This document shows positions 1 to 64,000 of a stretch of DNA of 64,000 bases, one piece after another. The translations under genes were made by a program, and so were the position numbers. The DNA is from a virus (taxonomy: Duplodnaviria; Heunggongvirae; Uroviricota; Caudoviricetes). The stretch covers positions 1 through 64,000 of the IMG/VR virus record IMGVR_UViG_3300047557_004483; one strand, written 5' to 3'. Under the pieces are notes generated by a model. The model had not been told where the DNA came from, did no database searches, and saw nothing but the letters and a program-made list of their open reading frames with translations. How positions within the stretch are numbered: the first letter of the stretch is position 1; the number at the start of each line of letters is the position of its first letter.

Positions 1-120
1 TTTAAGATGGGTTCAACGAAGGGGGATATTATATAAGGAACAAGAACCGACGAAGTCGGTCGGGGACCGTCGGTCAAAAAGGGGGTAGGGGGATTGTCGT
101 CGGTTTCCGGCTGCAGAGAA

Positions 121-426
121 TTAACAAGCCCTTTTGCGTTCGAAATATTCTTCGGTAAGGTCAACATAAAATAGGTCCTTCAATTCTTCAAAAACAGCCA
201 AATAGTCAAAACCATCAATCAAATAATATGACTCATGAATGTCATCCATTAAAGTAAGATAAAATTCGTTTTCGTATTGTTCAAAAGAATTTGTCGTACA
301 AGGGTCAACATTTTTTAATGTTTCTTTAAATGATTTTTTAATCATATCATACCTCCTCAATATCCATAACCTACTAGGAGAGTATGTAATTCTTTTATAT
401 TGTTCTTCCGTTATGATATATTTCAT
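121..426 (-). CDS. hypothetical protein with family-A N-terminal leader MKYIITEEQYKRI
   Basis: ORF 121..480 trimmed to the internal ATG (424-426). The first 18 codons of the long ORF are just the translated terminator hairpin of the upstream gene. N-terminus matches 7710, 8167, 15956, 16347 and 17389. Confidence 0.5.
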   Translation of the reverse strand: MKYIITEEQYKRITYSPSRLWILRRYDMIKKSFKETLKNVDPCTTNSFEQYENEFYLTLMDDIHESYYLIDGFDYLAVFEELKDLFYVDLTEEYFERKRAC

Positions 427-439
427 ATAAGATAAATAG

Positions 440-476
440 AACCACAAATAAAAAACCCCTCCGATAAAGAAGGGGT
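440..476 (-). terminator. Rho-independent terminator (CCCCT..AGGGG hairpin + T-run on minus strand) after gene 498..1088
   Basis: Inverted repeat cccctcc/gaagggg followed on the minus strand by TTTTTTATTTG. Confidence 0.5.
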
Positions 477-497
477 TCATAATTCACTATATCGAAA

Positions 498-1088
498 TTA
501 TTTAACAACTGTAAAATTACCCAATTCCATATTTCCCGATAATTTACCCGGAGAATAAGAATATAATTCAACCTGTGTGCCATTTTTCAATGACTGACCC
601 TGATATGTACCAGGTCCTGTAATTGTTCCCAAAATAAACTTCGGTTCAGATTTAACAATCTGAATTGTATAAACCTGACCATCCTTATCCCTTTTTGCTT
701 TAACAACTTGACCTGAAGAAAAATTAGATGATTGATGACTCTGACCTTCAGATTGTTCTTGTATTGTTGTAAGAATTTCATCCCCATCACCACATTCATA
801 ATTATACTTTTTCTTTGTCACAGGGTCCATCGCTCTACCATTAGAATAATATTGCATCTTTCCATCAGTTTTAAATTTCTGACCATTAGGACTAAGACCA
901 TCTTTCATTTTTTTCACACAAGGATATTTCGACCATACATCAGCTTGCTCAACCAATGGTTTTGCATCACCTGACTTTGTACTAACCAATTTTGAAAACT
1001 TCGATGTATCAATTCTAATTTTCTCTGTATGTTGTTCACGGATAGAATTCTTTTCTTTCTCCGTTAAATCATTCAATAAATGTTTCAT
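498..1088 (-). CDS. hypothetical protein; paralog of 1172..1525 (shared KFPC..SP(N/K)GQKFK..Y.NGR core)
   Basis: ATG at 1086-1088. Core motif KYPCVKKMKDGLSPNGQKFK..YYSNGR matches KFPCLSDFKEMVSPKGQKFK..FYPNGR in the neighbour. Confidence 0.55.
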   Translation of the reverse strand: MKHLLNDLTEKEKNSIREQHTEKIRIDTSKFSKLVSTKSGDAKPLVEQADVWSKYPCVKKMKDGLSPNGQKFKTDGKMQYYSNGRAMDPVTKKKYNYECGDGDEILTTIQEQSEGQSHQSSNFSSGQVVKAKRDKDGQVYTIQIVKSEPKFILGTITGPGTYQGQSLKNGTQVELYSYSPGKLSGNMELGNFTVVK

Positions 1089-1107
1089 AATTTTTGTTTA
1101 TAATAAA

Positions 1108-1148
1108 TACCCCATAAAAAATAAAACCCCCTAACATTGTAGGGGGGA
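1108..1148 (-). terminator. Rho-independent terminator CCCCCTA-acattg-TAGGGGG + TTTTATTTTTTAT (minus strand)
   Basis: Perfect 7-bp inverted repeat at 1127-1147, followed on the minus strand by a T-rich run. Confidence 0.6.
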
Positions 1149-1171
1149 TATTATTTAATTTATAATGAACT

Positions 1172-1525
1172 TTAAACGTCAGGTGCGTTAGGAAACTTCG
1201 GGTCATCTGATATAACAATATTCTGATTATCATAACATTTAAAATATGCCATAGTTTTATCGTGCTTATGTAAAACCCTTCCGTTAGGATAGAAATGATA
1301 ATCTCTCCAAAAATCTGTTCCCATTTTAAATTTCTGACCTTTCGGACTAACCATTTCTTTAAAATCACTCAAACAAGGGAATTTAGCAAATTCATCTTGT
1401 TTTTGACTCATACTCTTTGTAGGAAGATTCATCTTATCAACCATTTTAATCATATCTTGTTCGTTCAAAACCCTACTTACTATTCGAGATAAATCACGTT
1501 CTGTTAATCTTACTTTCTTTTTCAT
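1172..1525 (-). CDS. small hypothetical protein, family-B leader MKKKVRLTERDLSRIVSRVLNEQ
   Basis: ATG at 1523-1525. N-terminal 23 aa are near-identical to 1564..2001, 2059..2460 and 35361..35669. Confidence 0.6.
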   Translation of the reverse strand: MKKKVRLTERDLSRIVSRVLNEQDMIKMVDKMNLPTKSMSQKQDEFAKFPCLSDFKEMVSPKGQKFKMGTDFWRDYHFYPNGRVLHKHDKTMAYFKCYDNQNIVISDDPKFPNAPDV

Positions 1526-1563
1526 AGTATTTTTATAATAAATATATTTTTGGAACGTTTTGG

Positions 1564-2001
1564 TTACCTAAGTTCTCCACCTCTGAGAACCCTTGCATTT
1601 ATTCCAAACTTTTTATTTCCTGAAGTAAACAGAAGTGAATCCCCCGTCCAATTTTGACGTTCCATTCCCTGTTTTAATGAAACCACCTTACCTGGTACTT
1701 GTTTCTGACTTTTCAATATATCATTCAAAGACTCCATCCCCAAAGACACATTCCCGAAGTGGTCTGTTTGGTCCATCGGTGTTACGTTCCTCACAACATA
1801 TTTGTTCGGTCCAAAACTTACAACAATTCTATTGTTAATTTTACTTAACACACATGAACCACCAGAGTTTTTAACCAACCCCGTAAGTTCATCGATATTA
1901 ATTTCTTTCAATTCATCCAATAACCCCATCCCCTGTTCATTGATTACTTTATTAACCAAACGAACCAACTCAGTCTCTGTCAATCTTACAACCTTTTTCA
2001 T
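1564..2001 (-). CDS. small hypothetical protein, family-B leader MKKVVRLTETELVRLVNKVINEQ
   Basis: ATG at 1999-2001. The leader is shared with neighbouring genes; the C-terminal parts are unrelated. Confidence 0.6.
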   Translation of the reverse strand: MKKVVRLTETELVRLVNKVINEQGMGLLDELKEINIDELTGLVKNSGGSCVLSKINNRIVVSFGPNKYVVRNVTPMDQTDHFGNVSLGMESLNDILKSQKQVPGKVVSLKQGMERQNWTGDSLLFTSGNKKFGINARVLRGGELR

Positions 2002-2007
2002 ATTTTT

Positions 2008-2048
2008 AATTTTACATGAAAACCCCCACTTAAAATTGGAAGGGGGGC
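2008..2048 (-). terminator. hairpin CCCCC-n14-GGGGG(G) between genes, probable terminator
   Basis: ccccc at 2023-2027 pairs with ggggg at 2042-2047; a TTTTC run follows on the minus strand. Confidence 0.4.
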
Positions 2049-2058
2049 AAACTTCAAT

Positions 2059-2460
2059 TTATTTCATCTTTCCCTTTATACAAGAATATAAATCCCCAAG
2101 TTGAGATGAAGTTTGTTTTAACGAACTAATACATGGACCACTTTGAAAGTTTGATGTCCCACCACACTCTTTTGGAAATTGAAACTTTGTTTGTTGAATA
2201 CATGCAGAAATCACAGGAACACTATCCTTATTCTTGAAAAGAAAATATGCAACCTTACCCATCATTACAGGAGGGAGGTTTCCCAATACCATTTCAATAG
2301 GAAATAATACCATCTTCTTGAGAACCTGTTTCGCATTTGGTAAATCAAAATTTATTGAAGATAATTTATCCATAAATGATGATTGTTTCTCCTGTTCAAT
2401 TAAAACCCTTTTAACCAACTTCGATAAATCCGACTCAGTTAATCTTACAACCTTTTTCAT
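2059..2460 (-). CDS. small Cys-containing hypothetical protein, family-B leader MKKVVRLTESDLSKLVKRVLIEQ
   Basis: ATG at 2458-2460. Conserved leader; 6 Cys in the C-terminal half. Confidence 0.6.
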   Translation of the reverse strand: MKKVVRLTESDLSKLVKRVLIEQEKQSSFMDKLSSINFDLPNAKQVLKKMVLFPIEMVLGNLPPVMMGKVAYFLFKNKDSVPVISACIQQTKFQFPKECGGTSNFQSGPCISSLKQTSSQLGDLYSCIKGKMK

Positions 2461-2488
2461 ATATTCCTACTTTATCATAAATACAAAA

Positions 2489-2521
2489 TTTTCCCAAAAA
2501 TTTTTTTTTGACTATAGGGGG
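2489..2521 (-). promoter_or_regulatory. conserved upstream element copy 1: (minus strand) CCCCT-ATAGTC-AAAAAAAAATTTTTGGGAAAA, about 50 nt upstream of the ATG of 2059..2460
   Basis: Near-identical copies at 2868-2899 and 3201-3245, each upstream of a minus-strand small gene. Confidence 0.45.
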
Positions 2522-2544
2522 TAAATTATAAAAGGGGGGTCATG

Positions 2545-2832
2545 TTATCTACCATCATATTGCCACATTACAGCATTACAGTGTGAATGAACAGCACCTT
2601 CCGTCATATTAGTTACATGATTATGTTGAAGATGAATCGGATAATCAAAAAACTTGGATGGGAAAAGACTCTCGTCGATTTGTTTGAAAATATGTGGAGA
2701 TAAATTATCCAATCTTTCGCCACAATAATAACACAACCCTTTTTGTTCTGATATATACTGTTCCCTAACTTCCCTCTTCTCTAATTGATTTAGTTTTGTA
2801 TAATCAGTGGGTAAATTATATTTTTTTTCCAT
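2545..2832 (-). CDS. HNH endonuclease
   Basis: CYYCGERL..HLQHNH..HSHCN is a CxxC..H-N-H..CN zinc-finger/HNH motif. The ORF-track start at 2877 is TTG; the first ATG (MEKKYNL) is at 2830-2832. Confidence 0.6.
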   Translation of the reverse strand: MEKKYNLPTDYTKLNQLEKREVREQYISEQKGLCYYCGERLDNLSPHIFKQIDESLFPSKFFDYPIHLQHNHVTNMTEGAVHSHCNAVMWQYDGR

Positions 2833-2867
2833 TTGGTTAGTATAATGAACAAACCGAAATGGGTCAA

Positions 2868-2899
2868 TTTTTCCCAAAAATTTTTTTTGATTAAAGGGG
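2868..2899 (-). promoter_or_regulatory. conserved upstream element copy 2 (CCCCTTTAATC-AAAAAAAATTTTTGGGAAAA on minus strand) upstream of the HNH gene
   Basis: Direct sequence identity with copies 1 and 3; GGGTTTATAAACCC palindrome adjacent. Confidence 0.45.
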
Positions 2900-2900
2900 T

Positions 2901-3173
2901 TTATAAACCCAATTTAGATTTAACGTAAGCCAACAACTCCCTTTCATATTTCAGATATGATTTCCAATATGACTCGTCATCCCCAAACTCATCAATGTCG
3001 TTGAAGTTTTTACTTTTAATTAACTGTCTGATACCATCATATAATGCCGTGTCCAAACTCTCCCCGTCATCAATCATTTCCTTAACGTCAAGAACAATTT
3101 GTTCAAGGTCTTCCATAGAAAACCTCCTTTTCAAAAAATTTGTTAGTTGTGATTCTTTAACAATATAATCCAT
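2901..3173 (-). CDS. hypothetical acidic small protein
   Basis: ATG at 3171-3173; preceded by conserved upstream element copy 3. Confidence 0.5.
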   Translation of the reverse strand: MDYIVKESQLTNFLKRRFSMEDLEQIVLDVKEMIDDGESLDTALYDGIRQLIKSKNFNDIDEFGDDESYWKSYLKYERELLAYVKSKLGL

Positions 3174-3200
3174 AGTTTATAAATACCCAAAATGGTCCCA

Positions 3201-3245
3201 TTTTTCCCAAAAATTTTTTTCGTTTAACAGAGGGGATTATACCCC
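3201..3245 (-). promoter_or_regulatory. conserved upstream element copy 3 (GGGGGTATAATCCCC hairpin + AAAAAAATTTTTGGGAAAA on minus strand)
   Basis: Sequence identity with copies at 2489 and 2868. Confidence 0.45.
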
Positions 3246-3405
3246 CTATTCTGACATTCTGACGTATGGGGAGGGGGGATACCTAGGAGGAGGGGGGTGG
3301 CACCCCCATGCCAGAGGGGGGTATAATGGGGGGGAGTTATCCACAATTTATACCCCTCCCCCTGTTAGTTACTAACAGACATAATGACGGGGGGGGATAA
3401 GTAAG

Positions 3406-3834
3406 TTAAGTTGTGGGGATAAGTTTTTTTGGTATTAAGAAACCTGACACTCCTATTGAGGTGGGGAGTTTAAGGTCAGATGGAATAGATTGGGAGTAGT
3501 GTACTCCTCTGATGGTCTCTTCGATTTCTTTTTGGAGTGGGAGATAGTCTTCCTCTGTATCGAAGAAGAATTTAAATGACATACCATATACATAACCTGG
3601 CATGAATATCTCACTGAGGTATTTTAGGTGGGACCATATCTTTGCTTCGGGGTATTCTTCCATGAACATATTCGGGTCGATAATAATATATACAAAATGG
3701 ACCGAGTTATAGTCTTCGAAGTTCTCGGTGGGGACCACATCAATAATGAAGGGGAACTCTTTCTTTAGTAATCTTTTGGTTACCTTATATTCATAGTTGT
3801 CCAAGAATTCTTCCCTTGTTAGTTTACCGAACAT
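3406..3834 (-). CDS. hypothetical protein
   Basis: Clean ORF; no recognisable motif. Confidence 0.5.
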   Translation of the reverse strand: MFGKLTREEFLDNYEYKVTKRLLKKEFPFIIDVVPTENFEDYNSVHFVYIIIDPNMFMEEYPEAKIWSHLKYLSEIFMPGYVYGMSFKFFFDTEEDYLPLQKEIEETIRGVHYSQSIPSDLKLPTSIGVSGFLIPKKLIPTT

Positions 3835-4102
3835 AAATTATTTTTTGTTATATCATAAATACATTGTATCTTTGCTTTGTCTGAATATAAGTAGGACGGG
3901 CTGGAGCGAACCTCTTGGAGCTGAATCAGGGGCAGGTTGCTTAATAATATTATTAAGGTCAAGTTTTCTGCTCGAAAAACTTGACCTTAATATGTGGATA
4001 ACTTTATTTGGCAATATGGGAAATATTTCGTATCTTTGTAGGTTATTCCCCCCTATAAAAAAAAGTTTTTGCCATGTCAGAAAATAGTCGTATCTTTGTG
4101 GT

Positions 4103-4513
4103 ATGACAAACAACAATAAGACATATCTAAAGACATCGACCATTACAGAGATGACCCTCCCGCAATTAAGGAAGGTGACAGACCTTACTCTTATGTATTG
4201 TACCAATAAGTTCGGGACCCATAAGTATAAGCCTGTGCCTAAGGTCAGCATCATAAACAACCCCGACTATAAGTTCTATGGCATGTTCGAGTGTTCGAAG
4301 AATACCATTGTATTGAACAGGGCATATTGTGATACCGTGAAGTTGTATACCCAAACCCTACTTCATGAGTATACTCACTACCTTCAGAACATGACCAAGT
4401 ATACCCAAATATTCAAGAAGGTTGGATATGATACTCACCCCTATGAAGTGGAGGCAAGAAACAATGAGCAGTTATATTCAGAAGCTTTCAAACAAATAAA
4501 ACCATTGATATGA
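4103..4513 (+). CDS. putative zinc metallopeptidase (HExxH: LLHEYTHYLQ) small protein
   Basis: HEYTH motif with a downstream Glu (HPYEVEA). Two TATCTTTG -7-like promoter elements lie immediately upstream (4027-4042, 4088-4102). Confidence 0.5.
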   Translation: MTNNNKTYLKTSTITEMTLPQLRKVTDLTLMYCTNKFGTHKYKPVPKVSIINNPDYKFYGMFECSKNTIVLNRAYCDTVKLYTQTLLHEYTHYLQNMTKYTQIFKKVGYDTHPYEVEARNNEQLYSEAFKQIKPLI

Positions 4514-4658
4514 GATTCATACTATCCGCACTTGTCGTAGGGTTCCTATTCCTTTGGGGGTTACAAAACATCCCCGACTTTATTGGATATATAATTGTGG
4601 GGACCGTAGTAATTCTATTAGTAAGAGAAATAAATAAAAAGTAATATGAGAAAGTTTC

Positions 4659-4973
4659 TTAAAGCAGTTTTCCTTGGGTATCTCCTGATGTGGGTATGGT
4701 CCCTGTTTCAGAATAGGAACCGATAAGTTGTTGACACCAAGCAACTAAGTCCTTGGGGGTTGCACTCTCCCCACCATAAACGTATAGTCCCTCGACTTTA
4801 GCTTCCACACATGCCCATCCACTCTGTCGGATGGGTTTTGTGTTCCACCCCTTCTTTGCTTTCTCGAAATATAATACCCCCACTTCTATTCCCTCTACCT
4901 GTAATACTACTCTCACTCGGTCCTCAGTAAGTGACTCTATCGTTGGGGTTACAATGTCTTTCCATGTCTTCAT
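4659..4973 (-). CDS. hypothetical protein
   Basis: ORF only. Confidence 0.45.
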   Translation of the reverse strand: MKTWKDIVTPTIESLTEDRVRVVLQVEGIEVGVLYFEKAKKGWNTKPIRQSGWACVEAKVEGLYVYGGESATPKDLVAWCQQLIGSYSETGTIPTSGDTQGKLL

Positions 4974-5697
4974 GTCATAATGGTATTACGGAACATATAA
5001 AAATAAATAATTATCCACACTGACATTGTGTCTGACGCTATTAAAAAAGGGGATGTGGATAACTTTTTATACGGAAAAATTTGGAATTGTCAGAATGTCA
5101 GGGGATGCGTTGAGATGGGGATAATCCCCTCGACACATTTTCCCCCACTTTCTCCCACCACTGATTCCCACTTTTTACCACCGATATTGTGTTATAGATA
5201 GTGTCAGGACCACTTTTTCCCCTCTGCAGATATCAGGAGGACCATATTTTTACTATATCTATTTCCCAGATAAAAAAGGATAATATAGTGTAGTAGCGGG
5301 GGAGTGAACGAAGTGAACCTAAGATAGTATAAAATACCCCTTCAACGACCGAAGGGATAGGTTTTAGATGACCCCTCGTATGGACCAAACGAGTCCCCTT
5401 CATAGTGGACAACTCATATGGTGGGAATATGTGGGAAGAGTATAATTTTGTCATTAGAACCACAAAGTGGTACCTTACACAAAAAATTACTCTTAAAGAA
5501 CTATATGGTTTACTCCTTATGATTATATCTGATTACATATAATTTAAACCGAAGGTATGTTTTTATATGTAATTGCATATAATCATCTAAACAAACCATT
5601 ATACCACCATCTCATTATGTCCTGTCATTAAATGGGGGACGAACTATATGGTGGGGGAGTTGTAAAGGATTACTCGACAACTTATATATTTATTATC

Positions 5698-6243
5698 ATG
5701 GAAGAATCATTAAAGAAATTAATTAGAAAAGTTATACTACCGAAATATTATTGGATTAAGGATTTTGATGTTCAGGTAAGGAAAAAAGATGATACAGGTG
5801 ATTCATATCGTGTTCTTTATTTTGTTGATAAAGATGTACATTATGAACGTAGTGTAATTGATAATATACAAAATGATACTAAAGAATTATATGATGTTCT
5901 CGGACTTCACAAATTTGATTTCTATGAAGGTGTTATGTTTTTTAGTTATCAATCACATAAAATGCAACAATCATTAGAAAAATTAATTGGAGAAGTTATA
6001 CTACCGAAATACCCTTGGATAAAGGATTTTGATGTTTTTGGAGAAGACGATTTCGGAGAGTATATATATAGTATTCACTATTACGTTGATTTTGATGAAT
6101 ATGAGAAAAAGGATAGAAATGAAATTACTCATATAAAATCTGAAAGTAAAAATTTATTTAATTCTCTTGAACCGAAAGAAAATGATTTTTTTAGAGATAT
6201 AGAATTTCTTAATGCTCGAGAATACAATTTGAACCCTAAATAA
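5698..6243 (+). CDS. hypothetical protein with two copies of an about 90-aa repeat (KLI(R/G)xVILPKY(Y/P)WIKDFDV..)
   Basis: Internal duplication. A third copy of the domain forms the next gene. Start moved to the ATG at 5698 (MEESLKK). Confidence 0.55.
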   Translation: MEESLKKLIRKVILPKYYWIKDFDVQVRKKDDTGDSYRVLYFVDKDVHYERSVIDNIQNDTKELYDVLGLHKFDFYEGVMFFSYQSHKMQQSLEKLIGEVILPKYPWIKDFDVFGEDDFGEYIYSIHYYVDFDEYEKKDRNEITHIKSESKNLFNSLEPKENDFFRDIEFLNAREYNLNPK

Positions 6244-6265
6244 CACATACGATTATAGACTGAGT

Positions 6266-6565
6266 ATGATGAAAGTTTTGTTAGATAAGTTGATAAGGAA
6301 ATTGATAATTGGTAAGTATCCTTTTATAGAGGACTTTGAAATAAAGGCAGATACTTTTAGACCCGTTATGGGTAAGTTAAAAAAGATTGGTGTTGAAAAA
6401 TATGTGGTCATTTATTATGTTACCCCTGACGAAGATGGAGATATTACTATAACAGAAGATTTTAAAGAAGTGGCTGAATTAACTGAGACTTGTTTTAATG
6501 CACTCGGACCTGAGCACTATCAGCGATTTGATGATGTGGAGTTTCATAGTACTGAAACTATATAA
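6266..6565 (+). CDS. hypothetical protein, single copy of the KLIRKLIIGKYPFIEDFEI repeat domain
   Basis: Paralogous to the two halves of 5698..6243. Both genes are followed by the same 15-nt post-stop element ACATACGATTATAGA. Confidence 0.55.
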   Translation: MMKVLLDKLIRKLIIGKYPFIEDFEIKADTFRPVMGKLKKIGVEKYVVIYYVTPDEDGDITITEDFKEVAELTETCFNALGPEHYQRFDDVEFHSTETI

Positions 6566-6572
6566 TACATAC

Positions 6573-6659
6573 GATTATAGAGTAAGGTGGTGAACGCAAG
6601 GACTTCCGAACGAAGTGAGGAATGTATTGTCCTGTAGTGAACTAACTTACTCTATAATC
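6573..6659. repeat. 14-bp perfect inverted repeat (GATTATAGAGTAAG / CTTACTCTATAATC) with a 59-nt GC-richer spacer; bidirectional terminator or small structured RNA between convergent genes
   Basis: Arms at 6573-6586 and 6646-6659. The spacer contains GAACGAAGTGA, shared with 5304-5318. Confidence 0.5.
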
Positions 6660-6678
6660 TCACATTTATAGATTGATA

Positions 6679-7089
6679 CTAACCTACTATCTTAATATTG
6701 ATACCCATATAACCGCAAAGACCTTTGATATGCTCTATCTTTTTTTCTGTAGAAGAATATGTAGAGACAAACCCTCCGTTATTAATTTGGAATTTTGATG
6801 AGTTATCATTATGTGACTCGGGAAATTCATTTTCTGTTTTTCGTAAAAAACAATTTAAGAATGGTTTCATTTCATCATAGGATAGAATCTTAGAAACATC
6901 CATTAAGAACTGTGTATAGTTTCTCGTGAAAATATCACTGTCGTATGTTTTTCCTAACGCTTGAAAATGTAGAATTGTTTTGGGAGACTTTTTTTGTTTT
7001 GTGGTAGTTTTTTGATTAACAAAATTAATTACCATGTTGATGAATTCATCTTGGTTATCCCTGATTGTTTTTTCTAATAGATTTGTCAT
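6679..7089 (-). CDS. hypothetical protein
   Basis: ORF only. Confidence 0.5.
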   Translation of the reverse strand: MTNLLEKTIRDNQDEFINMVINFVNQKTTTKQKKSPKTILHFQALGKTYDSDIFTRNYTQFLMDVSKILSYDEMKPFLNCFLRKTENEFPESHNDNSSKFQINNGGFVSTYSSTEKKIEHIKGLCGYMGINIKIVG

Positions 7090-7206
7090 TATAATTATGT
7101 TTCTACAAAAATAAAGATTATTAAAATATAAATCAATATCTAGCTAGTAAAATTTTTTTGTGGTATCGGAATTTATCGTAAATTTGTATTTCTAAATGAA
7201 ACTACC

Positions 7207-7713
7207 ATGGATTTAACAAACTACACAATCGAAGAACTTAAAGAATTAAAGAATACAATTTCTAATATGATTCATACACATGAAGATGGTTATTTGTATA
7301 TCTGCAAAGTACGTTCTTACGGACGTAATTGGGTAGAAAGTGATATTAAAAACAAACATACTCTTCAGGACCTTCTTTACAAATACGATGGTGAAGATGG
7401 TATTGTGGATGTTTATTCTACTAACCCCGACCTCGGTGAGATACATAACTATGGTGAATTGAACTATATCGTCTCTGAAGAAGACTATGAAAAGTGGAAC
7501 AGATATGAAGTTCTAAAACAAGTGATATCACAGATTGAAAAACAACTTGAGGATTGGGATAATCGTGATAATATACCATTCGGAGAAAGACCTAAGTTTT
7601 CGCCTATATACACTCGTGAAGACTTGTTGGAATATAAAAAGAAACTTGAGGAGTACGATATGTCTTTTATTCCTCCGAAACCTTTTGTTTCTTCCAATAT
7701 TTATAATACATGA
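7207..7713 (+). CDS. hypothetical protein
   Basis: ORF preceded by TAAATTTG (a TAnnTTTG -7-like element). Confidence 0.55.
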   Translation: MDLTNYTIEELKELKNTISNMIHTHEDGYLYICKVRSYGRNWVESDIKNKHTLQDLLYKYDGEDGIVDVYSTNPDLGEIHNYGELNYIVSEEDYEKWNRYEVLKQVISQIEKQLEDWDNRDNIPFGERPKFSPIYTREDLLEYKKKLEEYDMSFIPPKPFVSSNIYNT

Positions 7714-8162
7714 AATATATCATAACTGAACGACAATTAAATTTGATTAACGAAAACCCCATACAAGGTATACTATCTAAGATAATTAAAAGTAAACCTG
7801 TAACCTCAAATGTTGTCAAAGCAGTTTCTAGTAATGTTGTAAAGGTACCTCTCAAAAGTTTGATGAGACCGAATGGAGTAATAGGCACACAAGGTTTTAC
7901 CTCAGAATCGCTTCTCGATTTAATTAATCATATTTCAAAAGTCCAAAATATTAAATTACCAAAATATAACTCACTGAAAGAGTTAATTTCCCTTCTGTCA
8001 AAAAATCCGAAGGATAAAGAGAAAATAATTCAATATGTTTCTAAGGACCCTATCGTTTTACTCAAATTACCTGATAATACTTTCAAAATAAAAGACGGTA
8101 ACCACAGAGCTAATCTATTGAACCTTTTGGGTGTTGAGCAGGTCCCCTCCATTATAAAATAA
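7710..8162 (+). CDS. ParB-like nuclease-domain protein with family-A leader MKYIITERQLNLINENP
   Basis: C-terminal IKDGNHRANLLNLLGVEQVP matches the ParB/Srx DGxHR motif. Overlaps the previous gene by 4 nt (ATGA). Confidence 0.55.
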   Translation: MKYIITERQLNLINENPIQGILSKIIKSKPVTSNVVKAVSSNVVKVPLKSLMRPNGVIGTQGFTSESLLDLINHISKVQNIKLPKYNSLKELISLLSKNPKDKEKIIQYVSKDPIVLLKLPDNTFKIKDGNHRANLLNLLGVEQVPSIIK

Positions 8163-8166
8163 CAAA

Positions 8167-8559
8167 ATGAAATACATTATAAGTGAGAGACAATTTAATT
8201 TGATTAACGAAGAGTTGGATTTAAGTTCTCCATTTCTTAGAAGAAGAATTAATTCAATCGAGAAAATCATTCAAGACGAAATTTCGCAAATACATAAGGA
8301 TGGAGGTAGTGAATTCACTAACATAATCGAATTCATGAACATTGTCATTAATATCGTGGTGGATAGACTTTTTATGGAGACAGGTGGACAAGAGGGATTG
8401 GACGAAGAAGAATTGAAGGAATTCATCGAGGAGAATTATGGTGATTACATAATTTCTATGTTTCCACATGATTTGGAAGATGAGGATGATGAGTCCGAAG
8501 ATGATGAAGATTATGAGTTTGAAGATGATGAGTTCGAAGATGATGAAGATGACCTATAG
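8167..8559 (+). CDS. hypothetical protein with family-A leader MKYIISERQFNLINEE and poly-acidic C-terminal tail
   Basis: N-terminus near-identical to 7710. C-terminus DEDDESEDDEDYEFEDDEFEDDEDDL. Confidence 0.55.
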   Translation: MKYIISERQFNLINEELDLSSPFLRRRINSIEKIIQDEISQIHKDGGSEFTNIIEFMNIVINIVVDRLFMETGGQEGLDEEELKEFIEENYGDYIISMFPHDLEDEDDESEDDEDYEFEDDEFEDDEDDL

Positions 8560-8565
8560 TAATCT

Positions 8566-9180
8566 TTATACCCATTTTTCACCCTCCCAATATTCTGCCC
8601 CATTTACTTCCAATTTGTAAGGAAAAAAATCTTCATAGGACTCGTAGATATATAAGAAGTTCTTTCCCTGTGATTTACCATACCCACTTAATAAAAGAAT
8701 CGCATCTTTTCCTATTGAAAATTTGGGCATATCTTGGGTAATAGCACTTTCTAAACCTAACAATGATTTTTCAAATTCTCTGAACCTAGTATAAGCAACA
8801 ACCCTATCTTGGTATTTGACTTCCATAACCTTGAGGTCATCAAAGGTAGAATTATTTGTATATGAACTTAACATGTCAAGTTGCTTTGACTGAATATAGT
8901 TCGTGAAGAAATAATCAACATCTTCCTTAACGTCTTTATATAGAAAGATTTGTATTTGTAATTGAGATAATATTTTTTTTCTTTTATATGATAAATTAAC
9001 TTTATCATTATTTATTCTACAACTTTTTGCCTGATACCAATAAAGTGGCGGCTGAATATTTGGTAAAAAACCAAGTTCTAAAAGTTCACATTCTTTTTCT
9101 CCCTCAGGAATGGCGAACGCCTCACAGAAAACCCTACCGTCCTTTATATGACCCTTGGAGTGGTCAAATATTATCTTCAT
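8566..9180 (-). CDS. hypothetical protein
   Basis: ORF only. Confidence 0.5.
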   Translation of the reverse strand: MKIIFDHSKGHIKDGRVFCEAFAIPEGEKECELLELGFLPNIQPPLYWYQAKSCRINNDKVNLSYKRKKILSQLQIQIFLYKDVKEDVDYFFTNYIQSKQLDMLSSYTNNSTFDDLKVMEVKYQDRVVAYTRFREFEKSLLGLESAITQDMPKFSIGKDAILLLSGYGKSQGKNFLYIYESYEDFFPYKLEVNGAEYWEGEKWV

Positions 9181-9877
9181 TATTGAATTTTTTATCTAAT
9201 CTGTCATACTCCTCTGAGCGTTCTCTATTGGATTCACCAGACTCTAAGTCAGTATGGTCGTAGTTGAAAACATCCGTATCAGGAGTTACCCACCTACTAT
9301 TCCTTTCTGCAGTCCACAGAGTTGTGTTATATTTCCTATTTATGACAATGTCCTGTTTCACGGTAAATGATGGGTCATGCATTATCAAACGATTGTTTGG
9401 TTGTATCGCAAAATTACCATTATCCATTTGGATGAAGTGTCCACACTTATGTTGAGATGGAAACTCACTTAATCCAAAATCAGTATCACTCATGTCATCA
9501 GAGCTGCCCCAATCTAAGGTAAATAAATAACGTCCTGAATATTGAACTCTTCTTCTCGACGTAAACTTACAAGTTTTGTTTTTCAAAATAGGAAATGCTG
9601 TAACTCCAACATGGTAGGTAAAGGAATCCCACAATACAAGTTCATCCAATTCTTGTTGTGGAGCATCTTCTTTCCAACAAAAAGCGTGGATAGGCATCCT
9701 CCACCAAATTCCACCATCTTCCATCATGAAATGGAACAAAGGTGCTTGAGCAGGTATTGATGACATTCCGAAAATATAACAAGGGAATTTTTTGTCAAAA
9801 GAGTCTTCTTGGTTTCTAAGGAAGTTTCCTCTGATGTATGCCTCTACAATTGGAATTGGAGTGTTTAAATATGACAT
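9164..9877 (-). CDS. hypothetical protein
   Basis: ORF only; 17-nt overlap with the downstream gene. Confidence 0.5.
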   Translation of the reverse strand: MSYLNTPIPIVEAYIRGNFLRNQEDSFDKKFPCYIFGMSSIPAQAPLFHFMMEDGGIWWRMPIHAFCWKEDAPQQELDELVLWDSFTYHVGVTAFPILKNKTCKFTSRRRVQYSGRYLFTLDWGSSDDMSDTDFGLSEFPSQHKCGHFIQMDNGNFAIQPNNRLIMHDPSFTVKQDIVINRKYNTTLWTAERNSRWVTPDTDVFNYDHTDLESGESNRERSEEYDRLDKKFNNEDNI

Positions 9878-9930
9878 GATATACTTTTGTGTAAAAATAC
9901 ATCATTTCGAGCAAATAGTAAAAAGATTAT

Positions 9931-10644
9931 TTATTTTACTACTCTGATTTTGAACTCTTCGAAAAATTCAGGATAACTTTCGATATAACCTTGTAATGTT
10001 TCGTCATCGTATTCAATATCTTCGGCATTCCAATACCAATAAAGGTTTTTGTCAGATTTGAAGCCATAATAGGTATGGTTGTCATATTGCTGTTTACAAA
10101 TATGGTCAGCATATTGGTGTTGACCTACAATTATGAATCCCGAGGTAATATCTTTAATTATATTGGATTCTCCGTAAGGTATATATCTATTATTTATCCA
10201 ATTTAACCTTTCGATTAATTTTTGATAAAACATATTTGCAGAACCCCATCTAACCGATGCAAAGAAAATTACACAGTCTGATTCAAAAAGTTCTTTACTT
10301 ATTTGCCAAAGTTCGTCGTCAGGATTATTTATAGATGCCCAACACCTATGGTAACCACTAGGATTTTTTTCTTTGTCTTCCAATAAAGCTTCTTTAATTC
10401 CACAGACATTTCCCTCCATTCTCGAAACATTACCTTCACAAGGATAAATTTTCAGTTTGGTCACATCTATTAGGGTAGAGTTATCTACATTTTTATTTAT
10501 TACTCTCGCTAAAATAGTTGATTTGGGTGTTTGAGTTTTAATTACTTCCGCACCTCTATTTGAACACGTAAGTAACAAAACTTTTTTATATTTTTGTAGT
10601 TGTTCGATTGTTTTTTTAAGTTTCGAATGATTACCCTCTTTCAT
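9931..10644 (-). CDS. hypothetical protein (possible flavodoxin-like fold: VLLLTCSNRG..)
   Basis: Weak resemblance to FMN-reductase-type N-termini. Confidence 0.45.
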   Translation of the reverse strand: MKEGNHSKLKKTIEQLQKYKKVLLLTCSNRGAEVIKTQTPKSTILARVINKNVDNSTLIDVTKLKIYPCEGNVSRMEGNVCGIKEALLEDKEKNPSGYHRCWASINNPDDELWQISKELFESDCVIFFASVRWGSANMFYQKLIERLNWINNRYIPYGESNIIKDITSGFIIVGQHQYADHICKQQYDNHTYYGFKSDKNLYWYWNAEDIEYDDETLQGYIESYPEFFEEFKIRVVK

Positions 10645-10662
10645 AATAAATAAATATAAACA

Positions 10663-11865
10663 TCACACAAATACTGACGGTATATCCGCCCATGATGTCG
10701 TGAACTTCTGAGACATAAACTCTTGTCTCATTTCCCACTTTTTCTCCGTGTTTGCTGGTGGTTGAACAAGTTGTATGGATGATGAAAATAGCGTACCTTG
10801 TTCTATAGACTCTGGCATTAGCTCATTAAAGATTATCCCACACTTTTTGTATTTCTTCTTATCAGAATATAGTTTCCTTAAATGTGGATATACTTGTGAC
10901 CATATCTCTTCCACATCTCTTGTTTGTCTTTGAAATGTTATTTGTTTGCTTGAATAGTGTTTCTCCCCCTTGTGTACATTTCCACATATGAATATGGTTG
11001 CTCTATTTGGTGATATCTCATTATCTATTAGTTTCTTTATACCACTCTTTATGTACGAATACATCGCTTCAGCTATTTGGTCAAACGAATCTATATCTTG
11101 TCCGAATGACCTTGTGGATGCAACATTTCTTTTTAACTTCGGGACCTTCTGAACAGGATGGCAATATTCCCCTAATAGTTCCATCTTTGTCTTTAACCCA
11201 TTCACATTCATTAACTTTCTTACAATTGCATCTGCCATCATAACAAACTGTCCCACACTATCTACTCCGAGCGAGTTTAACTTCTTTGTCCACTTTCTTC
11301 CTATTCCCCATACTTCATCTATTGGAATTGTGTAAAGTGAATTCCTAAAATTATGTAAAGACCAATATGAACATATTCCATTATATGTCGGTTGTTTCTT
11401 TGCAATATATGACGTTAGTTTTGCCAATGTTTTATTCGGACCTACACCTATTGACACAGGTATTCCCGTTAGTCTCTTAACTTCGTTTCTAATCAAATGT
11501 AACCTGTCTTCTAACTCATCATCAGGTATGTTTGAGAAGTCTACAAAACATTCATCTATGGAATATACTTCTACCTCGTTTGCATATTTCTTTATGGTTG
11601 TCATCACCCTGTCTGACATATCACCATATAAGTTGTAATTTGAACTGTATACACAGAACCTGTGCTCGTCCATGAAGTCTTTCCTCTGAAAGAATGGTTC
11701 TCCCATCTTTATCCCTAAATCTTTGGCTTCTTGTGAACGGGCAATAACACATCCGTCATTGTTGGATAATACAACGGTAGGTCTCCCTATGGATATTGGA
11801 TTGAATACTCTCTCACAACTTACATAGAAATTGTTGCAATCTACAATTCCGATTTTCTTGTTCAT
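10663..11865 (-). CDS. umuC: Y-family translesion DNA polymerase (UmuC/DinB-like)
   Basis: N-terminus IGIVDCNNFYVSCERVFNP..VVLSNNDGCV..AKDLGIKMG is the canonical Y-family palm; it lies downstream of a umuD-like gene, as in the umuDC operon. Confidence 0.85.
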   Translation of the reverse strand: MNKKIGIVDCNNFYVSCERVFNPISIGRPTVVLSNNDGCVIARSQEAKDLGIKMGEPFFQRKDFMDEHRFCVYSSNYNLYGDMSDRVMTTIKKYANEVEVYSIDECFVDFSNIPDDELEDRLHLIRNEVKRLTGIPVSIGVGPNKTLAKLTSYIAKKQPTYNGICSYWSLHNFRNSLYTIPIDEVWGIGRKWTKKLNSLGVDSVGQFVMMADAIVRKLMNVNGLKTKMELLGEYCHPVQKVPKLKRNVASTRSFGQDIDSFDQIAEAMYSYIKSGIKKLIDNEISPNRATIFICGNVHKGEKHYSSKQITFQRQTRDVEEIWSQVYPHLRKLYSDKKKYKKCGIIFNELMPESIEQGTLFSSSIQLVQPPANTEKKWEMRQEFMSQKFTTSWADIPSVFV

Positions 11866-12182
11866 TATAACTTATTTAATATCCATGAAACTCTTCCCCA
11901 CAGATTTTGTTGTCCTTCGTATCTTCTAATCTTGAAACAAACCTTATCTGTCAACACAACAAGGTCTCCCTCCACAGGGTCAATAGATTTGTCTATGACA
12001 AGAATATTCCCTTTCTTTACACCGAGGGAATCGGGACCCATATACCTAAAATAAAATGTGGTATGAACGTTTTCGATAATCAGTTCATTAAGGTCTAACC
12101 TCTTGTCTACATACGACTCCGCAGGTGAAGCAAATCCTGTTGTCCTTGACTTGATTTGAAGTTCCTTCTCTGTAGTATACAT
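11865..12182 (-). CDS. umuD: UmuD-like S24 peptidase (short, UmuD'-like N-terminus)
   Basis: GFASPAESYVDKRLDLNELI matches UmuD GFPSPAADYVEQRIDLNQLL; Ser (MGPDSL) and Lys (FKIRR) candidates are present. Only about 14 aa precede the GF, with T-G rather than C/A-G at the cleavage position. Confidence 0.75.
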   Translation of the reverse strand: MYTTEKELQIKSRTTGFASPAESYVDKRLDLNELIIENVHTTFYFRYMGPDSLGVKKGNILVIDKSIDPVEGDLVVLTDKVCFKIRRYEGQQNLWGRVSWILNKL

Positions 12183-12264
12183 GATACAAATATAATAAAA
12201 AATTGTGACGATAAAAAGATATTGAACTGTTAGACAACCAAAACTTTTTTGTTATATTTCCTAA

Positions 12265-13041
12265 ATGAAGACAATTAGACAATCACTGACTGAAATAGTT
12301 AACTTTGATTTTGTTAATGCATCACAAAAAGAAATTGAAAATATACTTCCGACCTTTGGAATGAACAATGAATACATTAGTGAAATACCTCCCATGTTCT
12401 CGAAATATATGGGATGGGGCATTAAATTTTGGCAATACCCAAACCAACTTAGTAAATTACTTTGTCATTTGAAAGGAAAGAAAATTAATTCATACTTAGA
12501 AATTGGTGTAAGGTATGGTGGTACATTTGTTTTAATAAACGAATTACTTAAAAGATATAATAACTACGTGGAATCTCATTGTGTCGATGTTATTCCTGCT
12601 TCTGAAATATTACACACCTATCAACATGAATTTGCAAGAGATAGGTTTTATTATCACCAAACCCCATCACACAGTTCTACTTTCTTTGATACACTTACTG
12701 GTGTTGACCAAATATCTGTCGCCATTACTACAAAAAAAATTGATTTAGTATTCATCGACGGATGCCACACCTATCCTTGTGTTAAACAAGATTATGTAAC
12801 CGCACTTATCTTAGGTGCAAAATACATTATCTTTCACGACATAAGTAACACTAACTCGGAAAGTACTAGATTGATTTGGAGTGAAGTCAAAAAAAATCAC
12901 AAGAAGACCTATGAATTTATTGACCAATATGAAGGTATGGACGCTAATTACTTAGGTATTGGACTTGTAGAAGTTTCACCTGAGGATGCAGTATTTCCGA
13001 TGTTCGAATCAAATTATCCAGGTGTCGAGTTGTCGTTGTAA
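12265..13041 (+). CDS. class I SAM-dependent O-methyltransferase, TylF/CmcI-like
   Basis: LEIGVRYGGT (motif I-like) and DLVFIDGCHTY (the D..H metal/acceptor motif of the macrocin-O-MT/CmcI family). Confidence 0.5.
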   Translation: MKTIRQSLTEIVNFDFVNASQKEIENILPTFGMNNEYISEIPPMFSKYMGWGIKFWQYPNQLSKLLCHLKGKKINSYLEIGVRYGGTFVLINELLKRYNNYVESHCVDVIPASEILHTYQHEFARDRFYYHQTPSHSSTFFDTLTGVDQISVAITTKKIDLVFIDGCHTYPCVKQDYVTALILGAKYIIFHDISNTNSESTRLIWSEVKKNHKKTYEFIDQYEGMDANYLGIGLVEVSPEDAVFPMFESNYPGVELSL

Positions 13042-14279
13042 TATTCTTCTATTTCCTCTGAGAAATTATCTTCGATGTATTTGGTTATATATGGGGCAAG
13101 TTTCTCCCTCATTTTCATTATTTCTTCATAGTTTTCCTCTCCTGAAGAAAGAGAAATTTCTCTAACAACATTGAAAATAATTCTTTCCATGTATTCGTCA
13201 TAACTATTAAATGACCATGGTGCCAACCATTCATAGGTATTTCTTATAAAATTAGGTAACATCTCAAACAATCTTCTTTTGAGATAAACAGGAATTACCG
13301 ATTCTGTAACTAAATCATTGTTTGTACCACAGTGAGGACAGATTGGTAAAGACTTTTTTCCTTTATGAATTGTTTGTGTAAACTTCTTTTTGCAGTTAAC
13401 ACACTTGACCCACTCCTCTCCTGATTTTTTTTCTTCCTTGATATTAATTTTGATTTTAACTTTGGTAACCTTTGGAGTTATACCTAAAAGTCTACAAACA
13501 GACAATCTTGTGTTTCCCGCAACTAAGTATGGTGGATGGTTGTCTGCGTATGCAACTATAGGTGTTTCAACTATTCCTCCATTTTTGAGCGGTTCCATCG
13601 AATGTTTAATTATCCTTTCCTCACTCCTACCCCATTGCCCATGTATAATATCGAACAAATCTTTATATGTTTCTATTGTCCAACTATCCGTATTTTCCAT
13701 CTTCGACCATTCTTCATCAGTTAATGATTTCACATCAGCCCTTTCATAAGCACTATGAATATCATCAATAAGTTTGTCTAATTGTTTATTTGAAAAATGC
13801 TCAAAGTTTACTTGAAGAACGTCGTCTTGTAACCAATTAAGAAAATGATTCATAAATTCGTTTTCTTCCGTTTGGAACTCAGGTTTGACCCATTCGATTT
13901 TTTTTTCTTCTGAATTTTCATTAAGATTATCTACGTTTTTTCTATTCAAAATTTTAATAGACCTCAAAATCTGTTCATATTTTTCTCGACTGAGACTGAA
14001 TTGACCCTCATTTGTCCAATATTGTATTGCTTCAGGTTTTGGATGTTTGATTGCATCGTAAACCCATTCTTGACCTTGTTCAGGATTTTTCAAGTTCCAT
14101 AATGTAACTATATTCGAATCCCCTTCCCAATTTGATGGAACTAATTCACCATTTACATGTGGTTCGGTGACCCACAAAACACCTTTGTTAACCAAATCAG
14201 AAAAATCAAATATTTCTCTTTCGGATTCACTTAAACCCATCATCTCTTTAATTCTTAATATGTTTTCTTGTAAGTTCAT
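13014..14279 (-). CDS. hypothetical protein with family-C leader MNLQENILRIKEMMGLSES; ParB-like (AGNTRLSVCRLLG) region and C-terminal CxxC..CxxC zinc ribbon
   Basis: Start set at the conserved ATG (14277-14279); the ORF-track upstream extension reads through the neighbour. Confidence 0.6.
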   Translation of the reverse strand: MNLQENILRIKEMMGLSESEREIFDFSDLVNKGVLWVTEPHVNGELVPSNWEGDSNIVTLWNLKNPEQGQEWVYDAIKHPKPEAIQYWTNEGQFSLSREKYEQILRSIKILNRKNVDNLNENSEEKKIEWVKPEFQTEENEFMNHFLNWLQDDVLQVNFEHFSNKQLDKLIDDIHSAYERADVKSLTDEEWSKMENTDSWTIETYKDLFDIIHGQWGRSEERIIKHSMEPLKNGGIVETPIVAYADNHPPYLVAGNTRLSVCRLLGITPKVTKVKIKINIKEEKKSGEEWVKCVNCKKKFTQTIHKGKKSLPICPHCGTNNDLVTESVIPVYLKRRLFEMLPNFIRNTYEWLAPWSFNSYDEYMERIIFNVVREISLSSGEENYEEIMKMREKLAPYITKYIEDNFSEEIEEYYNDNSTPG

Positions 14280-14280
14280 A

Positions 14281-15426
14281 TTATTTTTCACTTCGATAAA
14301 TAACTTTGAATCTTTGTTTTTCCTCAATAGGTAATTCCAACTTTTCGAACTTTTCATTTTCTACTTGGAATCTTTCTTCATCTTTGTATTTCCACTGACC
14401 ATAAAAAGAATAAACTTTACCAGTTGTGGTATCAACTACAGTATCTCCACCTCTCGGTTCTAACCCTTCATATTTTTTGATTTTATCTTCTATAGACATT
14501 TCAGGGTTTTCCTCTAAACTATCAAACCAATTCGTAAAATCTTCACCCAACTTTTCTTTTAATTCAGGTGATATTCGTACAGATTTTTTATCGGTAAATT
14601 TATTCGATACAAAATCATTAAATATTTTTTTAACATCTTCGTTAATGTTTTCATCTATAACCAACACATGTTGTTGTAACAATAAAGACATCAAATTATA
14701 ATCAGGGTTTGATAATAAATCTTGATATATCATTTTAATTTCCGCCGAACTCCCCATACCACTTGTAATGTATCCAAGTTTCCTAATCATCGCCAAATAA
14801 ATTAAAGTTCCTAATTTTTTTCCTCTTAATTTTTCGGGTACTCCTTTATAAAAATGAATCCTATTTTGCGAAGGTTCCAAGTTCACGTAAGTTGTTCTAT
14901 CTTTAACATCTAATTCTTTAGCACATTCGTAAGGAAATTTAATTCTATAAACCTTACCACCTTCCTGAGTAACACCATAAGCTCTTTCTAAAGATTTTTC
15001 ATCTTTAGCTACCAGTGGACCAATAATTTCGAAATTGGAGGGGTCACAATTCACAACTTCAGATTTTGGTTTTTGTTTTCCCCTCAAACCATAATAATCC
15101 GAAAATATTGAATACAGCAATGAGTTGAATTTTTTTGAACCATGGGATATCATATAGTTCAGGTATTTGTTGTCTAAATTTTGTAAATCTTTAGATAAAA
15201 CAGGTTTCTTTACAAATGGGTCTTTATCAATTACAACTGAGTTTTTGAATTTAACAAAATCACCATCAGATGATTGTAGTTTATCTTGTAATAAATTTGA
15301 AATCTCCTTCTTGTATTTAGGAAAATTTTTTATATTCATCATAACATAAGAATCTGATGGTACATCTAAGGTTTCATTGATACCCATCATTTCCTTAATC
15401 CTTTGTATGTTTTCTTGTAGGTTCAT
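14281..15426 (-). CDS. hypothetical protein with family-C leader MNLQENIQRIKEMMGINET
   Basis: Start at the conserved ATG (15424-15426). Confidence 0.6.
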   Translation of the reverse strand: MNLQENIQRIKEMMGINETLDVPSDSYVMMNIKNFPKYKKEISNLLQDKLQSSDGDFVKFKNSVVIDKDPFVKKPVLSKDLQNLDNKYLNYMISHGSKKFNSLLYSIFSDYYGLRGKQKPKSEVVNCDPSNFEIIGPLVAKDEKSLERAYGVTQEGGKVYRIKFPYECAKELDVKDRTTYVNLEPSQNRIHFYKGVPEKLRGKKLGTLIYLAMIRKLGYITSGMGSSAEIKMIYQDLLSNPDYNLMSLLLQQHVLVIDENINEDVKKIFNDFVSNKFTDKKSVRISPELKEKLGEDFTNWFDSLEENPEMSIEDKIKKYEGLEPRGGDTVVDTTTGKVYSFYGQWKYKDEERFQVENEKFEKLELPIEEKQRFKVIYRSEK

Positions 15427-15427
15427 A

Positions 15428-15904
15428 TTACTTTTTCTTTTTAACACAATTGGGGTATCTTTTACCGAACATTGTTTTCATTCCTTTCTGAGTATATCCT
15501 TTCCAACATCTCTCAGTAATTTCTGATTCGTTCTGTTCTTCTTTCATATCTGAATCTGACATATATTCGGAACAAGTTGTTTGGTAAATATCAATCAAAT
15601 ACTGACCAAAGAAAATTCTTGACATACTTCTCAAATAATCCATAACATCACTAATGTAGTCCTGCTCGAATATGTTTTCGTCCACATCATCCAATAATTT
15701 ATCAACTGCATAATCAATTACAGCGTCTGCATATTCATATCCATCCTCAAAATCATCACACAGAGTTGGATATTCTACTTCTGCTCTGAATATATATTCT
15801 TTCAGTGTCTCACGATTAGCTCTCCTTTTAATTGAGTTTGGAATAGTGGACTCAGTTATACCCATCATCTCTTTAATCCTATGTATGTTTTCTTGTAAGT
15901 TCAT
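15428..15904 (-). CDS. hypothetical acidic protein with family-C leader MNLQENIHRIKEMMGITEST
   Basis: Start at the conserved ATG (15902-15904). A divergent TATCTTTG-type promoter region lies upstream. Confidence 0.6.
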   Translation of the reverse strand: MNLQENIHRIKEMMGITESTIPNSIKRRANRETLKEYIFRAEVEYPTLCDDFEDGYEYADAVIDYAVDKLLDDVDENIFEQDYISDVMDYLRSMSRIFFGQYLIDIYQTTCSEYMSDSDMKEEQNESEITERCWKGYTQKGMKTMFGKRYPNCVKKKK

Positions 15905-15955
15905 ATTATGTCTATAAAGATAAATATCTTTGTATTTATTACTAAACAAAGCTAA

Positions 15956-16342
15956 ATGCGATATATTATAAGTCCATCTCAATTTCATTCCTTGGTTTAC
16001 AGATACCTTACGGAAATTTTCTCAAAAGAAGATTTCAGGAATTACAAAAACCCTCATGTTGAAGATGGTAGCGTATGGAGAGTTGAAATTCATACTGACG
16101 ACGGGGAACGTTCAATGAGTTATTTTTGGTATGGTCCTGGTGAAGACGACGATGGAAATCTACATAATGGTATGGGTAGTCTTTACATTGACTCCAATTT
16201 GGTCGACAACCTAAGAATAAATCTTAACGTAAGAGAAAGTAAAATAATTGATATTCTTGCAGATTGGGTTAGTGAAAAATTGAATGTTGAAATAGATGAA
16301 GTAGGTATTACTCGTGAACCTGGTAATCGTTCAGTTTATTAA
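15956..16342 (+). CDS. hypothetical protein with family-A-like leader MRYIISPSQFHSLVYRYL
   Basis: ATG at 15956. AAATATCTTTGTATTTATT promoter-like element at 15923-15940. Confidence 0.55.
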   Translation: MRYIISPSQFHSLVYRYLTEIFSKEDFRNYKNPHVEDGSVWRVEIHTDDGERSMSYFWYGPGEDDDGNLHNGMGSLYIDSNLVDNLRINLNVRESKIIDILADWVSEKLNVEIDEVGITREPGNRSVY

Positions 16343-16346
16343 TTTC

Positions 16347-16685
16347 CTATTTCTCCAATCTTTGAGTTGAGTTTCCCGAAAGGTCTTTGAATTGAACACC
16401 AAAAAACGTTTGACTTGCCCTTTTAACTCCAAAGTTTTCTACAACCCACTCTCTGATTATTTTTTTCAAGTCTCTGATGTCATCAAAGAAAAATGTGTTA
16501 GTGATATGGTCAATAATACTTTTGTCGATTACGACTCTGTTAGGATAAATTGTCATCATCACTTGACCGTCTACGTATATATTTCTACCATCGCCTTCGA
16601 ACTTCATTTTGTAACCCGTAAAGTTATCCGCCAAAATATTATAAATCAATGAATCAGATTGACCTTCGGTGATGATAATTTTCAT
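16347..16685 (-). CDS. hypothetical protein with family-A-like leader MKIIITEGQSDSLIYNIL
   Basis: ATG at 16683-16685. Confidence 0.55.
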   Translation of the reverse strand: MKIIITEGQSDSLIYNILADNFTGYKMKFEGDGRNIYVDGQVMMTIYPNRVVIDKSIIDHITNTFFFDDIRDLKKIIREWVVENFGVKRASQTFFGVQFKDLSGNSTQRLEK

Positions 16686-16703
16686 ATCTTATAAATAGAT
16701 ATA

Positions 16704-16991
16704 TTAAGAAAAAGAATCATGTCCATTTTTAATAACTGCTTCCAAAATACCTATGGATTCTTTATCTTTTTTACTTTTATTTGGTTTCGATTTGAGTTCT
16801 CTCAGGGTTCTTTGTAAATCGTTCTCAGGTTTTTTTGTAGGTTTTGGTTTTACTTGAGTGACCTTGTTCGGTTTGACCTGTTTAAGTTTTTGATATGAAA
16901 ATTCGTCCTCGAATAATATCTTGTAAACTTTAGCAGTGATTATTGGGTCTTTGAGAAGGAGTTTGAGTGTAAGGTATTGTAATAGTTTCAT
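16704..16991 (-). CDS. hypothetical basic protein
   Basis: ORF only. Confidence 0.4.
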   Translation of the reverse strand: MKLLQYLTLKLLLKDPIITAKVYKILFEDEFSYQKLKQVKPNKVTQVKPKPTKKPENDLQRTLRELKSKPNKSKKDKESIGILEAVIKNGHDSFS

Positions 16992-17020
16992 ACCACAAAT
17001 ATACTAAATTAAATTCTAAA

Positions 17021-17368
17021 TTACTTATCGAAATAAAGTTGGTAAAGTGTAGTTTTCTCCCTCTTCAATGGGATTTTTTCGATTTTAACTTTTTTTGGTA
17101 ATTTACTTATTAGAGAAATCCAAGCTCTTTCCGCCTCTTCACTACGAAACACTGAATTTATTTTTATTGATGGTATCTCAGAAAGTAATTTCAAAATTGC
17201 TCTTTGATACAACCCCTTTCCTCTAAAACTTGGTATTATGTTTGCATCAATGATAGTAAATTCATTACCCCTGACATCTTTTTCTAATGTCATATACCCA
17301 ACTTCTTCCTCATCTTGAATTAGAGAAACATTCAAACCAAAATCATCTCTAATAATTTCTATATCCAT
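17021..17368 (-). CDS. putative GNAT-family acetyltransferase (small)
   Basis: IIPSFRGKGLYQRAIL resembles GNAT motif A (R/Q-x-x-G-x-G/A). Confidence 0.4.
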   Translation of the reverse strand: MDIEIIRDDFGLNVSLIQDEEEVGYMTLEKDVRGNEFTIIDANIIPSFRGKGLYQRAILKLLSEIPSIKINSVFRSEEAERAWISLISKLPKKVKIEKIPLKREKTTLYQLYFDK

Positions 17369-17388
17369 ATTGATAAATATTTAATAGT

Positions 17389-17658
17389 ATGTATTACATT
17401 ATAACAGAGGAACAGGTAAAAAGATTAGTCAAAGGTTGGAAAGTCAGTGAAGGACAGTTAACAAAAACTTTCAATTTCAAAACTTATAAAGATGTTTTGA
17501 AATTTGTTAATAAGGTAGGTTCAATTGCTGAAAAACAAAACCATCATCCTGAAATGTTAGTTAAATATAATTCAGTAAAAGTTTCACTGTTTGACCACGG
17601 AGCCAATAAAGTTTCGGACAAATGCCACAAGTTAGCCGACCTAATCAATAAGACCTAA
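17389..17658 (+). CDS. phhB: pterin-4a-carbinolamine dehydratase (PCD/DCoH)
   Basis: F.FK.Y..V..FVNKVG..AEKQNHHPEM..YN.V.V.L.DH fits the PCD signature (AEK-DHHPEW-YN) by eye. Confidence 0.75.
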   Translation: MYYIITEEQVKRLVKGWKVSEGQLTKTFNFKTYKDVLKFVNKVGSIAEKQNHHPEMLVKYNSVKVSLFDHGANKVSDKCHKLADLINKT

Positions 17659-17846
17659 GTCTTTTCTTTCGGTATCAACCTAAAGGTACATGCACGTTTA
17701 CCGTTGATGGTCGGCATACCATATTCATCAATTCCTATTGTTTTAACTGTCGTCTTCTTGTTTTTGAATCTCCCTGTATAAATTACATCACCAACATTCA
17801 AAGGCACAAATATACCCGATATTCTATTTTTATTATCTTCTTTCAT
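17655..17846 (-). CDS. small hypothetical protein
   Basis: ORF only. Confidence 0.3.
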   Translation of the reverse strand: MKEDNKNRISGIFVPLNVGDVIYTGRFKNKKTTVKTIGIDEYGMPTINGKRACTFRLIPKEKT

Positions 17847-17897
17847 TTAATTAATGATTTTTATTTACTCACTGAATTAAAAATTTAATATTAATAT

Positions 17898-18074
17898 ATG
17901 ATTAAAAAAATATTGTTTTTCCTGTTGATAGTATCCTTATTTTCTTCATGTTTCATAATGAAGAAAAGGGATTATTATACAAATTACAAAAAGAATGGTA
18001 GAAATCTAACCAAAGGGAGAAGTTCTTGTAATATGTTCCCATACCCAATCAAGGAAATGAGAAAATCTCGTTAA
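17898..18074 (+). CDS. small lipoprotein (58 aa) not in the ORF track
   Basis: MIKKILFFLLIVSLFSSC carries a type II signal peptide with lipobox LFSSC; ATG at 17898, TAA at 18072. Confidence 0.45.
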   Translation: MIKKILFFLLIVSLFSSCFIMKKRDYYTNYKKNGRNLTKGRSSCNMFPYPIKEMRKSR

Positions 18075-18101
18075 TTGAAAAAGAAAACGAATACTGTTTT
18101 G

Positions 18102-18293
18102 TTAATAGAAAGTTTTTTTCTTTTTCTTCCTGTTAACCATTAACTCTATGGTATATCCTATGAAATAAGAGACAATTAGAGCAAATCCCCAAAATATTTT
18201 GTCCCTCCAATCCATTTTAATCCAACTAACTAAAAAGTATGCTCCGACAATTATCAGTATCCCAACGATAAGTCTTCCTATATGATGTAACAT
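18102..18293 (-). CDS. small two-TM membrane protein (holin-like topology)
   Basis: Two hydrophobic helices plus a poly-Lys C-terminus. Confidence 0.4.
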   Translation of the reverse strand: MLHHIGRLIVGILIIVGAYFLVSWIKMDWRDKIFWGFALIVSYFIGYTIELMVNRKKKKKTFY

Positions 18294-18330
18294 CGGATTT
18301 TAGTTTTTTTATGAATATAAAGATACAAAT

Positions 18331-18618
18331 TTAGATTATGATAATCAATTTGTCATCGTGTAAAACTATTTGACCATCTTTGGTCTCCAATTCACAAATT
18401 GTATTTTCATCAATGAGTTTCGAAAGTAAAAATTCAGTGATAGGATAATAATCTATAAACCCAACTTCTAAGTTATTACCAACTTTATTTGTGTATTTTA
18501 CGTATCCTACTTGGTTAGGTAAGTTTTCCCCTTTGTTAGGTTTGAAGAAGATATACGAACCCTCCTGAACCAAATATCCTTTAATCTTCCCCGTAGATAG
18601 TTTTTTTGTATTTTTCAT
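18331..18618 (-). CDS. hypothetical protein
   Basis: ORF only. Confidence 0.45.
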   Translation of the reverse strand: MKNTKKLSTGKIKGYLVQEGSYIFFKPNKGENLPNQVGYVKYTNKVGNNLEVGFIDYYPITEFLLSKLIDENTICELETKDGQIVLHDDKLIIII

Positions 18619-18985
18619 TTTCTTTCTCGAACTTTTTGAACATTATACCACTCAAAATATTAGCTAAATTTTCGTCAGGACCACCTATATTTTGTTTCTT
18701 TTCCTTCTCAGTTAGACCTAATTTTTGGTGTTGGTATTCATGAACCCACTCATGAGTAATTGTTCTAAGTATGTCAACTAAAAGTCTGTCTTTTGCCAAA
18801 ACAATAATCCCCATAGGCCTCATTCTCAGACCTGTTGTCATATTAAATTGTCTGTTGTCTGTAAATTGAATATTGACCCCTTGTGATAATGGTAATTGTT
18901 TTTGAAGGAAAACAATAAACTCTTTTATCACTTCCGTTTCCTCGGAGTTGAAAAAGTTTCTTATATTTTTGAGTGGTAATTTCAC
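18581..18985 (-). CDS. putative metallopeptidase-like protein (HEWVHEYQH)
   Basis: HExxH motif. Confidence 0.4.
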   Translation of the reverse strand: MKLPLKNIRNFFNSEETEVIKEFIVFLQKQLPLSQGVNIQFTDNRQFNMTTGLRMRPMGIIVLAKDRLLVDILRTITHEWVHEYQHQKLGLTEKEKKQNIGGPDENLANILSGIMFKKFEKENEKYKKTIYGED

Positions 18986-19025
18986 AAATATAAATACAAA
19001 TATTTGTGGTTTAATTTCAACTAAC

Positions 19026-20114
19026 CTATTTTATCTTATCCACTAATTTTAATGCAGAAGCAATAATTTGGTGCATATCGTAGTAAATATAATTTGCCAA
19101 TCTACCTCCAAAGAAAATGTTTTTTTCTTTTTTTGATAACTCGGAATATTTCTCATAGAGTGAGCTGTTTACTGAGTCTCTTATTGGATAGTATGGTTCA
19201 TTATATCCTGTGTAGTTTTCTGGGTATTCATAACTCACAATTGTACCTTTTTGTTGTTGGAAATCAAACCATTTGTGTTCTACTATTCTTGTGTAAGGGA
19301 TGTCTTTGTCGGTATAGTTCATAACAGGCACACCTTGAAAGTTATCGTCCTCCAAATGTTTTTCTTCCCATCTTAAACTTCTGTATTCTAACTTTCCGAA
19401 TCTGTAGTCGTAAAATCTATCAATTTCTCCTGTGAATATTACTTTACTACATAGTGAATTATATTTCTCCCTACTTTCGAAATAATCGACCCCTAATTCA
19501 ACATCAATCCCATGCAACATTTTTTCAAATATTTGGGTGTAACCACCTATTGGCATTCCAACGTATTTGTCATCGAAATAACTACTGTTCCATGTAAATC
19601 TTACAGGTAATCTTTTTATAATATATGAAGGTAACTCATCACAAGACTTGTTCCATTGTTTTTCCGTATATCCCTGTATTAATATTCTATATATGTCTTC
19701 CCCAACTAATGATTTTGCTTGTTGTTCTAAATTGACAATTTCCCCTTTGTATTTTTGATTTTCAATAACATTTCTCGCATCAATTTCGTTATTAACCCCC
19801 CATATTTGATTGAAGGTCCACAAATTGAACGGTAAGGAATATATTTTGTCTTTATAGTTAGCTAAAACATTATGTGTATATTGTTTGAATTCCGCGAATT
19901 GATTTACATAGTCCCATAGGTATTTTTCATTGGTATGAAAAATATGAGCCCCATGTTTGTGAACATGAATTCCATTGATGTTTTCAGTATAACAATTACC
20001 TCCAATAACATTCCTCTTATCAATCACTAAACATTTATATCCTAATTTAGTCAATTCATATGCACAAGTTGTGCCGAAAATTCCCGAACCCACAATAAGG
20101 AAATCATACATCAT
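19026..20114 (-). CDS. glf: UDP-galactopyranose mutase
   Basis: MYDFLIVGSGIFG..HKHGAHIFHTN..YLWDYVN with full-length collinearity to Glf (FAD Rossmann fold + YTEKQW + EYRSL + RIVEHK + FGGRLANYIYYDMHQ). Confidence 0.9.
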   Translation of the reverse strand: MMYDFLIVGSGIFGTTCAYELTKLGYKCLVIDKRNVIGGNCYTENINGIHVHKHGAHIFHTNEKYLWDYVNQFAEFKQYTHNVLANYKDKIYSLPFNLWTFNQIWGVNNEIDARNVIENQKYKGEIVNLEQQAKSLVGEDIYRILIQGYTEKQWNKSCDELPSYIIKRLPVRFTWNSSYFDDKYVGMPIGGYTQIFEKMLHGIDVELGVDYFESREKYNSLCSKVIFTGEIDRFYDYRFGKLEYRSLRWEEKHLEDDNFQGVPVMNYTDKDIPYTRIVEHKWFDFQQQKGTIVSYEYPENYTGYNEPYYPIRDSVNSSLYEKYSELSKKEKNIFFGGRLANYIYYDMHQIIASALKLVDKIK

Positions 20115-21277
20115 GAAAAACTAAAAGAAAAACTGTTTAAATTTATAGTCGGTCTTGATAATTTATTTGTATATGTTTCTTTTAAGGTATTTAACAAGGT
20201 ACCAGTATTGTGATAAATTCTATCGTCAATCAAAAAACAAAGATTCGGGTATGGGTTCGGTCTATCAACAGAAGCCATAAATTCTACTAAGTTTAACGCT
20301 TCTTGATATCTACCTTGAGCGTCCAAAATTTCTACTTTGTGGAACAGGTGTTCATTTCTATTAGGACAAAAATCTTCAGCAAAATCAAAATATTTGAATG
20401 TTTTGTCTTTTTCACCCATGAATTCATATGCTTGTGCCATCAAGATTAGTGCAAAATACGCCATTTCATTATTTGATGTTGCAATTGGGTTTTCAGGTGT
20501 CCATCCGTGAACTAACTCCAAATACCTTTCGAAATACCATATACCCCTCCTCGCATACTCGTCCGAGTGTTGCTTACCAAAAGCTAATTCATCAGGTCTA
20601 CCATAACAGTCAGTATAACTTTTTGCAATATACCATAAATGATATAAATCATGTTTAACTTTATCACCAACAATGTTATCAATTTCCAATTCTAAAGCAT
20701 CTCTCAGAAACTTTCTTGGAACGTGCCAAGTTTGCCCATCTTGAGAAACCCTGTGTCTAAATGATTGAGGTAAAGTTACTCTTTGGAAGTTTTCACCAAT
20801 ATTGGGTAAATGAATAGTTTCATGTCTTTTATCTAATTGGAAAAACCAAGGTAATTTAGCGTTCCACATCCATGTTCTCATGTATCTTGTACCTCCATTC
20901 ACAGCATTAACATTCCAACTCTCTACTTTGGTATCATCTAATATACTCCAATCAAAATCGTTATCAATCTCTAAAGTTTCGTCCGCATCCATTCTCAAAA
21001 TCCAGTCACAACCATGGTCAGTTTGTAATGCAACTTGTAAAGTATGATTCCTATTCCAGCCAGGAAAGTTCCATTCAATAAAATAAGTAAACCCTTTGAT
21101 TCCTTTTTGTTTAAAAAAGGTGTCAATTATTTCTCTCGTGTTGTCTCCTTTACCATTACATTGTATTACATAATAATCGATATATGGTGCCACAGACTCC
21201 AACATTCTTGTTATTGTCGGGGCTTCATCACCGACCATCGCATTCAAACAAATTTTAGTTTTTTTATTCATATACAT
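20111..21277 (-). CDS. putative GT-A fold glycosyltransferase (DxD: RMDADE)
   Basis: N-terminal ICLNAMVGDEAP..YVIQCNG resembles a GT2 N-terminus. Overlaps glf by ATGA. Confidence 0.45.
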   Translation of the reverse strand: MYMNKKTKICLNAMVGDEAPTITRMLESVAPYIDYYVIQCNGKGDNTREIIDTFFKQKGIKGFTYFIEWNFPGWNRNHTLQVALQTDHGCDWILRMDADETLEIDNDFDWSILDDTKVESWNVNAVNGGTRYMRTWMWNAKLPWFFQLDKRHETIHLPNIGENFQRVTLPQSFRHRVSQDGQTWHVPRKFLRDALELEIDNIVGDKVKHDLYHLWYIAKSYTDCYGRPDELAFGKQHSDEYARRGIWYFERYLELVHGWTPENPIATSNNEMAYFALILMAQAYEFMGEKDKTFKYFDFAEDFCPNRNEHLFHKVEILDAQGRYQEALNLVEFMASVDRPNPYPNLCFLIDDRIYHNTGTLLNTLKETYTNKLSRPTINLNSFSFSFS

Positions 21278-22511
21278 AATTCATTTTTTGTTCTTCATCA
21301 TAAAACTTTCTTATGGAAACACTATTTTGAAATTTTTGAGAGTGTCCTTCTTCTTCTATCCAATTCCAATCAAAAAATCCTAAGTAATTAATTCTTTCAT
21401 GAATTGCTAAATCATAGTAATCTCTTATTAATCTTGCTCTTCGATTGATATCCTGAGCGTTGTTGTCTGTTGTAGTGTCTCTACTACTATATTGAAAATA
21501 TAAAACTTTTTTCACATGTATCATCCTTGTATTCAAAAAAGTCCTGATGAGTATTTCCAAATCATCTGCTACAGGTGTATTTTTATTGTGTCCTCCGATT
21601 TCATGATACAGATTTCTTTCCCACATTCTTACGTGGTTGGGCATACTAATGTTGAATCTTATAGACAAAGGGTTGATATCAGGATATCTGTGTGCTAATA
21701 TTTCATTTCCATCAACAGTTTCCCATTCATGTCCAGCATAACCAAAATCGAAAAAGTTATCATGTCTTGCATACCAATTACCTGTCCAATCGTGGTCATA
21801 ATATTTAAACTCACCTGTTTCATAGAACTCACAACAATCTGAATATAAAAATCCCGCGTCAGGAAATCGTAGAATAGCATCGTCTGCAACCGCCAAACAA
21901 TTTGTGGTAAGACAATCGTCATGGTCAAGTTCTATTAACCAATCACCATCACACAACATTGCCGCTCTATGTTTTGCCAAACCAACATTCCCACCCGTTA
22001 TTGGATTTAGTTTGTATATTTTAACACGGTAATCTAACGACTCTATGTCTTTTAGAATTTTGAAGGTTTCTTCGTTTGGTGAGTCATCAACAACAACCCA
22101 TTGCCAATTCTTAAGTGTTTGATTTTTTAAACTTTCATACGTTCTATAAATTCTTTCACCCGTATTATACGTGGGGGTAAAAATTGAGAACCTTGGTCTT
22201 ATAACCTCACAGGATTTAAACACGGTTTGACAAACAATATCATTAGCCAAAACACTATCAGGTAATTGTTGTTGATAGTATCTATAAATCCTAAGTAATC
22301 TGTAATTGTTTATTGGAATATCCTGACCAAACGAGATAATTAAGTCAGGTTTATACTTTGTGAAATCAAGTTCCATGTTACCATCATAAGTAAGTGAATA
22401 AACTTCAACACTTTCATGTAACCCTTCCTCCCAATATACATCAGAAGTCAATGTGTGGTGACCAATTCGGTCCCAACCATATACAATAGCCGTAGGTTTT
22501 TTTGTTTTCAT
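21264..22511 (-). CDS. family 2 glycosyltransferase
   Basis: FSIFTPTYNTGERI..VVVDDSPNEET is the classic GT2 N-terminal signature. Confidence 0.75.
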   Translation of the reverse strand: MKTKKPTAIVYGWDRIGHHTLTSDVYWEEGLHESVEVYSLTYDGNMELDFTKYKPDLIISFGQDIPINNYRLLRIYRYYQQQLPDSVLANDIVCQTVFKSCEVIRPRFSIFTPTYNTGERIYRTYESLKNQTLKNWQWVVVDDSPNEETFKILKDIESLDYRVKIYKLNPITGGNVGLAKHRAAMLCDGDWLIELDHDDCLTTNCLAVADDAILRFPDAGFLYSDCCEFYETGEFKYYDHDWTGNWYARHDNFFDFGYAGHEWETVDGNEILAHRYPDINPLSIRFNISMPNHVRMWERNLYHEIGGHNKNTPVADDLEILIRTFLNTRMIHVKKVLYFQYSSRDTTTDNNAQDINRRARLIRDYYDLAIHERINYLGFFDWNWIEEEGHSQKFQNSVSIRKFYDEEQKMNYVYE

Positions 22512-22548
22512 GGATTAAATTTAAAGAAAAAAAAGATACCTGTAAAGT

Positions 22549-22881
22549 CTAATCACCATCATCATTCCAAGATGTTAATATGAATTCTAAATTTATGTAA
22601 TTGATTTGATTATACTTGTTTTTTGTTACGGATGCCTTCATTCCTCCTGTTGCGGTGAAGAATGACTCCCAAGGTCTCAAAGTTTTACTTTCGAGCGCCC
22701 CTTTAATCGCATTATCAATCAAATATCTAGCATTACTTTTCAAATCGTCAACATTTGGAACTCCCCGACCAGGAACACCAGCCCATGTCCAATTCAAAAA
22801 TCTCATAGTTTTTTCTGTTTTTTCCCAATTGAAATGCTCCATGACGGTTTCAATCATGTCCTCGAGTTTCTTTCGTTTCAT
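22549..22881 (-). CDS. hypothetical protein
   Basis: ORF only. Confidence 0.45.
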   Translation of the reverse strand: MKRKKLEDMIETVMEHFNWEKTEKTMRFLNWTWAGVPGRGVPNVDDLKSNARYLIDNAIKGALESKTLRPWESFFTATGGMKASVTKNKYNQINYINLEFILTSWNDDGD

Positions 22882-22922
22882 ATTTTTTTGTTTAAAGGAA
22901 AACTCCCCGAAGGGAGTTCTAA

Positions 22923-23663
22923 TTAACTTACCGCATCTAACGCCATGGACATATCACCATCCCACTTAATGATTTTGGACTTCGGAACCCAAAACTCCAT
23001 CTCTCCAATCTCTTCTACTCTTTTCAAATATTCCTCTCTAAATCTGTTCGCTTGGGACTTGTCTGTGATATACTCAACTCCCATGTGACCAGCACAAATC
23101 TTACCCATACGAGTCAACATTGAGAACTCATCAGTCAAAGTTTTAGCACAACACATACAAACGTCCCCTCTTTTAACTGTCATCTTTCCTGAGAACTTAA
23201 CCGCCTTCGGAGAAATTGCCAATATCTTAGTGATATCAAGAAGGATTGGATTGAACTTCAAACCATACTTCTCTTTCAATCCCTGACCCACAGTTCTTCC
23301 CACTTTGATGGTTTCACCTGGTGTCGGCCACTTGACATGGATAGTTTCGTTTTTGTCTTTCTCTTTCTGAATTGTTTTGGTTGCTGCTTCAACCTGCTTG
23401 TTAGTGAGTGTCCCGTAAGTAATCAACTTTTTCTTGATGTCAGCTACAAACGCACTTGGACCATTGTAATCAGCAATAATTTTGAGTTCTTCAGGTAACT
23501 CCTGAACGTTCACTTTAACTTCTGAATTCAAACACTTCTCAACCGCGGCTTCTTGTGCGGGAGTCAAACCTCCGTAACGTGAAATTGTTTCTTTCATTTT
23601 CATAACAAAACTGTTTGAACCTTGATAGTTTCTTACTTTGCTAACGGTGTTAATTGTTGTCAT
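22923..23663 (-). CDS. hypothetical protein
   Basis: Clean ORF; the conserved promoter GTCGTATCTTTGTATTCACAAA lies immediately upstream. Confidence 0.55.
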   Translation of the reverse strand: MTTINTVSKVRNYQGSNSFVMKMKETISRYGGLTPAQEAAVEKCLNSEVKVNVQELPEELKIIADYNGPSAFVADIKKKLITYGTLTNKQVEAATKTIQKEKDKNETIHVKWPTPGETIKVGRTVGQGLKEKYGLKFNPILLDITKILAISPKAVKFSGKMTVKRGDVCMCCAKTLTDEFSMLTRMGKICAGHMGVEYITDKSQANRFREEYLKRVEEIGEMEFWVPKSKIIKWDGDMSMALDAVS

Positions 23664-23674
23664 ATAGTGGTGAT

Positions 23675-23696
23675 TTGTGAATACAAAGATACGACC
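23675..23696 (-). promoter_or_regulatory. phage promoter class, copy a: (coding strand) GTCGTATCTTTGTATTCACAAA with Bacteroidetes -7 element TATCTTTG
   Basis: Identical 22-mer at 24325-24346; related copies at 4088-4102, 15923-15940 and 56375-56394. Confidence 0.55.
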
Positions 23697-23713
23697 TTTT
23701 TCTCATTCCGCCA

Positions 23714-23748
23714 AATAAAAAATCCCTCAATTTGAGGGACCTTTTTTC
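23714..23748. terminator. bidirectional terminator hairpin TCCCTCAA-T-TTGAGGGA flanked by A-run and T-run
   Basis: Palindrome with AAATAAAAAA on the 5' side and CCTTTTTTCC on the 3' side. Confidence 0.55.
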
Positions 23749-23841
23749 CTAAATTTTCCAGCAAAATTGTCAAAAACTATGATACAAACAAGAATCAGTG
23801 GTACACTGAAAAGATACAACAAAATCGAAATCTTGAAGATA

Positions 23842-24315
23842 TTAATTATTTCTAAAAGCATAATCAGCCCAAGTTTTAGCGTTTACAAGTTCCCACAATT
23901 TCATGTCACACATATCAGGGAAAGAAGTTCTCATATCACCTACGGTCAAAACTTTCAGGAAACCCAAATCTATACTATACCATTTACCCCCTTTGGTTGT
24001 TAGAACATTAAACCAAAGAACCTTACCGTTATCGTAGGTGTGTTTAACTTGAATATTTACGAGACCGTTTTTGGACCAAGGAGAAATAACGTCCTTGGGA
24101 GTTCCTGTTATATCAGTAATATTGACAAATCCCGCTTTACATTTAGCCGCCACACGGAACTCATACTGTTTATTGTCATCCTTGAGATGGTTAGAAACCA
24201 TAACTGAGGTTCTCTTACCTTTGATTGTGGTATCGAAAGAACCGTAAAAAACATCTCCTGACATTACTGGGTCTGTACTAACTTTAACTGCGGGGGTGGT
24301 AGTGATTGTGTTCAT
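23842..24315 (-). CDS. hypothetical protein
   Basis: Clean ORF with conserved promoter copy b upstream. Confidence 0.55.
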   Translation of the reverse strand: MNTITTTPAVKVSTDPVMSGDVFYGSFDTTIKGKRTSVMVSNHLKDDNKQYEFRVAAKCKAGFVNITDITGTPKDVISPWSKNGLVNIQVKHTYDNGKVLWFNVLTTKGGKWYSIDLGFLKVLTVGDMRTSFPDMCDMKLWELVNAKTWADYAFRNN

Positions 24316-24324
24316 ATGTTGTTT

Positions 24325-24346
24325 TTTGTGAATACAAAGATACGAC
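24325..24346 (-). promoter_or_regulatory. phage promoter class, copy b: GTCGTATCTTTGTATTCACAAA
   Basis: 22/22 identity with copy a. Confidence 0.55.
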
Positions 24347-24453
24347 TTTCTATATTGTCAGCCAAAACTTTTTTTTGTATTGATTTTCAGTTAGTTATGT
24401 TTTCTACTGAGGGGAAAACTGTAGATTTTTAGTCAATTGTTGTATTTATTGGA

Positions 24454-25368
24454 ATGAGTAATAGGTTAAAAAAACTTGCAAGTATTATTAGTGATGAATT
24501 CAGTGATAATTTAACAAAAATCTACGGTTCAGTTTTGACTTTTCAGTCAGAAAATCCTGATTATTTTGTACCAACTTTTACCGCCAATGATACAATTAAA
24601 TTGGTATATTATATCTATTCTCTCAAAAAAACTGATGGTTTTGACTTTGCTGAAAAAATTATCCCTGAGTTACATCTTGCACAATTTTTTGATTATAATA
24701 AAGTAAGTGTACATCAGGAAAATTGTGATAATTGTGATGGTGATGGAAATGAGACATGTCAATATTGTGATGGAAATGGGCAGATAAGTTGTGACAGTTG
24801 TGAGGGCGAAGGTGAAGTAGATTGTAATATGTGCGATGGAGAGGGTAGAACAGAATGTAGTGAATGCGATGGTGAAGGTGATATCGATGGAGAAACATGT
24901 GATAATTGTAGTGGGAACGGTGAAGTTGAGTGTGATACTTGTGGAGGTGGTGGTAAAAAAACTTGTAATAGTTGTGGTGGTGATGGGTATGAAAGTTGTG
25001 ATGAATGTAGTGGCAACGGGTCAATAAATTGTGATTACTGCGATAATGATGGTCAAATAGATACTGAAGATTTCGATTATATAATACATGAATATCTGAT
25101 ATTTGACGATGACCTTATAGATGGTCTTTACAGGGATTGGCAAAATAACACACCCTTAGGTCATACCCTCGAGTTCAAGGGAAGACCAACAGTTCTCTTA
25201 ATCAATAGTAGATGGGAATATGGTCAATTCGACCCATCAGTTAAAGAGTATGAAAAATATTGTTTCAACATATCCCCATTCAATTCAACAAGACTATTCT
25301 ACAAAAGAAAAGGTGTATCAGTTGAAGGAATTAGTGCAAATGACGAACCAGATACTTTATTGATTTAA
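24454..25368 (+). CDS. protein with about 9 tandem CxxCxGxG zinc-finger repeats (DnaJ Cys-rich-domain-like); paralog of 26044..26889
   Basis: CDNCDGDGNETCQYCDGNGQISCDSCEGEGEVDCNMCDGEGRTECSECDGEG.. Shared N-terminal (VYYIYSLKKTDGFDFAEKIIPELHLAQFFDY) and C-terminal domains with the paralog. Confidence 0.65.
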   Translation: MSNRLKKLASIISDEFSDNLTKIYGSVLTFQSENPDYFVPTFTANDTIKLVYYIYSLKKTDGFDFAEKIIPELHLAQFFDYNKVSVHQENCDNCDGDGNETCQYCDGNGQISCDSCEGEGEVDCNMCDGEGRTECSECDGEGDIDGETCDNCSGNGEVECDTCGGGGKKTCNSCGGDGYESCDECSGNGSINCDYCDNDGQIDTEDFDYIIHEYLIFDDDLIDGLYRDWQNNTPLGHTLEFKGRPTVLLINSRWEYGQFDPSVKEYEKYCFNISPFNSTRLFYKRKGVSVEGISANDEPDTLLI

Positions 25369-25632
25369 ATTATCAATCCAATCCTGTAAAGGTTGATGGT
25401 CACCATTGTAAAGTTCCCTTCTCAAATCATGTTGAATATGTTGTTCTTCTGTTGGAGTTTGTCCGTTTGTCAGAAGTTCTGTGTGTCTTTGACCTTGAAT
25501 AAATTGTATGATATTTTGATAACATCGAGCAGAATAAACGAAGTTCTCACACTCAAAAACAACATATTTTGTAAACTCTTCAGGTGAAATCAGAGTTCTT
25601 ATAAAAGTAAATCCAGTAGTTTCGTAACTCAT
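25357..25632 (-). CDS. hypothetical protein
   Basis: ORF only. Confidence 0.4.
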   Translation of the reverse strand: MSYETTGFTFIRTLISPEEFTKYVVFECENFVYSARCYQNIIQFIQGQRHTELLTNGQTPTEEQHIQHDLRRELYNGDHQPLQDWIDNLNQ

Positions 25633-25637
25633 AGTTT

Positions 25638-25979
25638 TTATTTATAATTACACACGTTTGATTGAAAACAACCCTGTCCCGCACCTTCAACATAACCGAC
25701 TCTTGTATCAATATGAGTATAGGTTTTGTAAGGTGACACTTTACCACAGACAACACATTTATCATATCCGTTTTCTACATAAGAATCTTTTTTTGGTAAA
25801 TGTATTCCCTTGACCAATCCGTCTTCATCAGCAATAATCATAAACTTTTCGTCATCATATTCACGGATAGATTCCTCTTCTTTTTCTTCCCAATACATTT
25901 TTCTTACTTTTTCACCCAATTCTGCATCGTTAGGTGTATTCAAAATTTCGTTTTCAGACAAATTAATAGTTATTGACAT
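25638..25979 (-). CDS. hypothetical protein with CxxC..C pair
   Basis: ORF only. Confidence 0.45.
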   Translation of the reverse strand: MSITINLSENEILNTPNDAELGEKVRKMYWEEKEEESIREYDDEKFMIIADEDGLVKGIHLPKKDSYVENGYDKCVVCGKVSPYKTYTHIDTRVGYVEGAGQGCFQSNVCNYK

Positions 25980-26043
25980 ATAATTTAGTTTTTTGAAAAC
26001 ATAATCAAACTAATTCAATTTTCCAAAGCTATTTATAGTTTGA

Positions 26044-26889
26044 ATGAAAAATACAATCAAGAAAATTTGTTTAACATTGTTAGAGGATTGTCCTGAATCC
26101 CTCAATGGAATTTATTTGGAAGTGAAAAAACAACTTAAATCACAACCTAATTATTTCTCGAGATTTTCTACTGCTGAAAAGTTTGAAATCGTTTACGGTA
26201 TTTTTTCTCTCAAACAAACAGGACGTTTTGATTTGGCTGAACAAATTTTACCAAATATCAAGTTAGTTTCAATCTTCAATTTTTTATCAGATGATTTTGC
26301 AGAAATCGATTGTCCAAAGTGTGAAGGAGGTGAAAACCGATGCAAGGAATGTAACATGTTCGGTGTAGTCAAATGTGATGATTGTGATGGTGAGGGTAGC
26401 CAATTTTGTTACAAATGCTATGGGACAGGTGAATACGGAAATGCCGATTGTGATAATTGCAGAGGAACTGGTCAAATTAGATGTAAGGTGTGTAATGGAG
26501 ATTCAATGTTAACTTGTCCTGAATGTGGTGGTGACAAAGTTTTAACCTGTAACGAATGTGGTGGACAAGGAATGTTAGAATCTGAACAAGTGAACTTTAA
26601 CCTATACGATTATATAATTTACGATAAAAATATATTACGATATCTGTTCGATAGAGCCGAGTTGTTCAAACCTATCGGAGAAAATTCGAGCTTTTCTGAT
26701 TCAATATCTTCGAATGAGAATATACTTCATTTAGGGTTAAGGTTTGATACCTTTGAACCAAAATCATTTGTTCAAGAAAAAGATTATTGTTATTTCATAG
26801 GTTCTATTAACGACGAAGAAAAAATAAATTGGAATATTTCTCCATCACCAATAGTCTCGACATTACCTCACAAGTATGTAAAAAAATAA
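26044..26889 (+). CDS. CxxCxGxG-repeat protein, paralog of 24454..25368
   Basis: CPKCEGGENRCKECNMFGVVKCDDCDGEGSQFCYKCYGTGEYGNADCDNCRGTGQIRCKVCNGDSMLTCPECGGDKVLTCNECGGQG. Confidence 0.65.
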   Translation: MKNTIKKICLTLLEDCPESLNGIYLEVKKQLKSQPNYFSRFSTAEKFEIVYGIFSLKQTGRFDLAEQILPNIKLVSIFNFLSDDFAEIDCPKCEGGENRCKECNMFGVVKCDDCDGEGSQFCYKCYGTGEYGNADCDNCRGTGQIRCKVCNGDSMLTCPECGGDKVLTCNECGGQGMLESEQVNFNLYDYIIYDKNILRYLFDRAELFKPIGENSSFSDSISSNENILHLGLRFDTFEPKSFVQEKDYCYFIGSINDEEKINWNISPSPIVSTLPHKYVKK

Positions 26890-26892
26890 AAA

Positions 26893-26916
26893 GAGAGACC
26901 GTAGTCTCTCTTTATT
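26893..26916 (+). terminator. Rho-independent terminator GAGAGACC-gta-GTCTCTC + TTTATT
   Basis: Perfect 7-bp stem immediately after the stop of 26044..26889. Confidence 0.55.
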
Positions 26917-26955
26917 GGGACTGCCCGATAAGGGACAATCGCTCCACCACCAAGT

Positions 26956-27234
26956 TTAACTTGGAAAAATCAACTCGTTTATGATTCTTTCTGTCTCTTG
27001 AGCAGATACCCAAGCCATCACATCATCTTTTAGGTCAGGAAAATATTTCTTGGTTACAAATTCTTTTGTCTGTTTGTCTATGAGAGCAATTTCAAAATCA
27101 TTCTCGAAATCACCATATAAACCTGGTCTACCACCTACAATAGAAATCATAAATGAGTCTGACTCGATTATTGTTTGTTTTGCATCATCGGGTCTTGTCG
27201 TTGCGAGAGATACTACGTCTTGAATCGTTATCAT
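26956..27234 (-). CDS. hypothetical protein
   Basis: ORF only. Confidence 0.4.
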   Translation of the reverse strand: MITIQDVVSLATTRPDDAKQTIIESDSFMISIVGGRPGLYGDFENDFEIALIDKQTKEFVTKKYFPDLKDDVMAWVSAQETERIINELIFPS

Positions 27235-27240
27235 ATGTTA

Positions 27241-27525
27241 TTATTTTGAGACTGGTGACTCTATTTTAGATTTATTGATAAGTTGGTCAGTCAATGTTAA
27301 ATAGTGTGTTTTAGTGGTTATTACGGACTCCACAAGGGTCTTGTAGGGAACGTGAATCAAGAAGTCTACCCCATTGAAAAAAGTAAGGTCTTCTTTCATG
27401 GTCAAACAACCTTGAATCATCTTCAAAAAAAGTTTGAACTGAGATGGATTGACAAAATCTTCATCAACCAAAGTGCCGTAGGTTTCATTGATAACCCTGA
27501 TGTTGTAGTGACTCATTGTATTCAT
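27241..27525 (-). CDS. hypothetical protein
   Basis: ORF only. Confidence 0.4.
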   Translation of the reverse strand: MNTMSHYNIRVINETYGTLVDEDFVNPSQFKLFLKMIQGCLTMKEDLTFFNGVDFLIHVPYKTLVESVITTKTHYLTLTDQLINKSKIESPVSK

Positions 27526-27561
27526 ATTACAAAGATATGGAAAAAAACATTACCAAAAAAA

Positions 27562-28107
27562 TTATTCTTGAGTGTTTTGTATAATTGGGGTGAAATTTTT
27601 ACCCGAATCACTCATTATTCTGAAAGTTTGTATTTCTCCCAAATCGGGGAAACTTACCTGTTCTACAGTAATTCCCCACTTCTCCACCTGTTCGTTAATC
27701 TCAGGTGTTACCACACTACTCAAATCATACAAATCAGCCCATTTACAACCTTCAACTATATCACGAATAATTCCCTGTGTTGTATCAACCAAGACATCAT
27801 TAGCATGCATTACTCCTAACAAAAACTTTCTAACGTCGTGAATATGGTATCGAACAATACTTGTGAGAACGACACTTTTCTCATCTTCAGAAGTCACAGT
27901 TTGGGGTGATAAGTTTACAGTCTGAGTTATTACAGGAGTTGTGATTATTTGGTCAAAGAAAGGAATTTTCCAATTCAAACCCGGTTCCACAACCTTTATG
28001 AATTTACCTACTCTGAGATGAACACCCATTTCCCATTGGTCAACAATTTTGAAGGGTAAAAAATCTCCAATAAAAGTTACGATTAAATCGATGAGTTTGT
28101 CAAACAT
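27562..28107 (-). CDS. SPFH/band-7 (stomatin/prohibitin/HflK-C-like) domain protein
   Basis: VDQWEMGVHLRVGKF..PGLNWKIPFFDQI.. fits the SPFH N-terminal signature. Confidence 0.65.
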   Translation of the reverse strand: MFDKLIDLIVTFIGDFLPFKIVDQWEMGVHLRVGKFIKVVEPGLNWKIPFFDQIITTPVITQTVNLSPQTVTSEDEKSVVLTSIVRYHIHDVRKFLLGVMHANDVLVDTTQGIIRDIVEGCKWADLYDLSSVVTPEINEQVEKWGITVEQVSFPDLGEIQTFRIMSDSGKNFTPIIQNTQE

Positions 28108-28171
28108 TTTATGTAATTTTGAAACACAAAGTTACTTAAAATAATCCAAATCACAAATATTTATAAAAACC

Positions 28172-28444
28172 ATGGAAAAAGATTTTGAAGTTTTGAAAAA
28201 AATTCTTAAAGAAATGAATTTCGCTGAAGGATTCATTGATATGTTACTGAGTTTTGTAAAAAAACAAATGTTATCATATAATTTTGATAAATTGACACCA
28301 AACTTCCTTTACACTATTTTGATGTACGAAATTGGTAGGAATAATGCAAGAGACGTTTCTGAATATTTTGAAGATTATTTGAAAAAGGGAACTTACAAAA
28401 CTAAACTGCAAGACTTATTGGATAAGTCTCCGTGGATGAGATAA
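28172..28444 (+). CDS. hypothetical protein
   Basis: ORF followed by a strong terminator. Confidence 0.45.
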   Translation: MEKDFEVLKKILKEMNFAEGFIDMLLSFVKKQMLSYNFDKLTPNFLYTILMYEIGRNNARDVSEYFEDYLKKGTYKTKLQDLLDKSPWMR

Positions 28445-28450
28445 TAAAAA

Positions 28451-28473
28451 CCCTCCGTTTGGAGGGTTTTTTA
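28451..28473. terminator. bidirectional Rho-independent terminator CCCTCC-gttt-GGAGGG + TTTTTTATTT
   Basis: Perfect 6-bp stem with an A-run upstream and a T-run downstream; sits between convergent genes. Confidence 0.65.
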
Positions 28474-28474
28474 T

Positions 28475-29662
28475 TTATTGTTGTTGTCTATTTCTCATCC
28501 TCTCAACCTTACGTTGTTGTTGAGGTGTTAAGTTAGTTTGTGGTACTTGAAATGTTGGTGCTTGTGTCGATAAATTCTGTGGTATTTGATTAGATATTTG
28601 TGTGTTTCTGTCAGGTCTATCTAATTTCACTGGTTGTTCCAACTCTCTTTTAGTAGGTATTGGTTCTTCCTGAGATGGATTTTGTTGTCCTTTACTTGCT
28701 AAATAAGCTTTTTTAATCTCTTCATCTTGCCATGCTCTACTTGTATTTGGTCCAAATTTACCGAAGCCTTTTTGAACATTACCACCAAGTGTTTGATATT
28801 TAGAATGCCATCCAGGTTTATTTGTATCCAACCAAGTTTGGAAATCCTGAACTCCTTTTACATCCACTAATTCAGAAGGAATTTCATAACTTGTTGATGA
28901 GCTTGAACTTGTTCCATAACCAGTTACTGGTGTGTCTTGCGGTGGTTGTTCTGGTTGTCCTTCAGATTGAACTCCATTATCTTTAGCAAATTGCCAAAGA
29001 ACCGCACCTGTTATACCTATACCAGCAGCAAACGCTAAGGTTTTTTTCCACCCTTTTGTTTTTAGTGAAGTCAACAAATTATCTTTATATTTTGTTAGAT
29101 TCTCTTTAGCCTTTGTCAAACCTTCTTTGGTTTTTTGAATCAATGATTTTTTGCCTTGTTGTATTGGTGGTGGTGCAATACTATCATATTTTTTCATAAT
29201 TCTTTTGATACCATCATCAGAATATCCATTTTGTTTTAATAAAACTTTTCTATCTGCCGCTGAAGCATTTTGGAATTGTACAGCCTTTGTTCCTTTTGAA
29301 TTTGCTAGTTGTTTTGCATAACCCTCGGCCGCTGCATCAGCAAGTCCAACCAATTCATCTGTTTGTTTCGCATTTTTTAAGAGACCTTGCTGTAATTCTT
29401 GCATGACGTTTGCTGATGCCTTACCCTGTTTAGCTAATGCTAATACTTTTTCAGCACCACCAGCATTTTTCAAAGAAGGTATTATATTGTCTAATTGTGC
29501 TGAAATTGTCTTAATAAAATCATCACTATATCCTTGAATTAGTTTAGCAAAAAAACCTGATTCGACTAATAAGTCAAGATTTTCAGTAAGAGTTAGCTCT
29601 GTTTTATAATTTGAAAGAATTCTCATTCTTTCCAATTCTTCTTTCAATAAATTCTCTGTCAT
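28475..29662 (-). CDS. hypothetical Lys/Gln-rich protein with one TM segment; candidate virion internal protein
   Basis: TM segment TLAFAAGIGITGAVLWQFA. Low-complexity Ser/Gln/Pro C-terminal half. Confidence 0.5.
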   Translation of the reverse strand: MTENLLKEELERMRILSNYKTELTLTENLDLLVESGFFAKLIQGYSDDFIKTISAQLDNIIPSLKNAGGAEKVLALAKQGKASANVMQELQQGLLKNAKQTDELVGLADAAAEGYAKQLANSKGTKAVQFQNASAADRKVLLKQNGYSDDGIKRIMKKYDSIAPPPIQQGKKSLIQKTKEGLTKAKENLTKYKDNLLTSLKTKGWKKTLAFAAGIGITGAVLWQFAKDNGVQSEGQPEQPPQDTPVTGYGTSSSSSTSYEIPSELVDVKGVQDFQTWLDTNKPGWHSKYQTLGGNVQKGFGKFGPNTSRAWQDEEIKKAYLASKGQQNPSQEEPIPTKRELEQPVKLDRPDRNTQISNQIPQNLSTQAPTFQVPQTNLTPQQQRKVERMRNRQQQ

Positions 29663-29681
29663 TTTTATTTTTTTTTATTTT

Positions 29682-30914
29682 TTATAAAGATTGATTGAAA
29701 TCTATACCTGTATCATCGAATGATACAGAAGAATAATCTTGAGGGGTAGAAGTCTTACCGCCACCACCACCACTAGATAACCCATAAGCAAGCCCTGTTG
29801 ATAACCCAACACCTACCGCGCCTTGTGATATTTTAGCAGCGTTCGGTGCGGAGGCACCAAGTTTTTGAGCTGTTTTCGTAACTATTTTACCAGGAGCATT
29901 AACCACTGCAGCACCTCCCTTTATAGCACCTTGACCTAAATAAGCCAAAGTGTCAACTATTTTTTTAATAAATCCTGAAACTTTAGTAATAAGTCCACTA
30001 ACCCATTTATGTATTGTTGGTGATTTTGTTGCCAACCATTGTGAAGCTTGACTTAATAAACCCGGTACCTTGTCTAAAGAACTTTTTATTTTATCTACTA
30101 TTTTAATCATAGCTGGAGATTTTTGAATTCCAGCTCTCATTGTTTGTAAATTTTTTCCGAACCCCCTTACGAAAGCACCAACCACACCCTTTGCTGTTTT
30201 AGCCGCAACGCCAGCGAAAACCAGCCCTATCATATCGACTCCAGTGAACAACAACTTTGTATACAAATTCTGTCCTTCAGGATAATCTCCACTTACCAAT
30301 TCATAGATATCCAATGCAACAACGATTGCCCATACAACAAATTGAGCAGCTTTTCCAATTCCCGATGCAACTAAAATAGCATCTAAAACCATACCTACAG
30401 GATGATAGAGAGCATCTCTCAATTTTCTTGCCAAATATAAAGTGCCTTTTTTAACAATATCCAAAGCTTGCATCCACTCACTTTGACTGAATTTTGAATA
30501 AGCATCTTTTGCTCCTTGTATTGTTTTTTGAATGACCTGCTTAGTACCTTGAACCGCCTCTTTCCCTTTTTGATATGCCCAATCCATGAAACCTTCTTCA
30601 TTCAATAAAATAAATTGAGACTTGAGAAACTGTAGTTGTGTTTTACTTTCTAATAATACTATTGAATTGATATCTTTTTTAATCTGAATTAAGTTTTCAT
30701 TCAGAGTTTTCGGAACATCGTTGAAGAATACTTTGAAGTTATCAAAACTTTCCCAAATGTTTCCAAGATGTTTTTTATTTTTCAAATCATACATCTCATC
30801 AAGGAAAATTGCATAGTTTTCATTCAAAGATACCAAAGCAGTTATCGCAATCTTTTCTCTTTCGATATTATATTGTGAAAGTATTTCTCTTTTTTCACTT
30901 TCTGAGATAATCAT
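29682..30914 (-). CDS. hypothetical membrane-associated Lys/Gly-rich protein; candidate virion internal protein
   Basis: Hydrophobic helices (AILVASGIGKAAQFVVWAIVVAL) and a Gly-rich C-terminus. Confidence 0.5.
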   Translation of the reverse strand: MIISESEKREILSQYNIEREKIAITALVSLNENYAIFLDEMYDLKNKKHLGNIWESFDNFKVFFNDVPKTLNENLIQIKKDINSIVLLESKTQLQFLKSQFILLNEEGFMDWAYQKGKEAVQGTKQVIQKTIQGAKDAYSKFSQSEWMQALDIVKKGTLYLARKLRDALYHPVGMVLDAILVASGIGKAAQFVVWAIVVALDIYELVSGDYPEGQNLYTKLLFTGVDMIGLVFAGVAAKTAKGVVGAFVRGFGKNLQTMRAGIQKSPAMIKIVDKIKSSLDKVPGLLSQASQWLATKSPTIHKWVSGLITKVSGFIKKIVDTLAYLGQGAIKGGAAVVNAPGKIVTKTAQKLGASAPNAAKISQGAVGVGLSTGLAYGLSSGGGGGKTSTPQDYSSVSFDDTGIDFNQSL

Positions 30915-30977
30915 CTTTTTTTACTATAAATACCCATAAGAACAAAAAAGTTTTTTTCTCATCCTATTTATTTATAC

Positions 30978-31307
30978 ATGAAAAACTTAAAAAAGTATTT
31001 GGATGAGATTTCAGGTAAAGAAATTCATAGTGTGTCAGTGTTCATAAGACTTCCATACGATTCAAGAAAAACTAAATTATCATTTAGTTTAAAAATAGAA
31101 AGTGCAAAGCTAACTGAGGTTTTGACTATTAAATTCAATATTTTTAATAGAAAAGTGAACGATGAGTCAGATGACCCAACGTTCGAATACTTATTCAGTA
31201 AAAATTCATTTCAAGAAGAATTTCAACGAGATACTTATGAAAACTATAACTTAGTAATCTTTGGTGTCGAGTTAGAAGATTTGGAATTGGTTTACGTGTT
31301 CAAATGA
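30978..31307 (+). CDS. hypothetical protein
   Basis: ORF only. Confidence 0.4.
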   Translation: MKNLKKYLDEISGKEIHSVSVFIRLPYDSRKTKLSFSLKIESAKLTEVLTIKFNIFNRKVNDESDDPTFEYLFSKNSFQEEFQRDTYENYNLVIFGVELEDLELVYVFK

Positions 31308-31313
31308 TTTTTA

Positions 31314-32168
31314 TTAAATTATTTCTATCTGAACCGAGTCAATTCGTTTTATACTTAACTCAAAATATTCTTTAGAAATTTCACTACCGATAAATTTTCT
31401 TCCTGTAAGTATTGAAGCTTTAGCAGTAGTTCCACTTCCCATAAATGGGTCATAAATAAGTTCTTCAGGGTTCGACCAACTAAGAATATGGTCTTTCACT
31501 AGTTGTATTGGAAATATTGCAGGATGTTGATATGCTATTTCGTCTTCTTGTCCGTTTTTCGATGTCTTATATGTCCAAACATTATATCTTTGTCCGTACT
31601 CATCAATTATTTTCTTTTTCCTTTCAATCATACTTCCGTCAACCTGCCTTGATGTATTTTTTCCCCAACTACCGACTTGTCCTCCGTAGACGTTTTTCCT
31701 GTCTTTTATTGAATTAAAAGTTTTTGGTTTACCCTTAGAAAACACAAACATATATTCAAAAATCTGATGATACCTGTTTGAAGATGGATTTGAAAAATTA
31801 TTCTTCATGTAAATCATAGTATCATGGATATTGAATCCAATTTCTTTGAAGAAAAGAGCCTGTCTGAATGAAGTGCCAGTTTCACTCCCTTTTTCCGTTC
31901 CATCTCCAACGACCCATACAACAACCCCGCCTTGTTTAGTGGTTCGATAAAGTTCCTTTGCAATATTTTCGAAATCAAATGAATAACCATTGAATTCGGT
32001 TTTTATACCTGAAATATGATTATTGTAAGTTCTTAAATCATCATATGGTGGTGAAGTTATTGTTACGTCAATAGTATTATCAGCAATTTTACCTAAGGTT
32101 GTAAGACAATTTTCTTGATATATTTTATTAAATTGAATCATAAATTTCGTAAAATTTTTTTGCTGCAA
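31314..32168 (-). CDS. DNA methyltransferase, beta-class N4-cytosine/N6-adenine (SPPY)
   Basis: ITSPPYDDLRTY (motif IV) is N-terminal and DPFMGSGTTAKAS (motif I, FxGxG) is C-terminal; this is the beta-class motif order. Confidence 0.8.
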   Translation of the reverse strand: MQQKNFTKFMIQFNKIYQENCLTTLGKIADNTIDVTITSPPYDDLRTYNNHISGIKTEFNGYSFDFENIAKELYRTTKQGGVVVWVVGDGTEKGSETGTSFRQALFFKEIGFNIHDTMIYMKNNFSNPSSNRYHQIFEYMFVFSKGKPKTFNSIKDRKNVYGGQVGSWGKNTSRQVDGSMIERKKKIIDEYGQRYNVWTYKTSKNGQEDEIAYQHPAIFPIQLVKDHILSWSNPEELIYDPFMGSGTTAKASILTGRKFIGSEISKEYFELSIKRIDSVQIEII

Positions 32169-32577
32169 TTGATTTATTTACTCCTATTGGGAGATGGTTT
32201 AGGTCATCTTTAGAAACCTCTATTAAATCAACACTACCGCTATGTAAACATCTTAAATCTAATAATAAGTAACTATCCAACGAATTCAACTTTTGTTCAA
32301 ACCCTTCATTTGTTACACTTCTTCCGTAGCCAACTTCCTTAGAAGAGGCAAAACTTACCTGAGTTGTAATTGAACGAACCTCAACTCTTTTTCCATCTTT
32401 ATCCTTCACATCAAATGGTGAATTTTCATTTTGTCTTTCTCCCTCGTGCCAAAATTCACCTACTCTACCCATAATTCTTCCATCATCACAAAATTTACGA
32501 GCTTCATATTCATTCTTGAATCCGAACCCTTTAGCAATTGCTTTAAAATCAAGTTTTCTACTACCAATTTGTTTCAT
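32128..32577 (-). CDS. hypothetical protein immediately upstream of, and overlapping, the methyltransferase
   Basis: 41-nt overlap with the MTase gene; no recognisable motif. Confidence 0.45.
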   Translation of the reverse strand: MKQIGSRKLDFKAIAKGFGFKNEYEARKFCDDGRIMGRVGEFWHEGERQNENSPFDVKDKDGKRVEVRSITTQVSFASSKEVGYGRSVTNEGFEQKLNSLDSYLLLDLRCLHSGSVDLIEVSKDDLNHLPIGVNKSIAAKKFYEIYDSI

Positions 32578-32649
32578 TAGAAAATGATAATAAAATTTTT
32601 GACTACAACCAAATAAAAAACCCCATTTGTAGAAACAAAAGGGGTCAAT

Positions 32650-33600
32650 TAGTTAAAAAAACTTTGAGAATACAAGTTCTATTTGAGAATCTTTAGAAGG
32701 ATTATGGTTTCCCTCCGTTTCCACTTCCTTTTGAGAAGTAATCCTCAGTGACGATTAATTAGGTTAATCAAACCTTGAGTTGTCAGATACTCTCTTGATA
32801 CTTGCTACTCCTCGATGATGCCTCACCAATACTTCCTTGCGAGAATAGAGAACTTTTTCAAAAATCGTGTCGGGTTTGGGACCCTTCACGGCCGTGAACT
32901 TCTCACGACTATGTAGTCACCTTTCACTGACAACTGACGGACACTTTTCCGTTTGTAATTATTATTGTTAATAACATTTAACAAATGAATTGGTTTGTGG
33001 ATTTGGAAAGTAGCGGTCCGTCAACCTGCTTCCCCATCTTTTGAACGAGGAAATACTGAACTACTCTCTGAGACATCCCTGCCTCCATACTTCAAGTTTA
33101 CTTCATAACTCATGCCTTGGTAGGCTAAGGTTAAGGAGAACAACAGCACCACCTGTACGAACTCATACCTTTCGGTTTTAAGTCAACTCTGATATTGAAT
33201 CACGCAATTGTATAGTTGGATGACCATACTTCTTGCAGGAGTTCTACGGGTTATTCTTATCGGTGTTCCCACCTCAACCAAACGACCCACATCGCTTGGT
33301 CATCATTCCATTTCGCCTACAGTGTCACCCTCAGCTACTCAGGGACAATGATATCCCGCTTGTCTACTCAAGCTCAACAGAGGACACCCCTATCGAGCCG
33401 CAACCTACTTCAACCGAGGTAGGTCACTTTATACTGCTTTCACAGTTTATTTTATGGACTATAGACCGCCCAATATCTTGAATCAAAGAACTATCAAGTT
33501 TGAAGGAAAAAGGTATTTTTACGACCTGAAACCTTTCAGGAACCTTTACAACCCGTTTCCTTCAATTGTTCTACAAAACTAAGAAGGGTTTTTGATACTT
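32650..33600 (-). ncRNA. ORF-free, GC-elevated region adjacent to the tRNA; candidate structured non-coding RNA(s)
   Basis: About 1 kb with no ORF above 82 aa and visibly higher GC than the flanks. Contains palindromes TTCACGGCCGTGAA and CCTGAAAGGTTTCAGG. Confidence 0.3.
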
Positions 33601-33626
33601 CCAAATTTTATTAGAACTTTTTTTTG

Positions 33627-33698
33627 TTGCGTGAGTAAGAATCGAACTTACGACCTAAAGGTTATGAGCCTTCCGAGCTACCGCTGCTCTATCACGCG
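33627..33698 (-). tRNA. tRNA with CAT anticodon (Met/fMet, or Ile2 if lysidinylated)
   Basis: Manual fold: acceptor stem 2-7/66-71, D-stem GAGC/GCTC, anticodon stem GAAGG/CCTTT, loop CTCATAA, T-arm GTAAG-TTCGATT-CTTAC. A C1·A72 mismatch and an A11:U24 pair are initiator-like. No CCA is encoded. Confidence 0.8.
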
Positions 33699-34005
33699 AT
33701 GTTAAGTTAAATTCTACCCATTCCCCGTCGTCACCATCCAAGTCATGCTCTGGTTGTACATGGGTAGAATCAATATATTAAAGAACTTTATTCGATTAAA
33801 AAGTCCCACAAATCTACGATACTTTTCTCAAACTACCAAATTCGTGGGACTAAGGGGGGAGAGATGTTTGACCATCTCATTTGTTTCACAAAGTTAAGAA
33901 GAATTTCTCAATTCGTCAAATTTTTTCTTGTGAAACTTTTTTTGTGGGGTGTTCACCTTTTTACAGGTGTGGATATATAAATATCACATTAATTTGTAAA
34001 GTCAA

Positions 34006-34428
34006 TTATTTTCCCAAAATAATTTGAAGTAATTTGTATAAATGTGTTCCTGTCGAAAGTTCGTCCATTTGTTCTGCAGTAAAATATTTACATTCAGAAT
34101 GTTCTTCACCATCCGAAGCATTTTCCAAATCAGGATTTATTTCTTGGTCGGTGTTCAGAACGTATGTGTACATTCTCCCCTTAACTTTTTTACCGTCTCT
34201 AGTATGTCTTGGTAGAATACCTGTGAAAGTTAATTCTTTATCAGAAATATCCAAATTAGTTTCCTCAAAGAATTCTCGCTTAGCACCTTCAAGAGTATCT
34301 TCCTCTTTTTCTAATTTGCCTGCTGGTATAGACCACATACCAGGGTATGAGCCTTTACTATTTCTCTTACATAGTAAACATTTCTCCTTATGTTTTACTA
34401 TTATTCCTACATATGTTTGTTGTTCCAT
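34006..34428 (-). CDS. NUDIX hydrolase
   Basis: Nudix box GKLEKEEDTLEGAKREFFEETNL (Gx5Ex7REUxEExGU). Confidence 0.8.
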   Translation of the reverse strand: MEQQTYVGIIVKHKEKCLLCKRNSKGSYPGMWSIPAGKLEKEEDTLEGAKREFFEETNLDISDKELTFTGILPRHTRDGKKVKGRMYTYVLNTDQEINPDLENASDGEEHSECKYFTAEQMDELSTGTHLYKLLQIILGK

Positions 34429-34443
34429 CGTATTTATATATAT

Positions 34444-34791
34444 ATGAAAGTAAAAATAAATGAAAATATCTTCAAGGTCAAAACTTTAATTGATGAAAAT
34501 TCACAAACCCTTGGAATGCAGAATAAAAGTTTTGATAATACTTTCGATGGGTTGCTTTTTCTGATGGGTGGAAAAGAACAATGTTTTTGGATGAAAGACT
34601 GTATTATACCCTTGGATATAATAATGATTAAAAATAACGTTATAGTTAATATTCACCACGACTGTCCTCCATGTAAAGGTGATGACTGTCCTTCTTACTG
34701 TGGTAAAGGTAATATTGTTTTAGAACTTGAGGGTGGTACTTGTGAAGAGGTAGGTATTGAACCAGGTGATTCAATAGAATATATTTTCTAG
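34444..34791 (+). CDS. DUF192-family protein
   Basis: LGMQNKSF..DGLLFLMGG..FWMKDCIIPLDIIMI..IVLELEGG fits the DUF192/COG1430 signature. Start moved to the ATG at 34444. Confidence 0.55.
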   Translation: MKVKINENIFKVKTLIDENSQTLGMQNKSFDNTFDGLLFLMGGKEQCFWMKDCIIPLDIIMIKNNVIVNIHHDCPPCKGDDCPSYCGKGNIVLELEGGTCEEVGIEPGDSIEYIF

Positions 34792-35345
34792 TTTGACTTC
34801 CAAACTTTTTCTTCTACACCAATAACAAATCCAACGTATCTTGAAAGAACAAATAGATAGTCACTTAATCTATTCAGGTAAATTAAAATTTCGTTAGGAA
34901 CTGATTCCAAAACACAAAGTCTTTCTGCTCTTCTACAGACAGTTCTACATACGTGAGCAGTAGAAACATATATGTGACCACCAGGTAGTATAAAGTTTTT
35001 CAATTCAGGAAGAACATTATCCATTTTGTCAATCCAATTTTCTAAAGATTTCACATCTTCTGAATCAACTGATGATAATTCGAAACCTAACTTAGCATTT
35101 GGGTCTTTAGAAACTACAGAACCTATTTTGAATAGGTTATTTTGAATGATATTCAATTGCAGTTGTTGTTCCATAAATTTAGACTTATCTGAAAATAAAT
35201 GGTCAGAGAGTAACCCAATAAATGAGTTCAATTCGTCTATGGTTCCGTATGCTTCTATTCTTAAATTGTTTTTTGGGACTTTTGTTCCACCTAATAAAGA
35301 AGTATACCCTTTGTCTCCTGTCTTTGTGTATACTTTTTTACTCAT
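34788..35345 (-). CDS. PduO-type ATP:cob(I)alamin adenosyltransferase
   Basis: MSKKVYTKTGDKGYTSLLGGTKVPKNNLRIEAYGTIDELNS is the hallmark PduO-type N-terminus. Confidence 0.85.
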   Translation of the reverse strand: MSKKVYTKTGDKGYTSLLGGTKVPKNNLRIEAYGTIDELNSFIGLLSDHLFSDKSKFMEQQLQLNIIQNNLFKIGSVVSKDPNAKLGFELSSVDSEDVKSLENWIDKMDNVLPELKNFILPGGHIYVSTAHVCRTVCRRAERLCVLESVPNEILIYLNRLSDYLFVLSRYVGFVIGVEEKVWKSN

Positions 35346-35360
35346 ATGGTTATTTGAACA

Positions 35361-35669
35361 CTACAGACTTAACACAATTTCTTTACCTTTTCCGATTAAC
35401 TTACCGTTTTTGTTTATTATCATGAATTTTTCTTTGTCTTTCAAATGGTCGGCAGTTACAGGACCTATTTTTTTTGTTTTACCAGGAAACATTTCAGATT
35501 CCAAATATATATATTTTTTTCCGTTTTCTACTTTTACAAAAGCTTGAGAAGAACCTCCATCACGAATTGGAAGTTTCAATAAAGGTGGTCTCTGTTCTTC
35601 TATTACTTTATTTATAATGCGGGCCAAGTCTTCCTCGTTCAATCTGATTACTTTTGGATTGTTTTTCAT
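35361..35669 (-). CDS. small hypothetical protein, family-B leader MKNNPKVIRLNEEDLARIINKVIEEQ
   Basis: Leader shared with the 1172-2460 array, 33 kb away. Confidence 0.55.
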   Translation of the reverse strand: MKNNPKVIRLNEEDLARIINKVIEEQRPPLLKLPIRDGGSSQAFVKVENGKKYIYLESEMFPGKTKKIGPVTADHLKDKEKFMIINKNGKLIGKGKEIVLSL

Positions 35670-35672
35670 GAA

Positions 35673-36044
35673 TTAGTGCTTAAGAGTTAACAAGTATTTC
35701 AATTTATTTGTCATACCTAAAATTTCATCCCTAAGGTTGAGTAGGTCAGTATCATATCTAGAATCTAGATGGTCACTTAAACCCACCAAAAATTCAGTTA
35801 TGCCATCTAAAAAATTTTGAATAGTCAACTTGGAGATGTCTTGAAACATGATTGAAAATTCAGAATCAAATTGATATCTACCGTACTTACCCATGGTTAT
35901 TTCTGCAAATTCGTCTAAAAAATCACCCAATTGTTCGTAAGTCTCACCATATGCACGATGTTTAGCATCACCATATGTTTGCCAATGTAAAAATCTGAAT
36001 TGATTTTGGATTTGTACTAATTTTAAAATAATTTCTTCCTTCAT
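35673..36044 (-). CDS. hypothetical protein
   Basis: ORF only. Confidence 0.45.
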   Translation of the reverse strand: MKEEIILKLVQIQNQFRFLHWQTYGDAKHRAYGETYEQLGDFLDEFAEITMGKYGRYQFDSEFSIMFQDISKLTIQNFLDGITEFLVGLSDHLDSRYDTDLLNLRDEILGMTNKLKYLLTLKH

Positions 36045-36056
36045 ACTTTATAAATA

Positions 36057-37190
36057 TTAAACCGCACCTAAAGCTGCACCTTTTACTCTACCTAAAACTA
36101 AAGATTGAACCATTTGTTGAATTACATCTCCTTTTGGACTTTGTGTATCCGTAGATTGTGATTGTCCTTGAGTTTCAGGTGTAGTTTCATCTACGCCATG
36201 CTCGTCTGCGAAATTCTGCTGAGACTGAGGAGTTTTTTGATAGTTTGCTAACATCTTTTCAAATTCCGTATCTCCAACTTTATTTTTAAATTCTTCAGGA
36301 CCTACAAAATTAGCAACACCAACGTAATCTAAAAACCCTAACCACCATTTACTTTTTCTCATCAAAGCTCTTACAGACTTATTCCTTCCCATAAGTTGAG
36401 GCATCCCTCCCCATATATTTTTCCACGAAAGTATTTTATTAGGAGTTCGATATGATTTGAAAAAATTTGTTTCGTCCGCAATTTGCTTCAATGCTTTCAG
36501 TTTACTCAACTGTTCTGTCTTAGATAATGTAGGTAATTTTGCCGCTAAATTTTGACCATAAATTCTCAACGGTTTTCCTGCTTTAGCTCCCTTCTCGAAA
36601 AGTTCTATCCATTGTAAAATAGTATTTTTAACACCTTTGAACAATCCTCCAGGACTTCTAAGAATCATTTCTTTCAATTTACCAGATAACTTTCCGAAAC
36701 CTTGTACAAATTTTGCAACAGTACCATCAGTTTTACTTATTCTAGCAAGTTCAGCTGAAGCTCTGGCTGTATCACCAGCCTTTGCCAACCCCATCACATT
36801 TTTCAAACCTTTCACAGATGGACCTCCAACTCTCAACGAAGCCATTACAGGTTTTGCTACAGCGTCACCAATATATGGGACTGCAGAAATAAGTGATAAA
36901 AATCCGAATAATTGGTCTCCCTGTAATATATATGAAACACCGTTTACAAAATCCACAACACCTGTTGGGTCAAAGATTCCTATCACATCACCGAGAGTAT
37001 TCAACCAATGAGCTTCGTTTATATATTTTACTTTTTCAGGATACCAATTTTTGAAAGTTTCAACTACAAATTCTTTTTGTTCTTTTGTGAAATTTTCCCA
37101 ATTTTCGAGAGCAAGATTATATTTTTGTTGAAATTCAATCTCATTTGTTATGTGTTCAAGTTGTTCTTTTTTAAGGATATAGTCAGGCAT
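36057..37190 (-). CDS. hypothetical Lys/Gly-rich protein with hydrophobic segment; same compositional family as 28475 and 29682
   Basis: FGFLSLISAVPYIGDAV hydrophobic segment; GFGK and AALGAV low-complexity stretches. Confidence 0.5.
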   Translation of the reverse strand: MPDYILKKEQLEHITNEIEFQQKYNLALENWENFTKEQKEFVVETFKNWYPEKVKYINEAHWLNTLGDVIGIFDPTGVVDFVNGVSYILQGDQLFGFLSLISAVPYIGDAVAKPVMASLRVGGPSVKGLKNVMGLAKAGDTARASAELARISKTDGTVAKFVQGFGKLSGKLKEMILRSPGGLFKGVKNTILQWIELFEKGAKAGKPLRIYGQNLAAKLPTLSKTEQLSKLKALKQIADETNFFKSYRTPNKILSWKNIWGGMPQLMGRNKSVRALMRKSKWWLGFLDYVGVANFVGPEEFKNKVGDTEFEKMLANYQKTPQSQQNFADEHGVDETTPETQGQSQSTDTQSPKGDVIQQMVQSLVLGRVKGAALGAV

Positions 37191-37232
37191 TGAAATACTT
37201 TTAAAATAAATATCAACAAATAAAAAAAGGGT

Positions 37233-38096
37233 CTATTGACCCTCTTTTAAATCCAATTCCAATTGTTTCTTCTTATCTATGAAACCCTGAACTCTTTTCT
37301 TAGCTATTTCACAATAGTTTTCACTCAGTTCAATCCCTACCCATCTTCTGTCTAAGATTTCCGCAGCAACCAAACTAGTTCCACTACCAGCAAACGGGTC
37401 AAGTATCAAATCATTTTTATATGAGAGTATTTTGATTGCTTTCGTTGGAATATCCATTGAGAATGTTGCCTTGGTAAGTGACTTTGTATCTGCGAAGTAA
37501 TCCCACTGACCGAAGACCAACTCCATAAATTCTTTCTTACTTTCGTCCGTATAGACCATTTTTTTCTTTGAGGTGCCATCCTCATTCTCAATTAAGGTTT
37601 CTTCTCCTTTCCATTGTGGTTCACCTTTAACCTTCTTAATATGATTGTTTTTGTAAGCTAAAATTATACACTCTTTGGGATTATAAATGTAAGGAGATGA
37701 TGGCGACATCCACGACCCCCATGCCGTAGTCTTGCTTCTATGTGGAGAATTTTCTTCTAAATCCACAATTCCGAAGAATTTGAAACCAATACTTTGCATG
37801 ATTGACCATAGTTCTGCCGCCATAAAGATTCGACCCCCTTTCGATTGTCTGTTAATCTCATAGGGTATATTGAGAGCTATTCTCCCATCGTTTTTTAATA
37901 CTTTATAGGCTTCTGTTAACCAACTCTTTGAAAACTTTTTATATTCTTCAAAATCAATATCATCATCATGTGTGTCGTAATCAATTCCAACTCCATAGGG
38001 TGGTGAGGTAACAATTAAATCAATAGAATTCTCAGGAATGTCTTTCATAACTTCAATACAATCCCCATTCAGTATTTTACCAACGTATTTTTCCAT
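37233..38096 (-). CDS. DNA methyltransferase, beta-class N4C/N6A (SPPY)
   Basis: IVTSPPYGVGIDYD N-terminal and LDPFAGSGTSLVAA C-terminal. The ORF-track start is TTG; the ATG (MEKYVGK) is at 38094-38096. Confidence 0.8.
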   Translation of the reverse strand: MEKYVGKILNGDCIEVMKDIPENSIDLIVTSPPYGVGIDYDTHDDDIDFEEYKKFSKSWLTEAYKVLKNDGRIALNIPYEINRQSKGGRIFMAAELWSIMQSIGFKFFGIVDLEENSPHRSKTTAWGSWMSPSSPYIYNPKECIILAYKNNHIKKVKGEPQWKGEETLIENEDGTSKKKMVYTDESKKEFMELVFGQWDYFADTKSLTKATFSMDIPTKAIKILSYKNDLILDPFAGSGTSLVAAEILDRRWVGIELSENYCEIAKKRVQGFIDKKKQLELDLKEGQ

Positions 38097-38121
38097 AAAC
38101 AAAATATAAAAAATTTTTTGA

Positions 38122-38523
38122 CTATAACAAACCTTCGTTTCGAAGTTCTTGTCTGATTTTTGTTGCTGATATCTCTTTGATGTCGTCAGGTGGAATGTGT
38201 TCTATGATATCATATCCAACACCCCTTCCAAAATTAATTGATTCGATATCAGGTATAATAATAACTTTTACCCTTTCATCACCTAAAAGTTGCCATAGGT
38301 CTCGTTTAATTTTTATTTCCACTTCTTGTGCGGTGAAAGGATTTTTTTCATCGGGTTTTATGTCCCTGACACAAATCAAAACATTTTTTCCTTCTTCGAT
38401 ACATTGATTTACTAACCATTTGTGACCATCATGAAAAGGTTGGAATCGTCCCACAATCATGGAGTATTGTTTACCTCCTGTGTTTTTGAGTTTCGGGTCA
38501 CCTTCTACGTGAATTTTTTTCAT
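38122..38523 (-). CDS. nadM: nicotinamide/nicotinate mononucleotide adenylyltransferase (NadM-type, HxGH)
   Basis: GRFQPFHDGH (HxGH motif) together with ISATKIRQ (the ISSTxIR motif) is the archaeal/phage NMNAT signature. Confidence 0.75.
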   Translation of the reverse strand: MKKIHVEGDPKLKNTGGKQYSMIVGRFQPFHDGHKWLVNQCIEEGKNVLICVRDIKPDEKNPFTAQEVEIKIKRDLWQLLGDERVKVIIIPDIESINFGRGVGYDIIEHIPPDDIKEISATKIRQELRNEGLL

Positions 38524-38529
38524 CACTTA

Positions 38530-38964
38530 TTACATTATTCGAGTTAATATATACGACACACATTCTTCAGGTGTGATATCATCCGTACATAAACTTAAAT
38601 AGTTCTCTGATGGTTCTTCATATTCTTTAACAAAGTAATTCTCCCTTCCTCTTATTTGTGTTGTATGAACGTAAACCTCCAAAATATCTTTACCCATCTT
38701 ATCTTTGAACTTATCTCTTTGGTCTTTGTAAGGAGAAACCAATGAGACTACAGGATGAAACCCTTTTCTATGAAGAAACTCTGCAATATGTTGTGCCAGT
38801 TCAATATTCTTTCTCCTACCAACTTCACTATAGTCCTTGTTTTGGAAGATTTCTCTGAGGTCGTCTCCATCTATATTGATGAATGTACCCGTACTATCTG
38901 AAACAAGTTCATTAGCGATTGTAGATTTTCCACTACCTGGTTGTCCTGTTAACCAAATTATCAT
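38530..38964 (-). CDS. P-loop kinase, adenylylsulfate-kinase-like fold (possible nucleoside/ribosylnicotinamide kinase)
   Basis: IWLTGQPGSGKSTIA..IDGDDLR..VSLVSPYKDQR parallels the APS kinase motifs (Walker A, DGD-R, SPY-R). Confidence 0.6.
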   Translation of the reverse strand: MIIWLTGQPGSGKSTIANELVSDSTGTFINIDGDDLREIFQNKDYSEVGRRKNIELAQHIAEFLHRKGFHPVVSLVSPYKDQRDKFKDKMGKDILEVYVHTTQIRGRENYFVKEYEEPSENYLSLCTDDITPEECVSYILTRIM

Positions 38965-39143
38965 TCCTCGTCCTCCATACTTTCTATAGACATCTGTTTA
39001 ATGTAGGCTATTGCAATCCAAGCCATACATGATAATTGCCAAATAAATGGTTCACCTTCGTAAAAATCTATTAGGGAACTTATTCCTGCAGAAATGAATC
39101 CCAAAAACATGAATAATTTATCAAAAATTCTATAATTTTTCAT
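38961..39143 (-). CDS. small membrane protein
   Basis: Two hydrophobic stretches; weak. Confidence 0.3.
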   Translation of the reverse strand: MKNYRIFDKLFMFLGFISAGISSLIDFYEGEPFIWQLSCMAWIAIAYIKQMSIESMEDEE

Positions 39144-39609
39144 TTTTGAGATTTTGAATTTTTCTGTTTAGATAAAAAACCGCCTTTTCCAAATCCTCGA
39201 TTTCTTTAGATGGATTTTTCTTACCGGCTCTTGCAACATATTTTACCACATTGAACAGGTAAGCATCTTTGTCTAAATCCCATGCCTCGCATACTTTGAT
39301 AACTTCATAAGTATTTTTTTCTCCTCCGTAGTGATTAGGGTGATTTACTGATTCAGAGGATTTTGGTAATAATTGTCTAATATTTGTGACGACATAATTT
39401 TCAGTGATGTCATTCATGTGAACTTCGTATTCAACCTCCATTCCTTTTCCATCATTATTAAAAAAATCAAAATGTTGATTACAAATCTCTTGTTCTTCAC
39501 CATGAAGTTCTATTCCCTCAGACCATATTCCGTTGTATAAAACAGTGTAAACATACCACTTTGGTGGAGTGAGGAGTGTGTTGTTGAATTTTAATAATCC
39601 TTCGGGCAT
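39130..39609 (-). CDS. DUF3310 phage protein
   Basis: NHPNHYGGEK..IEVIKV..DAYLFNVVKYV.RAG is the DUF3310 signature common in phage genomes. Confidence 0.6.
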   Translation of the reverse strand: MPEGLLKFNNTLLTPPKWYVYTVLYNGIWSEGIELHGEEQEICNQHFDFFNNDGKGMEVEYEVHMNDITENYVVTNIRQLLPKSSESVNHPNHYGGEKNTYEVIKVCEAWDLDKDAYLFNVVKYVARAGKKNPSKEIEDLEKAVFYLNRKIQNLKNEKL

Positions 39610-39619
39610 ATTATTTTTT

Positions 39620-40276
39620 TTAAAATGTGTAATAAGGCATGTTTTTTTTCTTTATGATAGGACAATAATATTTTTTCCATTCAGGGTACCAATATATTAA
39701 ACCATCCGTTCTTTGTCTGTCCGTTGAATCTATAAAATCCAAATCAATCGGCTGAAACTCAACCTCTCCCCACTTAGTTATTATTTCAAAATCCTCGTCC
39801 GTCATATGGAGTCCTTTTTCATCATCTCTCGGATTATTGAAGTATGAAAAGATTCCATTCTCTTTGAGAATACTACGAACTTTCATCAAAAAGTCACCTC
39901 CGTCGTCTTCCCAAGTGTCAAAATATATTCCATCAAACATGGGTAGATATTTGAAATACCACTGCCAATCACCAAACAATATCTTTACTTTAGGTTTCAA
40001 GTGCCAACCATCATCGAACATTTTTTTATACACGTCTTTGTGTGGTTCTATAATCCAATGTTCAGTGATATTTTGTTCTTGGATGTAACTATCAATGATA
40101 CCCATCCCAAAACCAACGTTCAAAACTTTCCCACCATTTCTACAAACTAACTCTGCAGACTTTTTCATTATGGGTCTTTCCCACTCCATCATGACTGCGT
40201 TACCATATTCATCTAACAACCTACCATCAGATGAATATGTTAACTTTTGGTCTTTGTATGGTTTCACATCATTCAT
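39620..40276 (-). CDS. guanidinoacetate N-methyltransferase (GAMT/RMT2)-like SAM methyltransferase
   Basis: MMEWERPIM..GGKVLNVGFGMGII..EHWIIE..DGIYFDTW aligns with GAMT VMERWETPYM..GGRVLEVGFGMAIA..EHWIIE..DGILYDTY. Start uncertain (ORF-track 40399 is TTG; the first ATG, MNDVKPY, is at 40276). Confidence 0.65.
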   Translation of the reverse strand: MNDVKPYKDQKLTYSSDGRLLDEYGNAVMMEWERPIMKKSAELVCRNGGKVLNVGFGMGIIDSYIQEQNITEHWIIEPHKDVYKKMFDDGWHLKPKVKILFGDWQWYFKYLPMFDGIYFDTWEDDGGDFLMKVRSILKENGIFSYFNNPRDDEKGLHMTDEDFEIITKWGEVEFQPIDLDFIDSTDRQRTDGLIYWYPEWKKYYCPIIKKKNMPYYTF

Positions 40277-40457
40277 TTGGAATTTTACTGTGGTCGAAAA
40301 AGAAACTATCCAAACTTTTTTTGTAATACTCTTGAGAAGTCGTGTCTTCAACTGAAGGAGTAGGTAATTCTTTCTCTCCTTTGTTAGTAAGTCCAACAAT
40401 TGTTAAGCCAATTATAAGAGAAAATAACATTGCAAAAAAGAACTCTTTATTTTTCAT
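40269..40457 (-). CDS. small secreted protein (signal peptide)
   Basis: MKNKEFFFAMLFSLIIGLTIVGLT. Confidence 0.4.
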   Translation of the reverse strand: MKNKEFFFAMLFSLIIGLTIVGLTNKGEKELPTPSVEDTTSQEYYKKSLDSFFFDHSKIPNE

Positions 40458-40574
40458 TCTTACCCCATTTTTTCTCCATATATTCGATATACTTGTGACC
40501 CTTATTGCCGTTATACAACATCCAAACGAAATAATAGTCTACGAACCATTCAACTTTTCTAATAAAACTTTTCA

Positions 40575-40829
40575 TTAGTCTTTGTTTTTATGTTTTTCAG
40601 ACCTTTGCCCTTTTTTATAAGGTTTTTTCTCAACTTGCTCGTTTTCAACTTGGTCCTGACTTGGTTCCAACTTGGTTCCAACTTGGTTCCTTGTGGACTT
40701 TTTCCATTCTGTTTTTGGAATATACTTCCAAGAAAGTCCTACCATGTTAAATGCCGTTTTGTCATCAACACGTCTGATTTCACCTGACTTGAACTCTTTA
40801 CCATCCTTAATTGCCATGATTGTCTTCAT
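40575..40829 (-). CDS. hypothetical basic protein containing an 11-bp tandem DNA repeat
   Basis: ORF; contains about four copies of CAACTTGGTTC at 40646-40692. Confidence 0.4.
   Translation of the reverse strand: MKTIMAIKDGKEFKSGEIRRVDDKTAFNMVGLSWKYIPKTEWKKSTRNQVGTKLEPSQDQVENEQVEKKPYKKGQRSEKHKNKD
40646..40692. repeat. tandem repeat, 11-bp unit (C/T)(A/G)ACTTGGT(C/T)C x about 4
   Basis: Direct reading gives caacttggtcc, tgacttggttc, caacttggttc, caacttggttc. Confidence 0.7.
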
Positions 40830-41021
40830 ATATTCTATTTTTGATTTCTTCCGTAGTTATACCGCTTTTGAATAATTCAAAAACTTTGGAGCTGACATCG
40901 TCCATAAAAATAAGTGATTCGGATGAATAAAGCACAGAAAGTTCATCTGAATTCAGATAAGATTTGGTTACTTGTTCAGTAATAATTCGTCTGTGAAAGC
41001 CCATAAACAAAATTAATGAAT

Positions 41022-41798
41022 CTATTTGACAGAATCAATAACTTGGGTCTTTTTGAAATTAACAATTTGGAAAACGTAAGCCATAATTTTTCTTCTCATC
41101 ATTGGGATGAAGGCTTCTTGCATTGGATATTTCTGTGAACATTTAATTTCGAATACAGGAAATTTTTTGTGTTCTTCTGTCTCTTTCCATGTTGTATTGG
41201 AATAAAGAACATCATTCATGGTTTTGTCCTCTGTTGGTCCTTCGTATATTTTGGTTAGATATGTTTTGGAGATTTGCTGTTTTCCTGCGTTTTTGATTGT
41301 ATACTCCCAAACATGTAGAGTTTCGTCCTCTTTGGAATAATAAAATGAATATCCTTTTGTCGACTCAATATTTTCTTTGTTCTTTTTGATACTGAGGTTC
41401 ATACTATCGTGAACAACGTTCCATATTGATTTTCCAATATTAAAAACATCGAACACTTTAGTTGTTGAATACTTAATAGTCTTATCTATTTCTGCCTGTT
41501 CTTCTTCATTAAGTTTTGGTGGAACTTTTGGGTATAATTCTTTAAGTAATATTTCATCGTCAGGGTCTTCGAACTTTTTCTCAGTCAATAATAATGTATT
41601 TTCTTTCAGTAAAGATTGTAAATTAGCAAAGTGCAATGATAACTCAACAAAGTCTGGATAGATTTCAAATTTCTCGAATCTATTTTCACATTTCTGCAAA
41701 TAACCCAATAGTGTGTATTTGTTATATTCAAAATCTATGGGTTCCTTGAACATCCATTCAGGATTAAGTCTGAATGCCATTTTCTTTTTTCTTGCCAT
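41022..41798 (-). CDS. hypothetical protein
   Basis: ORF only. Confidence 0.5.
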   Translation of the reverse strand: MARKKKMAFRLNPEWMFKEPIDFEYNKYTLLGYLQKCENRFEKFEIYPDFVELSLHFANLQSLLKENTLLLTEKKFEDPDDEILLKELYPKVPPKLNEEEQAEIDKTIKYSTTKVFDVFNIGKSIWNVVHDSMNLSIKKNKENIESTKGYSFYYSKEDETLHVWEYTIKNAGKQQISKTYLTKIYEGPTEDKTMNDVLYSNTTWKETEEHKKFPVFEIKCSQKYPMQEAFIPMMRRKIMAYVFQIVNFKKTQVIDSVK

Positions 41799-41816
41799 AT
41801 TGAAATATAAAAAACT

Positions 41817-43568
41817 TTAATCAAGTCTGAATACATAAATCCATTTGTCATTGATGTTATATTCTTCGTAGTTCCCGTCATACGGACAAAGAACCCCCCA
41901 ACCATCCTCGTCAACCACCGCGTCTACAAACGATTGTCTGTCTATAAACTCTGTAATTTCCATTCCATGTTCCCTTATATAATACAATGGACTACTTCTC
42001 ACGTCTTCAATCATTTCTTCAACCTTCTCATCAATTAATTCTTGTGGAAAATCACCTTCAGGGTCTGATTCTATTTCCTCTATTTCCGATTCAAGTTCTT
42101 CAATATTAGATTCGAATTCTTCAATTTTCGAAGTAATTTCATCTTCTTCCTCATCATCTAAACGAGCCTCCAACGTTTGGATTACTGTTCTATAATATTG
42201 AATTTGTTTTTTCAGGTGAGATATTTGGTCATTCTGTCCATCTGATAACATTCTACTTTCATCATCAAAATACGCATCAGGACTATTGTTAATATCATCC
42301 TCCCAAAAATCTCTGAAGTGGTCTGCAACCATATCTGCGTCGACGTGGTCTTCAACAAATGAAGCTCTAAAACCTTCATAACCAACATCATCCACTAGTT
42401 GATTCACATAATCTACCACTGCATCTGCCATTTCTTGTTGTGTACCAGCTGCATACGTATGCCCGTCTGTAATCAACTCAAATTGCGATAACCCATAATA
42501 GTCATAGGTCAATGGAATAATCGAATATAAATCAATATATTCCGAATACCCTTCGAGTTCATCCTCCAATTCAGAAATACTATCTAATAAGTCAGTTCTA
42601 ACATCTTCACTCTGATTGTATTCGTTATTTAATCTTTCGATTTCTGATTTCAACGAAGCAATATATTCTCTATCTTCATTGGTTATTATGTTATGGTTGT
42701 TTGTATCATCTATAAACCTTAAAACTCCATTTGCCTTTAGACATTCTTCATCACAATTACCACTATTCAAATCCCATTCGTTATCCAACCTTCTTTCTTC
42801 AGCTTGTGCCTCTTTTGCCATTTGTTCTCTTCTCCTCCTCAACGCTTCAATTCTTTCTTTTTCCTTCTTTACCCTTTCCTTGTCAGCAAAAATAGCCAAT
42901 TGTTCAGAGAATTCAGAGTTCATGTAATCTAGAATCTCCTTGATAAGTTTACTAACAATTTCTTCACCAAATATTTCTTTAGGTTTATGAAGAACTTCAT
43001 CTTTAGCATCATAGAATATTTCTTCCCCATCAAATTTTTTCAATAAGGCTATTTTATACATTGGGTCATTTGCCGCCTTGGTTTTGTCTAAAATATAAAA
43101 AAGTTTGCCGTCATCGTTGTATTTTACAAACTGATTATTAGTCTCAGCTGCCGTACACCATTTGGTTCCCTTACCATAATAACAAGAAGCGGTAGGTGTC
43201 AATGGGTTTACGACAAAAAATCTATCATCTTCATAAACAACATTACCACCCTCCACTTGTTTGTATGACCTTCTTGGTCTTTCTACATAAGCTTTGATAG
43301 CAGTTGCTAATTCATCAATACTCTTATATTGTGAGATATCTGTTTTTGGTAGATTGGTTGAATATTTTTTGAACAAATCTATGTTTTGTTTGACTTTCAT
43401 TAAGTTTTGGTCAAAGTTCATAGTTTCTAACACCTGACCAACCCAATTCAGAAATTTTGGTTCAATCAAATCAACAATCCTTTGGACATTTTCTTGACCA
43501 AACTTTCTTGTGAATTGTTGTTTGAAATTATCTTCCCTACTTTCTTTTAAAATATCCAAAAATTTCAT
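41817..43568 (-). CDS. large hypothetical protein with N-terminal domain (..CYYGKGTKWCTAAE..) shared with 54954..56351, plus acidic coiled-coil C-terminal half
   Basis: VVYEDDRFFVV..ASCYYGKGTKWCTAAETNNQFVKY..GKLFYIL aligns with VIFRGDQWTVA..AACFYGG..TRWCTSAPGLSWFDRY..GPLYVVI. Confidence 0.55.
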   Translation of the reverse strand: MKFLDILKESREDNFKQQFTRKFGQENVQRIVDLIEPKFLNWVGQVLETMNFDQNLMKVKQNIDLFKKYSTNLPKTDISQYKSIDELATAIKAYVERPRRSYKQVEGGNVVYEDDRFFVVNPLTPTASCYYGKGTKWCTAAETNNQFVKYNDDGKLFYILDKTKAANDPMYKIALLKKFDGEEIFYDAKDEVLHKPKEIFGEEIVSKLIKEILDYMNSEFSEQLAIFADKERVKKEKERIEALRRRREQMAKEAQAEERRLDNEWDLNSGNCDEECLKANGVLRFIDDTNNHNIITNEDREYIASLKSEIERLNNEYNQSEDVRTDLLDSISELEDELEGYSEYIDLYSIIPLTYDYYGLSQFELITDGHTYAAGTQQEMADAVVDYVNQLVDDVGYEGFRASFVEDHVDADMVADHFRDFWEDDINNSPDAYFDDESRMLSDGQNDQISHLKKQIQYYRTVIQTLEARLDDEEEDEITSKIEEFESNIEELESEIEEIESDPEGDFPQELIDEKVEEMIEDVRSSPLYYIREHGMEITEFIDRQSFVDAVVDEDGWGVLCPYDGNYEEYNINDKWIYVFRLD

Positions 43569-43639
43569 CCTTTTTTATTTGATAAATATTAGGCACAATT
43601 TATATTTATTGGTATAATAAACATTTAAAAATAAATGCT

Positions 43640-43807
43640 ATGGGTTGCGGATGTAAAGGTAAACAACAACCAGCTCCAGCTCCTTCTACTCAAACTACCC
43701 AAACTACTTCGGGTCAAACTACTAAAACTGTCGTAAATGAGAGTGTTAAACAAGCTATCAAGAAGACAGTAGAAAAGTATTATTACGTTAACAAATCTTC
43801 ACAGTAG
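43640..43807 (+). CDS. small protein MGCGCKGKQQPAPAPSTQTTQTT.. (55 aa), not in the ORF track
   Basis: ATG at 43640, TAG at 43805, followed by a strong terminator. Confidence 0.4.
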   Translation: MGCGCKGKQQPAPAPSTQTTQTTSGQTTKTVVNESVKQAIKKTVEKYYYVNKSSQ

Positions 43808-43831
43808 AAAGGGGAGGAACAATTAGTTAGA

Positions 43832-43859
43832 AGGGGCGTTAAAAAACGTCCCTTTTTTT
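43832..43859 (+). terminator. Rho-independent terminator GGGGCGTT-aaaa-AACGTCCC + TTTTTTT
   Basis: Hairpin plus a 7-T run after the small ORF. Confidence 0.6.
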
Positions 43860-43872
43860 GTATTTATAACAT

Positions 43873-44907
43873 ATGTCAACTTGGAAAGATTATATTGAAG
43901 AATTCAACTCAGGAGATACAGACTTTTTAGGAAACTTTGGAGATGATATTGGTCTGTTCGTAGATTTAATAACTCAGAAAGGATTACTTAAATACTTGAA
44001 CGTTAATGCAAGTATGGAACCTGAAGTTGAGAATAAAGTTGTGTTGGCCTTTTATGAACATCACATGCCAAGTTATATAGAATTTTTACAAGAGAATTTG
44101 AGTGATGTAGAATTTGAAAATGGAGTGTTTTATTTTGTCGGTGACCCTTCAGATTTATCTACTCTTTTTGATGAAGGTAGAAATACCTTGCAGAAAAAAA
44201 CTGTAGAAAAAATTTTGAGTGGTGAAGGTTTAGACTTTGAATTTTTTGACTACACAACAGACAACGTTTATTCCGACGTTGTTGAAGAATTGAATATTGT
44301 AAATTTGCAATCCTTATATGAAGCCGTTCTTTACTTTTCCAAAGACGTTCAAATAGAACCAAGTACAGAACTTTTAGAATTGATTGCTGAAGAACAAGGT
44401 CACCCTGATTTTGTAATCATAGACAAAAACAATGTTGAAAGAATTGTCGATGACAGAGAAACTTTCGAATCACTTCTTAATGATGAATTATCTGATTTGA
44501 AGGGTAATCTCATAAACCTTCATCATTGGGCTTACAATTCAGCATATGAAGAAGAAGTTTACGAGGAAGTTTGGAATCAGCTTGATAAGTTTTTTGTCAC
44601 TGACCAAAAGAAATGGGTTTCAGTACCAATGTATACAGGACCTGCTGGTTCACAAAAGATTGCAAGTACTATAGAAAGAATGAAATTACCAATAAGAAAT
44701 TTACCCGAAATAATAAATGATTATCTAAGATGGAATGTGGAAGCTACATATCCAGAATCAGTTAGGTATTATGGTAACTACTCAGCAATATTGACATGGG
44801 TTCTCGACGAAAACCGTGATTATTCAAAGGTATATCCCCCTGATTTTCCTGATAGTTCTAAAGTTGATAAAAACATCAACGAAATGTTCAACGATTATAT
44901 ATACTAA
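43873..44907 (+). CDS. hypothetical protein
   Basis: Clean ORF converging on the fibre genes. Confidence 0.55.
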
Positions 44908-46991
44908 CCATTAAGTTTGTCTTCTATCTTTTTTAACTTATCCTCTACCTGAGTCAATAATCTATATTGTTCTTTAATTGCTTGAGTGCAAATTGCAACA
45001 ATCTCAGAGTATTTTACTTTATATCCATTTTTTTCGTCACCATATACAACCTGTGGTAAAACCTCTTGAAGTTCTTGTGCAATGAAACCTATATCATCAT
45101 CGTCTTTCTTGTGAATATGATATTTTTCTGGGTTCTTCCACTTAAATCTAACACCCCTCAATTTTTGGATTATACTAACAGCATCCTCTATTACTTTGAT
45201 ATTTTTCTTCATCCTTGAATCAGACGGTGGTCCGATTGCACCTGTTCTACCTGTCTGTCCAATATTACCTTGAGCACCTTGAGCTCCTTGTGGACCAGGT
45301 CCTCCACTTTGTCCTTGAGCTCCTTGGGCACCTGTTGCTCCTTGTGCACCTTGAGGACCCGCGGGATTACCCGCAAGGTTATTACCTTGGTCACCAAAAT
45401 TTCCTTGAGCACCCTGAGTACCTGGTGGGCCAGGAGTTGGTTGACCTTGAGCACCTTGAAATCCTTGACCACCAACAGGTCCTTGAGCACCTTGAGCACC
45501 GGGGGGACCTGTATTCCCTTGTGGTCCAGGTGCTCCTATAGGACCTGGTGCACCTGGCGGACTAAGTCCTGGTGCTCCTTGAGCCCCTTGAGCACCTTTC
45601 GAACCCTGACTTCCTGCGACTCCAGGAGTTCCTTGTGCACCTTGTGGTCCTTGTGGTCCGAGAGCTCCAGGATTACCTGTAGGTCCTTGAGCACCTTGTG
45701 CTCCTTGCCCTCCTTGAGCTCCTTGAGGTCCCTGAGCTCCTTGAGCTCCCTGAGCACCCTGAGCACCCTGAGGTCCTAAAGCACCTTGTGCACCTTGACC
45801 ACCCCGTGGGCCTTGAGGACCCGCAGTCAAAGATTGAGCTCCTTGAGCACCTTGACCTCCTTGAGCACCAACAGCTCCTTGTGCTCCCTGCGCTCCCTGA
45901 GCTCCCTGTCCTCCTTGAGCACCTTGAGCGCCTTGACCTCCTTGAGCACCTTGACCTCCTTGAGCACCTTGGCCTCCTTGAGCACCTTGACCTCCTTGAG
46001 GACCAACAGCTCCCTGCGCTCCTTGTATTCCTTGAGCACCTTGACCACCTTGAGCTCCTTGAGCACCTTGACCTCCTTGAGCACCTTGTATTCCTTGAGC
46101 ACCTTGACCTCCTTGAGCGCCTTGAGCACCTTGACCTCCTTGAGCACCTTGAGCACCTTGACCTCCCTGAGCACCTTGAGCACCCTGTCCTCCTTGAGCA
46201 CCCTGTCCTCCTTGAGCACCCTGTCCTCCCTGTGCTCCAATGTTTGCCCCTGGGGCACCTGTATTTCCTTGAGCACCTTGAGCTCCTTGAGCACCTTGAG
46301 CTCCTGTTGCTCCTTGAGCACCTTGAGCACCCTGTCCTCCTTGAGCACCCTGTCCTCCTTGGGCACCTTGTCCTCCTTGGGCACCAACGTTACCCACAGC
46401 ACCCTGAGCACCTTGACCTCCCTGAGCACCTTGAGCACCCTGTCCTCCTTGAGCACCCTGTCCTCCTTGAGCACCCTGTCCTCCTTGAGCACCCTGTCCT
46501 CCTTGAGCACCTTGAGCTCCTGTTGCTCCTTGAGCACCTTGTCCTCCTTGAGCACCTTGTCCTCCTTGAGCACCAACGTTACCCGCAACACCCTGAGCAC
46601 CTTGACCTCCCTGAGCACCTTGAGCACCTTGTGCACCTTGAGCACCTTGACCTCCCTGAGCACCTTGAGCACCTTGTGCTCCTTGGGGCCCTTGTGTACC
46701 TGAAGAACCTTTTGCACCTTGAGCTCCTTGGGGTCCTTGTGGTTGTCTGTTACCCTGCCATGCCGTCGTATTAATCAAAGTTCCAGCATCATTAATAAGA
46801 GTATTGGTTAATCGTAAATCTGCATTTGTAACTCTGAAATTAGGATAAGTATTATCCAAGGACAGATAAGTAGTAACCCCTCTTCTAAATTGTAAACTAG
46901 CTGAGGTTACAACCAAATCAGTTTGGGTCGTTGCAGAGTCATAAAAGGAAATCGTCCCCGTACCAGGCGTTATCTTAATATCTTCAGGCAA
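44904..46991 (-). CDS. collagen-like (GAQGGQ triplet) tail-fibre/host-attachment protein with C-terminal Peptidase_S74 intramolecular-chaperone domain
   Basis: About 450 aa of Gly-X-Y repeats. C-terminus [46 protein letters not shown] matches the endosialidase/tail-spike CIMCD Ser-Lys dyad region. Confidence 0.8.
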
Positions 46992-49161
46992 TCAATTTTG
47001 TTTTTAAATATTTTATTTTTTCATAAATAGAATTTATCCTTTTTTGTTGTTCTTGAATTGAACCGATACAAAGAGCAACAATTAAACCATATTCCAATCT
47101 TTTATATCCATCGTCCTCCGTCCACACAACTTGTGGTAATACCATTTCTACCTCCTGAGCAATATATCCAACAGAATCTTTTTCATAATAGTGTTCTTGA
47201 GCTGGGTTGAGATAGTTTTGAACTTTATCATTTTTTTCATCCCAAGTAAAGTAAACACTTTGAAGTTTCAAAATTGTATCAATACTGTTTTTCAAAGTCT
47301 GAACTTTTGACTTCAATCTTCTATCTGAAGTAGGTCCAGTTGGTCCTTGCGGTCCTTGAGAACCTTGAACCCCTTGAGCACCTTGAGCTCCCTGTGGTCC
47401 CTGTGGACCAGCACCTGCAGTTGCAGGTGCACCAACACTACCTTGAGCTCCTTGTGCACCTTGAGCCCCTTGCGGGGCACTTAACCCTTGGGTTCCTTGA
47501 GCACCTTGAGCACCCTGAGGTCCTCGAGGTCCAGTTGGAGAGGCACCCTGAGCACCTTGTGCACCCTGAACCGTACCTTGCGGTCCAGCAGCTCCCGAGT
47601 TACCTGTCACACCTTGAGCTCCTTGTGGACCTTGTGGACCTTGGGCACCTTGAACACCTTGAACACCTTGTGGTCCCTGAGCACCTTGCCCACCTTGGGC
47701 ACCTTGGGCACCTTGGGCACCTTGTGTAGTATTTGTAGTTCCTGGTGCGCCAGGATTACCGACCACAGCACTTGCACTTCCTTGGGCTCCTTGAGGTCCT
47801 TTCGCACCTTGCGCTCCTGTGTTAGCACCTGACGCACCTGTGTTACCTGTCCCTCCAGGGACACCTTGAGCTCCGGTCGCACCCACGGGTCCTTGAAGTC
47901 CTTGAGCTCCTTGGTTTCCTTGGAATCCTTGTGGTCCTTGTGGTCCAGGTGCTCCAGGCGTTGTGTTGGCAGCACCTTGAGCACCTTGTCCTCCTTGCGC
48001 CCCTTGAGCACCCTGAGCACCTGTATTTGCACCCTGAGCTCCTTGAGCACCTGTCGCTCCTTGCACCCCTTGAGCACCCTGAGCACCTGTATTTGCACCC
48101 TGAGCTCCTTGAGCACCTTGAGCTCCTTGTTGTCCAACTGCGCCGGTATTTAGACCCTGAGCTCCCTGAGCGCCTGTTGCTCCTTGTATCCCTAATGCAC
48201 CCTGAGCACCTGTATTTGCCCCTTGAGCACCTTGTGCACCTTGTCCTCCCTGAGCACCTTGTGCACCTTGTCCACCCTGAGCTCCTGTATTCGCACCTTG
48301 AGCACCTTGTGCACCTTGTGCACCTTGTGCACCTTGTACACCTTGTGCACCTGTATTTACACCTTGAGCTCCTTGAGCCCCTGTTGCTCCTTGAGCTCCT
48401 TGTCCACCCTGAGCACCTGTATTTGCCCCTTGAGCACCTTGTGCACCTTGTCCTCCCTGAGCGCCTTGTGCTCCCTGAGCACCTGTATTTGCTCCCTGAG
48501 CTCCCTGAGCACCTTGTCCTCCCTGAGTGCCTTGTGCTCCCTGAGCACCTGTATTTGCTCCCTGAGCACCTTGAGCTCCTTGAGCACCTTGAGCTCCTTG
48601 AGCACCTTGAGCTCCTGTGTTTGCTCCCTGAGCACCTTGAGCTCCCTGAGCACCTTGTCCTCCCTGAGCACCTTGAGCACCTGTATTTGCTCCCTGAGCA
48701 CCTTGTCCTCCCTGAGCACCTTGTCCTCCCTGAGCACCTTGAGCTCCTGTGTTTGCTCCCTGAGCACCTTGTGCTCCTTGCACACCAATACTTCCTTGAG
48801 CACCTTGGGCTCCCTGCACACCAATACTTCCTTGAGCACCTTGAGGTCCTTGTGACCCCTGAGCACCTTGAGCTCCTTGTCCTCCTTGGAACCCAATAAT
48901 ATTTGTTGTTGGTCCTACCCAAATGGCAGAACTATTAACAAATAAAGTATTTCCAACATACAATCCACCTGAATTTAGGCTAGCCCCTGATGATAATATA
49001 TTTTGTGGCCCTATTTGAAATCCCGTGGAAACTGTTGAAGATGAGAGTTGTAAAAACAAATTTTCAACATTCAACTGTAACTTGTTTGTACCATCATCGA
49101 ATATGATGAATGGTTTCAGAACTGAAGCATTACCTTGAGGATATATTATTATATTAGCCAT
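46984..49161 (-). CDS. collagen-like fibre protein with C-terminal S74 chaperone domain (paralog 2)
   Basis: GAQG(A/G)QG repeats with recurrent GANTGAQG interruptions. C-terminus [47 protein letters not shown]. Confidence 0.8.
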
Positions 49162-51286
49162 TTATTTTACTTTCTAATTCTTTTACTTCGATAAGAAGTT
49201 TTTCTATTTCTCTTTGATGCTCTTTTATCGCTTCAACCACAACCGCGTTCAATTTGGTGTATTCCACGTAATAATATCCAGACTTATTGACACCAACGGC
49301 CTCAGGGAAATATTTCTTAAGGTCTTGGGCTATCAATCCGATAGACTGTAGTTTACCTACCTGAGAAAGATAATCATATTTGTTAGGGTCTATTTTATCA
49401 TTCCATTCAAATTGAATTACTTTCAGTTTATTAATACTCTCTAACACATTTTCAAGGTTAGATACTTTCTTTTTCAATCTTTTATCTGAGAAACCTGGTG
49501 GACCTGGGAAACCAGGGTCCCCTTTAGCACCTTGAGCCCCTTGAGCACCCGTATTTCCTGTCGGTCCTCCACTTGCAGGACCTTGAGCTCCTTGTGCACC
49601 TTGAGCTCCGGTGTCCCCTTGAGCACCAAATTTTGCACCTGTAGCACCTTGAGCACCTTGTGCACCTTGAAACCCTGTTGGTCCTTGAGGTCCGAGAGTT
49701 CCTGGAGCACCTTGAGCCCCATTGGGTCCGAATGCACCTGGTCCTCCTTGAAAACCTATATTGCCTGGCGCACCTGGCCTTCCGACGAATCCTTGTGCTC
49801 CTTGTAGTCCTTGTATTCCTGTAGCACCTTGAGCCCCTTGAGCACCTTGACCTCCTTGGGCCCCTTGAGCACCTGTAGGACCATTAGGTCCAGGTGGACC
49901 TTGGACTCCTTGTGCTCCTGCAGCTCCCTGAGCACCTTGTGGACCTTGTTGTCCCTGAGCACCTTGCGGTCCCAAAGGGCCTTGAGCACCTTGTGGACCT
50001 GTGGGTCCTGCGGCTCCTTGGAAATTTTGAGGTCCTTTCGCACCTTGAGCACCTTGTGAACCTTGAGCACCTTGAATACCCGGAGGTCCAATAGGTCCTA
50101 TAGGTCCTTGAGCACCTTGAGCACCTTGAGCACCTTGAGCACCTTGTCCACCTTGAGCACCTTGTGGACCTTTGGAACCCTGAGCTCCCTGAGCTCCTTG
50201 TGCTCCCTGAGCTCCTTGTGCTCCTTGTGGACCTTTGGAACCCTGAGCTCCCTGAGCACCTTGTGGCCCTTGAGCTCCTTGTGGTCCTGATGGTCCTTTG
50301 GCCCCTTGAGCCCCTTGAGCTCCTTGACCTCCTTGAGCTCCTTGTGGACCCCGTGGACCTTGAGCACCCACAGAACCCTGTGCACCTGTACTTCCCACAG
50401 CACCTTGAGCTCCTTGAGGTCCCCGTGGACCTTGAGCACCTTGACCACCTTGAGCACCCTGCCCTCCTTGAGCTCCTTGTGGACCTCTTGGTCCTTGAGC
50501 ACCTTGTCCTCCTTGAGCTCCTTGCGGACCTTGAGCTCCTTGAGGTCCCCGTGGACCTTGAGCACCTTGAGCACCTTGGCCACCTTGAGCACCTTGAGCT
50601 CCTTGTGGACCTCTTGGTCCTTGAGCACCTTGTCCACCTTGAGCTCCTTGTCCACCTTGGGCTCCTTGAGGTCCGGCAAAACCTATATTCCCTTGAGCAC
50701 CTTGCCCACCTTGAGCACCTTGAGCACCTTGTGGCCCTTTCGAACCCTGTGCACCCTGAGCTCCCTGAGCACCCTGACCTCCTTGAGCACCTTGTGGCCC
50801 TTTCGAACCCTGTGCACCCTGAGCTCCCTGAGCACCCTGACCTCCTTGAGCACCTTGTGGCCCTTTCGAACCCTGTGCACCTTGAGCACCTTGTCCTCCC
50901 TGAGCACCTTGAGCGCCTTGTCCTCCCTGAGCACCTTGAGCACCGATATTTCCTATAAATCCCACATTTCCTGGCGCACCTTGAGCCCCTTGTCCTCCCG
51001 CAATATTTGTGGTTGGTCCGACCCAATTCAAAGTATTATTTAATATCTGTATTCCACCAACACTCATGAAATTTCTAATATTCAAAGTGTATCCTGAAAT
51101 ATTAGTGTTCGAAGGATTAACTGATAATATATTACTTTGAGTTGCAGAACTAAAAGTCACTACAGCACCCGATAAAACTTTCAATGAAATGGGTACATCA
51201 CCGACATTATTTATAAAGTCGATAAAAGGAATTCTGTCAGGTTGTTGAACCAACCGACTCGGAACTATTTTAATGTTTAGACCCAT
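49154..51286 (-). CDS. collagen-like fibre protein with C-terminal S74 chaperone domain (paralog 3)
   Basis: [19 protein letters not shown] triplets. C-terminus [48 protein letters not shown]. Confidence 0.8.
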
Positions 51287-51408
51287 CTGATAATACTATA
51301 CGATAAATACCTTACAATAAAACTTTATATAGTAATTAAACTATCATTCATATTGTTACAAAAAATAGTTATACTTCCACTCACAATAAATAAATAAAAT
51401 ACTCATTT

Positions 51409-52071
51409 ATGAACTTATCAGGTAAGACAAACCTAAACCTTTATGTAAACTTTTTATTAGAAAGTTTACCATCGAATGTTGAAAGTTTTTTTGAAGTGTG
51501 TGATTGTAACAATTTTGTGGTGGTCAAAGGTGAAACCTCTCATACTGAAGTACTGAACTTAATAGACTTGAATAAAAAATTCGAAGAAAAATATCCTGAA
51601 ACTAAATTGAAAGGAACCATAGATTTGATAAAATATAATGTAGTATTTGAACCGAAAAAAACCTATGAATTTATTTTTTATAACACACCGAATCTGAAGT
51701 TAAGTGCCGATAGTAATAATTCTTTATTTACATTATCTGAATTTCCATGGGGTTCGTCTTGGAATCAAGGGAAACTATTATATTTTTATTTCAAATTTAT
51801 AACTTATAAAATACCGTCAACCTATGTGTTCGATTGGCTAAAATATAAAGTAGAGGTTAGTTCGGATAATCAAATTGATTTCACGATAGAAGATAACTTT
51901 GTTAATAATCACAACGATGTTTTGAAATCTGCAATCTTGGATTGTTTCGATTTCAATTTGTATGATTTTGAAACTCACGCAAGAAAAATGGATTTAGAAA
52001 ATTTAATTCTAAACCCATTCAATAAAGAAGATATTTCAGATATCTCTGTAAAAGATTTTATAATCGTTTAA
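51409..52071 (+). CDS. hypothetical protein
   Basis: ORF only. Confidence 0.5.
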   Translation: MNLSGKTNLNLYVNFLLESLPSNVESFFEVCDCNNFVVVKGETSHTEVLNLIDLNKKFEEKYPETKLKGTIDLIKYNVVFEPKKTYEFIFYNTPNLKLSADSNNSLFTLSEFPWGSSWNQGKLLYFYFKFITYKIPSTYVFDWLKYKVEVSSDNQIDFTIEDNFVNNHNDVLKSAILDCFDFNLYDFETHARKMDLENLILNPFNKEDISDISVKDFIIV

Positions 52072-52364
52072 CCTAACAATTTTTTTCGATGTCCTTGAAT
52101 GATTTTCATGGCTTCTTTAAGTTCATTATAATCCCTCTCAGGTGCATATAGGAAACTTTCATATTTGTCTCCTTCACTTTCAATCAGAAGCAGAGCCGGA
52201 ATGTATTCATTTTCCGTAATTTCAACGTAAGTTTCGTATTCCTCATCGTACTCTTCAATGTCTCTATCGTGGAATTCTACATTTTCTTCCTGTAACATTT
52301 TTTTAAAATCATCACAGAAAGGACATCCTTTCATTGTATAAACAACTACCGTTAGTTCTTTCAT
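52068..52364 (-). CDS. glutaredoxin-like protein (CPFC)
   Basis: VVVYTMKGCPFCDDFKKML is a glutaredoxin/NrdH-type active site. Confidence 0.6.
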   Translation of the reverse strand: MKELTVVVYTMKGCPFCDDFKKMLQEENVEFHDRDIEEYDEEYETYVEITENEYIPALLLIESEGDKYESFLYAPERDYNELKEAMKIIQGHRKKLLG

Positions 52365-52365
52365 T

Positions 52366-52683
52366 TTAATTCAATAAACTAATTAATTCCGGTGCAGACA
52401 TTACACCAGTCTTAGAATGGTATTCTTTACCATTCTTATAAAATTTTACTGTCGGTACACTTCTTATACCTAATTCATTCATTGCAAATTCTCTATCTTG
52501 GTCGATATCGAACTTATAGAAAGCGTAGTCAGAATTTTTACTTTCAGTAAGCATGGTTGAAGCTTTCTCCATATTATTCAACATTACTTTACAAGGTCCA
52601 CACCAAGTGGCGTATAAATCCAAAACAAAGTTTTCATTTGAGTTCATTTTTTCTTTGAGTTGTTCTGATGTTAATTGTGTCAT
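52366..52683 (-). CDS. trxA: thioredoxin
   Basis: LDLYATWCGPCKVM (the WCGPC active site); 105 aa. Confidence 0.8.
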   Translation of the reverse strand: MTQLTSEQLKEKMNSNENFVLDLYATWCGPCKVMLNNMEKASTMLTESKNSDYAFYKFDIDQDREFAMNELGIRSVPTVKFYKNGKEYHSKTGVMSAPELISLLN

Positions 52684-52684
52684 A

Positions 52685-53005
52685 TTATTTATTTATAAAT
52701 TTTAAGAAAATTATTATTTCGTTGATTTGGTTTGGTAAATGATAAATAGTTAATTCATATTTGGAAATACCTTCATTAGTTAAATGTTTTTTCACATAGA
52801 CATAAAAGCCAATACTACTTGAAAATAATTTACATTTATAATCTATTTTATTTTGAACAAACTCAGATTCGCAGTAAACTAACTTCAGGTTAGGATTTTT
52901 ATTCAATTTATCGACCTGAAAAGTTTCGAGTAAAAGTTGATTATCTAAGACTGAGAATATTAAATCTTCAGTCTCTATTTTTTTTATAAATTCTATTTTA
53001 TTCAT
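52685..53005 (-). CDS. hypothetical protein
   Basis: ORF only. Confidence 0.4.
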   Translation of the reverse strand: MNKIEFIKKIETEDLIFSVLDNQLLLETFQVDKLNKNPNLKLVYCESEFVQNKIDYKCKLFSSSIGFYVYVKKHLTNEGISKYELTIYHLPNQINEIIIFLKFINK

Positions 53006-54614
53006 AATACGATGTTATATCTACCGAACTCCACTTAAGGTAACCCTCTTCATCCCAATAAGTATCAGAACAAAGTTTCTTACCATTCTGAAATTTTTTT
53101 TCTATTTTGACAGGTTCAAAATTATCCTTACCTAAGGATTTAGCGAATCTTAACAACAATTTCTGAATAGCTGGTTCCCATAGTTGAGATAAAGATTGAT
53201 TGTATTTCCCCAATGCCTGTTTAACCCTGAAGTATGGTACATCCGTACCGAACTTAGTAAGATAAAATTCAATTGTAGCCCTATCATTTGAATTTTTATC
53301 ATCCCTTCTAAGTGAAACAATGTATGAGCTCGGATTACCTATGTATGTTTTTACACAATTACTTTGAACCGTACTTTCACTTACATATTCATCAGTATCC
53401 TTGATAAGGATTGGATAAAATAAATCATCTTCAGTAACTATTGGCATTTCGATTAAATCGGTGAAGTTTTTTGGGTAAATTCTAACATAAAAACCTTTTT
53501 TATGATATTCTACTTTTGAGGCCAATTTCGAATGTTCCTCGTTAAACTCGTGGATATTAGTTGCTTTCCAACTTATATCATTCTCACCTATCAACTTCAA
53601 CTCTTTTATCATCCTAAGGTGGTCCATGAATGTAGAAACACCGAACATGGATATTTTAAGAACATATTCCCTCAAAAAGTTGAACGCTCTCCTTTTTTCA
53701 GATTGTGTTAAAAAATCAATATTTGTAATCCTTGTTTCGAACATATCTGAATAATAAAGTTTACTATTCAAACAATATAGTAATAACTCATAATCTTGAT
53801 TGACCCAATCTTGCCCAAACAATCCCGATACTAGTTTTAGGATTCTCAAATTGACGTTTTCACAATTATGGAGCGCTTTTTTTATTACCCTTCCGAATAA
53901 TTGATTTTTTTCCATGAAAGCATCAATAAACTTCCCTTTGAATTTCCTTATTTCTTTTAATTTTAGTAAGTTATCTTTTTCTCTTATGAAATACCAAATG
54001 TTATCAGGATATTTTATTCCTTTCTTGTTTGCATAATATTTCAATAATTGAACATTAATGTTGAAATTAGGTGTGTCAACATAATCAATATTTAGTTCCT
54101 TAAAGAAAACATATACTATTTGTTGGTACAATTCTTGATTTTTTGACATAGTCTCAGGATTCGAATTACTTTTGAGACATGAGTAAATTGACAAAAAATC
54201 ATCATTAGAAAAATTATTTTTACTGAATGTTTTTTTAACTTTTCTTTTTTTGTGGTAGTTTACAAGTCTTCCTGTATATAAATCACCAGTCTTCTTGGAC
54301 ATAGTTATAAACTGACAGAGTGTTGATTTACGAAAGTAATTGGTGAAAGACCTTCTATATCTGCTTCCACTGAAAAGTTTAAGGGAGACCTTATTTTCAT
54401 CTGAAGTAATAACTACAAGTTGGTAGTTGTGATGTAACTCACTTAGTGGATTTCCGTAGTTATCAACGAAATCTTTCTCAGTGATTTTAGTTCCAATGAT
54501 TTTGGAAACAAGTCTATTTTTTTTTCGGAATGGTAGTTCAGAACCTAAGTTGGAGTGGTCTTGATAAATTATTGTAGAATAGTTGTCGTTTTTGAATTTG
54601 AAAAGTTCTTTCAT
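52998..54614 (-). CDS. large hypothetical protein
   Basis: 538-aa ORF with no recognised motif. Confidence 0.5.
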   Translation of the reverse strand: MKELFKFKNDNYSTIIYQDHSNLGSELPFRKKNRLVSKIIGTKITEKDFVDNYGNPLSELHHNYQLVVITSDENKVSLKLFSGSRYRRSFTNYFRKSTLCQFITMSKKTGDLYTGRLVNYHKKRKVKKTFSKNNFSNDDFLSIYSCLKSNSNPETMSKNQELYQQIVYVFFKELNIDYVDTPNFNINVQLLKYYANKKGIKYPDNIWYFIREKDNLLKLKEIRKFKGKFIDAFMEKNQLFGRVIKKALHNCENVNLRILKLVSGLFGQDWVNQDYELLLYCLNSKLYYSDMFETRITNIDFLTQSEKRRAFNFLREYVLKISMFGVSTFMDHLRMIKELKLIGENDISWKATNIHEFNEEHSKLASKVEYHKKGFYVRIYPKNFTDLIEMPIVTEDDLFYPILIKDTDEYVSESTVQSNCVKTYIGNPSSYIVSLRRDDKNSNDRATIEFYLTKFGTDVPYFRVKQALGKYNQSLSQLWEPAIQKLLLRFAKSLGKDNFEPVKIEKKFQNGKKLCSDTYWDEEGYLKWSSVDITSYYE

Positions 54615-54657
54615 TTTACAAATATAACAACTTTTCGGGAATCGATAAAGTTTTTAA

Positions 54658-54942
54658 TTAATTCAAACAGAATTCCCCATACTTAGTTCTGTATATAGGT
54701 CCACTGATATGTGTAATTTCAAATGGTTTTTCATTTGTATTGATTTCAATGCAAATATCAATCATTTGTTTTTGTGTGATTGTAACTTCCTCTCCCTTTT
54801 CACAATTTTGCAAAGCTTTCTCACGAATTTTTGTGAAAAAGATTTCTTTCTTGTCTTGTGGGATTAGACTTTGTAAGTCTTTAGGATTTTCGTTGAAAAA
54901 TTTAATCACCCCATTCATGTAAATTTCAACATCCAAATTCAT
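54658..54942 (-). CDS. hypothetical protein
   Basis: ORF only. Confidence 0.4.
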   Translation of the reverse strand: MNLDVEIYMNGVIKFFNENPKDLQSLIPQDKKEIFFTKIREKALQNCEKGEEVTITQKQMIDICIEINTNEKPFEITHISGPIYRTKYGEFCLN

Positions 54943-54953
54943 ATTATAAGTTT

Positions 54954-56351
54954 TTATAAGTCATCATCTTCTAACGCAAAGTCCCACATACCCTCTTTCT
55001 TCCAATTGCTTCCTTGTGGTGTTCTTGCCTTTTCTTTAATCTTTTGTGGAACCTCCACGTTATTTGAACCCATCAAGTTCAACATAAGGATTTTCGGCAT
55101 ATCTGCAATACACTCAGGTACTGTTCTCAACTCAGGACAATTCAAGATTGTAATAAAGTTGAGTTTTCTCAATTGACAAATAGAATCAGGTATACTACTA
55201 ACACAATTATTTAAAATTATTGTCTTCAAGTTTTGGAAACGAGAAATACTTTCAGGTATTTTTATGTTTACATTTAAGTTTTTGTCGTTGTTGGTCATTG
55301 AAAATGATTTTATGCTGTTAGGAATAGAATCAATTAGTTCGTCCAACCCGTAAAGAGCAATAAATTTACCAACAGGACCTGTTGTGAAACTATCCACTAC
55401 AAACTTTTCACCACCAACGGTCAAACCTTTGGCAAACTCATGTTTGAAAATATCTTTAAGCTCTGACATAGAACCGTTCAACAATTGAACCAAATCAACA
55501 CTTCTATCATGAACGTCCATGAATTGATTAGAAGGGAAATGGAACTGATATCTTTCAGCAGGTAGATTTGATTTTATACCTCTCTGTCCTTCCCAATTAT
55601 TTGGGATTACAACATATAATGGACCGTCTTTAATATATCTGTCGAACCAACTCAGACCAGGGGCAGATGTACACCATCTTGTTTCACCCTTCGATGGTTC
55701 TAAGTAATTACCTCCGTAGAAACAAGCTGCATCTTTACCCAACGCACCGGTATCGGAAACTCTTGCTACTGTCCATTGGTCTCCCCTGAATATTACATCA
55801 CCACCAGGGTGTTCATATGTTTCTTGAGCCTTCTTTTTTTCTTCTGCGGATGCTTTAACTTTTTCTAATGAGAAATCCTTCACTTTATCATAAAGTTGTG
55901 ATGGCTTCATTTTATTCAAGTCTCTCTCACCTTCAATTCTACCCTTGAACCTCTTAAACTTCATTAAATCATTAGTTAATTTGAAGAGGTCTTCAAAGTA
56001 AACTTCTCTTTGTCTGAGTAATGCAGACTTGTATTGTTCACTTTGTGGGTCTAGTGAAAGATACTCCTCAGGTATTTCAGGCTTCAAATAATGTCTTATA
56101 ATCCATTCAGAGTATCCACCTGGTTTAATCTGCATCAATTCCTTTTCGTCAGCCGTCGCAGGGTCAACATTATTCATCTTTGTATCTGGGTCTGCTTGTA
56201 TTAGTTGCAGAAACATATCTTTACTCAAAAGCGGTTTCACTTTTTTTCCTTCTTTATCTAATTTCGGTTTTGTGTATTTGTCAAGAAGTGCATCCATTTT
56301 AGCACCTTCTACAATTAGACTTTTCAATATGGTAGTAAACCTTGTTGCCAT
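54954..56351 (-). CDS. hypothetical protein with central domain shared with 41817..43568 (..TRWCTSAPG..) and C-terminal leucine-rich repeats
   Basis: LRR-like LxxLxLxxNxxxxIP units in IKSFSMTNNDKNLNVNIKIPESISRFQNLKTIILNNCVSSIPDSICQLRKLNFITILNCPELRTVPECI. Promoter-like element e lies upstream. Confidence 0.55.
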   Translation of the reverse strand: MATRFTTILKSLIVEGAKMDALLDKYTKPKLDKEGKKVKPLLSKDMFLQLIQADPDTKMNNVDPATADEKELMQIKPGGYSEWIIRHYLKPEIPEEYLSLDPQSEQYKSALLRQREVYFEDLFKLTNDLMKFKRFKGRIEGERDLNKMKPSQLYDKVKDFSLEKVKASAEEKKKAQETYEHPGGDVIFRGDQWTVARVSDTGALGKDAACFYGGNYLEPSKGETRWCTSAPGLSWFDRYIKDGPLYVVIPNNWEGQRGIKSNLPAERYQFHFPSNQFMDVHDRSVDLVQLLNGSMSELKDIFKHEFAKGLTVGGEKFVVDSFTTGPVGKFIALYGLDELIDSIPNSIKSFSMTNNDKNLNVNIKIPESISRFQNLKTIILNNCVSSIPDSICQLRKLNFITILNCPELRTVPECIADMPKILMLNLMGSNNVEVPQKIKEKARTPQGSNWKKEGMWDFALEDDDL

Positions 56352-56392
56352 TATTTTTGTTTAATATAAATACTTTGTGAATACAAAAATAA

Positions 56393-57232
56393 CTAATAAT
56401 TCAATATCAACAGCTCTTCACCCAAATTTTGTTTTACCCCTTTTTTCGCTGAAGCTGCTTTTGCAAAACTTTTTTTCTCCCACCTATACCTATCTTCAGG
56501 AAACCACTCGTGTAGCTGGGGAAAATCATAATAAGAAAGACTGAATTTGGAATGTACTTGATTTAGTACATTTGCCAACCTTTCGTGGTCATTTCTATCA
56601 AAATCGTGATTAGAATAATAATTCTCAGTTTTCCAATAAGGTGGGTCAAGGTATATGTATGTGTTTTTACTATCGAATTCACCAATAACTTCTTGAAAAT
56701 CCATATTCCTTACCTCAGTTATTTTTAAAAAATGTTCCACCCAATCAGGCTTAGATAATTTGTCCCTGAATGAGAGATATTTTGACCTGTACTTACCTTT
56801 CAAATCGATAAATGATGAAGTTTCTGGTTTACTGCCACTAAAGACCTGAGTTACAACGTAAACGTATTTTGCTGCGATGATATAGTCAGGATAATTAATC
56901 GTAAGACCTGAATGAAAAATTTCAAATTGGAAGTCTTCAAACCTTGATTTGTATACTGGGTCTGTACTATACTCTCCAAGTCTCTGTACAGGTATCATAT
57001 CGAGAGCCCTTTGAAGTTCTGAAGGGTTCTGTACACATTTGAAAAGATTGTAATTTAAAGGATTGAAATCGTTGTATACAACTTGTTTTAGATTTGGGAA
57101 CTTGGAAAGGTCCATATTAAAAAAACACCAAAACATTCCTCCGAATGTTTCCAAGTAAACTTCCATATCTTGTGGATAAAGGTCCACAATCCATTTACCT
57201 ATTTTTGATTTACCACCGATATAACTTAACAT
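56393..57232 (-). CDS. dam: Dam-like N6-adenine DNA methyltransferase (D12 class)
   Basis: MLSYIGGKSKIGKWI (the Dam N-terminal YxGxK SAM motif) and YIYLDPPYWKT (DPPY). Confidence 0.8.
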   Translation of the reverse strand: MLSYIGGKSKIGKWIVDLYPQDMEVYLETFGGMFWCFFNMDLSKFPNLKQVVYNDFNPLNYNLFKCVQNPSELQRALDMIPVQRLGEYSTDPVYKSRFEDFQFEIFHSGLTINYPDYIIAAKYVYVVTQVFSGSKPETSSFIDLKGKYRSKYLSFRDKLSKPDWVEHFLKITEVRNMDFQEVIGEFDSKNTYIYLDPPYWKTENYYSNHDFDRNDHERLANVLNQVHSKFSLSYYDFPQLHEWFPEDRYRWEKKSFAKAASAKKGVKQNLGEELLILNY

Positions 57233-57267
57233 GTAGTAATGATAAATAAAAAAATTGAAAAGGCAAA

Positions 57268-57498
57268 TTACTTATAACAATTTTTGTATGGTCTACAAGA
57301 AGCTTTTTGTGTAAATCCCATTTTATTACATGGAGTTGATTCACAATAGGATTTACTATATTTCCTTGGTTTTTTAAATTTGTTTGAGTTTTTTTCCTCA
57401 AGATATTGATGAATAATCCTTCTTATAATCTGCTCGTTAATCATACTTATAAATATGTCAGAAAAAAAATGTAGTTCCTGCAAAAAACCACTTATCAA
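57268..57498 (-). CDS. small basic Cys-containing protein
   Basis: ORF only; weak. Confidence 0.3.
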   Translation of the reverse strand: MISGFLQELHFFSDIFISMINEQIIRRIIHQYLEEKNSNKFKKPRKYSKSYCESTPCNKMGFTQKASCRPYKNCYK

Positions 57499-57591
57499 CG
57501 TAGAGTATAAAATAGTAATATTATCAACCTATATAATAGGAACTTCCATATACGGAACGATTGAGTTACTAAAAAAACTTATTTCGTTATT

Positions 57592-58509
57592 CTAATCTCT
57601 TTCGAATCTAACGTTAAGTTTTACATACATATCTCCACCATTGTATCCTTTACCCTTTAATCTCAAGGGTTTAGAACTATCAAATAGTTTCGGAGCATTA
57701 ACATTCAATTCCCCTTGTGGGTGAGGTATGGTATAAGTTTGTTTCTTCAAATCTTCATAATTCAAATATAAATTATATACAAGGTCATTATTCATTTTTT
57801 CATACATCTCATCTCTCGTCATAACAATTTGAATTACCAAGTCGCCGAACACACCGTTTGCATAATCACCATGATTCTCCAATTTCAAAAATTGTCCATC
57901 GTCAACACCATGAGGTAATTTTATCTTAACTTCATTTGCTTCTGATTTAACCCCCCTACCGTCACAGTAATAACACTTGTCAACTAAAGTGAAACCTTTA
58001 CCACCACACCCATCACACACTGTCCTAACTTGTTGAACAAGAAAACCAGTACCGAATGTTCTAATGTGCCCCCCACTACCTCCACATGATGTACAAGTTT
58101 TCTGTTCTCCACCACCACCCTTACAACTATTACATGGATTATTCTTAAAGTATGTCAAGGTCTTTTCAGAACCTAAAAATGAATCTATTGGTGTAACGTT
58201 TAGTTTTATAATTTTATCTGGTGCATTTTTTCTCCTCTGTTGGTTGAATGGGTTATTCATGTTAAACATACTATTGAATATGTCGTTAAAGTTACCTCCA
58301 TTAAAAGGGTTTTTTCTTTTGGCATCATATTCCGCTCTCTTGGTTGGATTGCCAACAAAGTCGTATGCTTCAGCAATTTCTTTAAACTTCTCCCCCCCTT
58401 GAGGATTTACATCAGGATGGAACTTCTTAGATAAATTTCTATATTGTTTTTTTATCTCATCTTCTGTCGCATTCTCTTCAACTCCTAAAATTTTATAGTA
58501 ATCTTTCAT
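57592..58509 (-). CDS. dnaJ: DnaJ (J-domain + CxxCxGxG zinc-finger) co-chaperone
   Basis: DYYKILGVEENATEDEIKKQYRNLSKKFHPDVN (J domain with HPD) plus CNSCKGGG..CTSCGGSG..CDGCGGKG..CYYCDGRG. Confidence 0.85.
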   Translation of the reverse strand: MKDYYKILGVEENATEDEIKKQYRNLSKKFHPDVNPQGGEKFKEIAEAYDFVGNPTKRAEYDAKRKNPFNGGNFNDIFNSMFNMNNPFNQQRRKNAPDKIIKLNVTPIDSFLGSEKTLTYFKNNPCNSCKGGGGEQKTCTSCGGSGGHIRTFGTGFLVQQVRTVCDGCGGKGFTLVDKCYYCDGRGVKSEANEVKIKLPHGVDDGQFLKLENHGDYANGVFGDLVIQIVMTRDEMYEKMNNDLVYNLYLNYEDLKKQTYTIPHPQGELNVNAPKLFDSSKPLRLKGKGYNGGDMYVKLNVRFERD

Positions 58510-58510
58510 T

Positions 58511-59164
58511 ATGGAAAACTATTTGATTGTTTTATTCAAAAATAAAGTTAGGTATAAAATACTAAAAAAATATATTACCTTCAAGAAGGCAAAAAACTAT
58601 TTTGAAAGTTTGAAAAAAGAAAGTCAAGAAGTTATTTTCGACAAATTGATTGTAGATGGACACGAAACAAACTTTGAAATTGGATTAGTCGAAAAAAGTT
58701 CTGTTCAGTTAATACCAGTCTACATTACAGACGAAATGGGTAGAAATGTGAGGGTTAAATTGGAAAACGAAGGAATGACATTAATTGAAATTTCAGGGTT
58801 CAAAATAGAAGAAGAAATTTATGATTTACAACAAAATAGAAAAATTAAAACTAAGGAATTAATAAAAATATATCTAAGAGATGGAGGGGTTAAGATGATT
58901 TCATCTCTAAACAATAAGGTTATAATACAGAATGATGATGAGATTTACTTATTTTCAACAAAAAACTCATTAGAGTCTGAAAGGTTTTTAGATTGTCTTT
59001 CGAATCACTTTTACAACATAAAAAGAAGAGATTGTCTTTTTATTAAGGATGTTTCAACACCACAAAAGAAGTATTTATATTCTTTCTTGGAATCTAAAGG
59101 TTTCGATAAAAAATTATTGTATAGAAAATTTACAACTTATCCTCGACAGGTTGGTCCAAAATAA
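58511..59164 (+). CDS. hypothetical protein
   Basis: ORF only. Confidence 0.5.
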   Translation: MENYLIVLFKNKVRYKILKKYITFKKAKNYFESLKKESQEVIFDKLIVDGHETNFEIGLVEKSSVQLIPVYITDEMGRNVRVKLENEGMTLIEISGFKIEEEIYDLQQNRKIKTKELIKIYLRDGGVKMISSLNNKVIIQNDDEIYLFSTKNSLESERFLDCLSNHFYNIKRRDCLFIKDVSTPQKKYLYSFLESKGFDKKLLYRKFTTYPRQVGPK

Positions 59165-59480
59165 AGACAAAATCGGTCCCTGAAATCTCTATAGTAAATT
59201 GTTTGTGATGTCTATCTATTTCTCGAAAATGATTTATTACCTGTGAATATTCGTCTTTTGGTAATTCAAATATTATTGTGGTCTTCCCTTTGAATAGGGT
59301 TTGTACAGAATCAGTTATCAATGCTAACTTTTCTAATGTCCCCAAATCACCATCTTTATTTTCTGCCATAATGTGAGTTTTTTCGGTTCAGGAAAAAAAT
59401 CTTTTTTGGAATATTTTTTTATTTCCGTAATAAATTTCTCCTTATCTTTTTCTATTTGGATTTGGTCTTTCCTGCTTTCT

Positions 59481-59912
59481 TTATTCAGCCAATCCAATAA
59501 TTTCTGACTCCTGTCCATCTTCTTCTTCGTTTAGTTCAGTTACATCGGTTTCAAAATCGAAATATAATTTTTTTAATTTATCTAAATCGGTTTTCTCAAA
59601 TGTCTGTTTGAGTTTTTCTATAGTTTCTTTAAAGAGTCTATCTTTAATTTCTCGGTCTTTGTTTAATTTAATTGCTTTACCTATTTTAGATAAAACTTCA
59701 TTTATTTCCTTTTCATTTATTTGACACACAAAAGAAAACCCCTTTAAATTGTCATCACCAGTTTCAAAAGGTACCAACTTCCCTTCCTCTAAATAACTTT
59801 TAGGTAAACCCCATTTAGTGGGAAATTTCATGTCAAAACTTAAAAAACTTTCTAGTTTTCTAATCGAATGAATATAATCCAAATACTCTACAAAAACTTT
59901 ATGAAAATCCAT
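59481..59912 (-). CDS. hypothetical protein
   Basis: ORF only. Confidence 0.45.
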   Translation of the reverse strand: MDFHKVFVEYLDYIHSIRKLESFLSFDMKFPTKWGLPKSYLEEGKLVPFETGDDNLKGFSFVCQINEKEINEVLSKIGKAIKLNKDREIKDRLFKETIEKLKQTFEKTDLDKLKKLYFDFETDVTELNEEEDGQESEIIGLAE

Positions 59913-60100
59913 TATTTGAAACTTAAATAGGTAATTAAATAACTTATGATTAATCCGGTAAAAATTAGTTCCCTGTTACTCAGGACCAATGGTTTCGGTT
60001 CTTTTTGTAACAGGGTACCTAAAAATTTGAATAAAATTCTACTAATAACTAAAATACTGAACACGAATGTATAATAAAACACTGCGTCAACATTAAGCAT
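59912..60100 (-). CDS. small two-TM membrane protein
   Basis: Hydrophobic 62-aa ORF. Confidence 0.4.
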   Translation of the reverse strand: MLNVDAVFYYTFVFSILVISRILFKFLGTLLQKEPKPLVLSNRELIFTGLIISYLITYLSFK

Positions 60101-60275
60101 TTTCTTCTGATTTTTTGTGTTCTAAAATCTCACCTCTGAATTTCTGAAGTAAAGCTTTCAGTTCTTGAGCAGATTTTCTTGCTCTGGTTCCCGCACTTTT
60201 ATTCCCGTTAAAAAATTTTGACGCATCAACAGAAAGTTGTTCTGTAAGAGCCTTAATTTGTTCTAAAGTTTCCAT
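60093..60275 (-). CDS. histone H1/Hc1-like small DNA-binding protein (Bacteroidetes type)
   Basis: LEQIKALTEQLSVDASKFFNGNKSAGTRARKSAQELKALLQKFR resembles the about 60-aa histone-H1-like proteins of Bacteroidetes (GNKAAGTRARK core). Confidence 0.55.
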   Translation of the reverse strand: METLEQIKALTEQLSVDASKFFNGNKSAGTRARKSAQELKALLQKFRGEILEHKKSEENA

Positions 60276-60349
60276 ATTAATGTAATTTGTTTTTTTTATT
60301 ATTGGCTAATAATAACAAGAATTTTCAATAAAATAAAGATATCAAAAGA

Positions 60350-60817
60350 CTATTCCGTATTTTTTTCGAACATATTATAAAGTTCAGTTAATATATCCAA
60401 ATCACTTTTGGTGAATGGTTTATCTAAATTAAAAACATCTTCTATAAATTCAGGTATCGCCACTTTTAAATTTTTTTGAGTTGAGTCATAGAATGAATCC
60501 AAAAAAAAGGATTTGAAGTAATCCTTATGTTGTCCTTCGTGTTTTATGATAATATTTTCTTTTTTGAAATCTTCTAAAACCTTATTCCAACACCATTCGA
60601 AGTGAGCAATTTTATCTTCTTCTTTTAAACTTATTCTTGTTTCTAACTCATCATCACCCAAATAGGTGTCAATAATAGTTTGATATAATGATTTTACTAA
60701 ATCACCATATAGTTCAATTTTCTCATAGTTTAAATTATGAATATTGAACCAAATCAACACTTCTTCTTTCGATATTGGGTTTGACATCCACCTAAAAAAA
60801 TTCTCCATAGAACTCAT
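60350..60817 (-). CDS. hypothetical protein
   Basis: ORF only. Confidence 0.5.
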   Translation of the reverse strand: MSSMENFFRWMSNPISKEEVLIWFNIHNLNYEKIELYGDLVKSLYQTIIDTYLGDDELETRISLKEEDKIAHFEWCWNKVLEDFKKENIIIKHEGQHKDYFKSFFLDSFYDSTQKNLKVAIPEFIEDVFNLDKPFTKSDLDILTELYNMFEKNTE

Positions 60818-60855
60818 CTATGGAGAATATAATTTAATAATTGATAATGTGAATT

Positions 60856-62091
60856 TTATTGAGTTTTGGAATTATATTTGATGATATTCATCATCTTTGA
60901 AATTTCCTCGTTAACCATCTTTTCTTTTTTGTTCTCCGTTGATTCCAACTTTGCAAACATTTTATCTAATGATTTCTCTCCCTTATCCTCACCGGCAGTA
61001 TCTACAGGTTGTTTAACTCTTTTGTATGACCTGTCTTTTTCTTTTTGATAAAGATTCGCCTTTCTTTTGTTGTTAGCCTTTTCACCTACTTCAGTTTTTA
61101 CGGCATTTGCCCACTCAGGATTATTTCCTGTTCTAGATGAACCTATTAAATTATCTTCCAACCATTTATCATTTGGCTTTATTTCATCATAATGAGTGTT
61201 TTCTAAACCTGGATATGCGAAGTTTTCGATATATTCTTCAACAGCGTCAGAAGGCTTATAAGCTTTTTTCGTCATTTTTTCATCTAACTCTCCATTACCT
61301 TCTGGGAAATGTTTAGGGTCCATGGTAAAATCTTCTTTGGACCCATCTTTCAAATATTCTTTGAGTTTTTTTGTGACATCTTTAACTTGTTGTGATGTTT
61401 CTTGTCCAGTTTTTTTGTTCGCCTTTTCAACTTCTCTTAGACCGATAGGTATTTTCATCTGAATATTACTTTTTGTTTTTTGTTCAGATATGATTTTTTC
61501 AATCATGTCAATCAATTCATCTTCAGTAAGTTGTAAAGTTTGTGTGTTCTCTTTTAACCCTTTCAAGGTTAATGCTAAATTAACTTGTTTCAAAAGTTTT
61601 GAATCGGAAGCAGATAGTTTTTTATCTCCTTCACCCTTTTTCATCAATTCTTTTTTCAAAGATTTGAGTTTAGCCTCAGGTATTTTTTCGTCTTCAGGAA
61701 CATTTAATTTTTTGTGTAATGCACCTTTTTTCATATCTGTTTTCTGAATCCACTTTTTTTCTTCTTTATTTTCTTTTTTCTTAACAGATTCTTTGACATC
61801 ATATTTCTTTCCATCAACTTCAAATGAATCTTTACCCTCTTCCTTGGCTTTAGCCAAAGCGCCAGAAAATGCATTACCTTCTTCAGTTTCTTGTTCCTCG
61901 ACATCTTCCTCTTCTTTCATATCACCTAACTTTTTGAAATCCGCCTTTGTTAATTTACCTTTTGGTTTTGCAACATCTAATTTGTGTTGGTCTCCGTGAA
62001 GTTTCTCATTCATTTCATCAGACTTTTTTTCTATTTCTTCCAATAAAATTTTAGAAACCATTCTATCTATTTTTTCTTGAAAATCTTTCAT
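60856..62091 (-). CDS. hypothetical Lys/Glu-rich protein
   Basis: Highly charged, low complexity. Confidence 0.5.
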   Translation of the reverse strand: MKDFQEKIDRMVSKILLEEIEKKSDEMNEKLHGDQHKLDVAKPKGKLTKADFKKLGDMKEEEDVEEQETEEGNAFSGALAKAKEEGKDSFEVDGKKYDVKESVKKKENKEEKKWIQKTDMKKGALHKKLNVPEDEKIPEAKLKSLKKELMKKGEGDKKLSASDSKLLKQVNLALTLKGLKENTQTLQLTEDELIDMIEKIISEQKTKSNIQMKIPIGLREVEKANKKTGQETSQQVKDVTKKLKEYLKDGSKEDFTMDPKHFPEGNGELDEKMTKKAYKPSDAVEEYIENFAYPGLENTHYDEIKPNDKWLEDNLIGSSRTGNNPEWANAVKTEVGEKANNKRKANLYQKEKDRSYKRVKQPVDTAGEDKGEKSLDKMFAKLESTENKKEKMVNEEISKMMNIIKYNSKTQ

Positions 62092-62112
62092 TTTTTTTTA
62101 TTTATAAATATC

Positions 62113-63096
62113 TTATTTCGTTTGTTTATTCAATTTCTCTATTTCATATTGTAATATTGCCTTGATAGTCGTTTCACTTAGGTTGAGTTTTTTTGATACA
62201 TTCGAAATTGCATCATGGACGTTTTCGTTTTGATAAATGTTCAAAGCATTGATGTCTCCTTTATTACAATAAGGAAACTTTGTGCATTTTTTCTTTACAG
62301 AAACGAAAGCTCCACCTGGTATCTGTGTTTTCGATTTACCTCTCCAATCTTTTTTACCTGTAGATTTCGCCCAAGCGGCAGGACTTTCATACGAACCTAC
62401 AGAACCAGATGTAGTTGCTTCTTTAGCCTCAATCTTTTCAACTTTACTATCGACAGGTTTTGGATTTTCACTTTTACTTTTTTTCCAAAATTCGTCATTA
62501 CCTCCAAATACAGGAGCCGAGTATGCCCCTACTGAACCTGACCCTGTTGCTTCTTTTGATTCAGTCTTTTTATTTGTTTTAAATCCACATGATTTCATAA
62601 ATTTGTCATGGTCAAAATCTACTTTTTCTCTTTTCAATTTTTCCAACATGTTTTTTGCAATTGATTTTCTATTTGTAAGATTTTTGACCTGTTTAACTAT
62701 TTCGATTATTCCATTAACCATATCTTTTTCATTTTGAGTCGAGTTAACTTCTTCAGTTTCTTTCGTCTCTATTTTAGATAATTTATCGTAATATTTTGGG
62801 TCTTCAAATATATGGTCCATTGCAATCTCTCTTGCCTTTTTTTTATTATCAGTATGTTCTAATTCAACCTTAATACCAATTTGTAATTGTTTTTTTAATT
62901 CTGAGATATCTTTCATTTTGTGTTTACGAGCTAAATCCTGTAAACTTTTTTTATCTGCCAGTCCCCCTTGTAGAATTTCATTTTCTTTCATACTGTTTTT
63001 CAAATTACTTAAAGTCGCAACTACTTCAGGACTTAGTTCCACTCCTGCAGATGATTTATCAATTGAATTTCTAAAAATGTCTTTAGATGATTTCAT
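62113..63096 (-). CDS. hypothetical protein with internal duplicated motif KEAT(G/T)SGSVG(A/S)Y(S/E)(A/S)P
   Basis: Two repeats about 35 aa apart. Confidence 0.5.
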   Translation of the reverse strand: MKSSKDIFRNSIDKSSAGVELSPEVVATLSNLKNSMKENEILQGGLADKKSLQDLARKHKMKDISELKKQLQIGIKVELEHTDNKKKAREIAMDHIFEDPKYYDKLSKIETKETEEVNSTQNEKDMVNGIIEIVKQVKNLTNRKSIAKNMLEKLKREKVDFDHDKFMKSCGFKTNKKTESKEATGSGSVGAYSAPVFGGNDEFWKKSKSENPKPVDSKVEKIEAKEATTSGSVGSYESPAAWAKSTGKKDWRGKSKTQIPGGAFVSVKKKCTKFPYCNKGDINALNIYQNENVHDAISNVSKKLNLSETTIKAILQYEIEKLNKQTK

Positions 63097-63098
63097 AA

Positions 63099-63344
63099 TT
63101 ATGCGTTTTTAAGTCTTGGTTCCCAATAGCTTCTATTCATCCACATGAATTGATAGAATTCTCGGAACATTTTCAGTGTTATCTCCTTTACCTCACCCTC
63201 TAATTTGCCACGTTTAATTTCTTTTTGTATCTTTTCCATCAACTTATCTTCGAACTGTCTGATTGTATTATTTTCCATAAAGTTTCTTATTTCTTTACGA
63301 ACCACAGTTTGAATTTCTCTCATTTCAGATGCAGTCAGTGCCAT
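63099..63344 (-). CDS. hypothetical protein
   Basis: ORF only. Confidence 0.45.
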   Translation of the reverse strand: MALTASEMREIQTVVRKEIRNFMENNTIRQFEDKLMEKIQKEIKRGKLEGEVKEITLKMFREFYQFMWMNRSYWEPRLKNA

Positions 63345-63763
63345 TATTTAATAATTAATAAAACAGCCAAAATTGCGGTTAAAGAACTACCAACTATTTT
63401 GGTAAGTTTATTTTTGAATTTTTCTTTTTTCAATTCTTTACTCACTTCAGATATTTTATCATCCATGATTTTAATTTTACTATCTTTTTCTAACAGAATT
63501 TTGTCATAGATTAAAAATTTATCTTCTTGTTTGACTATAATACTGTCTTTCAGAGAAACGAGTTTTTCAGTATGTTTCAGTTGTTCCTCGGTCAATTTGA
63601 GCTGAGCCTTAGCTGAATCACCACTAATCAAATCTTTGATGATTAGTTTGACTACAGGTATTGGAAAACTTTTAGTTGGTATACTGTCTACCGTACCTGC
63701 TTGAGAAAAAGCTGTCGAGCTCATCATTAGTGAACTTATCAACACTATTAATTTTGTTTTCAT
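63344..63763 (-). CDS. secreted/membrane-anchored coiled-coil protein (N-terminal signal peptide, C-terminal TM)
   Basis: MKTKLIVLISSLMMSSTAFSQAG signal peptide; C-terminal LTAILAVLLIIK. Confidence 0.5.
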   Translation of the reverse strand: MKTKLIVLISSLMMSSTAFSQAGTVDSIPTKSFPIPVVKLIIKDLISGDSAKAQLKLTEEQLKHTEKLVSLKDSIIVKQEDKFLIYDKILLEKDSKIKIMDDKISEVSKELKKEKFKNKLTKIVGSSLTAILAVLLIIK

Positions 63764-63941
63764 AATACTCTTTAATGATTACTTTTTGATTTTTAACTGA
63801 ACCTATTGTAGACTCAACTTCGAAAACTTCCCCTTTCAATTCAGAAATGTTCTCATCTACTTGTTTTTGTTGTTCCCTTAAGAGAACAATCTTATTATCT
63901 ATAGAATCAATTTTATTTTTGAAAGTGTTAATTCCGTCCAA
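63672..63941 (-). CDS. hypothetical coiled-coil protein (start/overlap uncertain)
   Basis: 92-nt overlap with the downstream gene. Confidence 0.3.
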   Translation of the reverse strand: MDGINTFKNKIDSIDNKIVLLREQQKQVDENISELKGEVFEVESTIGSVKNQKVIIKEYYENKINSVDKFTNDELDSFFSSRYGRQYTN

Positions 63942-64000
63942 TTTCGGAGAAAATATAGCACTGAACCAATAAAATATTACACCTACAATTATAATAAGTG

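Follow-up and report, generated by a model that had tools for sequence, protein, structure and literature searches.

Short N-terminal leaders on unrelated accessory proteins of uncultured phages with T4-type heads: a probable portable tag

Polymorphic effector and toxin systems, among them MuF-fused phage-head toxins and polyvalent proteins, combine variable C-terminal cargo with a conserved N-terminal trafficking domain. Phage T4 carries the capsid-targeting sequence (CTS) MKTYQEFIAE. The internal proteins of T-even phages are diverse defence proteins which have only a 10-residue CTS in common, cut at L/I-X-E (PMC3012670, PMC9026906). Conserved gene-start elements are also known from the PeSL/PmSL promoter-terminator cassettes, which lie beside ORFans in hyperplastic regions, with gene-exchange breakpoints at the element (PMC2839356, PMC4122927), and from E. 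coli libraries, in which K or N followed by Y or I in the early codons (3-5) gives the best yield (PMC6920384).

Here we describe three N-terminal modules in the window, the whole 64,000-nucleotide stretch of phage DNA that was analysed: A, MKYIITE.Q...; B, MKKvvRLTEsDL.RIVKRVi.EQ; and C, MNLQENI.RIKEMMG. An A, B or C leader begins 13-14 of the approximately 100 genes in the window and 13 of the 31 genes in its first 17.7 kb. Class A, with the consensus M-[KRY]-[YI]-I-I-[TS]-[EP]-x-Q, starts six genes, with one weaker copy in addition:

121..426, minus strand: class A gene, start MKYIITEEQYKRI, leader at approximately codons 1-14, at the high-coordinate end
2901..3173, minus strand: degenerate class A-like gene, start MDYIVKESQLTNF, the weaker seventh copy
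7710..8162, plus strand: class A gene, start MKYIITERQLNLI / MKYIITERQLNLINE, leader, flexible linker and predicted ParB/sulfiredoxin-fold domain
8167..8559, plus strand: class A gene, start MKYIISERQFNLI / MKYIISERQFNLINE, poly-acidic C-terminal tail
15956..16342, plus strand: class A gene, start MRYIISPSQFHSL, belonging to the largest body cluster
16347..16685, minus strand: class A gene, start MKIIITEGQSDSL, TATTTAT 5 nt upstream
17389..17658, plus strand: PCD gene with a class A-type N-terminus, start MYYIITEEQVKRL, Pfam PF01329

The original prediction had placed this leader on at least five dispersed genes, and all six that it listed were confirmed at these coordinates. These include 17389..17658, previously regarded as a possible member, which codes for pterin-4a-carbinolamine dehydratase (PF01329, 4e-21, residues 6-88) and whose orthologues in other phages begin exactly MKYIITEEQ or MRIIITEDQ. 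The pattern [KRY][YI]I[IV][TS][EP].Q directly after Met is present in 6 of 100 gene calls and at 0 of 18,033 internal positions, with 1e-5 matches expected from composition (binomial P = 3e-33, for a pattern set after inspection of the data). Since BLASTP similarity is limited to the first 15 residues or absent, the class A bodies differ, as had been claimed, and whole-gene duplication is not the source of the leader similarity. The body of 121..426 forms a helical bundle and contains two conserved Cys residues; its orthologues retain the class A leader, and its AF2 model (pLDDT 88.5) has coil at residues 1-6 and helix at residues 7-14. The acidic tail ascribed to one of the bodies is readable in the sequence of 8167..8559. 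The body at 7710..8162, described earlier as ParB-like, is predicted to adopt a ParB/sulfiredoxin fold, as its homologues bear precomputed PF02195 and its best Foldseek matches are ParB, Noc and Srx (residues 44-150). Its leader and linker (residues 1-43) are modelled at low pLDDT, with a helix at residues 7-14, before the confident domain, and its orthologues carry a class A leader, a class C leader or apparently no leader.

Classes B and C are represented in the window by the following genes, together with a leaderless orthologue of a class C-tagged family:

1172..1525, minus strand: class B gene, start MKKKVRLTERDLSRIVSRVLNEQ
1564..2001, minus strand: class B gene, start MKKVVRLTETELVRLVNKVINEQ, terminator-like hairpin at 2042-2023
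2059..2460, minus strand: class B gene, start MKKVVRLTESDLSKLVKRVLIEQ
35361..35669, minus strand: class B gene, start MKNNPKVIRLNEEDLARIINKVIEEQ, start 3 residues longer, the sole leader gene beyond the first 17.7 kb
13014..14279, minus strand: class C gene, start MNLQENILRIKEMMGL, true start at an internal Met of ORF 13014-14357
14281..15426, minus strand: class C gene, start MNLQENIQRIKEMMGI
15428..15904, minus strand: class C gene, start MNLQENIHRIKEMMGI, true start at an internal Met of ORF 15428-15988
9931..10644, minus strand: leaderless orthologue of a family that is class C-tagged in most related phages

Absence of the leader from 9931..10644, when most orthologues in related phages have the class C leader, indicates that the body can do without its leader.

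Conservation of the leader is observed at the protein level. At K2, Y3, I4, I5, T6, E7 and Q9 of leader A every synonymous codon is in use, with usage at T6, E7 and Q9 equal to background and a bias at Y3 and I5, and the DNA upstream of leader genes has no alignable similarity apart from a TATTTAT 7-mer. The leader similarity thus survives the DNA-level comparison proposed with the original prediction. The conserved length is 14-23 residues, made up of a hydrophobic stub of a few residues (MKYII or MKKvvRL) and a capped amphipathic helix (T-E-x-Q/D-hydrophobic), the amphipathicity being strong in classes B and C (muH ~1.4-1.5) and weak in class A (muH 0.56).

The leaders are modular. The 467 leader proteins fall into at least 157 unrelated body clusters, seven of which have mixed leader classes, and classes A, B and C are found together in the same genomes. 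Closely similar bodies are joined to different leaders, class A in L100 and class B in L119/L109 (88-92% identity), or class C in L082 and class A in L105 (61% identity), and in such leader-swap pairs DNA homology stops exactly at the leader/body junction. The position is N-terminal in 98 of 102 class A, 59 of 61 class B and 22 of 23 class C contexts (~96% overall), and the rare internal, Met-less copies are conserved in fusion proteins. Whole known domains begin just after the leader, including a tail lysozyme (residue 30), sigma-70 region 2 (residue 32), an alpha/beta hydrolase (residue 27) and GNAT. Tagged cargoes include ParB/Srx, ADP-ribosyltransferase (ART-PolyVal domain), GNAT, SET, a sigma factor and lysozymes as well as metabolic-type enzymes (PCD and a flavodoxin-like family) and some proteins that have hydrophobic stretches. 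It is very improbable that the leaders reflect ordinary divergent homology from one ancestral small protein of which only the N-terminus is still recognisable, or chance. Many leader proteins are indeed small (median 116 aa) and without database matches, and the largest body cluster has 94 members, but the leader precedes complete unrelated folds (ParB/Srx, PCD, lysozymes, sigma-70, GNAT, alpha/beta hydrolase) and the same body occurs with an A, B, C or no leader. Common descent is already contradicted by the leader swaps and complete domains, and a chance origin is excluded (P ~1e-33).

Outside viral contigs the leaders are almost never found: a degenerate DNA pattern for class A matches at least 120 loci in IMG/VR, whereas 596 Gb of bacterial genomes contain 9 matching sites. 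They were absent from cultured phages in INPHARED searches, as well as from 150 kb of Flavobacterium phage immuto, a cultured relative. Combined, these results strongly suggest a portable tag on which selection acts at the protein level. The original proposal of a systematic tagging system rather than coincidence is therefore supported in part: it stands with respect to the system, given class co-occurrence, the at least 157 bodies, the swaps, the N-terminal position and the near restriction to viruses, whereas the (L/I)-x-E motif is weak evidence for a protease signal.

Leader genes also share signals at the gene start. TATTTAT is the top upstream 7-mer. Of 256 class A genes, 113 have it with a spacing of 4-6 nt to the ATG, and in class B genes the spacing is 4-6 or 14-17 nt; in the window it precedes 9 of 14 leader genes compared with 20 of 86 others (p=0.003). 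It lies 5 nt upstream of both 121..426, where a terminator hairpin at 478-453 precedes it, and 2901..3173. Terminator hairpins occur upstream of some leader genes, an SD-like element was detected at only 4 of 100 window genes, and sigma-70-type promoter matches were not enriched (84 found, 85.7 expected). Such signals could indicate a gene-start cassette made up of a promoter, a 5' end that is very short or leaderless, and optimised first codons, with the peptide mostly a passenger. Like the T4-type PeSL, the cassette would be spread through hyperplastic regions by recombination, and genes that are new or imported would thereby be expressed efficiently in a host that does not use Shine-Dalgarno sequences. 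We consider this unlikely. The PeSL precedent (PMC2839356, PMC4122927) does extend to breakpoints at the element and, at some leader genes, to a promoter-like element with a terminator hairpin ahead of it, and in the swaps the leader and all upstream DNA differ together; however, PeSLs are non-coding and stop at the start codon while leader conservation is strongest in the coding amino acids, and the promoter-like element here is TATTTAT, not a sigma-70 pair. Similarly, M-K-Y-I-I (class A) and M-K-K-I/V (class B) are the residue types that maximise yield (PMC6920384), and the codon bias at Y3 and I5 also favours a cassette, but the E. coli effect spans ~3 codons and the phage-specific amino-acid conservation extends to residue 14-23, far beyond a ramp of 3-5 codons. 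In addition, TATTTAT is missing from about half of class A genes, including the operon-internal 8167..8559, which begins 4 nt downstream of 7710..8162; upstream DNA outside the 7-mer is not conserved; Met-less internal copies are; and host-type genomes, although under the same translation constraints, have essentially no such leader.

The portable tag is carried by uncultured jumbo phages of low GC content, which form a large clade, have T4-type heads and probably infect Bacteroidota. Head genes were not found within the window itself, which has genes in common with T4-type-head carrier loci; related contigs code for Portal_T4 (9e-74), Gp23 (1e-71) and Peptidase_S77 (9e-21), and the clade of the capsid protein is represented in IMG/VR by over 600 stretches, some of them from contigs 250-324 kb long. 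In 42 loci the capsid protein shows no variation at LINE|AA, its predicted maturation site. TATTTAT was not found upstream of the capsid gene, suggesting that leader genes may be another temporal class.

By analogy, the leaders might be a greatly expanded counterpart of the T4 CTS, the reading which we tentatively prefer. During prohead assembly the tag would dock cargo onto the scaffolding core; the S77 (gp21-type) protease of the prohead would later trim the tag at (L/I)-x-E, and the cargo would be packaged and injected along with the DNA. As with T4 IPI/IPII/IPIII and Alt (PMC3012670, PMC9026906), a short N-terminal peptide containing (L/I)-x-E is the sole feature common to unrelated, fast-evolving accessory proteins in variable regions of phages with a gp20 portal, gp21/S77 protease and gp23 capsid, and enzymes are among the cargo, T4 Alt being an ADP-ribosyltransferase. 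However, sequence likeness to the CTS ends at M-K and an aromatic residue, one class in T4 compares with three interchangeable classes here, a handful of genes per genome with 13-14 in 64 kb, and cleavage and packaging are putative for the leaders. Also against capsid targeting, leader conservation runs well beyond the first (L/I)xE, unlike that of the T4 CTS, and the leader genes are very numerous, with metabolic-type cargoes, hydrophobic-segment proteins, leaderless orthologues and internal fusion copies. The absence of leaders from cultured phages in INPHARED and from phage immuto, the lack of head genes in the window and the possibly separate temporal class of the leader genes count against it as well.

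As the original prediction had noted for I-T-E and I-S-E, each of the three classes has (L/I)-x-E at set positions: class A at position 7; class B at position 9 and again at positions 21-22 (73%); and class C at position 5, position 12 (59%) and positions 17-19 (83%). The leaders at 7710 and 8167 include NLINE. I/L-T-E-x-Q/D-hydrophobic is, in addition, a helix start, with a hydrophobic staple, Thr N-cap and acidic N1. Since I/L-T-E also resembles this signal, the motif is weak evidence for protease recognition and its presence may be incidental.

An alternative that is only slightly less probable is a protein tag with a destination other than the capsid, either a docking or oligomerisation element for a shared partner, such as a phage-encoded Hsp70/DnaJ chaperone system, a replication/assembly compartment or another hub, or a self-association/solubility helix stabilising small accessory proteins. 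The evidence for modularity applies equally to such a tag, and the carrier clade codes for chaperones, with DnaJ at 57592-58509 of the window, two DnaJ-zinc-finger-like paralogues and a full Hsp70 in L022; the K-flanked hydrophobic stubs KYII and KKIVRL are similar to Hsp70-binding cores. The strongly amphipathic class B and C helices and the internal fusion-protein copies suit a structural or docking helix, and metabolic enzymes and a sigma factor suit a cytoplasmic role better than packaging. Nevertheless, the partner is hypothetical and would have to be shared, or one job performed, by three dissimilar classes, the class A helix is weakly amphipathic, and a generic helix needs neither a strict N-terminal site nor fixed Met spacing.

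As in polymorphic toxins, one conserved module, here a putative delivery tag, is combined with many swappable cargos by recombination at the junction, although there the modules are whole domains of at least 100 residues with known carriers rather than a 15-23-residue peptide on small single-domain proteins. The portable tag would reach its many unrelated carrier proteins by recombination at the leader/body junction. The range of cargoes is one that would serve host takeover, in favour of capsid targeting, and the leader classes are most simply understood as an address label, possibly for the capsid.

The window is low in GC, about 0.30-0.36 outside a block of collagen repeats, and is tightly filled with small genes. 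The six genes from which the original prediction drew a class A leader (MKYIITE.Q), a short N-terminal peptide carried by otherwise unrelated proteins, are all present with the coordinates and N-terminal residues it assigned to them. A scan of all ATG starts in the window for M-x-[YIFLV]-I-[IV]-[TSK]-[EP] recovers only these genes and a weaker copy at 2901-3173. With a stricter class A pattern, 6 of 100 window N-termini match and none of 18,033 internal positions, compared with 1e-5 matches expected from composition (P about 3e-33, the pattern having been set post hoc). The class B and C leaders that had been set beside class A are both real and occur in the window, and a leader is carried by 13 of the 31 genes within its first 17.7 kb. 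In the parent contig, L214, two additional class B genes sit just left of the window and raise the class B total of that contig stretch to five. The leader genes are:

121-426, minus strand, class A
2901-3173, class A, weaker copy
7710-8162, class A
8167-8559, class A
15956-16342, class A
16347-16685, minus strand, class A
17389-17658, class A
1172-1525, class B
1564-2001, class B
2059-2460, class B
35361-35669, class B
13014-14279, class C
14281-15426, class C
15428-15904, class C
L214 1177-1611, minus strand, class B, starting MKKIVRLTESDLVRLVNKVIKEQ
L214 1692-2252, minus strand, class B, starting MKKVIRLTESDLVNLVTRVVNE

The bodies, i.e. the remainders of the proteins, differ behind the class A leader, as predicted. 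In an all-against-all BLASTP comparison, the class A window proteins are alike in the first 15 residues only or not at all, indicating that the bodies are unrelated and that the common N-termini do not derive from duplication of whole genes. Separately, the neighbouring genes 498-1088 and 1172-1525, both on the minus strand, have a body domain in common (33% identity over 78 aa, E 1e-9) and different N-termini, one carrying the class B leader and the other starting MKHLLNDLTEKEKNSIREQH, which may be another leader variant. Similar starts are found at 28475-29662 and 29682-30914.

The class A logo reads M-K-Y-I-I-T-E-(S/E)-Q-(Y/L/F)-(K/N)-(R/K/L)-(L/I), class B M-K-K-(I/V)-(I/V)-R-L-T-E-S-D-L-x-R-(I/L)-V-K-R-V-I-x-E-(Q/N) and class C M-N-L-Q-E-N-I-x-R-I-K-E-M-M-G. 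Intermediate forms such as MKSIQITESQLNNLVKEIL occur, and classes A and B have in common the element hydrophobic-T-E-x-(Q/D)-hydrophobic, which we take to be a helix capping box with a hydrophobic staple. In AlphaFold2 models of two unrelated families residues 1-6 are coil and residues 7-14 helix. By inspection, the logos do not fit a Sec, Tat or lipoprotein signal peptide: instead of an uninterrupted hydrophobic core of about 7-15 residues behind a basic N-region, they show only 3-4 hydrophobic residues, then T-E, then an amphipathic helix with charges. The leader core is N-terminal in 98 of 102 (A), 59 of 61 (B) and 22 of 23 (C) distinct contexts, the rare internal copies sitting in apparent gene fusions. 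(L/I)xE falls at position 7 in class A, at position 9 and, in 73%, at 21-22 in class B, and at position 5, at 12 (59%) and at 17-19 (83%) in class C. It is a low-information motif, explained equally well by a helix N-cap.

Conservation spans codons 1 to 14-23 and is found at the amino-acid level. No alignment was obtained for the 70 nt in front of each of the seven class A window genes, and their leaders are written with different synonymous codons; this comparison at the DNA level does not refute the shared leader. Among 103 non-redundant class A genes found by a fully degenerate DNA pattern, every synonymous codon occurs for each conserved residue. Codons for T6, E7 and Q9 follow background usage, with bias only at Y3 (TAC) and I5 (ATA). 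Thus, the conserved object is the peptide, plus some nucleotide preference in the first five codons.

Leaders are exchanged between bodies. When related loci recovered from sequence databases (L-numbers) were pooled with the window, 467 leader proteins (317 A, 107 B and 43 C) fell into 157 BLAST-unrelated body clusters, across which similarity is limited to the first 15-23 residues; seven clusters contain more than one leader class. One exchange involves a protein with a class A leader in L100 (MKYIITEAQYKLIME-ASSPAQQ...) and its counterparts with a class B leader (M.KIVRL.ESDL.KL..R.LKE...-ASSPAQQ...) in L119 and L109, which are 88-92% identical over 121 residues. In the DNA alignment homology begins precisely at the leader/body junction, all upstream sequence being unrelated. 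Other bodies are 61% identical behind a C and an A leader (L082, L105) and 62% identical behind a B and an A leader (L038, L029). Orthologues of 9931-10644 carry a class C leader in most phages and none in the window copy, L102 and L021, and the 7710-8162 family includes members with a class A, a class C or no apparent leader.

Where Pfam recognises a body, the domain starts directly past the leader:

L027, tail lysozyme from residue 30
L100, sigma-70 region 2 from residue 32
L014, alpha/beta hydrolase from residue 27
L155, GNAT, in an equivalent leader-then-domain layout
L079, lysozyme and LysM, in an equivalent layout

Pterin_4a, SET, ART-PolyVal, DUF2237 and LRR domains also occur, and most bodies have no Pfam match. 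The same body with different leaders, the P of about 3e-33 and the complete Pfam domains behind the leader together exclude ordinary homology or chance. In the window, 17389-17658 is a pterin-4a-carbinolamine dehydratase (PCD; PF01329, residues 6-88, 75.2 bits against a gathering cutoff of 26). A model of the 121-426 family gives a confident helical bundle beyond the leader (pLDDT 88.5), for which Foldseek found no significant match in the PDB. The model of 7710-8162 is of low confidence over residues 1-43 and confident over residues 44-150, a domain whose best PDB matches by Foldseek are ParB, Noc, sulfiredoxin and SbnI (prob 1.00; best E 5e-4, the top match alone being below 1e-3). The homologues carry precomputed PF02195 matches and an invariant DGNHRA. 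A direct Pfam scan of the protein itself and phmmer against PDB sequences were empty, and the ParB/Srx link is therefore drawn solely from homologues and fold. The body had been called a ParB-like nuclease; this label is supported as a fold and not as a nuclease. As a separate observation, the last 40 residues of 15428-15904 (minus strand; CWKGYTQKG.K..FGKRYPNCVKKKK) match the C-terminal ends of several PHROG families whose function is unknown (best E 1.8e-6), and other leader proteins of related loci, e.g. L063 737-1618, finish in a comparable Cys-rich tail.

The leaders appear to be confined largely to viruses. The degenerate class A DNA pattern ATGAARTAYATHATHACNGARNNNCAR occurs in at least 120 IMG/VR loci; among the matches listed many are on contigs of 100-321 kb, with up to six tandem copies. 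Carrier loci have a GC content of 27-36% and contain classes B and C alongside A, and a related 276.6-kb contig has ten leader genes within 20 kb. In 596 Gb of bacterial and archaeal genomes the pattern has only nine sites, all in MAGs, which weakens optimisation for host translation as the sole cause. Against a cultured-phage collection of 50,697 records, neither megablast with window 1-20000 nor tblastn with 7710-8162 and a class B consensus gave a match. Searches of Pfam and PHROGs with the leader proteins gave no match covering the leader, DUF6576 matches lying on the body past it, and a full-text literature search for the leader strings found no paper. Cluster look-up returned no named homologue, only metagenomic hypothetical proteins. 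A 42-aa profile of 64 class A N-termini against a set of 5.8 billion proteins gave 67 candidates, a number that does not gauge abundance. The modular, three-class, virus-specific architecture is well supported; a description of these leaders was not found in Pfam, PHROGs or the searchable literature.

The leader might instead be the coding part of a gene-start cassette, a reading we consider improbable. TATTTAT is the top upstream 7-mer: 113 of 256 class A genes have it 4-6 nt ahead of the ATG, and it is enriched at the window leader genes (p=0.003), where it sometimes follows a terminator hairpin. Of its 56 copies in the window, 29 read in the direction of a gene that starts no more than 30 nt further on, usually with 4-7 or 11-16 nt left to the ATG; related loci keep a very tight spacing, with a mode of 5 nt. 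Examples are:

432-438, minus strand
3179-3185, minus strand
7698-7704, plus strand
16691-16697, minus strand
43861-43867, plus strand

TATTTAT looks like a putative phage promoter that would yield leaderless or very short-leader mRNAs. Window 1-18000 contains 18 terminator-like sites compared with 9.0 +/- 3.6 expected. Three small genes in the leader-gene cluster, two of them with a leader, each have a GC-rich hairpin with a T-run immediately in front:

478-453, minus strand
1146-1127, minus strand
2042-2023, minus strand

Hairpin and TATTTAT together form candidate terminator-promoter composites reminiscent of the promoter/stem-loop (PeSL) cassettes of T4-type phages, in which a promoter likewise follows a terminator hairpin (PMC4122927), and MKYII and MKKI fit the K|N-Y|I optimum for early elongation (PMC6920384). 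However, a PeSL element contains no coding sequence and stops at the start codon, whereas leader conservation lies inside the codons and reaches residue 14-23. Half of the class A genes have no TATTTAT, and the leader is nearly missing from cellular genomes, arguing against a cassette as the whole story.

Heads of T4 type are encoded on contigs that carry leaders. In L063 and L030 the genes follow the T4 order of terminase, T4-type portal (9e-74), Peptidase_S77 prohead protease (9e-21; L063 6549-7232), acidic scaffold-like protein (L063 5288-6463) and gp23-type capsid protein (1e-71), and leader-bearing PCD and flavodoxin-like genes adjoin this module. This capsid protein has close relatives on upwards of 600 IMG/VR stretches, some of them contigs of 250-324 kb. 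There are no head genes in the 64-kb window, which has 3 genes in common with capsid loci and 37 with leader loci; we infer from these shared accessory genes that it would come from a jumbo phage of the same kind. The host is probably of the Bacteroidota, as T9SS sorting domains and SprB repeats occur in related loci and an SD-like element precedes only 4 of 100 window genes. Judged by capsid protein, the closest cultured relative is Flavobacterium phage immuto, which shares the head module but has no leader in 150 kb. On the 276.6-kb phage-like contig L001, 15614-17866 encodes a 750-aa outer-membrane protein of TonB-dependent-receptor type (Plug, OMP_b-brl_3) adjoining a beta-helix protein, odd phage cargo if the contig is purely viral.

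The closest precedent is found in the T-even internal proteins, diverse defence proteins having in common only a 10-residue N-terminal capsid targeting sequence (CTS), by which they dock onto the scaffolding core and which gp21 cleaves off at L/I-X-E (PMC3012670, PMC9026906). The leaders resemble this system in placing a single conserved tag on many unrelated proteins, in the T4 head type of L063, L030 and their clade, and in the fixed positions of (L/I)xE. In addition, the clade capsid protein has an invariant LINE|AA at the place where T4 gp23 is cut, and NLINE is present in two window leaders. By inspection, the leaders appear to have only M-K and one aromatic residue in common with the T4 CTS. 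We tentatively place CTS-like capsid targeting first among the readings, at well under even odds, since helix capping explains (L/I)xE equally, conservation runs far beyond the first site, leader genes are very many and include metabolic-type enzymes, and leaderless orthologues occur. Leader genes lie within 10 kb in 23 of 80 capsid loci, always outside the portal-to-capsid block; a location inside the head module was rejected, with none between the portal and capsid genes in the 80 loci. TATTTAT as a late promoter linking leader genes to head assembly was also rejected. It is missing upstream of the capsid gene in 42 loci, where AAAATAATAAAT and an A-rich leader take its place, and the capsid-type motif is nearly missing from the window. 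This suggests that leader genes may not be late genes.

In its fullest form, the CTS-like reading would give a lineage of jumbo T4-like phages, abundant and uncultured, an N-terminal address code in three flavours, a proposal by analogy that we regard as rather doubtful. Dozens of quickly exchanged cargo proteins per genome would enter the prohead and be co-injected, among them nucleotide-binding ParB/Srx proteins, ADP-ribosyl-, acetyl- and methyl-transferases, sigma factors and lysozymes. Such a CTS-type system would be enlarged by an order of magnitude, with tags swappable by recombination at the tag/cargo junction.

It is likewise conceivable, if somewhat unlikely, that the leader marks proteins for some other partner, or acts as a helix for self-association or as a chaperone client. 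DnaJ, DnaJ-like zinc-finger proteins and Hsp70 are all encoded in the clade, and these phage chaperones may bear on the role of the leader. Such genes include a full-length Hsp70 at L022 8764-10632 (4.8e-260), a DnaJ-like gene at 57592-58509 (minus strand), identified by eye and from BLAST similarity in its Cys-rich repeats, and the plus-strand paralogues 24454-25368 and 26044-26889 (E 7e-46), built on DnaJ-type CxxCxG zinc-finger repeats.

Several other window genes were noted. Three tandem minus-strand genes at 44904-51286, where GC climbs to about 0.5, encode probable fibre proteins of 695-725 aa consisting nearly entirely of collagen-like G-x-x repeats rich in Gly-Ala-Gln, with globular N- and C-terminal ends. 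A Y-family (IMS/UmuC-type) DNA polymerase at 10663-11865 (minus strand), whose identical gene in L214 has precomputed PF00817/PF11799, abuts a small gene at 11865-12182 (minus strand) that is UmuD/LexA-type by eye only; together they could be a phage-borne translesion synthesis pair. The 203-aa protein of 5632-6243 (plus strand) contains two copies of the unit LxKLIxKVILPKYxWIKDFDV..., which also makes up the adjoining 99-aa protein of 6266-6565 (plus strand; E 4e-8). The minus-strand paralogues 31314-32168, adjoined by 32128-32577, and 37233-38102 (E 1.5e-15) have the SPPY motif typical of N6/N4 DNA methyltransferases. The sole tRNA gene, tRNA-Met (CAT) at 33626-33698 (minus strand), lies in about 1.4 kb without a long ORF.

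The leader pattern is simple enough to serve now as an annotation rule. If the function is expression-related, it would show how phages of Shine-Dalgarno-less hosts fit foreign genes to a standard start module, and would also account for many 'ORFan' N-termini in freshwater and marine viromes. Should the tags prove to be address labels, sequence alone would reveal the injected or co-localised arsenal of a large uncultured phage clade, providing hundreds of candidate anti-defence and host-takeover proteins and new short peptides for capsid cargo loading.

Follow-up and report, generated by a model that had tools for sequence, protein, structure and literature searches.

DnaA-box-type sites at conserved positions in a candidate early control region of uncultured phages probably infecting Bacteroidota

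Among phages, lambda and P1 of Escherichia coli provide most of the documented cases in which host DnaA is used. The origins of P1 (oriR), F, pSC101 and RK2 combine DnaA boxes with iterons; C-GNA-G loops are typical of the stable DNA mini-hairpins known from the origins of single-strand phages, and phage N4 has promoters of the hairpin type. To our knowledge, nothing is known about the control of replication or early transcription in phages of Bacteroidota. DnaA is also a transcription factor: DnaA-protected boxes are located near lambda pO, and the transcriptional activation of ori-lambda is stimulated by DnaA (PMC8203912, PMC3985674).

The window analyzed here is a 64,000-nt stretch of DNA from a virus of the class Caudoviricetes (IMG/VR record IMGVR_UViG_3300047557_004483), in which a sequence-only reading had noted four perfect DnaA boxes, proposing that they mark a replication origin or a DnaA-titrating element. 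All four exact copies of TTATCCACA are present (3337-3345 and 5011-5019 on the plus strand, 3993-4001 and 5054-5062 on the minus strand), match the 9-bp consensus TTWTNCACA and, as had been claimed, are non-coding, each lying between ORFs in the ORF map. The assertion that this number is far above chance is upheld as well, with about 0.03 copies expected in the 1.7-kb span against four observed; shuffled sequence gives 1.01 matches per 64 kb, and TTATCCACA is among the top clustered 9-mers of the window when the collagen repeats are masked. A fifth copy that had gone unlisted is found at 57171-57179 (minus strand), within a Dam-like methylase ORF. The clustering is limited to the exact word: window-wide, neither one-mismatch matches (21 vs 25.9 expected) nor matches to the relaxed consensus TTWTNCACA (12 vs 12.2 expected) are enriched.

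Several secondary details had to be amended, some coordinates having been shifted by 7-8 bases. The near-match given as 33958 is ATATCCACA at 33968-33976 (minus strand); the 17-bp palindrome exists, at 3362-3378 rather than 3369-3385; and the CTGACATTCTGAC repeat assigned to 3243-3255 is at 3251-3263, its exact inverse being correctly placed at 5089-5101. A CTGACATTCTGAC-like copy at 5020-5032 carries two mismatches, and the GGGGATAAGT repeats are at positions 3393 and 3415. The surroundings of the boxes had been described as G-rich; this is true of box 1 (GC 0.53-0.63, skew +0.35 to +0.47) and, in part, of boxes 3 and 4 (skew +0.3 to +0.6), and untrue of box 2, which is surrounded by AT-rich DNA (GC about 0.3).

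In this region, three non-coding islands are arranged around four small genes that form a cassette of 1.8 kb, and transcription diverges outward. Its features are the following.

3174..3405, no strand assigned: island 1, G-rich and non-coding, flanked by two minus-strand genes; leftward-facing copy of the mirror module (ORF map, multi-clade alignment)
3232..3263, minus strand: island 1 companions, the small G/C hairpin GGGGATTATACCCC (3232-3245) and CTGACATTCTGAC (3251-3263)
3337..3345, plus strand: box 1, TTATCCACA (exact match, multi-clade alignment)
3362..3378, no strand assigned: 17-bp palindrome CTGTTAGTTACTAACAG, within an insertion of ~28 nt, separating box 1 from its partner
3414..3422, minus strand: box 1' remnant TTATCCCCA, differing from the word by one mismatch and located in the final codons of a 142-aa ORF as called; converging partner of box 1
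3835..4102, plus strand: island 2, divergent promoter region with three tandem Bacteroidota-type promoters
3844-3874, 4007-4038 and 4068-4098, plus strand: P1, P2 and P3, the promoters of island 2
3876-3945, plus strand: conserved segment downstream of P1, leader- or small-RNA-like
3951-3992, plus strand: hairpin with a perfect 17-bp stem, following the P1 downstream segment and ending at box 2
3993..4001, minus strand: box 2, reading TGTGGATAA on the plus strand, directly 5' of the -33 TTTG of P2
4659..4973, minus strand: 104-aa gene (the anchor gene), the best-conserved neighbour, whose promoter region holds boxes 3 and 4
4974..5697, no strand assigned: island 3, 724 bp of conserved non-coding DNA; it carries structured elements in addition to the mirror module, whose copy here faces rightward
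5011..5019, plus strand: box 3, which on the minus strand reads TGTGGATAA and directly adjoins CTTTATTTTTAT, a conserved T-rich element preceding the 104-aa gene
5054..5062, minus strand: box 4, followed at a fixed distance by TTTGGAtTTGTCAgAATGTCAGGGGA and the GGGGATAATCCCC hairpin
5089..5129, plus strand: island 3 companions, GTCAGAATGTCAG (5089-5101) and the hairpin GGGGATAATCCCC (5117-5129)
5134..5224, plus strand: four C-rich direct repeats of the CCCACTTT type, iteron-like, conserved in the aligned class-A relatives
5519..5586, no strand assigned: three-tier AT-rich hairpin with a C-GAA-G apex, whose stems vary between clades yet stay complementary
5698..6243, plus strand: gene of the 'KYPWIKDF' tandem-domain family, true start at 5698, the first ATG of the ORF (5632) lying inside conserved non-coding sequence

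Relatives were recovered by a profile scan of IMG/VR, all of them via the 104-aa gene, yielding a comparison set of 21 non-redundant lineages, in 9 of which the anchor protein is 43-57% identical to that of the window. This freshwater clade includes contigs above 300 kb. Among cultured phages, DNA and protein searches detected no relative of the module; one structural protein shows weak matches, solely to jumbo Pseudomonas phages. Scans of IMG/VR with two conserved non-box 19-20-mers returned nothing, and scans with single proteins almost nothing. The conserved islands appear to break metagenome assemblies, which matters for the recovery of such genomes. Fixed genome termini at the module are unlikely given that identical regions stop at differing distances among contigs.

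Upstream of the anchor gene, no 9-mer has more copies across the 21 lineages than TTATCCACA (27 copies in 16 loci), and its density is 1.28 per kb inside the module vs 0.059 outside, a 22-fold difference. The islands retain 67-78% nucleotide identity vs 45-69% in the flanking genes (18-68% at the amino acid level); in the comparison with L006, identity is 72% for island 1, with flanking genes at 45-55%, and 73-78% for island 3. The spacers between the boxes have diverged among lineages, and the boxes themselves persist at homologous positions in 16 or more related lineages. In particular, box 4 is exact in the window and in L006, L013, L017, L018, L022, L029, L033, L035, L036, L037, L041, L043 and L047; box 1 reads TTATACACA in L006, L019, L020 and L022; and the variants of box 3 among relatives are TTTTCCACA and TTCTCCACA. 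More generally, boxes 1, 1', 3 and 3' vary as TTATACACA or TTTTCCACA, the exceptions being TTCTCCACA, TTATCCCCA and TTATTAACA. Five of the seven substitution events at retained boxes fall on positions 3 and 5, the two degenerate positions of TTWTNCACA (PMC5835720). The window carries four exact boxes and one remnant, and relatives have up to 6-7. Because identical words are kept site by site in 16 or more lineages, we take the boxes to be real, functional binding sites: judged by this pattern of conservation, all four are genuine, selected cis-elements of the DnaA-box type, built into a control region for early genes. Arrays of perfect-consensus boxes are a constant component of that region, fixed in position, in no fewer than 16 lineages of these uncultured phages, which probably infect Bacteroidota.

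If the binding protein were a universal host protein, a single word would be expected wherever the module occurs, and this expectation failed. Three motif classes occupy homologous positions: TTATCCACA in 16 lineages, TTAGNCRAA in L024-L028 (three lineages; TTAG[C/G/T]C[A/G]AA) and TTATYAACA in L042 and L046 (TTAT[C/T]AACA), the same change being present in several copies per genome. The class-B sequence is TTAGCCAAAT; the box flanks are TGTGGATAACTTT, with an extended preference TGTGGATAA-C-T-T-T (33, 50, 34 and 30 of 58, respectively). Since minority lineages have other words at the same positions, a phage-encoded binder stays a candidate ligand. The boxes would then be operators of a phage protein that co-evolves with its sites, with a majority target that coincides with or mimics the DnaA box, for example, in competition with DnaA. 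The concerted changes, the freedom of position 5 in class A as well as class B (a hint that the two are recognized in related ways), a preference that exceeds the 9-bp length of the box, and the clustering of the sites around always-present neighbour genes, as in immunity regions, all point in this direction. However, an arbitrary 9-mer operator would match the perfect DnaA consensus with a probability of ~8e-6, the specificity is constant over 16 lineages even though identity among their proteins has dropped to 43%, and no sequence coding for a DnaA domain IV-like protein was found in 372 kb by a crude screen (tblastn with an E. coli query). On balance, we consider an operator system of this kind fairly improbable.

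Boxes 1 and 4 head two outward-facing mirror modules, in each of which the box is followed by GTCAGAATGTCAG and then by a small G/C hairpin, both companion motifs being confined to islands 1 and 3. The context of box 1, TGTGGATAAC-T-CCCCCC...TACCCCCCTCTGGCATGGGG, is found again in distant lineages. In relatives, the partner of box 1 is TGTGGA[T/A]AA, located 18 nt away, and among the six aligned island 1 sequences the palindrome CTGTTAGTTACTAACAG occurs in the window only. No recognizable sigma-A promoter adjoins boxes 1 and 4. The possibility that GTCAGAATGTCAG is a phage-specific promoter was rejected because of its restriction to islands 1 and 3, as was an invertible cassette between the mirror modules, given that gene orientation is constant across all relatives.

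The remaining two boxes are tied to promoters. The Bacteroidota signature TTTG...TAnnTTTG is present 16 times vs 3.1 expected; the earlier attribution to a Bacteroidetes phage is thus borne out as very probable, and the host, as judged from promoter motifs alone, is very probably a member of Bacteroidota. Neither the box 4 21-mer nor the 104-aa family has a match in species-representative genomes and hence they provide no host or prophage clue. The unit of box 2 and its promoter recurs in L006, L018, L029, L036 and L037; in those lineages it also extends over the leftward gene's start codon, and the register ATGTGGATAAC-TT(T)ATTT(T)GG-N19-TAnCTTTG is shared by these five and the window. Box 3 has the same register and orientation as box 2 against a T-rich -33 element, TGTGGATAAC-TTTATTTTTAT being found upstream of the 104-aa gene in at least seven lineages. 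In the window itself, the promoter of the 104-aa gene has a weak -7 element. In several relatives, an additional box covers part of the -7 element and start site of this promoter; box 3' overlaps TATATTTA in L037, L038 and L041.

Given that two of the four boxes are in a fixed register against -33 elements, transcriptional control is indicated, and the explanation we tentatively prefer, as quite possibly correct, is that the phage uses host DnaA in a divergent control region for early genes, chiefly as a protein that sits on promoters and plays a regulatory or architectural part. We infer that host DnaA binds the boxes, and infer likewise the sign of its effect on transcription. DnaA would act in island 2 through box 2, which immediately precedes the -33 TTTG of a sigma-A-type promoter, and at the 104-aa promoter through box 3, which is placed in the same register and orientation at a T-rich -33-like element. 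Such binding would couple early phage transcription to the initiation status of the host, and events in the structured island 3 next to it might be coupled as well. A parallel is the transcription that DnaA stimulates near the lambda origin. In favour of this role of DnaA, a DNA-binding fold is absent from both adjacent conserved proteins. Against it, altered words are not predicted by a universal host protein but are by a co-evolving phage factor; the boxes are confounded with any unrecognized DNA-binding activity of the 104-aa protein, through which all relatives were found; and boxes 1 and 4 have no recognizable sigma-A promoter beside them, while the -7 element at the 104-aa gene is weak in the window.

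Nothing specific to an origin, which the sequence-only reading had put forward, was detected: no replication gene was recognized, the boxes are not bordered by AT-rich unwinding repeats, and the skew shows no minimum here. No initiator, helicase, primase or polymerase gene was recognized among the scanned ORFs of the 64-kb window (Pfam and PHROGs) or among the listed Pfam matches for the relatives' flanks. Within the window, the cumulative GC-skew curve falls all the way to 64 kb, and the change at 3-9 kb is local and tracks gene orientation. No AT-rich tandem repeats adjoin any box, and the most AT-rich stretch, the hairpin at 5519-5586 (GC 0.22-0.27), is not a repeat array and is located ~460 bp from boxes 3 and 4. 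Furthermore, the boxes are scattered over three gene-separated islands, unlike a packed oriC. The module, especially island 3, could nevertheless be a phage origin in which a DnaA array helps to melt or organize a region with iteron-like repeats and an extrudable AT-rich hairpin, and where the promoter-linked boxes would provide transcriptional activation. Consistent with this possibility, most lineages have up to 6-7 boxes within 2 kb; island 3 comprises 0.7-1 kb of conserved non-coding DNA with the four CCCACTTT-type repeats and paired CCCCT(T)C..TGGAC repeats of variable spacing; C-GNA-G mini-hairpins are present; transcription diverges from the region; and the local GC skew changes sign at 3-4 kb. 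The three-tier hairpin shows compensatory changes, with 87% of cells paired vs 79% in shuffles (0 of 500 shuffles reaching this value) and 7 two-sided pair changes, and the paired positions have no strand bias (G.T 5 vs A.C 10), which fits a palindrome at the DNA level. We regard an origin as unlikely.

The same lack of wobble strand bias bears on the possibility that island 3, and perhaps island 1, is a large structured non-coding RNA or a long 5' leader, with boxes 3 and 4 as stem arms rather than protein sites. The genome already has a GOLLD RNA; one hairpin shows real compensatory variation; in L013 an insertion shaped like a hairpin interrupts a conserved block; a mini-hairpin is flipped, GG-GAA-CC replacing CC-GAA-GG; and the box 3 and box 4 arms are complementary in class B despite a different sequence. 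However, no Rfam family was detected at gathering or permissive thresholds (3100-5800 and L013; the best match, sraA, scores 31.5 bits vs a gathering threshold of 56), the covariation term of the consensus fold is tiny, both strands score alike, and no promoter or terminator brackets the island in the window. The same word also occurs as a singleton (box 2) or as a direct repeat (box 4 with TTTTCCACA in L033, L041 and L047), arrangements that are unable to pair, and changes at position 3 of box 3 are uncompensated in five clades. A long-range RNA helix, CCCAC.../...GTGGG, was rejected upon inspection by eye because the changes in L006 are not compensatory. We consider a large structured RNA at this locus very unlikely.

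Least probable of all is the other function originally proposed for the boxes, titration of DnaA, considered here together with modulation of its state in the manner of datA and DARS, either of which would perturb host replication. The number of boxes is comparable to that in datA, where two boxes fit the consensus and four deviate by one misfit (PMC5835720), and the copy number of the phage would multiply the sites. But the 4-7 sites per genome are split over three islands and placed precisely in the regulatory architecture, in register with promoters and gene starts, and a sink would not need positional conservation of each site; we regard it as very unlikely.

A bolder scenario, which we put forward as speculation with a low likelihood, is that the module is a DnaA-hijacking device across a broad clade of freshwater Bacteroidota phages, either a DnaA-dependent origin with C-GNA-G initiation hairpins or a phage-encoded DnaA-box reader that competes with DnaA and whose specificity shifted twice (to TTAGNCRAA and to TTATYAACA) together with all of its sites. 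If the phage-protein version is true, these phages contain a series of DnaA-box readers that nature has re-targeted. The minority lineages, whose words are altered, are a natural experiment on the joint change of specificity and sites. If DnaA is the ligand, these phages would sense or exploit the initiation state of the host, and a group that lacks genetic tools would gain, in the module, a cis-element of ~2 kb that can be tested as it stands.

Among the described systems, the P1 oriR, F, pSC101 and RK2 origins likewise place DnaA boxes near AT-rich DNA and short direct repeats within conserved non-coding sequence; unlike in those origins, there is no adjacent Rep or initiator gene here, the few iteron-like repeats are C-rich, genes lie between the boxes and the skew gives no support. 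The mini-hairpins resemble those of single-strand phage origins and phage N4 in their short stems, closed by GAA, GCA or GTA triloops and kept through compensatory changes, but their context here is a large double-stranded DNA phage, and they could form in DNA or in RNA. datA and DARS of E. coli are likewise small clusters of high-affinity DnaA boxes outside oriC (PMC5835720), but they titrate DnaA or act on its nucleotide state and need IHF, whereas here the positions are tied to promoters and no sign of such an activity is apparent. The dnaA promoter of E. coli also has a consensus TTATCCACA in or beside promoter elements, with several close boxes of differing quality (PMC8203912, PMC5835720); that box lies between dnaAp1 and dnaAp2 and is autoregulatory, whereas the box here abuts the -33 element upstream of small phage genes. 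In lambda, too, consensus-like DnaA boxes lie beside phage promoters, and host DnaA modulates early or replication-linked transcription (PMC3985674, PMC8203912). The present locus, described from sequence alone, differs from lambda in its TTTG/TAnnTTTG promoters, in belonging to a probable Bacteroidota phage and in having no O/P-type initiator gene nearby; and where lambda has two consensus-like boxes, this module has 4-7 perfect or near-perfect ones, distributed over three islands and arranged in mirror modules.

The exact DnaA-box word TTATCCACA occurs four times within a 1.7-kb span of the window, in three non-coding stretches (islands 1, 2 and 3, at 3174-3405, 3835-4102 and 4974-5697, respectively) that, together with the small genes between them, form the module considered here. 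All four copies are where the sequence-only reading had placed them.

Boxes and genes of the module and its flanks, by position
2901-3173, minus strand, gene
3337-3345, plus strand, box 1, exact TTATCCACA, island 1
3406-3834, minus strand, gene
3993-4001, minus strand, box 2, exact TTATCCACA, island 2
4103-4513, plus strand, gene
4510-4644, plus strand, gene
4659-4973, minus strand, 104-aa gene (anchor gene), the best conserved of the neighbours
5011-5019, plus strand, box 3, exact TTATCCACA, island 3
5054-5062, minus strand, box 4, exact TTATCCACA, island 3
5698-6243, plus strand, downstream gene of the KYPWIKDF family, start from homologue alignment

Dinucleotide-preserving shuffles yield 1.01 exact matches per 64 kb and therefore about 0.03 in the 1.7-kb span, so that the four boxes are, as claimed earlier, far above chance; with the collagen-repeat genes masked, TTATCCACA ranks among the tightest-clustered 9-mers of the window. 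The clustering is restricted to the exact word: across the window, neither its one-mismatch versions (21 observed vs 25.9 expected) nor the relaxed consensus TTWTNCACA (12 vs 12.2) are enriched. According to the ORF map, 4/4 boxes are non-coding; the 11-mer AGTTATCCACA is common to three of the sites, and the 14-mer ATGTGGATAACTTT is identical at 3992-4005 and 5053-5066. The G-rich surroundings described previously are found at box 1 and partly at boxes 3 and 4, whereas box 2 sits in AT-rich DNA, and three coordinates require correction: the 17-bp palindrome lies at 3362-3378, CTGACATTCTGAC at 3251-3263 and the near-match at 33968. A fifth exact copy at 57171-57179(-), within a Dam-like methylase gene (56393-57232), has neither a partner nor an island around it and probably reflects chance.

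In the downstream ORF an ATG occurs first at 5632, but the actual gene start is 5698: its homologues align only from residue 23 onward and conserved non-coding sequence continues across 5632-5697. The encoded protein consists of a ~88-aa domain duplicated in tandem, and its confident AlphaFold model (pLDDT 88) shows a ferredoxin-like alpha-beta-beta-alpha-beta arrangement, twice. In the related contig L013, the ORFs at 2041-3411 are successive KYPWIKDF-family paralogues, with more small same-strand ORFs up to 6276. The PWIK codons (CCGTGGATAAA) yield near-DnaA-box words within the coding sequence of this family. The lineages whose islands carry TTAG[C/G/T]C[A/G]AA instead (class B) lack TTATCCACA there and have one exact copy each, 45 nt into the gene adjoining island 3 (L025 2626; L026 3085; L027 2257; L028 692), which probably encodes the conserved W-I-K motif.

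Near-identical public contigs exist, but the more distant relatives are the informative ones. In the 105-kb contig L006, where the downstream protein is 42% identical to that of the window and the gene order is unchanged, the three islands retain 67-78% nucleotide identity vs 45-69% for the flanking genes (18-68% at the amino-acid level). Relatives were collected via the 104-aa gene: public assemblies provided a graded series (L017-L032), and IMG/VR contributed 22 loci (43-57% identity, contigs of 36-321 kb). The most-copied 9-mer upstream of this gene is TTATCCACA, with 27 copies at 16 loci (21 non-redundant lineages), and the density of the exact word is 1.28/kb in the module vs 0.059/kb outside. 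In distant lineages the inter-box spacers have diverged while the boxes are retained, which argues that the boxes themselves are what selection preserves.

Box positions across lineages
Box 1, island 1: TTATCCACA in the window; TTATACACA in four other clades
Box 1', island 1, converging partner of box 1: TGTGGA[T/A]AA in relatives, 18 nt from box 1; in the window a remnant, TTATCCCCA, at 3414-3422, displaced by a 28-nt insertion bearing the 17-bp palindrome
Box 2, island 2: exact in the window, L006, L018, L029, L036 and L037; degraded in L022 (TTATTAACA); absent in L024
Box 3, island 3: TTATCCACA in the window; TTTTCCACA or TTCTCCACA in relatives
Box 3', island 3: absent in the window; present in several lineages
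Box 4, island 3: exact in the window, L006, L013, L017, L018, L022, L029, L033, L035, L036, L037, L041, L043 and L047

Of the seven substitution events counted in boxes that are retained, five affect position 3 or 5 (P ~0.007, for a post hoc count), which are degenerate in the Schaper-Messer consensus TTWTNCACA (PMC5835720). The 28-nt insertion (3362-3390) is lineage-specific in an otherwise conserved island 1, as is an insertion of ~80 nt (5436-5518) ahead of a three-tier hairpin in island 3, which is partly common to L010. Eight of the 22 IMG/VR contigs (L033, L034, L037, L040, L043, L044, L045 and L054) stop <1 kb from the anchor gene, many short contigs begin within island 2 or 3, a scaffold gap of 100 N interrupts island 1 of L006 (7671-7770), and identical regions terminate at differing distances in different contigs; this suggests that assemblies break at the conserved or G-run islands, not that the genomes have fixed ends there.

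Assignment of the phage to a probable Bacteroidota host is well supported because the promoter signature of this phylum, TTTG-N17-22-TAnnTTTG, is found 16 times in the window vs 3.1 in shuffles (maximum 8), nearly always in intergenic regions, with three copies in island 2. No relative of the window was found among cultured phages or in 185,579 species-representative genomes. The genome (GC ~32%) also encodes DNA methylases. For a phage it bears an unusual set of auxiliary genes (loci 10663-11865(-), 57592-58509(-), 34788-35345(-), 27562-28107(-) and 19026-22511(-)). Among their products are a UmuC-like Y-family polymerase, whose gene adjoins the module in L025-L027 as well, a full-length DnaJ, a cobalamin adenosyltransferase, an SPFH/Band-7 protein, and a UDP-galactopyranose mutase accompanied by two glycosyltransferases. 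A complete GOLLD RNA (32661-33068(-), 316 bits vs a gathering score of 150) adjoins tRNA-Met(CAT) at 33626-33698(-), with Bacteroidota-type promoters just upstream at 33605(-), 33840(-) and 33920(-). Three tandem ~700-aa genes (44904-51286(-)), with collagen triple-helix repeats and a Peptidase_S74 chaperone domain at the C terminus, are tail-fibre-like; their GC content is given as 45-58% or 50-58%, vs 32% for the genome.

The 58 exact boxes from 17 lineages prefer the 3' flank C-T-T-T (33, 50, 34 and 30 of 58) and recur in four contexts, each corresponding to one box of the window. Box 2, in the context CAT|GTGGATAAC-TT(T)ATTT(T)GG-N19-TAnCTTTG, directly adjoins the -33 TTTG of a promoter on the plus strand, and in relatives it overlaps the leftward gene's start codon as well; the window has this unit at the second of three tandem promoters, with a perfect hairpin of 17 bp immediately before it. 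Box 3 has that orientation and register too: it abuts CTTTATTTTTAT, a -33-like, T-rich element that lies upstream of the 104-aa gene and is kept in 15/21 lineages, and in L037, L038 and L041 an extra box overlaps a TATATTTA element directly before the ATG of that gene. At a fixed distance after box 4 come TTTGGAtTTGTCAgAATGTCAGGGGA and the hairpin GGGGATAATCCCC, and after box 1, read on the minus strand, come C-runs, CCTCTGGCATGGGG, GTCAGAATGTCAG and GGGGGTATAATCCCC; these two contexts are mirror-image modules facing outward, and their companion motifs are confined to them within the window.

A ~70-nt segment downstream of promoter P1 (within 3876-3992; TCTGAAT..GTAGGACGGGCTGGAG..CTCTTGGAGCT.AATCAG), kept in L006, L018 and L022 and followed in the window by the 17-bp hairpin, may represent a small RNA or leader; L006, L013, L018 and L022 have this type of hairpin (GTCAAGTTT...AAACTTGAC) where island 3 ends on its 3' side. 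The unit TTTTCCCAAAAATT(TTT), with a small G/C hairpin ahead of it on the gene strand, recurs intergenically upstream of successive minus-strand genes (2489, 2869, 3202 and 34009), is conserved in relatives (L006, L018, L020, L022 and L024) and weakly resembles Rfam sraA, below threshold (31.5 bits vs 56). A second clustered word, CAATTATCACA (related: ATTGTGATGG), has 3-4 copies in 2 kb (24503, 24725, 24899 and 26450), close to the divergent promoters 23715(-) and 24366(-), and resembles a further set of operators.

Given that two of the four boxes are in register with promoter elements and the gene layout is divergent, we favor a transcriptional control region, in which host DnaA bound at the boxes would control early divergent promoters. 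The main rival is replication initiation in island 3, in line with one of the two options (origin or DnaA sink) proposed from the sequence: the box array, iteron-like repeats, an AT-rich hairpin and a local sign change of GC skew lend support to an origin, but cumulative skew follows gene orientation without a minimum at the module, no unwinding repeats adjoin the boxes, and replication genes were recognized neither nearby nor elsewhere in the window. A titration sink leaves the positional precision of the boxes unexplained. On the combined weight of promoter register, the weaknesses of the origin and this failure of the sink, we commit to putative DnaA-dependent control of the early divergent promoters.

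Summed over all functional readings, host DnaA is somewhat favored as the ligand. The dominant word is the perfect consensus, which an arbitrary 9-mer would match by chance with a probability of ~8e-6, the substitutions fit the degeneracy of the DnaA consensus, and the specificity holds over lineages with proteins down to 43% identical. Furthermore, DnaA serves as a transcription factor: boxes that it protects lie near lambda pO, where transcription of ori-lambda is stimulated (PMC8203912, PMC3985674). Evidence against host DnaA comes from L024-L028, which have 2-3 copies of TTAG[C/G/T]C[A/G]AA at the box 3 and 4 positions, converging as in the lineages with TTATCCACA and again with position 5 free, and from L042 and L046, which have TTAT[C/T]AACA. 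A co-evolving phage factor would predict such concerted change at several sites; this alternative seems rather improbable. Neither of the two adjacent proteins that are always present supports a phage binding factor, and no DnaA domain IV-like gene turned up in a crude search.

Island 3 also contains a 68-nt three-tier hairpin (5519-5586) whose outer, inner and apical stems vary among clades yet stay complementary: 87.4% of cells are paired vs 79.3% in shuffles (0/500) and 29-48% when partners are slid. Both sides have changed in seven pairs, and 8/8 versions fold alike individually. The apex is C-GAA-G, C-GCA-G or C-GTA-G, and a second mini-hairpin flips among clades (CC-GAA-GG vs GG-GAA-CC). 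A large RNA is not established, because the hairpin shows no strand preference (5 G.T vs 10 A.C pairs), the consensus fold of the whole island has a tiny covariation term, with similar scores for the two strands, and no Rfam family matches the island; a palindrome at the DNA level is just as possible.

DnaA boxes in phage control or origin regions are already known from lambda and P1. What is new is the perfect-consensus, multi-island, mirror-module arrangement conserved over a broad clade of uncultured, putative Bacteroidota phages, the minority lineages with apparently re-specified words at homologous positions, and the covarying hairpin that adjoins the box array.

Follow-up and report, generated by a model that had tools for sequence, protein, structure and literature searches.

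The window (the whole 64,000-nt stretch of Caudoviricetes DNA analysed here) carries three adjoining minus-strand genes, with products of 421, 381 and 158 aa, that share a 19-residue N-terminus, MNLQENI[LQH]RIKEMMG[LI][SNT]E[ST] (Table 1). The 21-nt gene start ATGAACTTACAAGAAAACATA occurs three times at ≤1 mismatch against 0 expected from 100 shuffles, and the junctions between the genes read TAA-T-ATG. Beyond residue 20, blastp among the three proteins gave no match better than E = 0.2. The original prediction of one leader on three consecutive genes with unrelated bodies is thus borne out.

Table 1 Leader genes, leader copies and associated features (positions in the window)
Feature	Position	Strand	Description
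Second leader class, MKK(V/K)VRLTE(S/T/R)(D/E)L..(I/L)V.(R/K)V(L/I).E, followed by Q	1172..2460	-	3 consecutive genes, starts 1525, 2001, 2460
Third leader class, MKYII(T/S)ERQ(L/F)NLINE	7710..8559	+	2 consecutive genes, starts 7710, 8167
Leaderless homologue, 237 aa	9931..10644	-	52-54% identical to MNLQEN-leader cargo of loci L003, L012 and L019
421-aa cargo gene	13014..14279	-	Leader, N-domain, putative ParB-like region, CxxC...CxxC zinc ribbon, C-terminal domain
Zinc-ribbon module, residues 292-320, ...KCVNCKKKFTQTIHKGKKSLPICPHCG...	13320..13406	-	Pfam Zn_ribbon_8, weak, E = 0.0029
Leader copy 3, MNLQENILRIKEMMGLSES	14223..14279	-	421-aa gene
381-aa cargo gene	14281..15426	-	Body confidently folded (AlphaFold2)
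Leader copy 2, MNLQENIQRIKEMMGINET	15370..15426	-	381-aa gene
158-aa cargo gene	15428..15904	-	Leader, acidic helical body, basic C-terminal tail CWKGY...PNCVKKKK
C-terminal module of 158-aa gene, CWKGYTQKGMKTMFGKRYPNCVKKKK	15431..15508	-	Separate portable module
Leader copy 1, codons 1-19, MNLQENIHRIKEMMGITES	15848..15904	-	158-aa gene, heads array
Promoter-like motif, ATATTTATC	15919..15927	-	14 nt before the array's first ATG; fits the lineage's common [GA]TATTTAT[ACT]

The body and tail of the 158-aa protein have homologous stretches within large modular proteins of cyanomyoviruses, including one from S-SCSM1 that its depositors annotated as 'virion protein', and its C-terminal module recurs on further proteins, leader-bearing as well as leaderless. 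The 381-aa protein belongs to a family of 179 members, nearly all of which keep the leader; no whole-chain match was found among solved structures. The 421-aa protein is a mosaic whose modules recur in other leader proteins, where its zinc-ribbon module stands directly behind three different leader classes. Its earlier description as 'ParB-like plus zinc-ribbon' agrees in the second element with a weak Pfam match, and the first is putative, suggested by homologues: PF02195 (ParB_N) was absent from its own Pfam matches at E ≤ 0.01, and it had no PDB sequence match, while a precomputed PF02195 domain is present in P0286 (51% identity, 98% coverage) and in the homologues P0292 and P0294.

Among the three window copies, invariant columns make up 38/45 of positions +1 to +45 and 45/57 of +1 to +57, followed by 3/18 at +58 to +75; upstream, at −30 to −1, only 7/30 are invariant, and just the TAAT ahead of the ATG is conserved. 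Because conservation extends from +1 to about +57, with only TAAT upstream, the conserved block is entirely coding, and the claim that DNA is conserved from −25 to +45 does not stand. The top-strand string given with that claim is the reverse complement of +1 to +41. In a set of leader copies gathered by DNA similarity alone, codons 2–15 had pS = 0.68 and pN = 0.10 (pN/pS = 0.15), with synonymous sites near saturation; codon 8 and codons 16–19 were near neutral. Positions upstream of the ATG carried near-zero information. Given this ratio and the state of the synonymous sites, what selection maintains in the leader is its peptide rather than a cassette of DNA. Conserved upstream DNA of the kind expected from a mobile promoter or 5′-UTR cassette (for example, T4-type PeSL elements) was not found, and leaders are kept in homologues from related phages, contrary to the non-conservation that the original prediction had named as grounds for abandoning a peptide signal. 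Same-codon usage was not higher within loci than between them (0.65 versus 0.61, p = 0.16). Leader amino acid variants, compared across related and non-independent sequences, co-vary within genomes (0.83 versus 0.77, p = 0.0005), with no extra synonymous similarity.

Residues 3–13 of leader copy 1 are predicted to be helical. AlphaFold2 models the 381-aa protein at pLDDT 85.6 with helix 3–13 of the leader detached (pLDDT 52–61) and with residues 15–18 (GINE) below 50, which would place an (L/I)-x-E site in a disordered tether after the helix. The original prediction had named L-Q-E and I-K-E as cut sites; both lie inside the helix, and the likelier site is the (L/I)-x-E after Gly, at residues 16–19 of the predicted tether. 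All three window copies end in this motif (LSE, INE and ITE), as do 43 of 54 distinct leaders (~80%, at residue 18 or 19) against a background of 2.8%, leaving about 20% without it, and cargo bodies contain (L/I)-x-E less often than expected (observed/expected 0.91 versus 1.18 in other ORFs), although both statistics, like the co-variation, rest on related sequences that are not independent. The leader's terminal motif is also the motif at the maturation junction of the lineage's MCP, with LINE followed by A(A/S/T) in 49 of 51 distinct MCPs at a position that visual alignment matches to the site where T4 gp23 is cleaved.

The leader is widespread and portable. Searched against 1.84 billion proteins, it matched 544 cluster representatives at E ≤ 1e-3, almost all from residue 1, and it lies within the first 13 residues in 140 of 148 proteins with a recognisable leader; no deposited phage matched the leader query. 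Cargo fell into 30 unrelated clusters among 49 IMG/VR and metagenome proteins and into 41 among 65 database proteins, and the tagged genes usually stand in tandem arrays of 2–5. These cargo proteins, of 100–480 aa and in some cases confidently folded, are mostly ORFans, and some, a P-loop kinase among them, look like ordinary enzymes of the cytoplasm; the repertoire of the MNLQEN class includes ParB-like, zinc-ribbon, kinase and peptidase modules. A given cargo was seen with the MNLQEN leader, an MKIIITESQ-type leader, an MRQLIRKILHE-type leader, a truncated leader or none, and the conserved 381-aa gene is flanked by different genes in the window and in each of two related loci (L130 and L132). 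For the cargo body the leader is optional, since the window itself holds a leaderless homologue, with the motif ATATTTATT 4 nt upstream of its gene. The leader motif functions away from the start codon: Met-less internal copies link modules in the fused proteins P0034, P0018, P0060, P0092, P0104 and P0149. Free-standing leader mini-ORFs of 16 codons also occur.

Further leader classes in the same genome, also part of the original prediction, are present and prove interchangeable on one cargo. The second class likewise terminates in (L/I)-x-E, and the endings of the other classes fit (L/I/V)-x-E. Beyond its two consecutive genes, the third class has members in the window starting at 426 and 3173 (minus strand), 15956 (plus strand) and 16685 (minus strand). 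On homologous cargo it replaces the MNLQEN leader, as in L017 (−8690) versus L038 (+11065) and in the window gene at 3173 versus L012 (−870).

The promoter-like motif ahead of the array follows a pattern, [GA]TATTTAT[ACT], that is found upstream of 85% of the lineage's portal genes and 98% of its protease genes. Among leader genes, TATTTAT occurs before array-heading genes only; as the region's general promoter motif, it does not discriminate leader genes. It often ends just 3–15 nt ahead of the ATG, so 5′ UTRs would be very short. Within the array, no internal terminator or sigma-70-type promoter was found above chance.

The leader-bearing lineage encodes a T4-type portal, a Peptidase_S77 (gp21-type) prohead protease, an acidic scaffold and a gp23-type MCP. 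In IMGVR_UViG_3300031787_000001 (286,785 bp), a leader array (L033) and a head module (L059) lie on one contig, with portal, protease, scaffold and MCP in T4 gene order (Portal_T4, 257 bits; Peptidase_S77, 80.6 bits against a cut-off of 27 bits; Gp23, 248 bits; the scaffold is acidic), and in L019 and L013 a gp23-like MCP is 1–2 kb from leader genes. The deposited MCPs closest to those of this uncultured lineage share about 43% identity with them across half of their length. A search for a prohead protease and scaffold, as the original prediction had proposed, succeeded in related genomes. In the window's genome no head and protease module was found: the window and the ~20 kb of flanks reached hold accessory genes, and none of the three IMG/VR contigs with a member of the 381-aa family is among the 80 MCP loci retained. 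The window's genome is tied to the head-gene lineage only by synteny and by 25 ORFs shared with leader and head loci, including a UmuDC that adjoins the leader array, an arrangement also seen in L038 and L041.

We favour the reading, at a probability of roughly 55%, that the leader is a portable capsid-targeting propeptide like the T4 CTS, a variant of a known mechanism judged here from sequence. Part of this proposal is old: a capsid-targeting propeptide cut by a T4-type prohead protease was predicted originally, and the S77 protease, portal, scaffold and MCP of the lineage, the (L/I)-x-E ending and the portability of the tag all speak for it, with the qualification that the head module is seen only in related genomes. 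The three genes would form one operon, transcribed from the lineage's common TATTTAT-type promoter, whose motif also precedes head genes. Residues 3–13 would fold into a short amphipathic helix with L3, I7, I10 and M14 as a heptad-like hydrophobic face and Gly15 as a cap. This helix may dock on the scaffolding core of an assembling T4-type prohead, so that the attached cargo is enclosed, after which the S77 (gp21-type) protease would cut at the (L/I)-x-E behind the Gly, in the flexible tether. Mature cargo would then be free inside the head and, if it is indeed carried in the virion, could enter the host on ejection, together with the DNA. Because the tag alone would be needed for packaging, cargo genes could be swapped freely, giving hypervariable tandem arrays that are likely an arsenal of ejected effectors. 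Weaker support comes from the scarcity of the motif in cargo bodies, the TATTTAT motif that array-heading leader genes have in common with portal and protease genes, the co-variation of leader variants and the module found also in a cyanophage 'virion protein'. Counting against the CTS reading are the large number of tagged genes, the enzyme-like cargo, the leaderless orthologues, the ~20% of leaders that do not end in (L/I)-x-E and the dissimilarity to the T4 CTS sequence. With all classes counted, at least about 12 genes are tagged in the 64-kb window, which exceeds what is known of CTS packaging in any characterised phage.

A selected, portable and interchangeable amphipathic helix on a flexible tether would fit docking to any shared partner equally well, and the leader could instead address another virion site (in the manner of docking peptides of secondary receptor-binding proteins), a phage-built intracellular assembly or compartment, or a hub or chaperone, with (L/I)-x-E being incidental. 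That leader variants co-vary within genomes hints at a single partner particular to each genome, a DnaJ-like protein is encoded in the window, and many cargo proteins are enzyme-like, unlike classical internal proteins. We consider this possible but doubtful, as it leaves unexplained the retention of (L/I)-x-E in at least three classes and its match to the MCP junction, the internal copies exactly between modules of fused proteins, and the depletion of the motif in cargo bodies; nor was a candidate partner identified. An N-terminal degron or adaptor tag, for timed removal by a protease or unfoldase or for chaperone delivery for folding, would also account for an exposed, flexible tag that orthologues can do without, and one related locus encodes a match to the 'ATP-dependent protease' PHROG (E = 3.4e-241). 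Such a tag has no need for a conserved (L/I)-x-E boundary, however, and neither internal linker copies nor several interchangeable classes with the same ending would be expected; with selection to degrade more than 500 cargo families also hard to see, this seems unlikely.

A DNA element providing recombination homology, or a gene-start cassette through which a new ORF could acquire an expressed start, the peptide being incidental as the original prediction had allowed, would suit arrays that are cassette-like and turn over between relatives, 16-codon mini-ORFs and a truncated leader that resemble recombination scars, and ~57 nt at 82–88% identity, which could support homologous exchange. It is largely refuted by the low pN/pS and near-saturated synonymous sites, as well as by within-locus codon usage that does not exceed that between loci, the unconserved sequence upstream of the ATG and the persistence of the motif internally without a start codon, and we regard it as very unlikely; recombination at the leader probably follows from the tag being shared and is not what the tag is for. 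Enhancement of translation initiation or early elongation by an A-rich, unstructured start on leaderless or short-UTR mRNAs has in its favour the very short 5′ UTRs and A-rich first codons, but selection acts on amino acids rather than nucleotides, Met-less internal copies are conserved and most genes of the same genomes start otherwise, so that we give it hardly any credence. An export signal, whether Sec, Tat, lipoprotein or a double-glycine (C39-processed) leader of bacteriocin type, is the least credible reading, despite a leader that is N-terminal, short, helical and ends near Gly, and a cargo protein (P0312) that contains a Peptidase_C39-like domain. Direct reading shows a charged or polar residue every 3–4 positions and no hydrophobic core, and both the twin-arginine motif and the lipobox Cys are absent; in the consensus, L, I or V comes after M-M-G, without a G-G, G-A or G-S pair, the hydrophobic positions misfit the −4/−7/−12/−15 pattern of double-glycine leaders, and the cargo consists of folded proteins of 100–480 aa, not small peptides. 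Tried as formal candidates, a Sec, Tat or lipoprotein signal peptide was rejected for want of an h-region of at least 7–10 residues, RR or a lipobox, and a double-glycine leader for want of G-G, G-A or G-S at −2/−1 and of a small exported peptide as cargo.

[quoted passage not shown] T4 internal proteins act as anti-defence and host-takeover effectors, and it normally takes virion proteomics of a cultured phage to find such proteins. Their CTS propeptides of 10–20 residues suffice for packaging, are cleaved off by gp21 and form the sole conserved part of hyperdiverse proteins (PMC3012670, PMC9026906, PMC5694885); T4's own propeptides also end in (L/I)-x-E (PMC9026906). Both systems have a short N-terminal propeptide common to unrelated proteins and ending in (L/I)-x-E, a gp21/S77 protease, scaffolding core and gp23-type capsid (here, in the lineage), and hypervariable cargo loci conserved in nothing but the tag, which neighbouring genes have in common, as in T-even internal-protein loci (PMC3012670). 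By direct comparison, however, MKTYQEFIAE and MNLQENIxRIKEMMGxxxE have no sequence similarity, so the leader is an analogue of the T4 CTS rather than a homologue; a tblastn search with an approximate CTS query of the IP type found only Tevenvirinae-type phages. The leader is also about twice as long, with a predicted Gly-capped helix and tether, and it differs in its hundreds of cargo clusters, its several interchangeable classes per genome, its internal linker copies and its occurrence in a distinct, uncultured lineage known from sequence alone.

Other systems share single traits. Inner-body and ejection propeptides of the giant phages phiKZ, 201phi2-1 and SPN3US are cut by a gp21-related protease after Glu in a short motif and are thought to target proteins into the prohead, and the paralogues gp53 and gp54 have an identical 15-residue N-terminus (PMC5694885, PMC10052503). 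Those propeptides are mostly >100 residues long, use (A/S/G)-x-E and are shared between paralogues only, whereas here a 19-residue tag is common to cargo of unrelated families, and the head genes stand nearer to T4 itself (Gp23, Portal_T4, Peptidase_S77). Secondary receptor-binding proteins of Klebsiella phages likewise combine a conserved short N-terminal docking peptide or anchor domain for a common virion partner with exchangeable C-terminal modules, but their cargo comprises tailspikes and depolymerases outside the tail (PMC13352976, PMC6872550). Cargo of the MNLQEN leader comprises small enzymes, DNA-binding-like modules and ORFans without fibre features, behind a tag with a protease-motif ending. 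Encapsulin cargo-loading peptides are short, portable terminal peptides that are enough to bring diverse cargo into an HK97-fold shell; they are usually C-terminal, are not proteolytically removed and bind the shell protein rather than a scaffold. They have no known sequence relationship to the leader.

If capsid targeting is true, a 19-residue motif would reveal the packaged and injected proteins of a whole uncultured giant-phage clade from sequence, and the 544 clusters, mostly ORFans, would offer a wealth of new effectors open to direct testing. Class interchangeability and internal linkers would then extend the T4 CTS concept, and the leaders could add to the packaging tags with which phage capsids are engineered to deliver proteins. 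A leader that targets something other than the capsid would be a new sorting signal. More tentatively, the classes MNLQEN..MMG, MKKVVRLTESDL.., MKIIITESQ.. and M.QLIRKILxE.. might together be a multi-address sorting code of an uncultured T4-like giant-phage clade, marking fast-evolving proteins for delivery. Under such a code, the classes may alternatively lead to different destinations or assembly stages, even to a non-capsid target; different or non-capsid destinations would imply an undescribed phage protein-sorting system readable from sequence. With the capsid as destination, the code would correspond to an unprecedentedly large arsenal of ejected effectors, with >500 cargo clusters for one class alone.

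The original prediction that three consecutive genes of the window share one start and encode unrelated bodies held on both counts: the window holds three copies of a 21-nt start for which zero are expected, and the proteins of 158, 381 and 421 aa are without relationship past residue 20 (table). Conservation of the DNA, claimed for positions -25 to +45 around each start codon, stood downstream, with 38 of 45 columns invariant over +1 to +45 and 45 of 57 over +1 to +57, but not upstream, where the 7 invariant columns of 30 (-30 to -1) amount to just TAAT. Junctions between the array genes read TAA-T-ATG, and no terminator or sigma-70-like promoter was found inside the array above chance, so that the three genes form one operon. 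A search of 50,697 deposited phages for near or distant DNA relatives returned as its sole match the C-terminal CWKGY module, to cyanomyoviruses. In the PDB, neither a whole-body match to the 381-aa model (Foldseek) nor a match to the 421-aa protein (sequence search) was found.

Leader genes, leader classes and neighbouring features in the window.
Feature	Position (nt)	Strand	Description
158-aa leader gene	15428..15904	-	Starts MNLQENI[HQL]RIKEMMG[IL][TNS]E[ST]
381-aa leader gene	14281..15426	-	Starts MNLQENI[HQL]RIKEMMG[IL][TNS]E[ST]
421-aa leader gene	13014..14279	-	Starts MNLQENI[HQL]RIKEMMG[IL][TNS]E[ST]
[GA]TATTTAT[ACT] copy of the MNLQEN array	15919-15927		ATATTTATC
Promoter-like [GA]TATTTAT[ACT]	15927-, 15932+, 51310-, 43860+, 30933-		Examples from 25 sites
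Basic C-terminal module	15431-15508	-	CW.GY..KG.K..FGK.(Y/V)PNCV(K/P)
Second leader class	1525-, 2001-, 2460-	-	MKKVVRLTESDL..V.RV..E; three consecutive genes, 1172-2460
Third leader class	7710+, 8167+, 426-, 3173-, 15956+, 16685-		M(K/R)(Y/I)II(T/S)E.Q...L (MKYII(T/S)E.Q..)
58-aa ORF	57271-57444	-	Starts MINEQIIRRIIHQYLEE
Repeated M(E/Q)(E/Q)SL(K/E)KLI..VILPKY.WIKD	5632-6565	+	Twice in frame in a 203-aa ORF (5698, 5962), again at the next gene start (6269)
Pterin-4a-carbinolamine dehydratase	17389	+	Pfam match from residue 6
Methyltransf_24 gene	12265-13041	+	Converges on the end of the 421-aa gene, 28-nt overlap
UmuC-like Y-family polymerase (IMS domains) and UmuD-like protein	10663-12182	-	Directly adjoin the leader array
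DNA methyltransferases	31314-32168, 37233-38102, 56393-57232	-	Two paralogues; one Dam/D12 class
Collagen-like (G-X-Y) tail-fibre genes	44904-51286	-	Three consecutive, ~700 aa each; T4 gp37-like C-terminal matches
DnaJ-like chaperone; Hc1 histone-like protein; thioredoxin and glutaredoxin; tRNA-Met	57592-58509; 60093-60275; 52068-53005; 33626-33698	-	Precomputed Pfam

Selection acts on the leader as a peptide. Copies for codon analysis were taken by nucleotide similarity only (nhmmer) from ~1.3 Mb of related DNA, giving 79 distinct 57-mers. Over codons 2-15, pS is 0.68 and pN is 0.10 (pN/pS = 0.15); the ratio approaches neutrality (0.74-0.80) at codon 8 and at codons 16-19. The information content 5' of the ATG is approximately zero. 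Copies from one locus do not share codons at conserved residues more often than copies from different loci (0.65 versus 0.61, p = 0.16); gene conversion, of which this shows no sign, was rejected as the source of the DNA identity. A mobile promoter/UTR cassette, the alternative raised beforehand, is thereby ruled out; the near-identical DNA is the expected product of a conserved peptide and an AT-rich codon bias.

The leader is portable. A profile of leader N-termini matched short metagenome proteins with unrelated continuations, and a degenerate DNA pattern recovered 34 loci from IMG/VR, many of them in contigs of 200-295 kb, with 85 leader copies in all. These stand on 58 distinct proteins; the 49 bodies that are complete form 30 unrelated clusters. 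HMMER, run exhaustively against 1.84 billion representatives, yielded 544 leader clusters (E <= 1e-3), nearly all of which align from residue 1; the 65 long bodies obtained in this way fall into 41 unrelated clusters. Tagged genes stand in tandem runs of two to five (three in locus L003, five in L038 and L041). The 381-aa gene is one of a conserved family with 179 hits, of which nearly all carry the tag; its tagged neighbours differ in every relative. Searched with Pfam and PHROGs, 20 cargo proteins were almost all ORFans, as is most of the cargo overall; the cargo modules that can be recognised are ParB-like, zinc-ribbon, P-loop kinase, C39-like peptidase and a basic CWKGY...PNCVKK tail. One database protein, P0312, joins a leader remnant to a zinc ribbon and a Peptidase_C39/C70-like papain-fold domain, making it a tagged cysteine-peptidase cargo. 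The basic tail module is also present in related loci L001, L002, L019 (5924-6607) and L059 (12789-14588), is common to large modular proteins of T4-like cyanophages, one annotated 'virion protein', and occurs in lysine-rich modular genes adjoining head genes in the lineage, which also carry ...YPSAYANG(W/F)AAK...GGGW(K/R)K and WFKEKWVDVS...KCRP modules. The leader pattern had 0 matches in 185,579 GTDB representative genomes, which thus gave no host clue, and the leader is likewise missing from deposited phages; tblastn with leader queries of 20-39 aa (classes C, A, E and B) returned nothing meaningful, while a 28-aa T4 capsid-targeting sequence (CTS) control query worked.

Further leader classes in the same genome had also been anticipated, and in the window the MKKVVRLTESDL and MKYII(T/S)E.Q.. 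N-termini indeed each head several genes. The second class follows the pattern MKK(V/I)(V/I)RLTE(S/T)(D/E)L.R(I/L)V.RV(I/L).E, then Q, ending in (L/I/V)-x-E, and heads many genes of related loci (L124 at 11128, 11769 and 13809; L017; L010). The third replaces the MNLQEN leader on homologous cargo: MNLQEN and MKIIITESQ-type leaders head proteins that are 80% identical (L038 +11065 versus L017 -8690), and the same exchange of leaders separates the window gene at 3173- from L012 -870. Other homologous cargo carries a truncated leader or none (window 9931..10644 versus L003, L012 and L019, ~54% identical), and one zinc-ribbon cargo was found directly behind three leader classes. Not every third-class-like N-terminus is a tag, since the pterin dehydratase has a similar start as part of its own fold. 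A sister class, MNLQE(S/T/H)IRR(I/V)LREE..., detected by nhmmer in related loci, shares its first 5-7 codons with the MNLQEN leader before an ..ILRE ending, and the 58-aa ORF was noted with it; MRQLIRKILHE-type starts head many zinc-ribbon proteins. The M(E/Q)(E/Q)SL(K/E)KLI.. motif looks like a repeated domain rather than a leader. Locus L007 contains two copies (8259-8309 and 10111-10161) of a free-standing 16-codon leader mini-ORF, MNLQENIQRLKEMMDN and stop, each followed after ~45 nt by a membrane-protein gene; both copies fall within a longer direct repeat at the end of the contig, and either a mini-gene or a recombination scar may explain them.

The T4 prohead protease gp21 cleaves after (L/I)-x-E, and T4 propeptides, 10-20 residues long, direct the proteins that bear them to the scaffolding core (PMC9026906, PMC5694885). 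The motif is present in the N-termini of T4 gp24 (..LRE), gp67 (LIE), gp68 (IPE) and gp22 (IAE), and 49 of 51 distinct major capsid proteins (MCPs) of the lineage have ..YENQAS(Y/F)LINE followed by A(A/S/T), at a position that a by-eye alignment matches to the cleavage site of gp23. At residue 18 or 19, (L/I)-x-E ends 43 of 54 distinct leaders (INE, ITE, LTE, LSE and others) against a background of 2.8%, an enrichment whose p-value overstates independence because the copies are related. This ending persists although L/I, x and register all vary, and other leader classes have it too; within cargo bodies the motif is relatively scarce (observed/expected 0.91 versus 1.18), which we count as weak evidence. 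In T4, Asp in place of the motif's Glu prevents processing and leaves targeting intact. AlphaFold2 on the 381-aa family (49 sequences, pLDDT 85.6) modelled the body confidently, with a leader helix over residues 3-13 at pLDDT 52-61 and G-I-N-E (15-18) below 50.

Prohead protease and scaffold, for which a search had been proposed, were found in a related genome and not in the window. There, contig IMGVR_UViG_3300031787_000001 (286,785 bp) carries both leader locus L033 and MCP locus L059, whose genes run in T4 order: TerL, a portal (Portal_T4, 257 bits), two small core candidates of 250 and 141 aa, a protease at 7922-8602 (Peptidase_S77, 80.6 bits against a cut-off of 27), a scaffold that is very acidic, and the MCP (Gp23, 248 bits). 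From portal to MCP these genes occupy 4571-11740 of L059. Freshwater samples are the source of the lineage's contigs, among them IMG 3300031787, 3300027621 and 3300044825. Of more than 600 MCP relatives, 80 loci were kept; in leader loci L019 and L013 a gp23-like MCP lies 1-2 kb from tagged genes. Between the window and related leader and MCP loci, 25 ORFs are shared at 30-80% identity, and some homologues sit beside the MCP gene in L045. No genome-level link came through the 381-aa family, carried by only three IMG/VR contigs, none of them among the 80 MCP loci kept. The window's own contig is absent from IMG/VR, and its reachable flanks (fragmented JGI and Logan copies) held accessory genes only and no head module. 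Among deposited MCPs the nearest reach only ~43% identity, across the C-terminal half, and belong to Flavobacterium phage 'immuto', Microcystis phage Mel-JY01, two 484-595-kb uncultured phages and Rhodothermus phage RM378. These relatives are a hint that the hosts may be Bacteroidota such as Flavobacterium.

We consider a capsid-targeting propeptide like the T4 CTS the best-supported mechanism for the leader, at a probability of about 0.55, and infer its steps of docking, cleavage, packaging and ejection. The leader would form an amphipathic helix, with L3, I7, I10 and M14 on one face and a Gly cap, by which cargo would dock on the prohead core. Cleavage of the tether at (L/I)-x-E by the S77 protease would follow, and then ejection of the cargo together with the DNA. 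A genome-specific partner for the leader would fit the modest co-variation of its variants within genomes (0.83 versus 0.77, p = 0.0005). Chief among the rivals is a docking tag for some other partner. Readings as a degron, DNA cassette, translation-start element or export signal are weaker or rejected, the last two having been discarded together with a double-glycine leader. Leader function does not depend on a position at a start codon, since the motif without Met links two modules in fused database proteins (P0034, P0018, P0060, P0092, P0104 and P0149), which may be polyproteins meant for cutting in the prohead.

As a mechanism class, the propeptide is already known from the T4 CTS. The MNLQEN leader is not homologous to it, is about twice as long, comes from an uncultured T4-like giant-phage clade, and has several interchangeable classes, internal-linker use and hundreds of marked cargo families. 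Neither leader motif strings nor a description of the leader were found in the searchable literature, where keyword searches brought up T4, phiKZ and SPN3US work only.

In the 60 nt upstream of the gene, the motif [GA]TATTTAT[ACT] is present for 98% of protease genes and 85% of portal genes; among leader genes the figure is 48% for those that head an array and 8% for internal ones. Random 60-mers contain it in 2.4% of cases. This pattern is consistent with co-expression of leader and structural genes; the motif does not discriminate, and was rejected as a head-specific (late) marker, preceding most window operons, including fibre genes and all leader classes. In L059 it is found upstream of TerL, portal, protease and scaffold. 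It stands 3-30 nt before the start codons of most operons, often immediately after a terminator hairpin, so that 5' UTRs would be very short or absent, and is the reverse complement of the T4 late-promoter core TATAAATA, yet on the coding strand.

The window itself is an accessory region, with three DNA methyltransferases, glycosyltransferases, UDP-galactopyranose mutase, UmuDC, pterin dehydratase and three collagen-like fibres, whose repeats produce many spurious overlapping ORFs. On the related phage contig L003, a TnpB/IS605 OrfB-type gene at 5298-6515 (Cas12f-like TNB domain) lies 3.5 kb from the leader array. UmuDC also stands beside the leader array in L038 and L041, on 274-291-kb contigs (64% and 57% identity).
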